The notes beneath the pieces were generated by a model, which saw only the letters and a list, made by a program, of their open reading frames with translations, was not told the DNA's origin and did no database searches. 64,000 nt of DNA, taken from assembly GCF_964204645.1 (NCBI RefSeq), contig NC_134025.1:9672001-9736000 (forward strand), given 5' to 3'. The position numbers were made by a program, and so were the translations under genes. Source of the stretch: Tubulanus polymorphus (taxonomy: Eukaryota > Animalia > Nemertea). Positions 1 through 64,000 of this stretch are shown piece after piece; position 1 is the stretch's first letter, and every line of letters starts with the position of its first letter.

Positions 1-3000
1 TTGTTCATGACATCTCTCCACTGATAACATGCCAACTTGACCTTAGTTTTCTCATCAGTGGACTCAATTTCTGGCATCAATAGTTTGTAGCGTGCAATCA
101 CATCTTCAAGTTTCTCTTGAGGGGCTCTAGCATCTGCTTCAGAATAGTCCTGAAGAAGGTCATCAAGTGCATCTACAAGCCATTTGACATCCTCACGTCG
201 TTGGTCAATATCTGTGACAAGATCCTATCAAGAGAATGCCAAAATATTATTATAATCCACAGATATCTATTGCTCTTGGGTAAACACATTCCTATAAAGT
301 GCACTCATGACATGGAATAAAAGATCAGTAAGCAGATAGTAAATTGCTATAAGAACATATAAAATATAGGACAACACGAAAGTGGAACAGCCATTGATTA
401 CACGTGTACATAAATCATTTTGAAATGATTGAAACCAAATCTCATGCTGATATTTCAATAAATGTTGACGTTCGATAGTTTTACTATAATCATAGAATAT
501 TTTGACAACATCAATGCAAAACAGCCGTCATGCATACTGTAGTAATGAAGCTGGCACAACATTGAAAAATTCAATCTACTTCAAACGTTACCAGTATTTT
601 CTGGATTGCATCAATATAAAGCTGTTTCAACTAAAATCAACATATAAAAGGGAAAATACCAAATCATTTCAATGAAATTAAATCAAACTAAGATGTGGTA
701 GAAAGACATTTTTTCATCCAACAAAAATTCATTTTGAGTACCAGTTATGGAGAAGTACGACTTACATCATATTTGGTAACTTTTTGCTTGTAGTCACTAG
801 CAGAATCAGTTTCATCATCTAAGTCTTGAATTTGTTTTTCGACGTCTGACATCCAATCCGTGAAATGGTCCAATCTGAGAAAATATTGAAAAATGGTTAT
901 TATTTTCTTCAATTCTGAAATCAAAATAACATATCAGTGGTATAAAAAATAACCTTTCATTGTACTCGTTCCATTGAGCTGGCATTTCCTGCAAGTATGT
1001 ATTCACACAGTCTATATTGCGACCAACAACGTGCCATCTGTCGAGGTATTCGTCATATGCTTCTTGCAATGATGGGTCCTCAGGATAGTAACGTTTTAAA
1101 CTATCACAGATCACTTTCATATCGTTGAGACATTTTTCACTAGTCGGGAAAAATTCACTGTCATGGAAAACCTCCTGAAATGCACAGATGAAAGTTGTTG
1201 TCGAGTAAAGGACCATGTTTAAAAAATTCAACACTGCATCATCTTCAGCTTTACTGATAAGTTAAATCAACCAAGAGATGAATTTACCTGGTGCTTCTGT
1301 TTAATAGGAGCAAGGTCACCATGTTTATCAATCTCAGCCTGTTGCTCATTTAACAGTTTCTCAGCAGTTTCAAGATTATGTAAGAATGTCTCCTCAGGTT
1401 CAGCAAACTCCAATTTCATTTGGCGGATTGGTGCATGGAACAGCACATGCTATAAAACAAATCATGCATCTGTCCTGTAAGACTTTGAGTATATCATACT
1501 ATGCAACTGGACATATAAAATCACAAAATATTGGAAAAATTAGCTGAAATTTGAAAATATGTGAAGCAGGTACGAGATGATCGTATGCTCAGTAGAAATT
1601 CAAGCACAGAAATTAAACACAATAACTAAGTACGGACAAGTAAAATACGGTTGCTTTTTAAAAAGTGCACAGATTTTGACAAATACGAAAATAACATTTA
1701 ACACATATCTTCACACTTCTAGGCCAACTGGTTAACACAACTACTGCTGTCTAACAAATTCAGTCGACCTAATTAGCACCCATATTGCTTTTTTTAAAAG
1801 GCAAAAACATCTGTCTTAAATGCGAAACTACAAATGCTGCGGCTGTCTAACTGGAGCTGTGTGAGTGTTGGTTGAAGAAAGCATCTAGGAAGTATAGGAG
1901 ATAAAATATATATAATATATATTCTAGATGAGTAGTCACTAAAAATATTGAAGAAAGAAATATAACAAAAAATACAAACTTTATTGCTCATCAAAATCGA
2001 ATCACATTCAATTAAACAATTATGAAAATAAATACTGAGAAAAGGTCAGCATAAATCGATTTTAATACACCATTGTGAAAATTATCCAGTAATTTTCATT
2101 GTAATTAAGTTTCAATAGGTGGAATATGATACAAACTTTTGTGTATGTGTATGTGGGTGCTAAACTGCAGTGAAAACCTTCAAGTTAAAAAGCGTTGTTA
2201 ACTTATTTCCAAATTGGGTGAATATTGACAATTCATTGTTGAATATTGAGTACCCAGTACCGGTATGTAAAGTATCTAATTATTTCGCATCAGTTCTAGT
2301 AGTATTCCAAGACAAATGCACCCCCTCCCTCTGTATAACCAAGCTGTAATTAAATTAAATATGACTGACAAGCAAAGAATTCTGCACCATTAGCAAGACG
2401 AAATGTTTTAGTGGGGTAGTAAAGAAGGTGATCAATGTGACAACAAAACCAGGCTCTTGATTGCCAACAATCAACTGAGATTGCATAAGATCATCAAAGG
2501 TGCATAGATCATAGTTTTACCGGTATAATCTATAACCAAACAAAGCAGTGAGGGAAAGTTATATAACCCTTACCAAGCTGGATCCAGTTCCATAATTGTT
2601 GATTAAGTTTGAATTATGACCAGTTCATTGGCAATAATTTAGCCAAGAATTCAAATTTGAACCAACGACTAGGGAACTGGCTCTAATTAAGTGGCATCTG
2701 AAATGATATGACTTTCAAAAAATTCATTTCTCTTATCAATCCGCACAGCAGGATATCCTCTCCGTATCATTATGCCATGTAACAATTCGTTGGTTTGAAA
2801 GGATTATCATAAGATCTAAATCTACATCAATCTAGCAAGGCTACTAATTCATTTTAAGCACTATCTATTGATTTCACAGTTATGCCGTAAAGAACATGCT
2901 GAACATGCCAGGGATGCATTTATTGATGAAGTAGATGAAGGAAAGGCAAAATACAAGACTATTGCATCAGGATGCTATATCCCACTAAAACACTCAGTCA

Positions 3001-6000
3001 ATGATGATATTATATCATACGTAGGCGTGCTAATTAGGTCGAATAATACATAGCAATGTAAAAAACAGAAATCCTCACAAGAAATAAATGCAACTACACA
3101 TTCCATAAACATGCAGCAGAACATTAAGAAATTGAGAAAAGACTCGAGCAGTGAAAGAACAAAATCCAGACATTCTAAAAGCTTAATAATTAGATACGGT
3201 GGCTTGCAATATTCTGGCAGAACTGTGCATAGGTGAGGTGCTTAGATATGTTGCCATGACATGAGAAAAATGTAGTCAGTGAAATTCATCATACAATGTA
3301 CAGTAGTAAGCATTTTGGACCCTCAATTACCGGTATATTACCATGAGCTGATGTTTAAATATCAATATCAATTTTGCGAAATTCAAGATGATCAATCACA
3401 TTGAAGGAAGTACACTGCTATTTAATGTATTCAATGTAAAAGAGATTCTTAAATAGAATCAGGAAGAAGAAAAGAAAAACGTGAGGTATGCAGACAGGAT
3501 CAATGAGAGATTGGAAAATGGTTAAAAAATCACTAATATACATATAGCTAATACACAGTCTGATAGTAGCAATACATATATGGTTAGGAGAAATGGATAT
3601 TACAATTAGATAGATAAACTATCGGCATATCTATGACTTTGGACTGTTCAGATGGGTATACCAGTAAACTAATTCACTAAGGATCTGGCAGAAACTACGT
3701 ACAAAAACATTTCCACTGAAATCTATTCAGTCTCAAGGGAATTGTATATATGGATATATATCCACAATAAAACGAAACCCATGAACAGGCCAAATGTCAA
3801 ATACACAACTTGCCTTCCAGTTCTCTTGCACTTGCTGAATTTGTTCACTAATAATGGTTTGCAGCTTGGGCTGTACTATTCCTACAAGGGCTTGTCCACT
3901 TTGTACAGTGGACAACAAAAGTTGTTGGTCAACAGCTCCAAAAAATTTCTGAAACAAACCGCTATCATTGAAGGAATGCTACGGGGAACAAAGGTATGAG
4001 ACAAATCGGATGGTTGTATGGTTGATGATTAGCCCAGTGACTAGGATTGCCATTTCAAAACTTTAAACTCAACCTGTGCATTACCCGGTATGTGAATTTG
4101 AAAAAAGTTGGTTGCATCACACGAAAACACGTGCCATTTAGGAAAATTCACTGCAAATAGTGAGTGCTAGCTAGTACTATGACAATTCTTTAATTCAAAT
4201 CAAGTACTGCAATTACAGTTAGGAAATATTCTTAAAACAAAACGTAAAATTATAGGCCTAGATATCTGTTAGGATGGGAAATCAAGCATTTCGCATACAA
4301 GATACAAGAGGATTAGTAAAAATTTCCAACAGCTGAACTCAATACCCGACTTTTAATCAACAACCCACTGTATGTTCATACGGTACTTAATATAGGTGAT
4401 ACATCAACAATCCTAGACACTGAGCGAAGGACTACATATCAGCTATCCAAAAAAATCAATACTCACCCGATGTTGGATCAAAAGTTGACCGACAGTATAA
4501 TCAGAATTGCTCAAGGTTTTTTCAGCTTCGAGCAACCAATCCTCACTGTTTTTTGCGCACTCAAGGTATTTTAGCCAAGTTCGACGTAGAAATTCTGTGC
4601 GTTGCTCCCATTGTTTGGCTTGGGAGACGGTTCGCTGAAAGTTGGCCAAATATTACATGCCTCAATGCCACCAGGAAAATAATCATTCAACAGAAGAAGT
4701 GATAGAACAGAAGAATGATTTTGAATCTGTGTTTTGTGAGTTAAATTTTGATTGAAAATAATGTACAAAATCGTGCTTAAGTATGAAAATAAACAATGCA
4801 AACTGAATTTACTTTTTTCATAGGAATTTGTGTCAGGAATTCAGTGACTTCATAAGAAGACCATGGAACACATATTTGGGATCGCAAGAGCATTCAACAC
4901 TGACGACAGACAGACAGCAATAAGGGATACATTTAACTATTCACTAAGACATCGATATTTTGATTATTAAGACAAATATAAACTCTAATTGAAATGAAAG
5001 GTGTGTAATGCTATTTCAACAAGATTTTTTCTTAGATATAAGATCAAAGAAGTTGATTTTCAACATATTGTTCAGTTTCAACAATTCATTTTTGTCCCTT
5101 TTTAATATTTTGAAGTGTATTACCTATTTCAGTAAAAAATATGCAGGATATTGTTGTGTATTTATGAATATGTATGGATTTTGTTTGTTTTGAAAGAGAT
5201 TTCTTTATGTTTGGCATGTAGAAAGGAGGAAGGGAAAGACCAATGAGAAACCCAGCTCCAGTTAAACAACACGTCTGGCATGCCTGGCATGCATGATTTA
5301 TATCAACGCACGTAGAATTATGCATCTAATCTAGTTACTTCTGAATGTGGATTGTCAAACGCATACAGCACATAAATTCTAAACACTACTACATTTGTAA
5401 GCATTCTGGCGATATTTTTAGGGTTAATGATGAATTATATTATGCCGTGCTGACTAATTTCTAATGATTAAATTTATTAAGATTCTTCAAGCCGTAACTA
5501 CAACGTAAATGGCCTACCGATGGTAATGTCAAGTATGAAAATGCTAAAGTAACAGTAGGCATACAAACATCAACAAGTGGCAGCATAAGCCACTGGGAGA
5601 CTGAAATAAAGTTTCGTGTCAGTAAACAAAAAACATTGCGCCGAAACAACGGTTTCAGATTGTAGCAGGAAGCAAAAGCTGTTGCCATGGTAACCAAAAA
5701 ACCTTCCCATCGTATTTTTGAGCCTATGTCTCTAAAATAGCTGAAAATTTCCAAAATGTTACCTCCGTAGTTCACCGCTGATGACAAACCTACCTGGAAA
5801 CGTTCCTTAAGGTCATTGAATGTCTGCTCCATTTCAGCTGTATCCACGTTTTTCACACCGGCGCGCTGCATTTTTTGGAAAACTTTATTCTTGCCCTCGA
5901 GCATTGACTTGTAGTACGTTGTTTCAGAGAACAGTGCCTAGAATCGATTCAAGTATAACCATTTACTTCCTGATCAATCTTGCAAAGTCACCAAAGCTGT

Positions 6001-9000
6001 GACAAATTTCAGATTCAATACCTTGTGTTTTTCCAACTTGTCAGCGATTGATTCAATATTGCTGCTGTCTGGAGAATTTCCAACTAAAACAGCTTCAGCA
6101 TTGTCCAACCAATGACTTATATCTGAGATTCCAGTTTCCAAAGATTCTACTTGTGGAAGCATATTTTTCAGTCCTTTCACTCGGTCGGGAACTTCCTTCT
6201 GTACTTTTATGATGCGTTCCTTGATGACCTTCAGTGTGCCAAGCATTTCGTTGATGGTCTCCTGTGAACTTTCTTTAACAAGGGATTGACCAATCTTAGA
6301 CATTGTCTTGAAGTCAGTTTGAATGCCTTCGACCTCGCTTTGTGCTTTCTGTTAAAACAATTTTCTAACATATGTGAAAAGGAATCGAAGATCACACAAA
6401 AGACAGAAGTATCTTCATAGCTGATAATGCCTACCTCAAGCGCATGGAGAAGCTCTTTTATCTGAGGGTATGAACAAGGAATTGTTTTCTCCAACAGTGC
6501 TTCCACATCCTCCAGCCAATCAGAGATATTATCCACTCCAAACTTATACTCCTCGCGGGCCTTGTCGGCAACTTCTTTCTTGTGAACTGATTCAAGCTGA
6601 AATATATGACACATCATTATCATACAATTCATTCCTCTGACAAGAAAATCATGATTAATTCAAATAAGGATTTTAAAATTCTAGCAACTTCTGCTTAGCC
6701 CCTAACATGAAACATACCTGTTCAGTACCATCTTTGAAACGTTTATTAACAAATAACAAATTTTGTTTTATCTCGTTAGCAATTGGTGGTTCACAAACGT
6801 CAATAAGATAATTGCCGGCTTCGTTCAACATTTTGTGTTTCTCTTGAAACTGCGGAAAGTCTTCAAAGAATTTCTAAATATGAATCAAAGAAATACATCA
6901 ATTAGTACAGTTCTTTTAAAGGAAGTTAGGATTACATTTTTCATAGATATTCCACAAATATAAAACTTACGTTTCTTTCTTCAAGTGAAGCGGACAATTT
7001 CTTTTCGGCATCTGAAAGCCAAACCTGAAGCATATCGTCACAACTGAGGTAACGTTTCCAATATTGGCTCGTTTTGTCGAGTGATGTCTGGCAACTTTGC
7101 ACCTCCACTTTTAACGGATCCCATTGGTCCTTCACCTCTTCCAGGAAACTATCGACTGCTTGTATAGAATCAGTATCTGGAAGCAAACAAATGTCAACTC
7201 CATTGTATGCAACAATATAGGATAAATGAAACAAGTAAGCCAAGAGTAACCAAAAATCTAAATTGAGTCAACAAAAGTCAGACAAGTTGAATATACTTAC
7301 CATTTGGATCAAAACTTTTCTTCTGTGCCTCTGACTTATTCTTACAATCTCCAAATGCCTTATCGAATGTTTCAAACAGCTTCTGGTTTTTGATATAATC
7401 CTAGTCAAATGAAATCACCAAATGAGTACCAATGTGAATAAGTTTCAAAATGCTTTAATGAAACAATTGGTCATCGACCAAGGGTTCTTTATTTGATTTC
7501 CAATTATCAACTTACGTTACAATCATTGAGCATATCATCGACATCATCTTGGCGTCCTACTTTACCTCCCCAATCTTTAACTTTATCATCTGTTTGGTCG
7601 AGTAATCCGAGCAAACGGTGACGAGACTCTTCGTATTCCATCTTGCGTAAAATATGAGGAGCTGCCAGAACGACTTTGCTGATTCGCTTGCCAATATCGT
7701 CCAGTTGTTGTTTGGGTATCTTTTTGCCGTCGACTTCGCCTTTTTGCTTGATCTGGTTGAAAGCCCTTCGAATCGAATCGGCATCTTTGAACAAAGCCTT
7801 GAAAAAAGACCAAAATGTCATTAACCAGTAATACATGTGGCGTGATGTTACTAGAGCCCAAGATAAAAACAGTACTCTATGCAAAATTTTTCAAAAATAT
7901 GTCAATCGCACCTTGTGTGTTCCAACTTTCCCTTTCAAAATCTCAGCAATTTCATTATTATCACTTATATCTTTTGGCACTACATCGTCATATATGAGCT
8001 GTTCAGCTTTTAACAACCATTCCGCAATATCACCGCATTTGCCAGGCAATGCACGATCAAGTTTATCCTGCCACGCTTTGATTTGTTTGTTCGTTTCGTC
8101 CCAGCGACCATTTAGATAATCAGACTTTTCTTTATCGATCACCAAAGCGCTTCCAGAATCGTACAACTGTTTCAATCGATCCACACCTTCTCTATACTGA
8201 GCTTGTTCACCTTTTAGTTTCATTAAATCCTGAAAAACGAAATGGGGGACATCTTAACAATTCAATGACAAAAACCCATAGACATCGAATTAAAAGAACT
8301 AAAATGCCATTTAAAGAACTTGACAACCATAGAGAAATAAGGCCTTTTAAACCAACAGACGGTGAAATGACAATGCGTACCTCATACTCTGCAGCAGGAT
8401 CAGTGATAGGCTGTTTCGCCATATCTAATTTACCATCAGTCTGATCAAGCCAACTGAGAACTTCGTTGTATAACTGCCGCTCGGCCTCTGCAGCCATTTT
8501 TTCATCAGCTTCGGAATTGAGCTATGTATGAAAAAAAATGAAGCAATTAATGATTCAAATATAATTTTCAAGGTTTAAGTACAAAATCAAGTTACGTTAC
8601 ATGGTTCAGCTAGACGATATGAAGAGATTTTATTTTTGTAAATCTTATAGTTTTATCTAACCTTGTACTTTAGATTTGATTCAGCAACAGCAATTCATTA
8701 GTCAAAGATAGGGAAATTAGATTCAATTAATATAACAAACAAACAAGTTGAATCACAAAATCATATCGGCACAACAAATAATGTATTGAAACTAGCATGA
8801 ACTATACATACATTTTATTGCGTATAATCTAAATGAAGCATATCAACCCTAATTGAAATTTAATGAAATGGTGTCAGCATATTTGGTAAATTGAGGCTGT
8901 GGTCACAACATCAAAGGAAATATTAGATATGTGGTGTATATGTAAGGTTTTTGTATATGGTCTGGGCATTGAAGATATTAGAAAAGACTAAACAATGAAG

Positions 9001-11945
9001 TACCAGTACCAGTTCTGTGGCATAGCTGAACAGCTTCCGATGCTATTGAATGATGCATGCAAATATATGTAAAACACCAAGACAATGAGAAAGGCATAAA
9101 AACGTATATTGCTCATGGATGAACTTCAAATTGCCATGTTGATATGAAATTTCAATATTTTTTTCGTGATGGATGCACATTGAGTGTAAATATACCACCT
9201 ATTCAATGAGAAACTAGCATGCAATATAAGAACACCTGATATGACACGGACAGATATGCATAATTGACCACAAGCTCACCTTTGGACATTTTATTCGTCG
9301 ATCTCCATCCAAAAATGGATGCATAAGCATAAACTGATGTAACGATTTCAGGCATGAAGTCTATAGTTAAACAAAACAAAACAAGCAATACATGGTTAGT
9401 ATTTAATGAGTGCAATTCTACGGAAGCTTTATTCGCTTTCTGAGCCCATATACTATACGATGCCATTTAACAAATTCAATCTAAAAATCGTACCAATTAA
9501 ATATACCGGTATCAATTTGTATTGATAGCCGAGTGAATGTGTTCATCTTGCAAATACAGGTAAATGATATGAGACTTTTGAATTCAGAAATAATCTACCG
9601 GTAGTATTAATTTCACTCTTCTTAAAAGTTTTTCCTGATGCAGGATTCACTCTGGTAATTGGAACGATTTCATGTGTCTAAACTGCTTAAAAGCATCTAT
9701 TAGCTGCCGTTAGGTTTTTAGCTCATTAAGTTTCAGTGCACTGTATTTTCTTTGGTGTATTTATTGTTATCATCACGTGCACAGGTAACAAACATTTTAT
9801 TTCAATCAATAAAGGATATCATTTTATCAGTGATCATCTTTAGAGGAAGGAGTCAAGCCCGTCGAAATTCACCAAGAGATACAAAGCACAGGTAAGTACA
9901 TACAGTAAACCATCAATCAATAAATTGATGCCGAGTTGGAAGATGCATCAAAGTGCTTAAATAATACAAGCCAAATAGAGCGGTCAAGTTTAAATAATGA
10001 TGCACTCCTCTTTTACATAGGGGTGTCTGAAGCGTAAGAATAAAGTACACAGATAGGACATGAGGATTTTTACCTCCTCAGTGAGCACTGGAACCTAAAA
10101 TATGTGCAATAAAAATATTTTCGATTCATTAGGTGATAATAACAATTGAATAAATGAATATGAATTGTAGTGGCTTATCTATCTTCAGCACAGTTGACGG
10201 CTATCATTAGGACGCAGGCTTCACATCAGTCTATCGATCAAAACCAATTATCGCCACAAAAAATGCCACCTCATAAACCATCCAGTAGTTAAACTAATGG
10301 ATGGATCATGCGGTAGAATATGGTGAAAAATACGTCAAACAATTAGTGCACTGATTCACAAATTGCCATGTGCCTTACAATATGAAGTGCATTATGGACA
10401 AAAATAACTTGTAAATAAAAATGGTGTAAAATTTCTAAACTCCCATGATGTAAGACTAGAATATTAAGCAACTGAAAAAAATTCATCTAAAATAAACTTG
10501 ATGCTTACCTTCGGGTCAGGATTATCCGGATCAGGATAAGCCTTCATAAATTGAGCGACGTATGTCATAATGGACTTCTCATCTGGTTTATCCATATCAA
10601 CATCTGTACAAATTGATGACAAAATATCATATCATACAACTATCCATGGTAAATAAATATACATGTATTATCCCTAGGTCTGTTGGGAACATTGAATTCA
10701 TTGGTACCCAGTTCCAGTTACGGGCAAATTACAACTTTCAAATTAAAATCAGATGAGTACCTTCTGGATCCAACAATCGAGGGATTCCGAGGTGGCGTTC
10801 AGCTTTGCTGAATGCATCTTCGAGATTCTCACGGTTACTCCTACGATGGACTTCATCCATATCGACAATATCTGGACGGACATTGTGTACAAGGGCATTA
10901 AATGCAACACCATCCCTCCAACTTTTACCAAAATCTTTCACTGGAACGCCGCTTTTGCTGTGAATGATAATAATAAATTTTTCAGAATTTACAAAAAAGT
11001 CATGACCACTAACTTCGTTTAACAAATTTTTCTCTAGCTTAACGTTTTGCTCAGAATACTCACTCGGTAACAGCTTTTTCAGCCCAGACAAGCAGGGCTT
11101 TCTTCGCTGTCATTTTGAAGCGTTGCAACGAAGAATCTCCATCTTGTAAATCCAGCCCAGCGAGTGCAGCTGCTGAATTTTCTTCGATCTAATTGAATAA
11201 GAGCAAAGATGTCTTCTTGGCAAAATTTGTTCGAAAATATCTATAATACTGAACAAATTAAGACACAAGGCTTTATGTGCATTTTTCAGTACATTTTTTG
11301 AATGTTACATATTTCAGCTATTCCAAATCAATCTTGTATGACAATCTATGAAGATAAAATCTAGACAAGTAAGCTAAATACCTGGAAATACAGAATAATT
11401 GTCCAAACGAGACCGAGAACAATTGACGGCTTGCCATCTGCGATGTCGGATGGATTTATGTTGACTAATTTGATCTTTTTACTCTCCAAAAAATCTAAAG
11501 ATGTTCTGATGTTGTTTAAGAAATGCACTCGCTGCAAGTGTTTCGTTCTTTCATGCGGCTGAAATGAGCAGGAAAAATTCGATAACATATTTGAAACAGC
11601 CACCCTATAGTCGAATTGCATTCATAATGGACTCACCAGTTTTTCCCCGGACAACACCTCAAGCAGCTGCAGTAACATCACCCCATTTTTGATATCATTG
11701 AATAACTCTGTTACCTTCGAAGGTGGATCATACTGAAAGAAGTATAACAATAAAAGGCAGAGATTAGTTAAAGGTATTTTGAAAGTTGGGTCTTAATTTT
11801 CTAAACTGAATTGTTCATAACAGACACAAATACATAAGAAATATATCAAAAGCAAATAAGGAGTAATATCCCGAGATACTTACATTACATAGATAGGAGT
11901 TGATCCAGTTTGTGAAGGTCTTTTTCTGCACTCTTTCTTGTTCAT
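1..11945 (-). CDS. SYNE1: Nesprin-1/MSP-300/ANC-1-like giant spectrin-repeat protein, constant exons (CH1, CH2, first spectrin repeats); continues beyond position 1
   Basis: Exons read by eye with consistent phases: 11945-11884 (EQERVQKKTFTNWINSYL), 11732-11637, 11558-11382 (KIKLVNINPSDIADGKPSIVLGLVWTIILYFQ, typical of nesprin CH1), 11188-11064, 10957-10761 (DFGKSWRDGVAFNAL, CH2), 10603-10509 (DKPDEKSIMTYVAQF), 8521-8381, 8229-7912, 7797-7516, 7400-7301, 7176-6971, 6873-6718, 6596-6435, 6348-6022, 5937-5794, 4634-4467, 3948-3814, 1449-1288, 1174-954, 874-766, 224-1. The later exons encode Trp-anchored spectrin repeats. The KASH end is not in the window, so orthology rests on the CH-domain sequence. 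Confidence 0.88.
9280..9360 (-). CDS. Candidate 81-nt cassette exon of nesprin (TSCLKSLHQFMLMHPFLDGDRRIKCPK)
   Basis: Acceptor ctatag, donor AAG|gtgagc, phase 0-0, open in the nesprin frame, in the linker between CH2 and the first repeat. Confidence 0.55.
10074..10094 (-). CDS. Candidate 21-nt microexon of nesprin (VPVLTEE)
   Basis: ttttag|GTTCCAGTGCTCACTGAGGAG|gtaaaa; phase 0-0 matches the flanking exons. Confidence 0.6.
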
Positions 11946-12076
11946 CTAGAAGAAAAAAAAGTAATGCAATATTGAAATTAAGTTTTTCAAGAACCTAACT
12001 GCTGAAAGTAAAATATATACATCAAATTCTATATCAACATAAAGAGCCTTATAGTTTCAGGGGAAAAACAACATAC

Positions 12077-12197
12077 AAGAAACTCTCTTTGCAGGAAGCA
12101 ATCCTGCTCTCATCGTATTCTCAATTTTCCTCACGTCGAAACCGATCATATGACGTTCCTTTGGGAACTTTTTCCGCAGTTTCCACTTTAAATCCAT
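12077..12197 (-). CDS. Candidate alternative first coding exon A of nesprin (MDLKWKLRKKFPKERH...AKRVS, 40 aa)
   Basis: ATG at 12197; donor TCT T|gtatgt in phase 1; 131-nt intron to the common acceptor at 11945. Confidence 0.5.
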
Positions 12198-13435
12198 CAC
12201 TATTGCCACCGAACAATGCAATGCTGAACGCGGCAGTATTCGATATGATAAAAACATTCGTCAGTTCTACGCGAATCAGAATTATTTCATTATGTTAAAT
12301 AAATATCATACGTAATCTTCTTATGTTAAGTCTTCATGGGAAATTGAATTCATCCACATCGACCAAACCTCGGATGCTAAGACCACTTAGTGCTACCAAA
12401 AATGCCATTATAGGTGCAAAAAACTTTTAACCGGTTAATAACTAACCTTGTAGAATGAAGCGAAATAATTCGGTAGGATCAAAATGCTTATTAAGTAACT
12501 TGGCATACATTGATCAACATGTTTACAACTAGAAAACGAAGTTCAAGTCTTGCCTCTTAGCCTAACGAGTGGGAATCAAGCAATGTGGTTTACCTATCAA
12601 TACTCGTTCATTAGCATCTCACTGGATTTTTTTTTTGCTTATCGCCAATGAACAGTCGACCGCAAAATCAATAAATCAATGTGAAATCAACTGCACGATT
12701 AATTTCTTTATCGAGTACCAGCAGAGAAATTTACCAACGGGAGAATGATGATTTCTTAAATGCCTCGTACTACTTGAATAAATTGGGAAATTAAAACAAT
12801 TTGTCACAAATGAACTGAAAATTGAGAGTTCTGAGGTACACAAATTCAAGCCTGCAAAACTATTAGCTCCACATATTCTAACAAAAAATATTTTGCATTT
12901 CTTTTACCGTCGTAGTAAGAAATAATTCAGGCAAAGAGGCATTTAGTTATATAGAAAGGTATTTCTTTGTGAAATCACAGAAGAGGTCATGGAACGTATA
13001 ATTAATCACGTTCCAATATATGCTTATTGCATAGCAGGGGGCACTGAAATGTTTGAACTGGTTTAATGTTTAACCAACTTATTACGAACACTACAGAAGG
13101 GAAAAGACCACATATGGAAGCTTAGTCGGTGAAAATAATACTATAATCAGTAGTTTTTAACAAGAATTCATATTGATTGTTGTTGTATATTTGCTAACTT
13201 GATAAACATATAAATAAGTGGGGATTTTTTTAGATAGGCTTTTATCTTACATTCCATAAACGCAGTTCTGCAGGTCATAGCACTTTATCAATTAATATAT
13301 TTAAGAGATCAGATGAAGTAATCTAAGAATTTTTTCATTCTGTGAACACTCCTCTACTTAAAACTATACTAATGTATTAAACTGAAAACTCGAGAAAATT
13401 AAGGAACGCAAGAGAGGAAAATTGTAGGTGCATAC

Positions 13436-16154
13436 TTAACACATAGCCAGATTCCTCATTCTGTCCATGCAAAAGCTGATTTACCAGAGCAAATGGTTTG
13501 GAATCTACCGGTAAATTATAGGCAAGGTTTTCGCCAGATTCAGCAGTAACTGGTAAAATTGCCTGGACAAAATTGTGCTCTACATTAAGCAAATTCACAG
13601 ATGACTGATACACATCGTCGAAATCTTCAGCAAGCATTTCTAATTCGGAGCGAGTGGAAACGCCATCGCAATTAGGACTGCTAACGAAACATGGAGGACT
13701 ACGGCGTTCATTCTCTTCCAAAACATCAGTAAATGCCTTCTCCAACTGCTCCAAAACATTTGTTAAGTCGTTCAACTTGTCTAAATTGTCAGAGTTATCA
13801 CTCTCATCAGATGGCGAATGTAATACGGGATGTTCCAGTTCCGACTCCGAACAAGTTACTGTCGTGTCGTGAAAATTCAATGTATCACAGTCAGATGAAA
13901 GAAATGTCTCTGACGTGAAGTAGCCACTATCCTTACTGATATCCCAAGAACCTTTGTTAGCACTGCCTTCTTTAATGTCTAACCCCTTCTCTTGCATTCT
14001 AAACATTTCTTTGCTGATAATCTTAGGTCTTGCACCTTTTTGTGACCAGTCATCTGTGACAGGAACTGAAATTGTTTTGTCGTCATTCTCTTCAGATGAA
14101 TGTGTTAACTTAAGCGGAGATCCACTGGCATTTTGTTGTTTCCTTTTATTGACTACGGCATCATCATCATAGTCACGATTTGTCTCTGATGCACTATACC
14201 ATTTTTCATCGGCATCAGTTGGAAGAGTATACTTGAATTTATTGCTGACTTTACGTTTACCGCGCAAATTGAAATTCAATAATATCGGTTTGATGGCAGG
14301 CAGTTTCACAACGGTGCTTGATTCAAGATCTTTATAACTTGAAGATTCGATTCCAGTGGACATGTTTTCATTTTGAAGAAATTCTTCACCATCATTGCAC
14401 GTCAAATTGGTTTTTGATAATGTCCTTCTTCTTTCGTAGTTCCGATGATCGATTTCAGACATTCGATCAAGATTTGGAACTGTATCGGCTGAAGAGAATG
14501 TCATAACCATATTTGGACCTGTATCATCATTTATTTGTTCAACTGGAAACTCAGCCCCTCTGACATCAGCAACTTGAGAATTTTCAGCTTTCACTGATTG
14601 ACCAACAACTGAATAAACTGTTGCCATTTTCTGATCTTTCCCATATTTCAAACTGTCAAGGTCTGAACATCTATCGATATTTGGGACATTACCAGCAGGA
14701 GAAAATGCCATGTCCATAGTTGCTTCTTTTCTAGTCTGCGTTTCATGGAGCTTTCTTGTTTGTTCATCATTACTTAAGGATGGTGTTTTTTCTTCGAAAG
14801 GGACATTGTCAAATTCAAAATAAGGAAAGTTTACACAATCAGCATTCTCATATGATGAGTGAGGTTTGAAACTGTTCTTAGAATTCGTCAATTCTTTTGC
14901 ACATATTTCCCCTTCCTGATTAAGGACTTTCTCATTGTTTCTACTATCATCGTTTGATGTAGATTGTATATCACATGCAATCTGTTCAATTTCTTGTTCT
15001 CCATTATCATATGTCTTCATCCCATCTTTAGTTGATCCGCTTTCAGAAGTGAATGGTTCTAGTACTTGCACAACTTCATCAATGGTTTGTATCTGCTGTC
15101 TATCAGCATATTCTTCCATGAAATTAGAGCCATGAAACATATCATCATGATGAGGTTCATCATATCTATGACACGCGAGCGGCGTTATTTTGGCATTCAA
15201 GCCACTGCCACCATCAAGTGGACACAGATACATTGACGCGTGGGAAGTTTGATCATCCTCCAGAAAAACATCTTCTAGTACATCTACATCGAGTAAGTTG
15301 CTAGATATTTTCTCGTAGTAAATTTCATCACGTGTTTCTTGTTGAATTGTGTATGATTTGTAAGTTCTTGAAAAAGCTTGCACAATAACATCGGGATAAA
15401 GATCCGCTTCCTCGATTAATTCTTCACTATGCAAAGTATGTGTACGGACAGCCAATGGAGATTTCATATTCGCTCGCCCCTCTTCACCAAGCTGCAATTT
15501 TTGTTCAATATCAGATTTCTTCAACTCTGATGTACTGGTAGTGATGTTTTCTTTTTTTGATGGAGCCAAATCGGGTAGATGAGTTGTAACTTTTTCCACA
15601 TGTTTGATTTCAGAAGACTCTGAAATACTACTTTCTGAATATGTAGACCTAGGTTCTGCATTAACTTCAGTTAAAGTCTTTCCTTTGTAAAACTCCTTAT
15701 GAGATGATTTCTGAATGGTTTGTTTAGTTTTAGTTTCCAACATCTCAACCGATACTGTCGAACTATTGTCTTTGTCATTAACGCTTATAGTATGTTTCTG
15801 CTGCTCAATGGTACCCTCATGCTCGACGTCTGAAGTCTTTGTAACCTGATCCGATAGCGGAAGAACTAAATTCATCGTATGGTAATATTCTTCATCCGTG
15901 TCCTTGCGTCGGTGAATTTTCTTGCGTTTCTGTGATCTTCTTTTTTCATTCGTCTCGTCGCTCCCTTCATCCGACTTGACTTCTTTATTCCTCGAGACTA
16001 GTTTCGGCGCATTTTCTTCATCGCACCACTCGAACACGTAAATGAATGTTTCGCCGTTGATGTTGATGCGACAGCGCACGCGTTTCTTGCGCCTAAACTT
16101 CCATCTCGGGATGCGGATGCGTATGTGACCTTCGGCTTGGACGTTCCACGGCAT
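13436..16154 (-). CDS. Giant alternative first coding exon B of nesprin (906 aa, acidic/low-complexity)
   Basis: 925-codon ORF on the nesprin strand; donor TTA A|gtatgc in phase 1 lies about 20 codons before its stop and joins in frame to 11945. Confidence 0.72.
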
Positions 16155-16663
16155 CGTCGCAAAAGTTCAATCCCCAGCTACTTCAGTATACTGGTATCAG
16201 TCGTTTCTTCCGGCACATGGAATAACCCGAACGAAACAAGAAAGAATTTTCACCGCACTGGTGTGAATGAAGATCGATTGTGAAGAATTTTGCACAATAT
16301 GATAGGTCATTGAAAGGTAAACAAAGAACATTATCATTCCGTAGATACACACTTTTCACAAACAGTCAATATAGGCATATCAGGTTGCCACGTTTCATAC
16401 AGTTATATGTGACTTGCATTAAATTTTCAGGCTCTTAAATCAGTCAAATAAAAGAAGCAAATATTCCGTGCCGTTTGTCAAGCAATTGACCTCACACTGA
16501 CAGGAAAATTCCAACCTTAGCCATAATCACGCGAACCAGAAATGGCCGTATCTAAATCGACCACTAGAAATCAGATAAGAACGTAAAACAAACTTTCGAT
16601 AGAAGTGAATTACATTTGCTACTTCAATTTTTTCGTAGATGAAAAGTTCTTCGAGGAACTTAC

Positions 16664-17054
16664 CCAATGTTACTATTTCGATAAGTAAATACTTGGTTCC
16701 GGGCAACAGTTTCCGAGGATCATAACAAATTGGACACACAGAAAATGGGTTGTTCGCGAATTGGCAATTGGAGATGTCACCAGATACAGCGTGTTTCTCA
16801 ACAACGGCGAGAATTTCACCGGTATTTGAATTGACCACCGACCTTTGCCCGTTATAATCGGCAAACGAAATTGCGGGCGGGAATCCTCGACCATCAAGAC
16901 TTCGATACCTCACAACTGCTGGTAAATCATCGAACCCTCCGACCATCGAATTCAGTAATCCGAACACGAAGGTCTTAACTTCTAACAAAGGAAATAAACT
17001 TTTTACTCCTCGTTCATTACGTTGATGGTCGTCATCTGCCTCTTCCGGGCTCAT
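16664..17054 (-). CDS. Alternative first coding exon C of nesprin (130 aa, MSPEEADDDHQ...EIVTL)
   Basis: ORF 16527-17054 contains a consensus donor TTG G|gtaagt in phase 1 at 16663. Confidence 0.65.
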
Positions 17055-17734
17055 TAGACCGATTATACACTTTTCCGAAAACTATTGACACGATTATATC
17101 AACCCGGCTCCCTGGTCACAGTACCATCATAATGCATGAATGCATGTACAGGTAAATAAATGTATATTGAATGAAGTTTCGAATGATTGCTGGTAGGTAG
17201 CGAAAACACCTGGTGTTGCGAACATCTGACACCACCCGAGCGATGAACAAATAGATATACTTTTTAAAAAAATCTGAGTTTACAACAATAACTATCGGTA
17301 CCTAAATCACCAATAAGATTATTATCTAACTAAATAAAGTGAACCTGTTGTTTTGTAACAATGCATAGAATACAAACATGAAAGCTTGTTTTTTCGAGGA
17401 TCAACTAGCTTGACAAACAGTGCATGCAATTTCCAGTATCATCTTATTGATTTGAAAAAGTTATTTCAGATTTTTGTCCGCACCCCTAATCATATGGAAA
17501 ATAATTGTTTCAAAATAAATGATATCAAGGCACGGTCACAAAATGGGCCTACATTATCTATTGCGAAGAGATTGATAATACATAATTGAAATTCCATTCT
17601 TTAAAAATAGAAACACTAGATGGATGAGCAATGAATCATATGCGTATATACATAGATATTTGATTGATGAAGTTATAGGTATAATACAATATACGAGATA
17701 TTTCATACTTCATGCTATAAACTAATCCGTCTAC

Positions 17735-17795
17735 CTTGTAAATAAGCTATAATATCTTCAACATAGGGGGAATCAACTTCTTCCATAGTGAGCAT
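17735..17795 (-). CDS. Alternative first coding exon D of nesprin (MLTMEEVDSPYVEDIIAYLQ)
   Basis: Donor CAA G|gtagac in phase 1; the spliced product ...DIIAYLQ-DEQERVQKK resembles the vertebrate nesprin-1 N-terminus (...DIANVMQRLQDEQEIVQK, recalled). Confidence 0.75.
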
Positions 17796-19006
17796 CCATA
17801 TTACATGAATGCAGCACCTAGTAAAGCATCGATTTTCTAAAAACAATTGAATTTTCACAAAGTTATCGGGACGTTGTAAAGATAAGCTATTCGGTGTATA
17901 TACCAATGTGAAATGGATAACTATCCCTTCTATAGAATTATGGGATGTTTCTCGAAGGAAATGTTGTTCGGCAATCGTCGACTTAATCTGAAGAGAAACA
18001 GAAATAAATGCCGTACGAAATTTTAAATCGCGCAAGGTAAATAGTATGCGTTGAATGGTTCCAGATTACTGGTGGTGAATATACTAGCGCTGCCACCTAC
18101 GAATAAACAAGCAAACTAGAGCGCTTCCTTGGCAACAAGTTTACGCACCCAGCGCTATGGCGTTCATACATACTTAGTGGCATTAACCCTGTAATACTCT
18201 GTAAACCTTTCAATCAAAGATATTACCGGTATCCCTGTCAAAGGAATTAGTATTCTGGCATACAGAAAATGAAAGAAAATTCAGGTGATAAACTTTCCCT
18301 CTATTATGTTGTCCATCGATGAAGCAAATAATTATATAAGGAATTGGCCGAAGAAGTTCACAAATGTACAATGTACCACAGATGCGGGCTAAAGAAATTT
18401 CTACACAGGGATATTGATATTTTCTTCTCTTTTAAGATCATTGCATTTGAATAGAATTTTGAAAAGTAGATTTCTTCGCATAATATTCGAGAGGGACTAT
18501 TCTCCATTGCAACTGATTTTATTTTAAAATTCACCTTGAAATTTGTTCAGATCATTTTCGCAAAATCACACTGCATAAAATTATTATCACCCTGGTAGGT
18601 GGTACATGTTCAATGATTAATTATGCATGCGAACTATGTTTATGATTCGGAAATGTTCTACTAACATTTATTCAACGAATTAATTGCGCGATCTCTCAAT
18701 CTTAAAAATGTTTGCTTAACTAAGGAACCCACACACACGATAACAACTACATGTGCCTTTGCATGTGCTTAGCGTGCAATTTAATCATTCATTAAGGATT
18801 TCATTGGAATCGTTTGCCGAGCCGAACTGTCAATGTTAGAAATGAAGTGATGATTGTTGTGCGTTGTACACAAAAACCGAAAATACAGTTCTTCGATCGG
18901 AATCTAAAGAAAATCCAGAACACCGATCGAGGCGCCTTCGGCAAAAAACATGGTTATGACATGGCAGAAACGCTTCTCTAAAACACATGCTAAGGCTATT
19001 ACAAAC

Positions 19007-19214
19007 CTTTTTTATAGTTCATATGAGCGCGGTATCGTTTTTGGAGGTCGACGCTTTCCCGTCGATTGCGCGAAGTCCGTACCGGCGACTCCCCATCCGG
19101 AGGAAGATGGGGCGATTGCTTCGGTGTCGTACGCGGCGTGTGGCCCGGCGACAACCATCCGGACATCATTCGCGGCGAGAGCGTCCGCGGCGACAATATC
19201 TCCGGCGAAGACAT
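19007..19214 (-). CDS. Alternative first coding exon E of nesprin (69 aa, SP/TP-rich)
   Basis: ATG at 19214 with an upstream in-frame stop; donor AAA G|gtttgt in phase 1; lies in a CpG-rich island. Confidence 0.7.
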
Positions 19215-20329
19215 CGCGATCCGAGTCGCGCATCAATCCGAGGTTCGATGGCGAGATTACTCGCGACTAGATACGGAACCCTAAAAAGCGGACGCCGTCG
19301 CTGGTGCTTATTTCGTGAATCGGTTCATATCCCATCTCGTATTCGCGTCGATGCTCAGCGGCAACTAGTCTCCGTGTAACGTAGCATCCTTACACGTTGC
19401 AGGTAAATGACAGCATATGCCACAACGCTGAAGAATTTAATTCGATCAACTAATTCCGATCATAGCAATATATCGAACCATTACCCATTGACAGTCGCGG
19501 CACACGCATACACCGGTCACAATTCAGCAATATAAACAACGTCTGTTTAATCAGCGGGCCTTCGTGTAGTGTGGGTACTCTTTAAAACTGATAACGAAAT
19601 CAGAACAAAATGTAGATAGGCCGTTAAGAAAACGTCTCCGAATTTGATCAATAAAAACCAGTGGTTAAATTGAATGCGTAGAACAATACGGATCTATGAA
19701 AGCCTCCGCTAAGTAATTTCAACATGGTTCGTTGGTAGTGTAAAGGAACTGGTTATAAATTCCGAGCTGAATTTTCATTTCAAACGGCGTAATGAGGCTG
19801 AACAAAGGTATGCCATGGCGGAGAAACAACGCGTATTTTATTTATTGTAAGAAGTCATGGCTTTTCTCGTCAAAAGAAGTAGCCGGTTTGGCTCGGTGAC
19901 AATTGGAACCTGTTGACGCCAACAATTATCTCGATTGAGCTGTCAAGACTATAGCTGCAATCCCACGGAGACAATTCTCAGCCCGGATCAGGCCTGCGTT
20001 AAATACGGCCTGCACCACTCCCTCCGTACTAAACACTGCTTAAACGAAGTGAGCCAGTTCTAGAACCTGTAGCAATTCACATGTCATTATTTGACCCGAG
20101 CTCAAATTTGGTTCGGGCTAAGTCCGATGTTTTTGGTTGGGCCAAACAGGCACGGGCCAATAAGCACTCACGTAAACTGTCATTCCGGGCCTAATTTGGC
20201 ATGGGCCAAAAAACGCTTGTGTGATCGCCGCTTATACTGACTCAACTGGGGTGAAATTACAACAAATCCAAACCAAAATGATGTGCAATTTAAATGATAC
20301 TGTCAAGGCAACACATGAGAAATCTGGAA

Positions 20330-20556
20330 GAGCAGCTGTATTTTGAAACTCCAAACAAACTCCAAACAATCTGCACGAAAAAATTGAAGAGTACAGAAAC
20401 TCGTTCTTCCCCAAAACTATCAATGACTGGAAAAGGTGTACACATATCGGTTCCAGCGTTAACCCGCAGAGCATCAACTAACCAACAACGCACACCTGCA
20501 CCAATCATACACGCTATCGTGGACGTGGACGGTGCAGTACTAACTTAAGATAAGAA
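20330..20556 (+). mobile_element. 3' remnant of a CR1/L2-group LINE
   Basis: An unlisted frame reads IEEYRNSFFPKTINDWK (20383-20433), matching the SFFPRTIxDWN C-terminal motif of CR1/L2-type ORF2, followed by a short GC-richer 3' tail. Confidence 0.65.
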
Positions 20557-21170
20557 ACAAAAAAATGACATCTTACTTACTACCAGGGATAGGCATCATA
20601 AAGTAGCTCAGATGTCAACAAAAGACATTTGTTTCACATCATACGCCCACATCTCAAAGTGTAAATTCATAAATTATGGTAGATAAGTCTACACTTATTC
20701 ACCATAAATACGACAACCGTAAACCATACCTTTTAGTTCAGTATCTATAGAATCCAGAAACACATTTAAACAAGGGAATAAGTCAGCGCAACAAGAACAT
20801 AGGGGCATAGCTGAACTCTTCAAATATATGGTGTTCAATATCAGAACATGGTTTCTCGTAAAGTATTTCAGAAGTCAATTGAAGCATATTCCAAGCTGAA
20901 AGAATGTACTGGCATTAACTGACAGAATTCCGTGATGTGTAGCCAGCCTTGAAAGTTTTCGACCAAGTCATAGTTAGTAGTAATATATGTATCTTGGATT
21001 TCATTAAAGCTCTTCGAAAACCTATTTAATAGAAGTCTGTCAGCGCGTACCTACGTACATAGTCGGGATTTACAAACATAATATCATTGGTTCACGTAAG
21101 ATACTTAACAGCGCAGGTATATGTCAACAAACTGGTGAAGAAAAGTATACAATTTTGACAAGATGCTTAC

Positions 21171-21315
21171 CTGGCTCAGGGGGCGCATCTGACCTGAGAT
21201 AGTAAATACCATATTTGCACATGATATCCATATTCGAGCTGCAATATTCATACTCGGGCATGAAACCAAAGCCCAAAATATGTCTCCTCCATGATAAAAC
21301 GGCTTCATTCCTCAT
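21171..21315 (-). CDS. Candidate alternative first coding exon F of nesprin (MRNEAVLSWRRHILGFGF...DAPPEP, 48 aa)
   Basis: Donor CCA G|gtaagc in phase 1 inside ORF 21124-21381. Confidence 0.55.
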
Positions 21316-23094
21316 TTCCAATAGGCCTCTATCCCTTGAAAATCTTTGGACCTTTTTTGTATCAATGAACAGTATTTTCAATCATATTCCAAGATAACTT
21401 TTCAAACATTTGTCATCATTTTGTAGAGGAATCCACTATTGAATCAAAGTCGTTGATTTGAATCCAGTGATATCAAGCTACCGCATATCTATGTTTTGTT
21501 TTCGAATCAAAAACCCATTTACACTTGAAAAACATGACGTAGAGTGAATTCTAGATTTGCGAATCATTAAAAATTCAATGCGAAGCCATTCGTTTTTTAC
21601 GTAAATGTACATCGCAAAATATACCACACAAGCACTTCAAATCCCGAAAATTAATTAACAATATTTCCTAGCTACAGGTACACATATTCCAGCATTGGTT
21701 TTCTATTCCGTCTGTCCGTCGCAATGCATTGCATACAATACTGAGACAGTGGTCGACTTAAACTGAAACCCTATATTTCCGCGCCTATATATCCCGCCAA
21801 AAATGGCCAAAGTCGTTCTTTTTATCATAATCGACACCTCGCATGTACGAATGTCATCAAAAAATACCGAGCCCGACTTAAACGGTACAGAAATTAATCA
21901 CATTTTCTATACATTTCGCTATCAGAACGAATGCACAGACCGTGTTCTCTTTTGAGTGAAGTATAACAAAAAATATCCTCCAGCTTCTGTCGATGTTTCC
22001 ATAGAAACCTTTTCATATACCTCTCCTTAGATATTTCCCATCGACAACGGACACGGACACCGACTAACATTACATAATCATTACATAATCGAGCGCTAAT
22101 GCATCGAAAAATGCCGCATTTTTTAAAAAGTATCCGATCAAATCACCCAAACTATCGAGACTAAAAGTCATCCAAAACCTGCCATAATTTGTCGAGACCT
22201 TATGATTTTTATAGCAGCGAAATAAATAGCGAAGGATACGCTGCACTATACGCAATATCGGAAGCCTATGGCAACCAGCCGTACTGCGCGAGAGCAGAGA
22301 CACACGTTAAACGTGATGACACAATATTGTATGAACAAAAGGAATTATAAATAACTTAAAACCAATAGCGATATAGATTCATGATGTGATTGTTACTGCT
22401 GCCGATAAAATGTGGAAATTGCGGGGTACATCGATATTTTAAAATTTCATAAGTATTCCCAATTGGTTTTAGTCAATGCATGTTTGTTCAGATGCTGATT
22501 TAAGTCATTGTTACAGATTATTCCAAATGGATCAGCGAGACTTTTAAGAAATACTTTTCTATAAAATGATGAAATATAGGAAACAGATCAATAAGGCTTT
22601 TAAGAACTATTCTTCTTTTTTTAAAATCATGAATTATACTGTTATCAGTCAGGTATGCATAACAAGATTAGAAAAAAATGAATTCAAGTCTTATCTCGGA
22701 TATTGACAAACCAATAATACCGTTACCAATAACTGAATGACCTAATACATTTATATAGATATACCTATGTACGGAACAGGAAATTGATTCTTCAATTTTC
22801 AGTAATGTAGTTTTCATTACAAATATAATCAATGCATTTCTTTTGTCAATTAATGAATAGTATATGAATCTTATTACAAGGAGACATTCTTCCATGAGCG
22901 CATCCGTGTTTGCTTTTTTCATTTTTTTTATTATTTACGAAATAATCAAGCGTATTTCTAAGAAGGCAAATATCTATTTTAAAAAAACATAGACATATAT
23001 TTCTTATCAAACTCTTCTCTACAAAACATTTTCTACCTTCATTCGTAGATAACGATGACTCGAGATATAAATGTGCTTTTATCACATGTCTTAC

Positions 23095-23152
23095 CTCTGT
23101 ACTTATGAAATTGGTTTTCCAATTTCTTCGTAGCACCAACCAGCGAGGCCAT
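23095..23152 (-). CDS. Alternative first coding exon G of nesprin (MASLVGATKKLENQFHKYR)
   Basis: Strong start context caaaATGG; donor AGA G|gtaaga in phase 1; 58 nt. Too short for the ORF track. Confidence 0.72.
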
Positions 23153-24203
23153 TTTGTTCGTTATAATCTCTCTACGATAAAACTGTCTGAAAAACGCGGC
23201 CCAAAAAGTGGCCTACTGCCAAATACGCAGGAATTCTGGTATCATGAATAACTCAAAAAATAATCTTCTCTTCGAAATCGTTTTTCGTTAAGTTTCTATG
23301 ATGAAAAACAGCCATTGGTTCGACGACCAATCTTCGAAGTTGGCTGACTATGAAGTGTCGGAATTAAAAACATAGCATTTGAGGGCATTCGTTCTATACA
23401 CATATAAAACCATACCAACGAACCCGTCACGGTATTGTATAAGGCCTACATATCCAGAAGTACAAATATGAAGACACATAATACGCATACATATATTGCA
23501 GGTTCAGGCAAAATCGAGGGACCGGAACGTCACCGGATTCCCATAAAAGTAAAAAGGTATTCGCAAAGAATAGTTAAATCATATGGCATTTTCTTTCGAA
23601 AGAAGTATTTGCCGAAGTGTGCCAAGCATTCAGTTAAACTTGATTTATTTCTTAAAGGTTATTTTTTTAAATGAAAAGACACAAAAGAAACGTGAAAGTC
23701 AACTTTCGATATGCATTTCATTCCTTTCTAAACGTATATCTCACCTTCATTTAAACGACACTTTAAATACAAACTCAATTGGCACCTTTAGGAACTTTCT
23801 TTCAACAGTTTCTCAATTTATATAAACTCATTAGTAAATTTGACGTTAAATATCTACACAAAAAAGAGCCGTATAAGCTCTGGAATATTCCTTTTTCTAC
23901 ATTGAATTACCCCTAGCGCATGTATGCATCACTCTATCTTAGATTTATCAACAAACATTGAATTCCTGAAAGCTTGAATTTGATTATTCAGTCATGAATA
24001 CCAGGTATCAGTTAAAACTTGTCTACAGTATTTCCTATTAAATTTCATTTTAAGATACGAAACATAAGACGAAATTCTTGAAGACTTCCATTATTTCTAT
24101 AAGACGTGTGAATGTCATGTGTGAGGATTTGTTAAAATCTGTAACAAATCAGTAGTCTGATCCCCAGCCTAGAATTCAAATAACCAGCTATACTTTTCTT
24201 TTT

Positions 24204-26910
24204 TTAATCTTAAAATAGGGATTGACCCTGTTAGATTTTTTGTTTTCATTAGGCGTCCCTTACAAACCCACCAAACCTGCCGGGAGCGAAACAGGGGGTC
24301 GGATTTTGAAATCGAAAATCGAAGTTCAGATATAGTTGTGTGATCGGCGGTCGAAATTTTGTTTAAGTCTTAGTACATAATAAGCCTTTTTACAGTTTCC
24401 AGGCGCCATTTTTTTGGGTACCCGCCGGGTCCGCATTGTTGAAATTTTTGTCCCTATTTTTCTCCGGTTTAATTTTTTTATTTCGTTCATATCTCTGGAT
24501 TTGATTAAGATAGAAACAAAGTTAAAATATCGATGAACTCGGCTGATAATAAACTTTTTTATGATATTACTCATTTGTTAAGTTAATGCAACAATGCGCA
24601 CTGGTGAAGTTATAAACATTGATAACGTCTTCCCGATAATTCAACTTGAATTATTGCTCATCTCATTCAAAAGTTCGTAATTCTTACAAATTTTAATCTA
24701 CATTTTTGAAGTTTTCAGGATCAATAGCCATCTATATGTGGTCCTATATACCTTTTACCGTTTTCAATTATCCGTATTAGTTTTTAAGTAGTTGCGAGTC
24801 AAACTTCCAAAACACGTTTTCCCGGGTCCCCTGCGTGCATCTATATATCAGGAAATTTCACAATTTCACCAGTCCCTTCTTCGTTGAAAATCAATTTTTT
24901 AAGTAACCAGGGAAATAAGGGCTCCTAGGTTTTTGAAAAATGGTAATTAAAGATATATATTCTCTAGGATTTGTCAAAATAAACGAAATAACCCAGGCGT
25001 TGCTTTAACCAGCTATCTAGGTTCGCAACAGAAATTATCATTTTGTCCAACATGTTTCATTCGATTCCAAAACTGCACGTACGGCTATACGATTGCAAAT
25101 GTGAAAGTCAGACATCATGTGGCACATGTATGAGAACCACAGTCTCAATGCTGCGTCGTATTGCCGTCGCAATTTTACATGGCTACTTACGTGAAGTGGG
25201 CTAATACAGACCTTGAATACAGGCCTTGAGAATGTGCCAAATCTCAAAACAACTATCAAACGCACGAGATCAATTTTGACAGAAAGTAAACGAATGTTAT
25301 GTTCCTCAATATATACTAATATATTCAAATTCAATTTGAAACACCTTCCAGCTCGTGTCACGATCAGTAATAAAGATCGAACATCGAACATTCTCAAAAA
25401 AACAAACCCGATCCAACGGTTTGCAAGCGTCAAGTTTGACACAGCCATGGCTGCCTCCATTTGCGTGGAGCTGCTGCTGAAAATTCAAAAATGTAAATCG
25501 GGTACCGGTATTTAACCGAGGACCGAGTGCTCGCCATTACACCATGGTATTTCTGATGGTTATTTTTTGAGCAACTGGCTCCAGAATCACCTGCCAACGG
25601 CCATATTTCATTGATGCAATATACCGGTACTGTGAAACAATATAATATTGACGGGAGATCAATGAAACTTAAATGCCTGACACTAGAAGACTTATTTCGA
25701 CTTTTTTGACTATCTTAGATGATTGGGAGAGGGGTCCAAAAATAAGGACATTTTCCGTATATTAAGGCTGCGAGTAGGGTGCTCCTCGGTGTTGAAACAA
25801 ATACATCCAAAACAATTTAATTTGCAAAAGGATGAGTGTTAAATTTGTAGGCTTTAAGCGATCACTGTCTTGACAAAGATGGTAACCTTAATGGGAAGGA
25901 GCGGGGGTCCGGACTACCGACCCTCCAAACCCGTAGTCTGTCCCTGTGTTACTAGAAATATATCTCTATTAACCATTTTTTCAAATAACTAGGTGCCCTT
26001 GTTTCCATAGTTACGGAAAATTTTGATTTTAACAAAGTAGGACCGGTTGAATTGTCAAATTTCTTGATATAAATATGCAAACATGATACTCTAGAAAACG
26101 TGTTTTGGAAGTTTGACTCGCAACTACTTAAAAACTAATACGGATAATTGAAAACGGTAAAAGGTATATAGGACCACATATAGATGGCTATTGATCCTGA
26201 AAACTTCAAAAATGTAGATTAAAATTTGTAAGAATTACGAACTTTTGAATGAGATGAGCAATAATTCAAGTTGAATTATCGGGAAGACGATATCAATGTT
26301 TATAACTTCACCAGTGCGCATTGTTGCATTAACTTAACAAATGAGTGATATCATAAAAAAGTTTATTATCCGCCGAGTTCATCGATATTTTCACTTTGTT
26401 TCTATCTTTATCCAATCCAGAGATATGAACGAAATAGAAATATTAAACGGGGAAAAAATAGGGACAAAAAATTCAACAATGCGGACCCGGTGGGTACCCA
26501 AAAAAATGGCGCCTGGAAACTATAAAAAGGCTTATTGGAAATTTTGGTTGTTTTCAACCCCTGAAAAATTGTCCAATATGCCAAAGCCTTGATAAGAAGA
26601 CAGGCGATTGCTTACTGACCAAAGTTTAAAACTTCAAAACGTAAAACAAACATAAATAGAAATTTTGGTTTATAGTTGTCAAACCACGGAAATATTTCCA
26701 TACGCTAGCGATAAGTGTAATGTTCACATAATAATGTTCGAAGATAAGATTGAGCACAAAAACACAACACTCATATGGAACAGACATCAAAATGGCCCTT
26801 GTTTCGCTCCCGGCAGGTGTGGTGGGTCTGTAAGGGACACTCAATCAAAAAATGAAACGAAATTTACCAACCAAATAAATAACAGGGACAATTCCTATTT
26901 TAAGATAAAA
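24204..26910. repeat. Large inverted repeat (arms ~24204-24970 and ~25950-26910, ~1-kb spacer); foldback-like element or two inverted copies of one repeat
   Basis: 24380-24820 is the reverse complement of 26095-26535, and ORFs 24326-24574(-) and 26341-26592(+) translate to near-identical peptides. Outer and inner arm segments match with more divergence. Confidence 0.9.
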
Positions 26911-27020
26911 AACTCGGCACATACCTGACGCCTTTAACCAGTATTTCAATGTAATAACATTGGATGACAAGTTAAACCCTAGTCAACATATTGTAACTAA
27001 GTTGTTCGGTCGAAACTTAT

Positions 27021-27065
27021 GCCACATCTGACGATGATCTCTAGTGTGAGATCAAACGTCGTGTC
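27021..27065 (+). ncRNA. Degenerate minimal hammerhead-ribozyme motif (Penelope/retrozyme type)
   Basis: CTGACGA-t-GATCTC-tagtgt-GAGATC-AAACGTC: core CUGANGA, perfect 6-bp stem II, palindromic ACGT stem III and GUC site; G12 of GAAA is missing. Confidence 0.45.
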
Positions 27066-27248
27066 TTTTAGATTTTTTTTATAAAACAAATTCTCGATTT
27101 TAAAGTTCTCTTAATTCGTACATAGCGGGTTTTTATCTTATTATGCCACATCTTCTGAACAATAAATGCGGCACATTATTACACCGCCCACGAGGTTTTC
27201 ATCGGCTCCATCTATATACACTATATACAACTCAATTCTAGATCTTAC

Positions 27249-27336
27249 CTTTGTACGTTTGCCGTTTATCATCGACTACCTGCGAAGCCTGCAAGATGTC
27301 TTCTTTTTCGAGGCTGACGCTTCGAACTCGCGACAT
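27249..27336 (-). CDS. Alternative first coding exon H of nesprin (MSRVRSVSLEKEDILQASQVVDDKRQTYK)
   Basis: ATG at 27336; donor AAA G|gtaaga in phase 1; 88 nt; CpG-rich context. Confidence 0.72.
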
Positions 27337-28024
27337 CTCATGTGCGTACGCGGTAAAAAAACTAAACGATAGACGGTTCACTGATACTTGTCATTGCACT
27401 AAATCGCAAAATTTTGCTCGGGACCTAGTGACGACACTTCTCCGCGATAAACGTTATCTAAATTCCGAAATTGAAATTAAACCGCGCCGAGGACAGCGCA
27501 ACACTCACATATACGTATTAGCTATATATACTTAAATATCAAGCGCTAAATAAATACATTTCTAGCACTGTAAAGATAATGTTTAAGCACAAACAATGCG
27601 AAATGAACTTATTCAAATTAGTTTGGGAGAAATTTTCTGACGCGTATTATTAGGTTTGGAACCTACTGCATTGACACCGTAACGACACCCCCCTAACGGT
27701 ACATGTAATAAAAATGCATTCGATGATAAATTGGCCTTTTTTAACGAGTCATGGTCAGTACTTGATACTGAAAAGATCGGCTTTAAGATCAAACGAAGTC
27801 AGCGAAGCCGAATTCGTGACCACTGAACAAATGCCATATCATTTCAATAGCGTTACTACTTCGCGATTTAAATTTCAGTACAATGATATATAAACCAAGT
27901 GAATGACAGGAATTTTCTAAAGAGAACCATGGCAAATTGATTAGTTTTATCACACTACAACAGTTACAAATGAGCTGATCTTCTCTGATTTGAAGAGAAT
28001 AAAACAGTGTATCAAGTCTTAAAC

Positions 28025-28238
28025 AGGCTTAGAACCATCCTCCAACAGCGAAGATTCGAACCTGATGGCATCGAGACTGAGCCACGGCACGAAACCCTGC
28101 CACACTAGCCCGAGTGCGCGGCAGTTTCTTGTGGCAAACTTGCGCACCTGGTCTAGTGTGGCAGGGCTTTGCGCCATGGCTGAGTCTAGGGATGTCATCA
28201 GGTTCTAATCGTTGCCAGGGGAGGATGGCTTATAACCT
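28025..28238. mobile_element. Palindromic MITE / foldback element (~215 bp)
   Basis: Imperfect inverted repeat over the whole length: ccatcctcc/ggaggatgg, gaacctgatggcatc/gatgtcatcaggttc, ccctgccacactag/ctagtgtggcaggg. Confidence 0.8.
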
Positions 28239-29841
28239 AATCTAACACAAGAAAAATGATAACTAAGAGAAGAAAAACTATGCATAGGTTGTTTAGCATA
28301 TCTTTAACAAATCTAAGACTTCCGAATGATTTCAACTAGGAAATAAAAAAATTTGCAAAATTTTTATTAGTCAATCCATGCTATCTCGATTAAGAAAATT
28401 TTAGCAGCGTTAATGTCAACACTTTGTCTTTGAATTCGTACAATATGACTTGATTTAACTTGACTAATAATTGCTTTGGGGGTAGTGGCACTCTTCCATT
28501 CAGCGCGGATTATAATGTCGGACAGGAGAAGTCGAATTAACATAACTGAAATTGCGCGATTGAAAAATGAAATAGACCTCTGGCAGAATTCCAAACGAAA
28601 ATTCCTCTAAAACCACCTTCCGTCAAGATTAAGAACTATTGATATATCTATGATGAACTTCAAAATACAATAAGCCCAGAATAAAGTGTTAAACAGAATT
28701 GAAACATATAAACAGCTTTTTTCAAAAACGTTTTGTACGGCTTAAAATTCAGGAAACATCAATATATAGAGAGACTACATTCTAAGTGTATATCATTATG
28801 TACATATTTAAAGGTTTTAACTACTTATAACCCTCAAACCAATTCTAACTGTTATAAATCTAATGCTGATCCTATTCTTAATTTTAAGATTTTAAAAATC
28901 AGTTATACGGATATAGCCGAACACTTCCGCTAACATAAATGGAGAAATTTGTAAAAAAAAAATCACGAAATTCATATTTCAACTAATTACGGCAGGTACT
29001 TGAAAAGAAATAAACTAGAACAGTATCGCCTGTAAAAGTCCCACGAGAATCAAAATTATATGCATTCTTGATACGATTTATGAGACATTTTCATGTAAAC
29101 TATAAAACCAGTTCATTCATTCGAAATATTTCTGAATCTCCCGAACTGAATTAATAACGATTTTCTATTCTAGTTCTACGAATGTTCACTGCGGCGCCAC
29201 TATCTAACAGTATGAAAGGTAGAAACTTCCAGAATATCTTAACTTAGGTGCGAAAGTTCACCGTTGTTTTTTTCCATTATCACCAAAAACCTTTCGATCA
29301 ATTCAAGAACTTTTGAACTTTTTAAGAAACACAGTTATAACGTTTCTTTTCAAGTTGCCTTAAAGAGCAAGTGGAAAAAAATGATAATAATTCCAGATTC
29401 ATAGTAACGTTTTTTTCTTGATCAAGTCCGCTAAAATAAGTAAAATATATTGTCTACTGTTAGATAATCTGACTAACTAATATTGAGCTACTTCATAATA
29501 TCAAATATTTAAGGTATATTGCGGTAAGCTGCCTGTCTGACATTCTTGATTGACTTCAACATTATGGGAGGGGAACGTTTCTGAATCCGGTTTACATAAT
29601 TTCGATCGTTCTTAGGAATATTTGATTAACCGACATCGGAAAAAACGGTTACAGGATCGCGATAACAATAGGCGAAAAAAGAGTTTATCGGTAAAACGTC
29701 ACATAAATATCGACGGTTATGTAGAAAAGTTTGCGTTGCGGTGACTTGTTACACAGCGTATCCTCTGGCAACGACCAATAGGGGACTGTTATATGTCTAT
29801 ATATATATTCGTCCGCGTGTTAAGTATGAGAAAACGACTAC

Positions 29842-29899
29842 CTGTCACGGAAGTGCCAATTCTCTTTCCACTTACACTAACGAACAATGTATTAAACAT
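29842..29899 (-). CDS. Weak candidate alternative first coding exon I (MFNTLFVSVSGKRIGTSVT)
   Basis: ATG at 29899 and donor ACA G|gtagtc in phase 1; the donor is weak and a competing phase-0 gtaagt lies inside. Confidence 0.3.
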
Positions 29900-31681
29900 A
29901 CAGCTATATGAATAGAATTGACAGACGAACATTAAACATTTTCACGTCATAGACAAGTTTTAAGCTACTTAAATGCCGATCCCTGCAGTCGATCGCGTTC
30001 GATTGTGACCGTAAGCCGCAGGGGGCGTTCTGCGACCAGAAGGTCTCGGGTCTTTGCGCCTTTATGTGTAAAGTTTCACACCATTTTGCGTATAAAGGAT
30101 TGCATTAGGCAGCCGTTAATTCATCAATGAACTTTGAATTAACTTTTTGCGTGGGCTTGTTATTAATTCAATTATGATCCACGCAGTGATTTATCCACGT
30201 AATTCGTGGTTTTGTAATTTCTTAAACACAAACTTTGCCCCCACAAAATCTCTACGTTACAAGAGTTTAATATTTCAGTTCTACATTGGAAAGTTTTCTA
30301 CAAACCTATTTATAAGATAATTCAAATCTTTTCGAATAGTTTATATAATCGTCCTCAGTTCTCAGATATACTCAAATTAAAAATCAGAAAATCAGGAACA
30401 CTTTCATAAATAAGTTTAAAGACCAATCATAATTGTGCCTTAACTATTTCTTATCTTCAGAACTAACCTATAAACTGAGTCAAACACCTAGAACAAAATT
30501 ATGACAAGTCATCGAAGATCGATGATCATATTATCATTTAGGGTCGTCATTTTATTGTAATTTTCCCTATCATTATAATTATATTATTATTATCTTTATT
30601 ATCACTATATCGCTATTTTGTTTTTGTACACTATTTGTTTTTTGTTTATTTTTCATATCTAGGGCATTCCCCCTTTTTTAGTACAGCCTTTAGGCTTGGA
30701 GATATCCTTTCAATTGTGCAGGGCAGTGTACATTAAAGCAACATTCATAAAAATCTTGTACATATATTGGCAAATAAATATATATTATATATATATTATT
30801 ATCTAATCATTCTCATGTGAAACATCCCATAAAATTTAAGATAAGTCACAAATCCAAATTTCATCCAAACAGAAGACATCGACCGTAATAACAACAAATT
30901 CTCTTGACCCTGGAACCAGATGCAAGGTTAACTGTTCATAATGAATGAATCGATACGTACAGAAATCATTTTCCCTGAACTATCATCAGCACACCTTTTC
31001 ATAATAAAAACACGGTCGCGATTCATTAAATAAGGAAATTTGAAAATGTTTATTCTACGGGATTCAATCGATAAAGGATCGATCACGGATGCTAAAGGAA
31101 AAAACCTGCAAAAATATATGCAATATCATGCGTCGGTAATAAAAACAAGTACCCGTAATATGATTGATACAAGTAGTTTGCGTGTGGCAGATCAAACTTC
31201 ATTATTCATCACCCAGTTAAAACTGTTCCAAGTATGGCAACACTAGAGACGACTGCTGCTACGCATCAATAGCAATCATGAAAATTAAATCCAATAACCC
31301 GCACGCTGTTAACTACACCATAAAGCTAGATACACTGAATTCAGCAGTGTTAATGACCAGTATTTGTGACGAAATTCATCAATTTCTAAAATGCACAGAA
31401 TTGACACTTCGATATTTAAGATTACATGGCCGAATAACATACTGTCTTACAAACATCTCGTGCGCGTAGGAAGCAGTTAACAAACGTCTAGACGTTGAAT
31501 ACAAATTTCAGTAGTTATCATCCGTATTGCATTTTTCAATTGAAAATGATTCATTATTATGTCAACATCATTGCTTCAAATTTGTCGTAATAAAAAAGGC
31601 AAAATTCCTCATAACATTTTTCTACATAAAAGCCATACGGTCTATCTAATAAATTCTAGAGAAAAATCTTCATATCTTTAC

Positions 31682-31745
31682 CTTTTTTCTCTTGTATTTT
31701 AAGGTACACGCTGCCTCCGTCTGATCCGCTACTCGATTTACGCAT
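31682..31745 (-). CDS. Alternative first coding exon J of nesprin (MRKSSSGSDGGSVYLKIQEKK)
   Basis: ATG at 31745; donor AAA G|gtaaag in phase 1; 64 nt. Confidence 0.72.
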
Positions 31746-34479
31746 ATTTGAACGGGGTATAAAATTCTCTTCAACACAAAACTAAAACACTTTATCCGAT
31801 TATCTTTTCACTTATATCGAATTTCTAAATTCGTTGCGTTGTCGTCGGCTAGCTAATGCGTAAAAAAAAACGTGTATCTCCTGAGTTGTTGATGATGTTG
31901 CTTCGGGTGTTAAATGCATTCAGAAACTTCATCCAATGAGAGAGAGATGTTTCACAGGAATAGTCCTTGTCACACACTGCTGCAAGCCTGGGCAATCAGA
32001 CCGTCACTACTACAGTACTATTAATAATAATACGACACTGACAGGCAGCTACAGGTATAATTGTTCCACGCGAGTATTCAACTGTGACGAACGAACGCTA
32101 CTACTCACTCACGCTCTAATCATAAATTTAATTTTGCTGCAAAGATTAATTGTAAGCTAAAGGGACACGCGTGAATTAAGGTCGATTGTTTCACCGGGTG
32201 TGGAATCTGATTAAAATGTCGCGAAAGCTAAATAACTAACTACCGTAAGCGACGAATAACCTATCGGTTATGTGTTTGCGTATACCTTAACTTTACCGTA
32301 CTACCACCTCTTCAAGGCTTTTACACGTGTAAACAACTAAACAAATAAACGTTCAGTAATTCGAAAACTCAAATTTTATTATAGAAAATTTGCGAATTTT
32401 CACGCGTCCCATTTCAATTTTATCAACACTATATTATCGATTTAGAAAAAAACGTTTAAAATTATGTAATCATGATATCATTGAATATCAAGTGTTTTTG
32501 ACGATATTGCTATGAAAAATAATTGTTTCCCATCAACAGATAATTGAACTCTTTTAGAGAAGGCGTAATTAGTTCGAACTTAAATTCAATGAGGAAAACA
32601 AGAATGTGAGATCAATAACAAAATATATAAGTAGAGAATCCTAGAGTAATGCACCAAATGACCTGAGAGTGACAAGGTACAAAGTTTGAAGTGGGCCATA
32701 AAAACAATCTTCCAAATTCTAAATCTTCACACTGGAAAAACAATCTTGAACAACTATTAACCAAAAGTTATCATAAAACACATGATTCGATTATATGAAA
32801 TACGGTCCCATACATATAACTTTAATAAGTCAATAATGTAAGTAAAGTAGTCAGAATTGATAAAAAGTAACCTCAAGATCTTTGTAAAGCCCCCCTCAAA
32901 TAATATGAACACTATTGCCAAATATGATTTCATATTTGAATATGTCTACGAACCAAAACTACATATTTTCTGCTAAATAACATGAAAATCTTTTAAAGGA
33001 AATAGCCATGCATTTAGTAAGCATGGTCTTATATCAAAAGTTGCTCTAGCCCTGAAATCAGAGATAGGGTCTCAAGTGATTTGACGGATACTCATTCAAA
33101 ATTTAACGAAAACTTTACCCCTATATATGGTTTCACAAGCAATGGCAAACCCAGGGGATGCACTGGGAACACGTGGACCGCTCTTCCTTAAGTCCTCATA
33201 AATCTTGCATATCGATTTTACACAAATTTGTGCGAACGGTTTTCGCGATCATCTTGATTTGATAATAACCATAGGACCTATTAGTGATTTGAAATGAAAT
33301 TCGACGAACGGACGACATCGGAGAACCCTGAAACCCATCAGCTCCGCTGACCTTTGGTCACAGCGGATATAAACATATTGTAAAAAAAAAACATGAAAAG
33401 ATATATGGGTATAAAAAACATTTCCATGAGAAGAAAATTGATTTTGGTTGAATGAAAAACGTCAGAAAATACCGGATAACCTAAAATATATGTGTATTTT
33501 ATTGCTTCGAGATCGACCATAAAATATATTGCAAGAATAGCGAAAAATCAGAACGAAAACTGCACAGTACAAATCAGAAGACATAACTGTTAGGAGTTGA
33601 AATATCTGTCGCGAGGCCAATTAAAAAGATTCTAAAATAAACCTTTTATTTCTGCATTTATGGGCTGGTAAATGGTGCTATAAAATGTACACATTACACA
33701 TCCAAGATAATATACGTGCCATTCAAATACCAGTTTAATCTAAACGGTAAATCTAAATAATTCACTCCGCACCGTTCAAATATAAATTCTTTAAGTTGAA
33801 TGTATACTGCGGCGCTAGGGCTGTAATTGTAAAGCAGAGGATTTTTATGAGAAATCTGGCACCAGTTTAAACGAAATTCAAAGAACTCCTAATTATTTCA
33901 TTTTCGGCAAATTACCACCAGGGTACTAACCAGGCCATTAATGCAACTTCAAATTGTCCAGGATATGCTCCAATTCTTTCAAGATTTCAAAAATCATCTG
34001 GATGATTTTTACATTAAAAAAGAACTTTCATTTTTCAGCTTTACGCATATGTAAAGTTACCAGTATATTTATGATACAAAACATACAAATAACAGCACTT
34101 TTTAGTAGCTTCGATCAGTATAATAATGATAGAACTAAAGGCTAAGCATTTTTGCCCTGGGGACATAAAACATTATATCTGAACGTGAAATGATTGTCAG
34201 TCAAGCTGCATAGTTTCCAGGTAGGAATAGAATTTTCCCGACAGGTTTTAGTTGATCAGCGAAAAATGAAGTGTCTCAGTCAATTAAAATCCACATCGAT
34301 AGAACGCTATTGACAAGACGGCGTAGCTCCCTGGCACTTTAAAGAAAAATTGGCACTTTATCAACATTAGTTTCCACACCATTGTAGCGGAGCGCCGCCA
34401 TTTTTTACTTGTAGAAGTAGAGGTCGTACAGAAACGAATGCAGGAAATGTACATAACAAGTATGCTAATCATAAGGAAA

Positions 34480-34483
<4 letters not shown>

Positions 34484-34571
<88 letters not shown>
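34484..34571. repeat. (TA)n microsatellite with one interruption
   Basis: Directly visible. Confidence 0.98.
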
Positions 34572-34574
<3 letters not shown>

Positions 34575-35292
34575 AAACGATTTGACAAACGATCAACGAA
34601 ATTCAACTAATTCAGAAAATACAGTGATACCCATACGCGTTGTTCAATGATTTTTACATTTGACAACGATAATGATCTTATACGACATGCCTTCTTAAGG
34701 CTCTAATGCAAACAGCTTGAATGCAGATCTCTTATATATCTCACTGTGCACAGATGACATATCTTATTGAAACGTTTGGATAACCTTATTCAAATATGTC
34801 TTACAACATATCGAACGATAAAATAATGCGAACGGACACCTCAGAAACCTTTCCTGCCGTGATATTGGGCTTTAATTCAACTGATTACACGTCAATCAGT
34901 TGAATCACGCTTGAAAATTACTGCAGGTACATCGATTCAGCCATCTGTGATAATATACCACGGATAACCGATTGGCTCATACTTGACCTGGATAAAAAAT
35001 GCATCTTGCGCTAACAATTTCAGCGAATCTACTCACAATTCTGTAGTTACAACAATGAGCACCCAGCGAAAATATTGTGGCAGGCGAATTGTGCATATCA
35101 AGATGAACTAATGGCAAATAAAATAAATAATAATAACCCTTATGTTTCAGTACTGATTTTAGTTTATCTGATAATCCGGCTTATTTTTTCGATGAGGAAT
35201 GGTAGAATGGAGTTTTACATCAAATATTCAGGCATGTCATTTGGGAAAAGCCGGTGGTCCTCGTAGGTAACATGATGTTCGAACGTACTCAC

Positions 35293-35539
35293 CAGCGAGA
35301 CTATGTATAGCAGCAGCGATACCGGCCCCGGTTCGACTTATATGCACCGGGTCTTGTAATACTGGAGGTAGAGGGCTGTTAGATCTGGGTAGCTGTATTG
35401 GGCTGCACGCCCTCAATAGCTGCGGACTTGCTGTAAGTGACCGATACGACCCGGCTGGTGTAATCGACCTCGGCGATGCAGCGCCTTCCACGTCGGAAGA
35501 CGGACTCGCAAGAGCCGGACTGCGCAAATTTCGTTTCAT
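35293..35539 (-). CDS. Alternative first coding exon K of nesprin (82 aa, SP-rich)
   Basis: ATG at 35539; consensus donor GCT G|gtgagt in phase 1. A strong acceptor (ttttgttttttttgtag-like) at 35577 implies upstream non-coding exon(s). Confidence 0.75.
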
Positions 35540-36988
35540 CCTCGCGAGACTCGATTCTAGTTTTCAATTGTCGATTCTACAAAAAAACAAAAATACACGG
35601 GTTTCTATAACCTTAATCGCATATTATCATATATATCGCTAAAATTCAGTTTCCTGGAAGCGGATCGCGAGGTAACCATGGCAACGAAACGTTTCCTTCC
35701 CATGACATGTTTCTACCATACAGAAAAAGAAGGCCTTCAACATATGACGCCATAAACGTGTTGTCTGGATACCTATTAATAAACCCACTGAACTGTAATA
35801 ACTTTTCTTCAATTTCTCTTCGTCGTCTGATAAATTCATATAAATAAACTGAATTAATTCCCGCTGAATTAGAAAATGTTCGCGCTATCCTACATTGCTT
35901 AACATTGTATTACACCAGTATTAAAAAATACAACGATAATGATACAGAATCAAAGAAGTCGAATAGATCTCGACCTATTTCAACTGCCGTTGATCGACAT
36001 AAAATCAATCACTAACCTAGCAGCATCCGCATATCATCACTCGTAACCTGATATTGACACGATGCAGCTATACATAAAGCCGAGACATTACAATGAACAC
36101 CCGCAGTTCAGAAATAACTGATCGGCATTATTCAGAGCAAACTAGGGGATGTTTATTGCTCGATAAAATGGTTAAAATCCGTCCTATACAAAACTCATGA
36201 TAATCGATAGATGACACGGATAATATCCACAAATAATCGAATTATAGCTCACTTCAATAAACAACGTGATGAATGCTACCTTCGTTCCAATTAGCGATTA
36301 GCGTAACAAGTACATCCCATCTGTCGGTGTAAGCCGTATTTTTACGACGGCACCGGCATCAATAAGCGACATAGAAACACCGCAGTTAATAAGAGAGTTC
36401 ACGCGCTTTCAACAGCATCCATTGTCAAACCGGTTCGCGAGCAAATGAGCGAACGCTTGATGGAATGGTTTCTCGTTGCGTCTTGCTAGTTTTTATTGAG
36501 AGCAGCACACATATCAAATGAATCGATACACACTCACTCACATCATCGCGATGAATGCAGTTATGATAATATTACCTTTCATTGATCTTTCAAAATATAA
36601 CTGCTCATTTACACGACTTGTCGATCAACGATATTAATAACCGACACGCAGGGGTTCGACTGTGATGAATATCATTAAATCTGTTACATACAATCACAGC
36701 GACAAATCGCTGTCAAGAGCAAGGTTAATCAAGGAACAAGTGGGTCTGTGGATACAGGAAAAATAACCATGACTGGTATTGCGTGCATTTAAAAAAGTTG
36801 CCTATTCATGATTTGAATGTATATTTTTCCATTAAGTTATAAATTGTTTACATTGTTTTCCTTATAATACAATAAATCAATGTTTATCAAATGTTTCAAT
36901 ATTTTGGACATTTTTACAGGTGCTTTTCTTCAGTTATCATTTCCTAAGAATATAGGCCTACCTAGCAACAAGCCCAACAACTCTAATC

Positions 36989-37209
36989 GGGGGCAGATCC
37001 TGGCTGGAAGGTTCGCCTTATATGAAAAGGGTCCTTTTGTAATCAGGGGGGATGGGTACTGCATTTTAAAAATTTACCGTAGGTAATTTTTATGCAACTT
37101 TAGCGCGTATTAGATCAGATCAGTACAGGGGATTAAAAGAAGCCTATATTTTCAAAAGTCACTTGCCCAGAAGAGGGGGAGGGGGTTCGAAACTCTGGAT
37201 CTAGCACTG
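36989..37209. mobile_element. Degenerate MITE of the CAGGGGCGGATCCAG-terminus type
   Basis: ggggcagatcctgg ... ctggatctagcactg termini; same terminal family as 38757 and 40122-40137. Confidence 0.45.
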
Positions 37210-37669
37210 CTTAAGCAGGAAAATATGTTCACTATCAATCACCATCAATGGTCTCTAAGATTCAAGTCTAACTCATAACTACGGAACAATTCACAAGGGT
37301 CAGATTGATTTCTGGAATTTCACATTTTCCACATATTTCCATATTTTTCACCGTACATTCATTTCACGTGAGTCAATGTACAATTACATAATAGTGGCTA
37401 CTGATCATAATCTGGAACAGATTAGAACAAAATTTCTTAAACATTTATGCAGCTTGTGCATAAATTCTGAGATCAATAAAAAGGGGATCAGAATATTTCT
37501 AGACATGAATTTTCTTGAACTTTTCACACATATTTATTATTCTAATGATTTTTCACAGAAGTTTTTACATTTTTCAAACAATTATAATATCAATCTTCAT
37601 AATTTTTCATTATCAATGATAATACCCCTTAATTAGGTAAATTGGACCAGTATTTTGCATTCCACTTAC

Positions 37670-37743
37670 CAGCACATCTGACGATGCCTTTCTTACGGAG
37701 CGTTTGGTCAAGTAGCCTGTTGTATTTTTTCGTCACAGCACCT
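37670..37743 (-). other. Candidate non-coding 5' UTR exon of nesprin
   Basis: Acceptor tcattcctccag and donor CTG|gtaagt; could splice to the 35576 acceptor. Confidence 0.4.
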
Positions 37744-38756
37744 CTGGAGGAATGATATATATTGTAATGTATATACACAAGACAGTAGTCAATTCATTTC
37801 AATAAGTGAAATATGAGATTCGAACACTAGTCATTACGCGAATACACTCCGATATTTAAACAATCCAAATGGGCAAACAAACTGATAGTACAATACAATT
37901 AATAGCGTCTTGATCTCATGTTCATATTGGATTAAGCAAATACGAAAACAGGGCATTTGAGATTTTTGATAGAAAGTGAATTAGTAAATATGCCAAAAAT
38001 GGCATTAACCATAAAGTGGTGGTATATAAATAGGCATTTTTACAAACTGTAAACCGGTACAATAATAGGTCATCACTCAACTAACCCAGAGGGACCCTTG
38101 CATGGGTGGACCCGAGGGCTGGATTGAGGAGCAAGATCTGAAGGTCTAACCAAAATCTATTTGACCAGGGCATTCAGTTCTGGCAGTGACTACTCCAGAA
38201 CTTTAGACCAAGTTGTGCCTTTCTTCACTTGACTGTGTAATTTTCAGGATCTTATTTCTAACGAAGTCACTTTTTGACAAAGCACCTTCAAAAAAATTAA
38301 TGAAACACCTTAAAAGTCTTGAGGAAGAACCTTTTGCATTTTCTTTTTAAATCATTATATATTGAATTAATATTCAAATTATTGAGCATTTTTTCTTGTG
38401 CACTTAGAATGTAAAGGGGAGCCACTGGAGATTTTAAAAATTGGCAGAAGCAAAACCCTTTAGGCCTATATCCAAAAGCTTTATTCGCTATTTCCAATGA
38501 CAATGGCCTTTTAAATTTGGATTTTGGACTATCAATTAGGCAAGCAACTCGCCTCATTGCCATCATGTGCAAAAGAGCAGGAGTGCTCATAGTCTGAACT
38601 CGTCAGTACAGGATGGTTAAGAAAATGCCAAGCATCTCACCATCTCAGACTCAGTCTCCGCCCATCCAACAAGGCAAGGGTTGTGCTCTTGCCACAATTT
38701 TCGATGCCCTTCCTTGGAAATGGCAATTTTTGCTTTATATTTCTATGCCGCAACAT

Positions 38757-39023
38757 CAGGCGTGGATCCAGAGGGGGGTTTCAGGGTTCGTGAACCCCCT
38801 GCTACCAAAAAATTTTTTAATCATTCTCTTGAAGGAATGTAAGTAAGCTTACTCAACACAATGCGGGCTAACATAATACTACATAATCAGTACTAGGCCT
38901 ATATCATCTTATGTTTGGCCAAACAATATGTCGTATAGGCCCCCTATCAGAGAATTTAGTCGGTGGTTTAACATTAACATTCTTTTGAACCCCCTCCTGG
39001 AAAGATTCCTGGATCCGCGCTTG
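38757..39023. mobile_element. MITE with terminal inverted repeats
   Basis: caggcgtggatccag ... ctggatccgcgcttg, with subterminal gagggggg/gaacccccc tracts. Confidence 0.65.
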
Positions 39024-39439
39024 AGCACCAAGATCCAAATGCCTGTTGCAATCACACTGGTTCACTGCCAGGACCACTGAAATTTTCCAGATCCCCCTGG
39101 GCCGGGCAGGGTTGGCTGGCCTGACACTCGCTTGGCACTTTTTTGCCCTGCTTTTTAACACAGCCACAGTGTGTGTAGTAATCGCTATATGCCCTTTTCT
39201 GGCATTTCTTTCTGGTCTCAAAAATGCCCTTGTTGGCCTATGGAATGGATCCGCTTTTTTATCCGATTTTAAGTGCCCTTCGAAATTTCACTGGCAATAT
39301 TTTTGACGGCATTATTTCAGCAACCGCTAATTCTGTGTCCGGAATCCGGGCATAATCATAAGATTAATTGGTAAATACTGCTGCTGAGAAAGTGAGGAGA
39401 GATAATCATATTTGATATTAGGCCTCTAATCATGATAAA

Positions 39440-39812
39440 TTATAAAGGGCACATTCCTTTTTCAAGGGGCACTCATGCTTTAGATGAGGGCACCTTGTCC
39501 TTGCCTTTTCAGGGAGGGCTAAAGGGGCACTCGTACTTAAGAAGAGGGCACTATACAAGGAGAATGTTGAAGAAAAGGGCACTTTGCCTTTTCAAGGGGC
39601 ACGCTCAGGCTTTAATTTGTGGTGAATGCTGAAGAAAAAGGAACTTTTTTGCCTAATTTTTAAAATTTTAGGGGCACTTTTGGTTTGGCACACGACATAC
39701 GGATAAATGTGAAGACGAGGCAATTTTTGCCGATTGTTAACAATGAAGGGGCACTTAGCCGTATTCTGTATGATTGTTAAGGGGCACTTTCAAAGATCAT
39801 AGGGGCACTAGG
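39440..39812 (+). repeat. Dispersed array of 11 GGGCAC motifs (probably subterminal repeats of a non-autonomous DNA transposon)
   Basis: Eleven same-orientation copies counted; opposite-orientation tgccct/gtgccc copies at ~39145-39280. Confidence 0.7.
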
Positions 39813-40739
39813 GAAAATATAAAAAACAATGCCAGTGTTTTTCATGGGTGCCTTCTGAGAAATTCATTGTTGATCTTGAAGTTGGCGACAACCATTCTTT
39901 CATGGGTTCGCCAGCTTCATTTTTATCCCCATCTGTTGAAATCTTGTCTCGGATTCATTTATTCTGGATTGCTCTGATAGTCTCTAGAAGCCCTCTCAAA
40001 GCCTTTAAATGGTACCATATTTTCAAAATTTTCTAGGGGTGGGCCCCTAGACCCCCCCCAAGGACTTCTCTTGCCCTTCATTCAATTTCCTTCCAATACT
40101 GTCTACCCTAGTACCCATCCCCCTGGATCTGCCCCTGACTAATTACACACCATTCGCCCACACCAGAGGCTACTAAATAATACCATTCGTCAAAGGACAG
40201 GATAAACGCTGTCCGCACGTGTGTGACAGTGACCATTTCAATTTCGGGAACATAAATGTGGAAAGACGGCTCTTTCAAAACGAATTTACCTAGGCCTACG
40301 CAGTCCCAATTATACACAATTGCATATGCTCGGAGCCACCCTCTAATGTACGATAAGCGCCACCACTCGGGTTTTGTTCGAACTAACAATGATAGCTGGT
40401 TTGTGATGACAGTACTGAATGAAGATGGGGAATGATGAAGGTATTCACGATTAAACGGTTCTCGCTTTGATTTAATATTTCTAGTACTTTAAACTGGCTC
40501 ACCATCATTGTGCAAAAATAGGGGCTCGTCAGAAAAAGATCCAAGGCCTGCATCCTTTCCAAAATTATTTGTTTCCAATCCATTTGATTTCTTCAATCAT
40601 GATGACTTCCTAATGATTGACTGTCAGTTTTGTCTTCTTACTCTTCTCTTGTCCATCCAAAGATGATTTCAATTCATTTTCAATTTCAGACTACGCTACT
40701 GAGCTGAAGTATTTCTCTCATTAAACGTCACAGCAAATA

Positions 40740-42637
40740 ATGTCATTCATGTTTTCGTTAAGAAGAGCCGTTGGTCGCGCCATTCACCAGTCCGACGCCA
40801 GACGCGATAATGGATCTGTGCAGCGAGCTAGCGGATCCGGATTCAAGTTTGGATCGTGGCGGTCTACGGACGACATGATCGATGACTTTCACAGAGCTGT
40901 TAAAAATAACGATTTCAATTTAGTGAGTATAAGGGGGTCGATTAGGGGTATGCACAAAAGCTGCAATGTCTTAGTGGGAAAAGAACCTTAAGTTTTCTCC
41001 ATGAGTCCATTGCATAAAAATCTGTTTTGATGAAGTTTTGCTGAAGTGCTGAAGATAGTTCCTTTTGCAAATTTTCTGTGAGATGACAATGCAGGGCCCC
41101 TCGTCTGAAGCACCTTGAATAATAAAATGCCCTTTATTCAGGCCGATACCTTTTTTGGCCACAGGCATTGGGAGTCGAAATCATTCCTTAGGCTACTCAA
41201 AGCTTGGTAGTTTCTCAATGCCTTGATTGCTAGATAATTACGGAAAAGTGTAGAAAATAAAAAAACATGATTGACTAAGTCATTGTATTGAATCGTTTCT
41301 ATTTTTTAATCCAAGTTTGCATTTCTGATTCAATTTGCTAAGTGTAAGGCATTATTTGGATAAGTCATTGACAAAATGATGGTCCCGACTGTGCGTTCAA
41401 CTGTATTATACATAGTTCAACCTTTTTTCTGCAGGTGGAGCAGCTGTTGGAATATGGTTGCGAAATCGACTGCGTACGTCCATGCGGTAAGGCGACTGCT
41501 TTGATGATCGCGATTAGTGAATCGCTCACTGACATGGTGCAGTATCTACTGCGTAACGGCGCTGCTGTAAACGGCCAATACAGCGGTAGTTTTACGCCAT
41601 TGATGCTCGCGTGTCTGAAAGGCAATCAACTTTTCGTTCATTTACTCATATCGAGCGGCGCGAACGTAAACCTGCCCGACTCGACGAATCACACGCCGTT
41701 ATTGATCGCCAGCGAAAAAGGCTACGACGACCTCGTGAAACTGCTCGTCGAGCACGGCGCGAATATAAACCATCAATCGGGCACCGGGCTACCTCCTTTG
41801 AACCTCGCGTGGGATACAAATTTCCCGATTCGCGGTCACGGCACCGACGACCACGAAATCTACGATTTGTACAATCGCAACACGGCGCTGATGAAAGCCT
41901 GCCGCGAGAATCACCTAAACGTTGTCCAGGTACTTATAAACAAAGGCGCCAACCTTCAAATTACGTCCGAACTCGGCAATACGGCTTTGCTGATCGCGTG
42001 CAAGATGATAAACGCGTGCTTTTCGAGCGGCGCGTCAAGCCTACGCGAGAAATGCATCGATCACGGAGTTCACATCGTGGAGGAGTTACTCGCCGCCGGA
42101 GCAGTCGTTTCGACGAGCAACTGCTCCGGCGATACGCCGTACGCGATCGTCCTCAATCAAATTCGTGCCTTAGAAGATCTGATAGTCGACCCGGCGCGCA
42201 AGGTCTACATGCTCAAAAACTGCATCGTTGTTATGACCGATTTGATTAAAAATGGCAGCGCGTACTCGCACGGCCTCAACGGCGACAGCTTGTACAAGCT
42301 GTTGTTCGAGTGCTACCTGAGTTTGCAAGAACAGGACCGCGCGTTCCGTCACTGTTGGAAACCGTTATGCAAGTTGTACAAAACGCTCGCGTTGATCGGT
42401 TATCTGCCATCCGATTCGGATTTGAGATTTCTATCGTCGGGCGATTTGACGGACGGCTACAAGAATCCACTCATTACCTGGCTACGCAATCTGATGATAC
42501 ACGGTTACAGTTTGAAGCAGCTCGCACGAATCGAAATACGCAAAAGGCTCGCGTTGCCGTACGTGCAAAATCTGAAAGATAACAGTTTGAAGTTGTCCGT
42601 GTACCTGAAGGATTACATAGTAATGGACGCTACTTAA
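40740..42637 (+). CDS. Ankyrin repeat and SOCS box protein (ASB family), ~461 aa, two coding exons 40740-40922 and 41435-42637
   Basis: Ankyrin motifs (TALMIA, TPLMLAC, TPLLIAS, TALMKAC, GNTALLIAC) and a C-terminal SOCS box (SLKQLARIEIRKRL...LSVYLKDYI); phase-0 intron tta|gtgagt...gcag|gtg. A probable non-coding exon ends at 40440; AATAAA at 44377. Confidence 0.9.
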
Positions 42638-45138
42638 AGTTTAAGCCTGTAAGCTAAAATGCTGAGCTCAAATGAGAGCCGTGAATTATTGCTATCATAC
42701 TTTAATTATTATAAACCGAAGATGAAGATCTGAGTAATGTTTGGTTTTTATCCATATCACGATTTGCCGAACTTAACTCATATTTTAGGGAGTCTCACTA
42801 GACTGCAAATTTGGTTTTAGTTCAATATTCATATTCATTGTGCTAACTTAAATGTGCCAATTAAGAGCAGTCTGATTTGGCATTGTCTAAACATTGACCC
42901 ACAAGTGTGGATTTTAGTACTTGCAATTTCTATAAATGATTATTGGGCTGTTTAAGAATTTATTGATCTATTGCATTACATCCTTTACTAGGCTAGGATC
43001 ATATTTCCTTGGGGAAAAATTTCTTATTATTTGATGGAGAGCATTTTTAGGTTTAATCTGAATGTATGAATAGCACCAGCCTTAGATTTTGTTTTGTTAG
43101 TACGCATTTGTTCTTATACTCAAAGGAAGAAATCTCAAGAATTGAACACTGAATTAATATCTTTATCAGGTATTTGTTTTTCATCCCACCATATATCAAG
43201 AATTAGCAAATGATGTCAGGAAAGTGCTCTGACATAAATGGAAGCACCCTACATTTAGTCCAATAACGGGGAGTATCTTTGATTTAATGATGTTTACATG
43301 CAAAATCATTTGAATAATGTTCAAATTGAACTGTAGGCTTCTAGTAAATCCACCAGGCGATGTTCTTCATCATGCTGCAAGTTTAGAAATTAAGATGAAT
43401 CCAACATACGTCGATGCATTTTTGGATTTGATGTATTTATCAATTGCTTAATAGATGTTAAGTCATATTTATTTCAGTATTTACAGATGTTAGCTTGATA
43501 GAGCTGTATTATTTGACTAGTCAGTATTGGTGTTATATTTATCGGGGAAGGGAACATAGGATAATTCGGTAATAAAGGGCAGACAAATCCAGGTTAGAAC
43601 TGCATCGGGGCTGGGCATTTATAGTACTGTATTATAAGAAAATAGATGTTGGAAAATCTCTAAAGATATGCATTATGTTCTTAGCTCGACTAAAAAAAGG
43701 AGTTAAGCTCTGAAATACCGTTGGCCTTTCCTGAAAAGATGCCCTCCCATCACACAGCTTCTTAGAATCCAGTCTCTGGTATTATGATTTTGTTCGTTTA
43801 TGATTACCGTAATTGAAAAAGCAGGAATAACAAAAGCAAAATTTTTGAAGTAAGATGTTGCCATCGTTTCTGGAACTATCTTATCTCGATGCTTTCAGGC
43901 TTCAATGCTCTGGATCTACCAATGTTGTGTATTATTATGGGGATGCGTAGGTTTTTGTAACGTTTTTTTGGTTATAGGGTTATAATAGTCTATGGTATAA
44001 TCATGATTTATTTTTTTGCTTTAATCAGATTTTTTGTTTATCATAAAGCTATATTTATTTGTATCAGTTGGTGCTATCGTGTCACAAGATAAAATGCATT
44101 TTGGCAGCGGAACGGCCATAAATGTTTACTGGAGAATTTTCGTTGCTTGAAGGGTAGTTTCACCACAGCTTACTATTGCCCTTTGACAAGATTCAGGTAT
44201 ATTTATTCTGAATACCAGACAATCTTACTGGGTTTCGTTAGAAATAGAAAAATGGCTAGAGACTAAGGATTATTAGACAGGCTATTGGTCAACGTTATTT
44301 ATTTTGAAATGTACTGGTACATGATCATTGTAATTTTCACTTTTTGAAATGACTGGTAATAATCACACTCAATTTCAATAAATCTATTTCGGATTAGTCA
44401 AATGGCTGTTTTTCTGGTTAGAGAAAATGTATTTTAGATAATAGATATTGTAGTGGTGAAAGTATTTATGCTGTAAATTCTAGTCAGTAGTTATTAACCG
44501 ATGTATTTAGAAAGAATTGTTGTTTGAAGAGGTTTATTTTTATGGTGGAAATAAACTATTATTGTTGACGTCATTTAAAAAATGTTGAATTCATATTTGG
44601 GCGACGTATTTTTACTGGTCTGAGCCTGAGCAAAAAATTCTTTTGGCTGTTTTTGAAAATGCGGAATGATTGTGGGCAAATTGTTGTTGCTGTGATCATC
44701 ATTCGAGGATTTTTCATACACTTAAATCTTTTGAGTAATCATTTTATCAAATGATTACACCAAGCTGAAATGAACCAGCTCTGGCAATCGCTACCATTGC
44801 TTACTCCTGACACGTAGTTTATACGTCCATGCTCCTGATAAGACTGGTCGCCACTCTCCACTTACCCGGTAATTGTGTAAGATGTGAAACACATGTAGGC
44901 TACATGTATGCTTTAATATGACTGTTAAGAACTATGTGTTTTGACTTGGAATAAGTAAATTGCTAGAGCAGTTGCCAATGGGATTGGATCACCGTGCCAC
45001 TATGCTGGTAGAATAGCCAACCTAAGCCTGCCTCGCAATTGATCGATTCTGATTTCCTTGTATCACTTTGATTTTCAATTTGGATGCAGGGAACGATGGA
45101 TCTGAACGTTGTATTTTCAGAGGTGAGGATAAAAAATT

Positions 45139-45197
45139 TCAGTCCTTCGTGAAATCTTGAGTAATCATCAATTACTAAAGATTTCACGAAGGACTGA
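45139..45197. repeat. 59-nt near-perfect hairpin
   Basis: tcagtccttcgtgaaatctt / aagatttcacgaaggactga (20 bp perfect), one mismatch, agtaat/attact (6 bp), 5-nt loop. Confidence 0.9.
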
Positions 45198-45364
45198 TTA
45201 CTCTAAAGATGAAATTATGCAATAAGAATAATGATTACAAACAGATTATTTACAAACTTTATTTCATATACATGTACTTTACAATACAAAAAACATATAA
45301 TTTACTATCTCGATTGCATTGCTCCAATTCTTGGATGTGGAGGCATATCTGTGCATTTATTCGA

Positions 45365-48300
45365 CTATTTAGTAAGAGTGCTTCCCCTAAAACAGAAAAA
45401 ACGCACGTTAAAAATCAACATGTTAGGAAGAAAAATTCGACAAAATGAGAATAGGTTACTAAGTTTTGCTCACCCAGTCATTGTTTTAACACCACCTCCG
45501 CTCAGTACCAAATATGGAGTTTTTTCTTGACGTTGTTTGTCTTGCAGTAGAGTAGCAGTACCAAGAGGCGTATCAGTTGAACTCATCATTCTCATTAGCT
45601 GTAAACATAACGAAAACATATTAAACGGTGAAAAACAAGAGCTATTTTAGATATGCTATATATGAAAACACCCGCGATAACCAAATTTTATGTACAACCA
45701 CTGACATCATTGCCATTATAAAGAAAGAATATGATCTAGTTAGTAATCATCCCCCAGCAGGTACATGCACAACTTAGATGATAATCAATAGTCTACATGA
45801 AGTGGGATAGCTTCTTGAATATATTTTCAGTTTCCAAAATCCTACCTGTTCTTCTTCTCTCTTTTTCATCAGCTTCTCTGTCTTCTTCTTACCGGAACCT
45901 TTTCCGTGAAAGCGATACGACAGTTGTTTAAATGCTTCCTTTGGATTCAACTTGCGGCCCCCATCGTCGATATACTCCAGTTTCACATCTGGTCTGTAGC
46001 TGTCCTTCTCTTTGAAATCCATCAACATACCGCCGCCGTATCGGTGTTGCTTGTGTCTGTACTTTTCATCAATATCGCTGAAACCATTAGTAAGTAAAAA
46101 CATAACAACAAATACATAATACGGCACAAAAACGTATACAGTAAGTTTCGCCTAACTCAGACTTTTGACTAATTCTGACAAAAACGAACTCGTTTTTTGG
46201 TGATTTCTTACTTATCTATCCTAACTTAAACTTGGACTTTGCTTACCTCGGACCAATTTTACCCATCCCAGTTTGTCCGAGTTGGGTGAGGTTAACTGTA
46301 GTTGATAGTAGTCAGCCCACATTGTTTTACATTTCAGAAATATCCAAATTTGCTCTATCCCAATTATTGCATCAATAGCTCAAGTTATATGTATTGGAAC
46401 ATTGCAATTTTATCCTATTATATCCTGATAGTTACTCACTAGCTATAGAAAAGTATCGAATTGTGTGATAATCATTTCCACTTCGAACAATACTTACTCA
46501 TACTTTTTATCTTCAATTGAATAATGCTGCGCTTGGATTTTCCCCGCCAATTTATGGGTACCTGCCTTTTTCTCATCCGTCTCGATATAACCTGCAAAGA
46601 TTAAAATCTTAATTCAGCTTCACATAATTCACATAACACTACCTTTGTAAAAATTTTGTCATAAAGAACGAATTTTTACCTTTCTTTTGGGCCAAGAGTA
46701 GAGCACCAGCAATACCTTCATTCAAAGATGGTTCTTCATCTAAGACAGCAACATCTTCTCCTTCCTGTAAAAGGAGGTCTTTAAATAAGTTGCAATGCTA
46801 TATCAGAATCGTCGAAGTGGATACAGTGTTAAGTAAGCCGCCATCAAGTTTTTTTGTATTCTAATTCATTCAGCAGATCACCATATTCAGCAGATATTCT
46901 ACAGCAGGACAATAGTAATTTCCTCTGCCCATCCCCAAACAATTTTTCACAAGGCAAATTTTTTTTACTTACGGTAATGGTGACTGGTTTGTTTTCGACC
47001 TCGACTCTTAACCAGCCAGATTTCTGATCTTCTTCCTCTATCTCTTTTCGCCGACGTTCCTGCATAAGCTCTAACTCGTAATCCTAATCAATGACATCAT
47101 AATTAAATATTGATGTAAAACGATTGAAAGTTACTTCTTCCTTCAGGATTTCAAACTAGCACAATAAACTTACCAGGAGTTCATCGCGCTCTTCTTCTCG
47201 GTTTCCGGCGAGACCATAAGTCGGTATTTCACCGAGACTACGACAAAACTCTGACGTCGCATTTAGCATTATTGCAGCATTGTTAGAGGAATGCGCTTCA
47301 CTGTAGTCCATACTCTCTTTTTTTGAAAGAGAAGAGACTATCTTCTCAGCAATCTGTGAAAAAGTGAAATTCATAGATATAACATTGTTCATGAGAAACA
47401 TAAATGCATACATAACGAAAAGCCTCCAAAATATACTAAACTACCTTTTCTGGCTTTGCCTCTTCTTTTCTTCTTTTCAGTTTTCTTGCTTTGTTCAAAG
47501 CTAACTGAAGCTCTAGTTGGGCTTCATCTTCCTCAATAGCAACGTTAGTCAAGTCTCCCTCCGGACCAGATATATCACCTGATAGAACAGAAAAATATTA
47601 ATCTACAACAAAAGATGAGTTAGAACTCAATCATCTATGTCATATAGTGGAACCTCATTACAGCACACACCACTCACGCCGCACACACACCAAACAACAA
47701 TGTAAAATGATTTCTGATATAGGTAATTTTAAGTCATTTATCCTTGACGTAAGTTTTCTTTATCAAAATCCAGACCAGCTATCAAGATTTGTCTAAAAAT
47801 CTACATTGAAAAAGTCAAGATTTTTGAACGAGTATTAGCATGATAATTTACCATCATCATTGGGCTGTAATGATGGTATATCGATATCCATATCTTCCGG
47901 CAGATTTTCTTCCAATTCTCCTTCTTCAGTTTCTTTCTGTTGGCTGTCACAAAGAAGAAAACTTTTTTACAACAGGCGTTGATATTGACTTATGAGAAAT
48001 TGAAAGTTGTAGTTGTAGTTTAAGCATTCAGACTTTCACAGGACTGCACAGGATTCAAACGTTTAACTCTTATAGATACCAGGGTGAGCATCAACAGTAA
48101 TTCTAAGCCAAAAATTTCAATGAAAACCTACTGTTTTCCCCGAGCTCGCGAACCATGATCATCACCAGCAGATAATGGAATCAAATCAGCAGCCTTCAGC
48201 ATACCAGGTTTTTTCCTTATCTTTCGAGCCTTTTTCTTAACCTTTTTGAATTTGCTCTGCGATAGGAAGAATAACACAAATGTATATGACCAATTAGCCG

Positions 48301-50918
48301 AAATTTCAAAAGAAATAGCCACTATATGAACTTTCAGATGGAATTAATTGAAAATGATTTCAGGCTTTTGAAACAAAAAGCATTGTAAATTGAGTTATTT
48401 GATTTTGTAATAAGGGACTTGAGTAAGAATGGGAACTGAAAAATCAACAAACCATCTCATCTTGTGAGTAGTATTCTGAGGCAATAGCAAGACTAGGAAG
48501 TGTCAACGTTTGCTGCAACGAAAAGGAAAAATTAATTATCACATCATTTATAAACAGACAGAAGCAACAAAACAAAGTAATTTTTTTATCAGACTTATCA
48601 TCTCTCAAAGAAAGTTATGGATCCTTAACTCCTTAACTTACAGCTTGATTCTTGAGATTTGCCCGTATCTTTGCCATTTCTCGTTCCTTATCCGCGTCGT
48701 AATTTCCACCTCTTCCCAATTGGAATTCTTTCTTGGCTTCACCCTCAATCTCCTCATCGTACTTGTCAAGAAGATTCTTCACTATCAACTGTAAACGAAT
48801 AACAAATTCATTATTTTCACTGGCAAATTTGAACGGAGTTTACGTGCGCAAACATATCCAACCCAATAAAATACCTGGCCATATTCATCATATTCGGGCT
48901 CATCATATGCGACATAATCAGGCTTCTTTTTCTTGTTTTCAATATTCTTTTTCGCTTTCTCATTGTCGACCATGTTAACATTGACTAGAACATCACCAGG
49001 TTCCTCTTCTTCATCAAGAATTCCTTATAAAACACAAGTGGTGAATATGTACAATACAGTATTGTTTATCTTGGAGCTCAACACTCAATCTTAAATAGAT
49101 TTAACCATAAAACAATACTTCATATAAAATGGAATTCTCTGTCACATGTGTATTTACCTTTATCCTTCAATGTCAATATAACAGTTTTTCCCTCAGAAAA
49201 TGAATCTTCAGCGTGCTGAACTTTTAGACCTTTTAGGTTTTTTGACGAGTAGGACTGCAATGTAAACAGGAACTTCAACATAACTCATCTACCAATACCA
49301 TGTGTACCATAGAAATTCATATCTATCGTGAGTGTATTATTGTATGTTTGAGTAATACAAAGTACCTTCTTTTCACCAATTTTGAATTCTTGATTGACCA
49401 GGCCGCTGACTCCAAACTCTTCGTCCATTTCAGCCAACAGTTTTGCCTAAATGTAGATTCAACGATATAGGTCACTTAGATCAAATAATTTAATTCTGAT
49501 GTTGATATTATTCATAAGTACAATTAATGAAAAACGTTTCTATAGAATATTTTAATCCCACTTTGGCAATTATTTTTGATAGGCAGGTTTAATAGACTGT
49601 AGCACACAGTACATCATCATGCACACATTTTATATGTTTAAGTTAATAGCCAAAGTATTACTATTAAGAGGAAACATCCTACCCTTTTCTCTGCCATGGC
49701 CTTTTCCTTCTCCAGCTTTCTAGTTTTATGAACCCATGAAGACATATCATCATCTTCCGAATCACTTTCGCCTAATGTTTTCACTTTTCTATAGATCAAA
49801 ATATTGAAGTTTAATCGTAAATGAATTCTTCGTACAAGGGCCAACTGCAGTTGATTAGTTAATTTCGTATTGCAAAAAATCTCACCCTAATGCCTGATTG
49901 ATTTTCCTTTTTTCTCGAATGGCTTCAAGTTTTTCCTTCAAGGCATTGGACTTTTTCACCTCGGACAAGTTAACCGGTGGAGCATGAACATCGTCTTTTG
50001 ATGTGGATGCTGGGGCTTCTTCAACTTCAGCTTATAGGGCGAACAAAAATAGGTACATTTACCCTTATTTGAACTTATGAATCATTGATTTTCGTATCAT
50101 ATTAATGTAAAACGACAAGCAAATCCAAAGATTAATGAGCAAATCATCAGCAATATGATTTCAAACATTCACTATTCATATCATTGTATTAAACATACCT
50201 TTAACGCTACTTTCATTTGGGACATCTAGAGGACGAAGGCCTAACTTGATACGCAATTTACTAGTAAAGAGAAGAAAATTATCTAAAACCTTCAACTAAT
50301 TAATTTTACATTACATACACTTTTCAAGGTTATTCTGACTCAAAACATGTAATAGTTGTCAAGTATGGTCATTGCTGCTAATGAATAATAGACATACTTA
50401 GTTTCTTCAATAGACATCGAAATCTCTCCACCACTGGATTTTGACTTTGGCTCCTCTGTTAAGACCAAAAAATTAGATAATACAATAATCAATTTAATTA
50501 TCCAATTCTATACAAAATGGGGTTCTAGATTACCCCATTTCATGATTCGAATTGTATCTATTAATAAGATAAGCATTAATTTTACTGGAATTCGGAAAAT
50601 GGATCTTCCCAAATGAAACATAGGTGAAAAACGAAAAGCGATCTGCGTACCATCGATTTCTTTTTTGACTTCTTGTTTTACCGATCTGGAATGATCGTAG
50701 TCATTATCAGTTCCACCACGACCCTGAGCAGCAGAATCTTCAGCGTATCGCGAGCGTTTTTCATCGATATCATCGCGACCGCTGCTGTTGTTGTGGTATC
50801 TATCGTCGTTGTCGTAACGCGTTCGACGGTCTTTCGACCTTGACCTCGATCTTCTACGTTTTTTATGTTTGTGTTCGCGTTCTCGATCCTTCTCTTTATG
50901 TTTCTTCGACGAACCCAT
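45365..50918 (-). CDS. SART1: U4/U6.U5 tri-snRNP-associated protein 1 (SART1/Snu66), ~20 exons
   Basis: N-terminus [15 protein letters not shown] with an RS tract; HIND motif [17 protein letters not shown] across exons 50455-50398 and 50260-50199; [23 protein letters not shown]; [42 protein letters not shown]; [10 protein letters not shown]; last exon 45386-45365 (GSTLTK*); minus-strand AATAAA at 45263-45258. Confidence 0.96.
46137..46300. mobile_element. Tc1/mariner-type MITE in a SART1 intron
   Basis: TA-cagtaagtttcgcctaactcagac ... gtccgagttgggtgaggttaactg-TA: imperfect TIRs with a TA target duplication. Confidence 0.6.
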
Positions 50919-50919
50919 A

Positions 50920-51591
50920 ATTTAAAGAGTTTAATCTAAAAGGAAAGGGACCAGACTATTTTTTAGAGGAAAAAATATTGGAGCTTTTTTTGGTAACGCA
51001 AAATCCAGAAACTGATGTACATGAACCACTAGACTGATCAAAAAGAAGATTAACAAAATGATGCTCTACTTATTACAATGCCACAGGCCTATCTACTTCC
51101 AACTTACCACATGTACTTACCGATATTCGTTCGTTTTGCGTTCGTTTTTACTTCGCAAATTTACGAAACAAAATTGTTATCGCCGGTACTACAAATTTCT
51201 GAGCAAAAAACCGGATTCGGCCGAGATGACTGGCGTCCAGCGGGCAAAACATTTTTGGAAAATCATTCATTTACTTACTTTCAGAGTTAGTTTTAATCGT
51301 TTTGTACATATGTTTAATAGCCCCGTTTATACTCACACTTAATACTGAGAAATTATCCTAAATCCATCAACCACACTTTAGTGTGCAATGCACAGTCTCA
51401 CTTCTTCCGCATGTGCAAGCATGTCATTCGCTACATGCATCACATGCGTGACATGTCAATCCAGTTTGAATCGATTGTAACAGTACTCTCTGTACAGTTG
51501 TGTCAGGTCGGTAGTGTTGGAATGCTTTGATAGCGCGGAAGAAGTAGTTGCGTTTCAACTTTTTGGATATTGTACATAAAAACAGTAACTG
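50920..51591. promoter_or_regulatory. Probable bidirectional promoter SART1 / beta-heavy spectrin, with a non-coding first exon ending at donor ctg|gtaagt (51592)
   Basis: Head-to-head geometry, CpG enrichment and a consensus plus-strand donor upstream of the spectrin acceptor at ~53705. Confidence 0.5.
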
Positions 51592-53711
51592 GTAAGTTAT
51601 TCATTTATTTAAAATGTTTAAGCTAATTCTGACTATTGGCTTGCGACGTAGTCGTTGGCCTGGGGCTATTTTATTTCGATTTAGGCCTAAACCTACCTTT
51701 AGCGGCTACGGGTACGGCTACTGATTACTCATACTGCTCTTAAATTTAATCTTGTTGACTGCGTTTGTCAAGACTACTAGTAAGTAAGAGTTTAGATAGA
51801 AGTTATGGTGTTGTCGTAGAGGAAGGCCTGCCCTACCACGGCACCCACAGCAGGGCGCGGGACAGAACGAAGCACAAAGCTTGGGGCGGTGGGGTCGGAC
51901 TATCACTGAGGCCCCTCACCACCTCCCCAGAAAATTTTGAAAATAAAATGCTACGCATTTCCCGGTATTTGTGCCATACTATAGCTAATTTTATGAATTT
52001 GGGTGGAACTGAATATTTGGGAAATTGTTGGTCAGACCAAAGGCGGGATGTCGGACACTGTTCCACGACCACGGCGCCAACCTGTTAATGTTAGTTAGGC
52101 TTATGCCGCATTTTAGGCCTAGGACTGAATAGGGATGTCTACGATGTACAGGATGATGTCCCTAGACAGATTGGAATGTGGTGGAGTATTCAGATTCTGG
52201 TGATTACCCCCCAAAAAATGTCAATGGTCATACTTCAGTTTAGAGGCTCAGGTCATGGCAAAAGGGTGGGCACAACTTAGGTATCCTTACCCCAAATGCC
52301 TATAACCCCAGCCTATAAAAAGGTAGGCCTATGGTACCTAAGATAATTGGGGCAATAAGAGTTGCATCATGCTCCTCCCCATCCAATTAGATTAAAAAGT
52401 ATCCGTAAGCTGAAGTAAACAGACCTCATTTCATCATTGCCTGATCGGTCAGACATCCAGATATTTTGAATGTCACATTCAAGCAAAAAATCACCAACTA
52501 ACCTAATAGATTGCTTTTATTGATTTGTTTTCACCTGTTAGCTGATGATAAAGGATTAGCCTATGTTTCGAACTTTTGGATAAGGGTACCGACATTAAGC
52601 TGAAGAATCCACAAGCCATTTACTACTAAAAGAAAATAATAACTGGGCTAGAGACAAGGTACCTTACGTACGGTATGTATTGAATAGTCATTCAATGGAT
52701 GGCCTTTATGTTCATTATAACTTTCTGTATTTCTACTTCAATGGATAGGCTGACAAAGTAAAAAATCGTTACACATGATTCATTTTTGAAAGGGTTAGAC
52801 CTATACATCGTTGTTCCTGGAAAGATCAGAATAGCCGAAAAAAATTGTGTTTGCGAACATATGAATTGATGGAATTCTCTGATTTGCCTCATACCGTAGT
52901 AGATTTGCATGGTAGGTGGCGGCGAAGCCACCCACATTGCAAATGATGACTTAAGCCTAACTGAAATATTGGTAGGCCCTATTAGAATTTTCATGCTGGA
53001 ACTCGAGTAAAGATATTTATCAGGATGCCCGAGCAAAACAAAGAATTGTTATATGACATAGGCCTACATATGCACAGGTATCGATCTACCGGTGCAAATG
53101 CAAGTAGGATGTTTTGGAAAAATAATAATTTGTCATTATCAGAAGCATAATGCAAACCGTTTATGTACATATGGTTGAAGAATGTACGTAGGCAGTAGAT
53201 AAGCGTGGCCTGTCCGATTATTTTTGTCATGTTGATTTCAAACATTCCTGATTAAACTACTGACAGGTGCTGATCGAAGTTTACAACCAATGTGACCAAA
53301 GCTGGCAAAGGTTTATCACTTTCCAGCGCTGTCACTTTCCATGGAAATAGCTAGCTAGGACTACGCAGTATGCAACATTCTATAACTCGCTGAATATTCA
53401 CTATTGGTCCCTGAGGAGTCTTAAAAACAGTGTATTTATATATCCTCAGAATTAATTCTTTGTCGATCAAAGAGTTTGATAGGATTTTCTTGTGTTTGCA
53501 TTGACATAAATAAGGCAAAGCAATAATGCTGTCATAATGATAATGTATATATGTTATATGCATATATGTAGACCAGCCCATTGTCTAGCTGAAGCATTAA
53601 CCTTTGAACTTGCGACAGAGCTGTCCTGCAAAATAAACTGCCTACATATAAACTTGCAAATTTCCGTATTAGTAAATATTGTGTGTTTGATCTTCCACTG
53701 TGTAGGTAGCC

Positions 53712-56700
53712 ATGTTTGGTCAACAAGATAGCCTGGCTAACTTCGAGAAAGGTCGGATTAAAGTGCTGCAAGAGGAACGCGTGCGTATTCAGAAAAAGAC
53801 GTTCACAAAATGGATGAATTCATTTCTAAACAAGGTAAATTTCTTCTCAATGCTGTCAGCACATTTCGAAGCAGTGAAGGCACCATGTTTAGTCTAGTCT
53901 ATTTACACATTCGAAGAGTCTATATATTTAACTATTGTGGGCATGATTTTTAAGCAGCTAAATTTGGAAATATTTGAATGTATTTTCAGGTCACAGGTGT
54001 ACCTGTTGACTTAAAATCTAGACTAGCCAATATTAGATTAGATATTTGTGTTGGGGACAGATCTTTGTGGAGATCATGCAGTAGACTCCCAGGACAAGGT
54101 GTATCATATCACAACATTAATAAGAATAGAAAAGCTGTAATAAAGATTTCAGCTAAGAATTATTGTAATATCTTGATATAAGCCTGTTTTAGGCTTTGGA
54201 AATTCAATGGCGATACTTCTTTTTTCCCCGCATTTGTGATATGATATTAGTGGAGAAATTAGACTGAAATTATTTTGAGACAGATTGATAATATTTTGAA
54301 TAAACTAGTGATTGTTTGCATAACACTCTTAAACTACAAATCATACTAGAAGATTCTGCATCAAAAGTTAAATGCCAATGTATCTGATTGCCAAATTTAG
54401 TTTTAATTAGGCCTATTTATAAAGAATTTTTCATCAGCAAAAGAGCTGCTTTTGAATTGCCAATCTCTTATCAATCTAGTAATAGGACTTAATAGAACAT
54501 GTTTTGGCTAGCTATAATGATAGCACACTATTGGAACCCTGTGATTGCACAGCATGGAGTGGATCGCGATTATGTAATACGGTAAAGAATAAACCTAACC
54601 CAAACTAAAAAATCTAATTGAGAAAGCCTATTATGACGTTTTGATCAATTCATATTCTTTCTGTCACTATGCACCAGGTGACCAGACTGTGCCCCTACAT
54701 TCAGAGCTTTCTCATAATAAGCACTTGAGGCCTATGGTTGGGCTTTCGGGGTATGTAGTGGAAAACACTAAAATATAGACCCTATTGTATCATGCATCGC
54801 ACCCATAATTTTTCTATCAGCCCAAACTCGGAGGACGCATATAGATGTATATAAGTTCATACTATGAAAATTGCAAACATTCCTTAATATCAAATGCCGT
54901 ATTTTGTATTATATCTAACAAGTCTTTTCTTGTAACACGTCTTCAGTGCCGTATTTGAAAATATAACCGCATAAAAGGTTATTGTTTGTGCGACCAAGAA
55001 TTCCGGGTACTTGAAATTTTTCTCTCCAAGTCGGTTTGAGTTGTTCTCGAGAGTAAGACAGAATTACGACTTCGATAATTGCCGATTGCGTTACACAATA
55101 ACGAATACTGTATCGAAAAAAATTATTGAATGCGATGTAGAATTCTGTAGTGTTATATTTGCTAGTGACTTGTAGTCGAAATATGTTGAGCATTCTCAAC
55201 CCGCGGTGCTATATCGCTATGATTTCGGATTTCCGCGCGACTAGTCCCGAACTCGATCAAGTTCTAATAAGGTTCTCTCGTCGAATGACAGCCGACCGTC
55301 TGCTTAGGTTTCATTGTATTTTACGGACGAATTCAGCGTAGACGTTTGTTTCGGTTATTTTGTCGCGATCCGGTTTCGACGGGGCCCCGTCGCTGTCTAT
55401 TGTGCCGAAATACTTTTTTTCGGGTGCACGTATGTACACGTATTCGGAAAGTTATTTTACTAATTTCTGAATTACAGGGCACGGTCTAAACCGTTTTGCC
55501 ATGTATGGGCATTTGTTGATAATACAATGACTCGGTCTATTTCATACTCGAGTGCCTAGTCTGACTAACTATGCGTTTTATTTCATATCAGGCACGGCTC
55601 GGGTTGATACGAGGACTGGTAGCTTTACGTCACGAGAAATATGTTTTCAATTCACGTATGTGCTTTACATGGTACCCCGGCTTTTTATGGCTCCGACGCA
55701 AGCTGCCAGCCTCGTTCCAGTTAATCTTTTATTCCATATTAGCAAAAATACATAAAGAGGATGTATTTTTGATATTAGATATAATGATTATTGCCCAGTT
55801 AGACAGCGCGAGTGAATCATAGATCGGTGATGACATGTTTCGCGTGATAATTAAGACCTATTTACATCGGCGGGACATATTTGGTATAGGGTTATAGAGG
55901 CCTCCCGGTATTCATCAGGTCACGAAATTGTCTGTAGCATTCTCGGAAATGAGCTGATCACTCATAGGTTGATGCACGCTTCGAACTTATAGTTTAGGTA
56001 GGAATGCAGGAAGTCAGGATCTGACTGTCTTGTGCCGTGGGAAGCCAACAGAAAAAAAATAACCGCTGAAGCCGGAAATCTTTAATCAAAAGAACGATAT
56101 TAGCTCATATTGAATGCTTACTGTTTGATGATAAATAAATCAGCTGTCTGCTGAAACGAATAAACCCTTTTATATGATTTTGTTTACGATATTCCGAAAG
56201 GCCAAAGCAAAAACACTGCCCAGTTTCACAAAAAGGATTAAGGCCTAAATCGATTTAAGATAAACTGAATTAATGAAGAAATTAAATCGAGTTAAACCTT
56301 TTTGTGAAACTAGGCCCTGGTATATACGCTGTCACCAATAAGTGAAGTTTGAAACCAAGAGACTTGTTGGATGAAGAGTATTTTGGGAATATTTTCGTAG
56401 CCTAAATCGATTTAAGATAAACTGAATTAATGAAGAAATTAAATCGATTTAAGAGTTAAACCTTTTTGTGAAACTGGGCCCTGGTATATACGCTGTCACC
56501 AATAAGTGAAGTTTGAAACCAAGAGACTTGTTGGATGAAGAGTATTTTGGGAATATTTTCGTAGAACTTACAGTCCTAGGGTTTTTTATCTATCACCCAA
56601 TTAAGTTTTACCGGCACTTTTCAGAAGTCTATGTCAGAGGCTTTATAAAGCACAGAAAACATGCTACCCTTGATAGAATCCATGATTAAAGGCTACCGGT

Positions 56701-59700
56701 AATCTACATATTACAGCTTAGTCTTCAACATTAGATTCTATAACCAGACACCTCATCTTTAGGGGAGGTCATCATAGAAGCATCTTGTATCCTAATGCTG
56801 GTTGTAAACTGAGTTTGATTCTGCAATTAGGGGTACCAATACTGGCGTAACCAGTTATCATTTAACACTTGGTAGGTTGTTGCCTAATATCAAGTAAACA
56901 TCAGTTTCTATCGCTCAGATCAGACATCATTTTATGATATTGATAGTTGGTAATTACATCAACATGAACACAATAAATCGTGCAGCCTTATCTAAATCGG
57001 TCGATACTATGATTTATTAATAATGTTGACAGTACCAAATGTGTCCTTGATTATGTTAGACTAGAAAAAATAATACCTTCAAGGTCGACGATTTCATTGG
57101 ATTTTTAACCATTGAATATTTCGTGCTGCTTGACTTTTTTTCTTTCTGTTGAATGCATATCTGATATGTTTCGTAGGGTTTGATTAGCATCAAATTCTAA
57201 CCCCTAAGTACATTTACCGCTGTAAGAATCAGAAGTTATACAAGATGAGTGGCCAAGATTATAGGTGTCCATATTACAGAAAAAAATTCCATATAAAACC
57301 ATGTATAAAACTAAATCTGAATCATCTATAGTTTGTGAGAAAATTTGAATATTGCTGCTTGTATTCACATTCACAAAAAGCATCTAAAACTCATTTGCTT
57401 TGTTACACGCTGTGGTAGTTGTTTTGACTCGGCCATAAACGAAGTAATTGTTAATCTACACATAGACCTACATGTTCGTGATTTATGTACCTGCTGATTA
57501 ATTATCTACGATTTATGTTTATTCTGACTAGGCCTTTCATCAAAGGTATTAGCCAGCCGAGTTGTGAACTAATGTTTCAAGCTAGATTGTTGTGAGGTCA
57601 AATTGATTTCTCATATCGCATAGCCTAAGGCAGAGTTTTCCTTTTTTTTTTCGATACGCCTGAGAAATAACTGATTTATGCTTGAAATTCACCGTTACTG
57701 AGGGGTTACCCCGAAAAAAATTGATATTGCTGATACACTTTTTAGTAGATGTTTGGAAGCCCTGAAAATGGGTACTATGTGTAGAAGAAGCTTCCGATGA
57801 ACTGTGCAATTGGATTTGCAAATTGATAGATAATTCAAAAATCAGCACATTTGTGCAATATACCGTTGTTAATGATTTAATAGCGAGTGCATGTTTCCAT
57901 ACACCTAACAGTAAATGCATACTGTGTCATATTGGCTACAGCTATGAAATCATGATAATTATACAGTTAGCTTATTTTTTTCCTAGTGCAGATCATCTCT
58001 AAAAGAATATCTCCTTACACTGTTACTTTCATTCCCCAGTGGGAACAAACTTCTCTTTCACATTACCGCTATATCAGTCACCAGTTCATCAAAGATATGA
58101 TTTTAGTACTGACTATTTTTTTTTAATTCACGGCATTTGAATGATAATAAGGTATGCATATCGCTCTATATCAAGTTTCATAACAAGAATGTACATGTGG
58201 CAGATGACAATCTATTTAAATTCAACCCCATTTTTTGTATAGGTATACATAGACCTGATGAGATTAGACATTTTTTTCTGGTCCTTTTCTGGTGTCTTGT
58301 CAGTTCGTCTATTTGCGTGAGCTGTGATTATCTTGTCATTTATCACGTAACGCAAACATGATGGTAATTTCCTGGTAAACATTCATTTTCCAGCGCGTTT
58401 TTTCTGGCTAATTATTATGACTTTATCAACAGCTCTTTGAATGCAACTTGAATTAGCTTTGAAATGGATGCATGATTTCCACTTTGTTTATGCAATGCCA
58501 TTTGTTAGGTATATTTTGTTCGAACTACTTTCATGGTTCCAAAAAACTGTTTCAGCATTTCTTTTCAAATGCAAGCTCTGATATAGGGCTATAGACTACT
58601 CACTATAGACGATTGCAGAAAATTGGATAGTAAATAAAATGATTGAGGTCATTCATTGACAGTAAAAAATAAATGTTGATTTTCTGTTGATTTTTTTTCA
58701 GGTCGGTTTGAACTGCAACGACCTGTTCACAGATCTAGGAGATGGGAAACTGCTGATGAAACTATTGGAGATCATATCCGGGGAGAAACTTGGCCGTCCG
58801 AATCCCGGTAGATTACGCGTGCAGAAAATAGAAAATCTGAATAGATCGATCAATTTTATATCAACGAAGGTATCTGTCATCGAGGTCGCATCAGGGTGGT
58901 TTTTTCTACCTCATCTCTTTGGGTCGCATTGATGAAATGTTCGAAATAATTTATGGCGCTAATTCCGTTGAACTCGTTTATACTTCAGGTTAAACTCGAA
59001 AACATTGGTGCTGAAGATATTTTAGATGGTAATCAACGAATTATTCTCGGTCTTATATGGACCATAATTCTACGATTCCAGATTCAAGACATTGTCATTG
59101 AAGATGTAGGTTGTTTACGAGGATATTATTAATTCATTGCTATGTGTATATTTGATTTGATGGAGCATAACTGAACAGCATGGCTGATGCAATTCCCATA
59201 CATATCATTAAAGTATTAGTATGGCAATCTGTGTAAAAATATTTCTTTTCTTGTTAAAACAGACTTTAAATAATTGAAAATCTTGTCATATCATGTATTA
59301 TTTTCCGGTTTTTAGGACGATGGCGGAAGCCATGAAAAACGCTCAGCCAAGGAAGCTCTTTTACTTTGGTGCCAACGAAAAACACATGGGTAACATTTCT
59401 GAATGTCGAAATAATTCAGAGATATTAGAATTGTTGGAGTACTACTGCATGTAAAAGTGTTGTAAACGCTAATCTATTTGCAGATATCCGCATTGCAAGA
59501 TTAAGAACTTCTCGGGCAGTTGGAGGGACGGTATGGGCTTCAATGCACTCATTCATGCTCATAGGTAAAGGATCTTGATATTAAGATATTAAGACACTTG
59601 AAAAATGAGAATGTATACATCGATTTTTCATTTTCAGACCAGACCTGATAGACTATGATAAACTGAATCCAAATCGTCCTATCGAGAATTTGAACTATGC

Positions 59701-62700
59701 GTTCAACGTCGCTGAAACCGAACTGGGAATAAACAGACTGCTAGATGCAGAAGGTCAGAATATGTCTATTTTGTAATCTGAGATCTGTAGATTAACTATA
59801 GCCTAAAGCCATTTTTCAGTGGATTAACAGAGCTATTTTCATCTTGGAGAACAGTTTAGGAAAACCAGGCTCATTTTAGTCATTGATCATAAATGCAACA
59901 CATATTGATAATTTTTTCTACTGCCATAATTAATGTGACTAGTGGAACCTATTGAAATGCAGTTATCTTTTTCTGATTGTTTCATTAAGATCTTGTAAAT
60001 GTTGATAAACCTGATGAGAAGTCAGTTATGACGTATGTGTCATCATACTATCATACATTCGCCAAGATGAAAGAAGAGGGTATCGGTGGAAGGCGTATTG
60101 CGAAGGTATGGTGTCATTCTTAGTTTTGCTCTATGTTGAATAAATGCAAATGACAATAATAAAGTGATGTCTTGAATAGGTTTAACTGATTACTTTATTT
60201 AAAATACTAGACATTCACTTATCAAGAAATGATATTCCAGTCATTTAAAGGTTGATGTTGACGATGAATTCTCATTGCAGGTGCTGAACAATCTTGTTAA
60301 CAACGAGAAAATGATCAACGATTACGAACGATTAGTCACTGATTTACTGCAGTGGATTATGAAGAAGTGCCAAGAACTGACTGATCGTAATTTTCCGAAC
60401 ACTTTGGACGGCGTCAGACAAGAGATGGCCAAATTCAAGAATTACAGAACTGTTGAAAAGCCTCCGAAGTAAGCGTAGTATATTTTCAATGCAACTCGTA
60501 CACATGCTCATAACTTACCGCTTGAATATTCCGCTTTGGATTTCTTTCGCCTGAAAAAATTATTTTTCAAAATTAACAGGTATGTCGAACGAGGAAATAT
60601 CGAAGCGCAAATGTTCGCTATAAAAGCTAAACAGAAAGCAAGTAGTCAACGTCAGTATGTGCCGAGGGAAGGATATCTGATCCATGACATCGAAAGAGCT
60701 TGGACCGGTTTGGAAAAAGCAGAACACGACCGGGAAACAGCCCTTAGAGCAGAGTTGATGCGGTAATATTTTAATGTGCACATTATCCCCCATATTCACT
60801 CGGAAAATTATATATTTGTATTTTATTTTATTCATTAATTTGAAAGAACAATAATTCGGACCGATCACAATACCAACTAACTCTTCTCATACACAGGCAG
60901 GAGCGGTTGGAACAGTTGGCGCAGAAATTCAATCGTAAAGCCGGTCTGCGCGAGGCCTGGTTAAAAGATATGGACCAAGTTTTAACGGAACAGTCAGTTG
61001 GCTCTGTAACGTCATTCCAAGCAGAGGCTGCCGTCAAAAAACACGAAGCCATTAGCGCTGAAGTTATGGAAAGGGTAATTGTCTATCTCTATTTTCAACT
61101 CGAAAGCCATTTCAAAATCATCCCTCTAATTATTATGAAATGTGTTATAATATATTTTTTTATAGAAAGATAGATTCATTCTGCTGTCCAGTATTGCTAA
61201 AGAATTGGTGAATGGAAATTACCACGGCAAAGAAAATGTCAAAGCTAGGTAGGTTTGGCCTTTTAAGGTGAAATCCAAACGTACTATTAATTCAGTTACT
61301 ATGAAGAGGCATGTTTACTTGCTTGTCTGTTTTCTGCTACAGTATGTATCGTTTTGAAATATAATTCTTCGTCTTTATCATCGTTTATAGGGAACAAGAG
61401 ATTACTGATAAATGGAAAGACTTAATCGGAAGGCTACAGAAAAAGAAACAGACCTTGTTGGGTTACTGTGAATTGATGGGTATGTTCAGAGATTTGGAAG
61501 GCCTTCAAGCTGAAATCAAGGAAGTCAGGGTAACTATCTTACACATTGAAAAGATAAAGTTTTCAATTTCTTATACTTTTAGTCTTCATTTGTGGAATTG
61601 ATCATAATCATAGAAAATCATGTTTTGAACCATTGGCATTTTTATTTATGAAATATTTATGAAATATGTAAGCTTATACAAATAATCAAGAATATTTGTT
61701 TAGGGCCCACTGCAGTCAGATGACTGTGGTAAACACCTAATGGCTGTCGATGACTTACTCGAAAAGCACGCAATGATTGAAGCTCAAGTGAATGCCATGG
61801 GAAGACGAGTTCACCAGCTGAACAAGAAAGCTCAAGAACTTGTCGACGATGACCACCCCAGTAGCGAACTTCTGTGTGAAAAATTAACCGATTTGAATAA
61901 AGATTTCGAAAAGTAGGTCGAATTTTAATGCAGATGTTTTGTTACAGGTCACTCACAAGAAATGCGTGTAATTTTTCTGAATGAAATGGAAAACATTTAC
62001 TTTATATTGTGATTGTAGCGTTTACAATTTGTGCGCGACTCGTAAAAAGGATTTGGATGAGTCGCAGAAGTTCTACCAGTTTATGCAGGACTCTGAGGAA
62101 GAAGAATCTTGGGTCACAGAGAAACAGCAAATAGTTCGTTCACAGCCTACTGGAAAAGATCTGAATGCTGTGCTGAAGGCTTTGAAGAACCATGAGGTAC
62201 TGTTTTTTACAGTGAAGTGGTGCTTTCTTCTTAGAAATAGTTCTTAACCTCAAAACTTCATTTAAAGGGATTAGAAGCTGAGCTCGATGCTAGGTGGCCA
62301 GTATGCGAGAAAGTGTGCAACAACGGTGCCGATTTAGTGCGAAGCAAACACCCAAATAGTAAAGATATACGCAAACGCATCGAAGATTTACAGGAGAAAT
62401 GGGATACATTGCGAGAAATGTGTGACAGCCGACGAACAAGATTGAATGATGCGGTCGAAGCCCATCAGGTAAGCTTCACTCTGTCATTCAGTGTTGTCTT
62501 CACAAGTTACTAAATCCTGGGCTATTCCAGACTTAAGTTCTGACTAGCTGACATTCAGTTTCCTTCAGTTTCGCAATTAGTCGATGAACTCCGATAACTG
62601 AAGTTTGCCTTTGTAAACAGTAAAGTTTTAAGATTATTTTACACAGCAATAGCTGATAACAGAAAAGAACTTGATGTTTTCACTTACTGGTTATTCATAA

Positions 62701-64000
62701 TGTAGGATTCTTATAATTTAGACTATTACACCTTTGTTTCTGAATCGAAGATATGTTTAGTGGATATCGTGGTGAATTTTTGCATTATGTCTCACACTTT
62801 GTTTTTCAGTATTATGTTGATGCTGATGAGGCGGAGGCGTGGATGAGGGAAAAGATGCCGCTTGTTAGTTCTCCCGACTTGGGACGGGATGAATCCTCTG
62901 CTGAGGTAGGTCTCATGATATTAGGGAAGACTGTTTGAATCTTTTAAATGGTGGTGAAGTTGACATTCATTTCAAATACTTTCAGGCGCTTTTAAGAAGG
63001 CAAAATCGACTTGGTGAAGAGATCAATGCTTATGAGGATGATATCAAAAGATTAGAAGAACTAGCTAGAATAATGACAAAAGCAAACCACAAGGTATTGA
63101 TGCCTACTGGATGCTCAATCTGCTTTTCACGTTTTTGATTTTTCGAAATTCAGATACCTACTATCTGGAGAGAGAAGAATATGATTTTAATTGATATGAC
63201 ATATTGAACCGTACTTCTGAGACAAAATATATAGAGATATGCATACTGAGTTAGATGTACTATTTTTCTACAACATTTATTGTTACAGATTAGTCCAGAA
63301 ATATTGAAAAAAGGAGGTGATGATGATGAAGAACTGATCGATGTTCCTTATCAAGTGGAGGAAGAACAAATTGTACATAAAGAAGTGATGAGGGATGTAA
63401 TTCTTGATGAAAAAGTACCCCAAGTTAAAGCGCTTTATCCGTACCGTGGTCAAGGCATTAAAGTGAATCAAGGAGAGGTAGGCTTTATGATATGTTATTC
63501 TTTTTGATGATGATTCTTCAGTTTATTATTAGTTCTTGAATACAAATTAGTATTCATCGTCTTTCATGGGATATAACAGGTGATGACTTTGTTGGAAAAA
63601 ACGAATAATGACTGGTGGAGTATAAAGAAAGACAACGGTCAGGAGGGATACGTGCCAGCAAAATATGTCAAGGAAATTGAGCCAAAGCTTACTCAGAGAG
63701 TTGTAAGAAAACCAGTGCTCGTTCCAGAAAAGGTTAAAGTTAAGAAGACAGTGACTAAAAAGGAAAAGGCATCACAACGGAAACTCCGCCGCACACCATC
63801 AGGTACTGCCAGAATCTGATGTCTGTCATATGTTTTTATATACAGATTATATTACAATTAATTGAATTTTATAGAAATCTGTCAGTTAAGACTGGTTTAC
63901 GGTTTGAAGATGGGAATCAAATTTCTGGCGTGAACTGTATATTTTACTTAACTCTTTATAGTTCGATCATCAAAGAATTTGCACTACGACAAGGACAACG
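53712..64000 (+). CDS. SPTBN5: Beta-heavy spectrin (karst / SMA-1 / SPTBN5 type), 5' portion; continues beyond window
   Basis: Exons 53712-53833 ([29 protein letters not shown]), 58702-58869, 58989-59105, 59316-59389, 59484-59564, 59638-59753, 59990-60105, 60281-60468, 60580-60762, 60897-61074, 61166-61248, 61391-61529, 61704-61912, 62019-62196, 62268-62468, 62810-62905, 62986-63093, 63289-63477, 63580-63802, 63962-. An SH3 domain (VKALYPY...DWWSI...EGYVPAKYV) inserted in the fifth repeat is characteristic of invertebrate beta-H spectrin. Confidence 0.92.
56218..56317. mobile_element. Short MITE with TIRs gcccagtttcacaaaaagg / cctttttgtgaaactaggcc
   Basis: Inverted termini directly visible. 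Confidence 0.65.
56243..56564 (+). repeat. Tandem duplication (~157 and ~164 bp copies)
   Basis: 56243-56399 is repeated at 56400-56563, differing by a 7-nt indel and one substitution. Confidence 0.95.

What the first reader, a model, noticed from the sequence alone, without database searches (positions are those of the whole stretch)
11945..35576. Array of ~11 alternative first exons giving the nesprin a library of interchangeable N-termini
Seen: the CH1 exon starts at a phase-1 acceptor (tag|AT GAA CAA..., 11945) with no start codon in frame. Upstream on the same strand are separate ATG-initiated ORFs ending at phase-1 donors at 12077, 13436, 16664, 17735, 19007, 21171, 23095, 27249, 29842 (weak), 31682 and 35293, encoding 19-906 aa. 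Each joins in frame to xEQERVQKKTF. Several sit in their own CpG-rich patch (about 16.0, 19.1, 27.3 and 35.4 kb), as separate promoters would. Established: plectin, dystonin/MACF1 and Drosophila shot use alternative first exons spliced onto the CH1 exon to target isoforms; clustered protocadherins use variable first exons on constant exons. Inference: this is a much-expanded variable-head/constant-rod system for a nesprin, and I do not know of one described at this scale. Caveat: the short exons were found by looking for phase-1 donors (selection bias). However, the longer ORF-track ORFs here independently carry a phase-1 donor upstream of their stop.
Basis: partly seen in the sequence, partly recalled or inferred. 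Interest (0 to 1): 0.88.

Follow-up and report, generated by a model that had tools for sequence, protein, structure and literature searches.

The report
Nesprin gene with six swappable heads
A nesprin (nucleus-to-actin linker) gene of a marine invertebrate has a row of at least six short start exons that likely splice one at a time onto the same actin-binding exon, so each would swap the helix predicted to touch actin, a design well known from plectin but reported for nesprins with only two starts in the papers I found.

Summary
The gene (minus strand) is a nesprin-1/Msp300 orthologue; its closest named relative is a nemertean protein (53.5%). All 11 ATG-ORF/phase-1 donors exist, and such sites exceed chance (12 vs 3.6±1.9 in shuffles). 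Only six hold up on independent tests: 35293, 31682, 27249, 23095, 19007 and 17735. They have coding-like codons, CpG-richer upstream DNA, and last residues matching pre-CH1 tails of other animals' nesprins. A public protein model of this locus joins 27249 to 11945. The 906-aa ORF is coding but its phase-1 donor is weak; 16664 and 12077 are open; 21171 and 29842 look like chance. No RNA data were available. The design is not new in kind or scale: plectin has 12 first exons (9 coding) at the homologous junction, Drosophila Msp300 has two upstream starts, and scallop RefSeq models show three heads. The split codon is the first CH1 residue, so each head likely supplies a different actin-contacting extension of helix A. 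The scan holds similar arrays in unrelated genes, none for a nesprin. Verdict: a new variant of a known kind.

The parts
11884..11945 (-). Common (constant) exon starting CH1, xEQERVQKKTFTNWINSYLCN; phase-1 acceptor at 11945
   Evidence: acceptor score 12.6 bits, scored with itself in the training set; P0421 residues 30-50
1..11732 (-). Further constant exons: rest of CH1, CH2 and SYNE1-type spectrin repeats; the gene runs off the window
   Evidence: 21 exons join to 1163 aa with 0 stops, best hits Msp300/nesprin-1; Pfam CH, Spectrin, Spectrin_SYNE1; P0421 maps across them
35293..35576 (-). Head A, 82 aa, S/P-rich, ends AIHSLA; ATG 35539; probable acceptor 35576, so a first coding exon behind an unseen 5'UTR exon. 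Well supported
   Evidence: donor 9.1; tail P=0.001, best class mollusc/nemertean S/P-rich heads; codon P=0.065; acceptor and in-frame stop
31682..31745 (-). Head, 21 aa. Well supported
   Evidence: donor 6.6; codon P=0.014; tail P=0.004 in both profiles
29842..29932 (-). Listed head, 30 aa. Probably chance
   Evidence: donor 7.9 but non-coding-like codons, P=0.80; tail P=0.91 and 0.78; T at -3
27249..27336 (-). Head, 29 aa; joined to 11945 in a public protein model of this locus
   Evidence: P0421 residues 1-29 match 100%; donor 10.0; codon P=0.004; AlphaFold helix 8-48 continuous into CH1
23095..23152 (-). Head, 19 aa; strong Kozak; acceptor candidate at 23186. Well supported
   Evidence: donor 9.7; tail P=0.001 and 0.008; codon P=0.12
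21171..21315 (-). Listed head, 48 aa. Doubtful: strongest donor, but otherwise unlike a head
   Evidence: donor 12.0; codon P=0.53; tail P=0.94 and 0.99; 3 prolines in the last 10 residues
19007..19214 (-). Head, 69 aa, S/T-P-rich and basic, in the strongest CpG patch; shares SGWLSPG with the Lineus head. Well supported
   Evidence: donor 7.3; codon P=0.002; tail P=0.026 and 0.001; alignment to the Lineus head P=0.027; upstream CpG 98th percentile
17735..17795 (-). Head, 20 aa (17 aa from the better-context second ATG); frame open 90 codons further up, acceptor candidate at 17987. Well supported as a head, 5' end unclear
   Evidence: donor 6.7; tail P=0.006 and 0.002; codon P=0.14
16664..17054 (-). 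ORF, 130 aa, with a phase-1 donor. Open: head, or phase 1-1 cassette from acceptor 16981
   Evidence: donor 6.5; codon P=0.067; tail fails; no Pfam hit; fold model pLDDT 43.5
13377..16154 (-). Long acidic ORF (906 aa to the weak phase-1 donor at 13436; own stop at 13377). Coding, but its link to CH1 is unresolved
   Evidence: chance of the open frame ~1e-24 per start; codon P=0.002; donor 1.8, and a better donor at 13485 (6.9) is phase 0; no Pfam or Atlas hit
12077..12257 (-). Listed head, 60 aa. Open to doubtful
   Evidence: donor 5.0; codon P=0.10; tail fails; could be a 1-1 cassette from 12223

Best explanation
This is a nesprin-1/Msp300 gene in which at least six separate start exons likely splice, one per transcript and probably from their own promoters, onto one shared exon that begins the first actin-binding (CH1) domain. 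Shown: the gene's identity, the shared phase-1 acceptor, six heads with good donors and conserved-type tails, and one junction (27249 to 11945) in a public protein model. Inferred: that the other five junctions are used, and that they are driven by alternative promoters. The split codon is the first residue of CH1, so each head supplies the 10-20 residues that are predicted to extend CH1 helix A. In beta-III-spectrin and utrophin that extension contacts F-actin, and in plectin 1a it binds calmodulin. The heads would therefore tune actin affinity, regulation (two carry 7-8 S/T-P motifs) and targeting by tissue, while the rod stays constant.
For: Gene identity. Excess of phase-1 ATG exons: 12 vs 3.64±1.89. 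Six heads pass a tail profile from 39 other-animal heads (P 0.001-0.026, null 1402 sites), a second profile from 37 further heads (P 0.001-0.030) and a null of nesprin-rod 12-mers (P 0.001-0.046). A scan needing no ATG gave 11 of 122 sites; the 7 with donor >=6 are the six plus borderline 20730, all with an in-frame ATG. All six have positive codon scores against a null mean of -0.24 and upstream CpG in the 71st-98th percentile. P0421 joins 27249 to CH1, and that known head is among the weaker scorers on the tail test. Reading any of the six after a phase-1 head through its candidate acceptors gives stops. Pecten RefSeq X1/X2/X3 have three heads at this junction; Trichobilharzia and Schistosoma mansoni have two each. 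Plectin heads join at the homologous D. AlphaFold gives one helix over residues 8-48. PMC8810934 passages: S37-A52 helix contiguous with helix A at D53 binds actin, and truncation abolishes binding.
Against: No RNA evidence: five of the six junctions rest on sequence statistics. How P0421 was annotated is not known, and its 8 cluster mates were not read. I chose the training heads by hand after seeing the candidates, dropping models that looked intron-derived, and the two profiles share head classes, so they are not independent. Whole-head similarity to named relatives is weak (no BLAST hit better than E 0.02, and that best one is to the doubtful 29842; Lineus alignments P 0.027 and 0.047). 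Acceptors upstream of 35293, 23095 and 17735 leave room for shared promoters. No promoter was mapped. The actin-tuning role is carried over from spectrin, utrophin and plectin.
Confidence: 0.72

Rival explanations
1. Only two or three heads are real (27249, 35293, perhaps 19007), as in fly, flatworms and scallop; the other short ORFs are chance.
For: About 3.6 filter-passing sites are expected by chance; the largest count seen in one other species is three; 23095 and 17735 have non-significant codon scores.
Against: 12 observed; 31682, 23095 and 17735 each pass tail tests at P<=0.015 against both nulls, while the three unlisted filter-passers have negative codon scores and none reaches P<0.05 on the general tail profiles.
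Confidence: 0.1
2. One reading: nine to eleven heads, including the 906-aa acidic ORF, 16664, 12077 and 21171, all splice to 11945.
For: All have phase-1 GT donors. The 906-aa ORF is clearly coding and lies in sense inside the head intron. Long disordered heads of 250-720 aa occur in insects, crustaceans and flatworms. 21171 has the strongest donor.
Against: These five fail the tail test; 13436 scores below all 20 constitutive donors and a better nearby donor is phase 0; 21171 and 29842 have non-coding codon use.
Confidence: 0.1
3. The heads are mutually exclusive internal exons chosen by splicing behind one or two shared non-coding 5' exons, not products of separate promoters.
For: Acceptor candidates lie upstream of the ATG in 35293 (35576), 23095 (23186, 9.9 bits) and 17735 (17987); ATG-less donors lie at 36253-37670.
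Against: 73 AG sites in the region score >=6, so nearby acceptors are common; local CpG enrichment upstream of all six; plectin and Msp300 use separate starts.
Confidence: 0.08

Closest known systems
Vertebrate plectin (PLEC) variable first exons
   Same: Many unrelated first exons spliced separately onto the exon that begins CH1: 12 exons, 9 coding (PMC3695321, PMC8468861, passages). Fish plectin heads join at the homologous D of DERDRVQKKTF. Heads act with the adjacent actin-binding domain (PMC8391331, passages).
   Different: Here the constant part is a nesprin-1 spectrin rod, in an invertebrate; six heads are supported against nine coding in plectin; no isoform function is known.
Drosophila Msp300 (nesprin-1 orthologue)
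   Same: Orthologous gene; CH-containing isoforms start at exon 1 or exon 3 (PMC8616381, passages); two arthropod head types appear at the same junction.
   Different: Two upstream starts against six or more here; the passages seen treat CH+/CH- and KASH+/- groups, not the heads.
Scallop Pecten maximus RefSeq XP_033734089/91/92; trematode nesprin models
   Same: Three (scallop) and two (Trichobilharzia, Schistosoma) heads joined at xEQERVQKKTF; head 35293 resembles the mollusc S/P-rich class.
   Different: Automatic database models, not a described system; fewer heads in the members I could read.
Human nesprin-1/-2 alternative UTRs (PMC3388047)
   Same: Alternative initiation diversifies nesprins.
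   Different: The starts seen in the passages are internal (rod and KASH-end isoforms), not heads swapped in front of CH1.
Clustered protocadherins / UGT1 variable exons
   Same: Variable first coding exon, constant downstream exons.
   Different: Those variable exons are paralogous tandem copies encoding whole domains (recalled; search listing only). These heads are short and unrelated: no long direct repeats, no pairwise hit under E 0.16.

Membership tests
Nesprin-1/Msp300 | N-terminal tandem CH domains followed by SYNE1-type spectrin repeats | tested here: met
   (P0421: PF00307, PF25034, PF00435)
Nesprin-1/Msp300 | Best similarity to nesprin-1/Msp300 rather than plectin, dystonin or spectrin | tested here: met
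   top hits; top 25 hits all nesprin/Msp300-type; 53.5% to Lineus Msp300-like. No tree was built.
Nesprin-1/Msp300 | C-terminal KASH domain | tested here: inconclusive
   The 3' end lies outside the window. P0421 lists no PF10541, nor do the Lineus and mollusc models of similar length; KASH-less isoforms exist in fly (PMC11230431).
Plectin-type variable first exon locus | Several upstream coding exons each in frame with one common CH1 exon | tested here: met
Plectin-type variable first exon locus | Each exon spliced separately to the common exon in transcripts | tested here: inconclusive
   One junction in a public model; serial splicing is out of frame for the six; no RNA run available
Plectin-type variable first exon locus | Own promoter and tissue pattern per exon | not testable with these tools
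   Only CpG enrichment as a hint
Protocadherin/UGT1-type cluster | Variable exons are paralogous tandem duplicates | tested here: not met
   only a weak 19007/35293 likeness (E 0.16)

The most novel reading that the evidence does not exclude
Nesprin-1 has carried a small library of alternative pre-CH1 heads since early bilaterians, at the same phase-1 intron that plectin and shot use. This lineage has expanded it to eight or nine, including a 906-aa acidic disordered head. One LINC-complex gene would thus set actin affinity and partner choice per tissue by swapping the actin-contacting helix, a layer of nesprin regulation that the nesprin papers I read do not treat.
Probability: 0.3. Interest if true: 0.6.

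Novelty: new variant of a known kind. Interest (0 to 1): 0.42.

Why it matters
The nesprin isoform work I read concerns presence or absence of the CH and KASH ends. This locus, with the relatives fetched here, suggests a further variable: interchangeable peptides placed exactly where tandem-CH proteins make an extra actin contact. Two head types also show up in vertebrate nesprin-1 database models, so the idea can be tested at once in fish, bird or fly with short CH1-CH2 constructs. The architecture itself is familiar from plectin, so a specialist would find it neat rather than startling.

Tried and rejected
No whole genome is held, so no search for paralogues or the KASH end. Sequencing runs: no RNA holder listed. 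The three runs laid are contigs that run through introns, with no joint into 11945 and none matching a listed donor among the joints shown; this says nothing on expression. I considered reading the patchy depth of X2/X3 as open chromatin and dropped it: library unknown, depth is one figure per contig, and only 1 of 19 contig pairs checked began at GATC. Pfam: no family for the 7 candidate heads scanned of 11. Atlas: no usable hit for the 906-aa ORF; its first 60 residues were not searched. Single-sequence fold of the 130-aa ORF: pLDDT 43.5, not searched further. Rfam: 0 matches in 11900-41000. BLAST of the 11 heads against 39 relatives' heads: nothing convincing. Inr/TATA-like motif scan (motifs recalled): sparse and not discriminating. 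Serial splicing of heads: rejected for the six, possible for 16664 and 12077. Origin by recent tandem duplication: rejected. An extra head upstream of 35293: none found to 41000. Helix propensity of the tails (recalled scale) separates only 21171 clearly. Print searches for a nesprin multi-head array: searches found none; subscription papers are missing from the library, and supplements of PMC3388047 and PMC8616381 (isoform tables, exon map) were not read.
Full report
The gene. The feature lies on the minus strand. From the acceptor at 11945, 21 exons picked by eye join into 1163 codons without a stop, running off the window at base 1; the best hits among fetched proteins are Msp300/nesprin-1 (39% to Dreissena). 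Pfam finds CH and spectrin repeats, including a weak SYNE1-type hit. The closest named relative is a Lineus longissimus (nemertean) Msp300-like protein, 53.5% over the model, so the source is likely a nemertean or a near lophotrochozoan. No tree was built and no KASH end is in view.

The observation. The acceptor reads TTCTTCTAG|AT GAA CAA, and all 11 of 11 listed donors are GT sites in phase 1 closing an ATG frame of the stated length. With a donor matrix from 20 constitutive donors of this gene, 9 of 11 score 6.5-12.0 bits; 12077 scores 5.0 and 13436 scores 1.8, below every constitutive donor. Sites with donor >=6 and an ATG frame >=19 aa number 12 in phase 1, 7 in phase 0, 5 in phase 2, 3 per phase on the plus strand, and 3.64±1.89 in 300 shuffles (P<=0.003). 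The excess is real, but 3-4 chance sites are expected, and three unlisted sites (33352, 20730, 12447) pass the same filter.

Sorting real from chance. Three tests do not use the donor. (a) Codon usage trained on the constant exons: positive for 35293, 31682, 27249, 23095, 19007, 17735, 16664, 13436 and barely 12077; negative for 29842, 21171 and all three unlisted sites. (b) A profile of the last 11-12 residues of nesprin heads from other animals: 35293, 31682, 27249, 23095, 19007 and 17735 pass (P 0.001-0.026 with 39 heads; P 0.001-0.030 with 37 further heads and P 0.001-0.046 against rod peptides); the other five listed do not. I picked the training heads by hand after seeing the candidates and left out models that looked intron-derived, and the two sets share classes. 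(c) CpG in the 400 bases upstream: 71st-98th percentile for those six, 34th-57th for seven of the other eight, 75th for 29842. A scan of 122 donor sites to 41000 without asking for an ATG returned 11; the 7 with donor >=6 are the six and borderline 20730.

Outside evidence. P0421 (6915 aa, 9-member cluster, source withheld, which the tool does for proteins the window encodes) begins with the 29-aa head 27249 joined to DEQERVQKKTF. Relatives show the same design. Pecten maximus RefSeq isoforms X1, X2 and X3 carry three unrelated heads at this junction. Trichobilharzia regenti and Schistosoma mansoni each have a long (338, 319 aa) and a 20-aa head. Two head types recur across molluscs, across arthropods and across vertebrates. 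Head 35293 matches the S/P-rich mollusc/nemertean class best, and 19007 shares SGWLSPG with the Lineus head.

Alternative, not serial. Reading the candidate acceptors upstream of the six heads after a phase-1 exon always meets a stop. 16664 and 12077 have internal acceptors that would make in-frame cassettes. The 35293 exon has an acceptor at 35576 and an in-frame stop before its ATG, so it is likely a first coding exon behind a non-coding one; 23095 and 17735 may be too. The heads are not duplicates of each other.

The long ORF. 16154-13377 is coding beyond doubt, acidic (net -58) and without family hits. Its phase-1 donor is weak, a better donor at 13485 is phase 0, and a poly(A)-like ATTAAA lies at 13067. 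It may be a giant head (relatives have 250-720 aa heads), the start of a CH1-truncated isoform, or a nested gene. I cannot decide.

Mechanism. A scallop nesprin aligned to solved structures puts the split-codon residue on the D of plectin DERDRVQKKTF (alignments printed) and, from the ranges in the table (39 against 47, assuming no gap), on D53 of beta-III-spectrin in 6ANU. PMC8810934 (passages of abstract, introduction, results and discussion) defines D53 as the first CH1 residue and reports that S37-A52 form a helix continuous with helix A that binds actin; truncation abolishes binding there and lowers it in utrophin and filamin A. PMC8391331 (passages) reports that plectin 1a head residues 23-37 become helical on calmodulin binding and that the 1f head primes rapsyn binding. 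AlphaFold on P0421 1-280 gives one helix from residue 8 to 48 (block pLDDT 67-85 over 11-40; mean 82.4), and its best fold matches are plectin actin-binding domains (TM about 0.4, likely because the two CH domains are placed differently). The intron thus cuts exactly between the variable actin-contacting helix and CH1. I infer that promoter choice swaps this helix and the disordered stretch before it, tuning actin affinity, regulation and targeting. This step is untested.

Known or new. Plectin has 12 variable first exons, nine coding, spliced separately to exon 2 (PMC3695321 and PMC8468861, passages), so neither design nor scale is new. Drosophila Msp300 has start sites at exons 1, 3, 18 and 21 (PMC8616381, passages; PMC11230431, passages). 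Human nesprin UTR variants in the passages seen are internal (PMC3388047). Six searches found no nesprin array of this size, within a library that lacks most subscription papers. The scan's index has no nesprin case but lists variable-exon arrays in unrelated genes of an annelid and an octopus (unchecked). Verdict: a plectin-type locus on a nesprin, with six well-supported heads, up to three more open and two probably spurious; a new variant of a known kind; interest 0.42.

Noticed in passing
window:24201-26912: High-copy element with 497-bp inverted arms (24379-24875 / 26040-26536, 94%) and outer inverted pieces, depth 1,000-12,000 in X1; looks like a non-autonomous DNA transposon inserted between heads 27249 and 23095.
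   Followed up: partly
window:9280-9360 and 4467-4634 (minus): P0421 includes an odd 27-codon exon after CH2 and skips a 56-codon spectrin-like exon that keeps frame; both may be alternative cassettes.
   Followed up: partly
window:1-36000: CpG o/e falls from about 0.9-1.4 over the head array to 0.4-0.75 over the constant exons, the pattern expected of invertebrate gene-body methylation starting near 12-16 kb.
   Followed up: partly
window:37670-37743 (minus): Possible 74-nt exon with a strong donor (10.2 bits) and no in-frame ATG; could be an upstream 5'UTR exon for head 35293.
   Followed up: partly
window:12001 (minus): Strong alternative acceptor (10.9 bits) 56 nt upstream of the CH1 acceptor; its use after a phase-1 head would bring in a stop. 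An out-of-frame ATG sits right at 11945.
   Followed up: partly
window:40800-42637 (plus): Ankyrin-repeat gene with a weak C-terminal SOCS box, divergent from the nesprin 5' end.
   Followed up: no
window:45774-50921 (minus): SART-1 family gene, head to head with the spectrin gene.
   Followed up: no
window:53700-64000 (plus): A second tandem-CH spectrin-repeat gene, beta-spectrin-like by eye. Its head and CH1 start share one exon, and a CpG-rich patch at about 55.0-55.9 kb in the 4.9-kb next intron may be an internal promoter.
   Followed up: no
P0309, P0439: Gene models of a centipede and a fish appear to fuse two alternative heads in series before CH1, a likely annotation artefact of the same architecture.
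   Followed up: no
window:34484-34571: (AT)n microsatellite.
   Followed up: no
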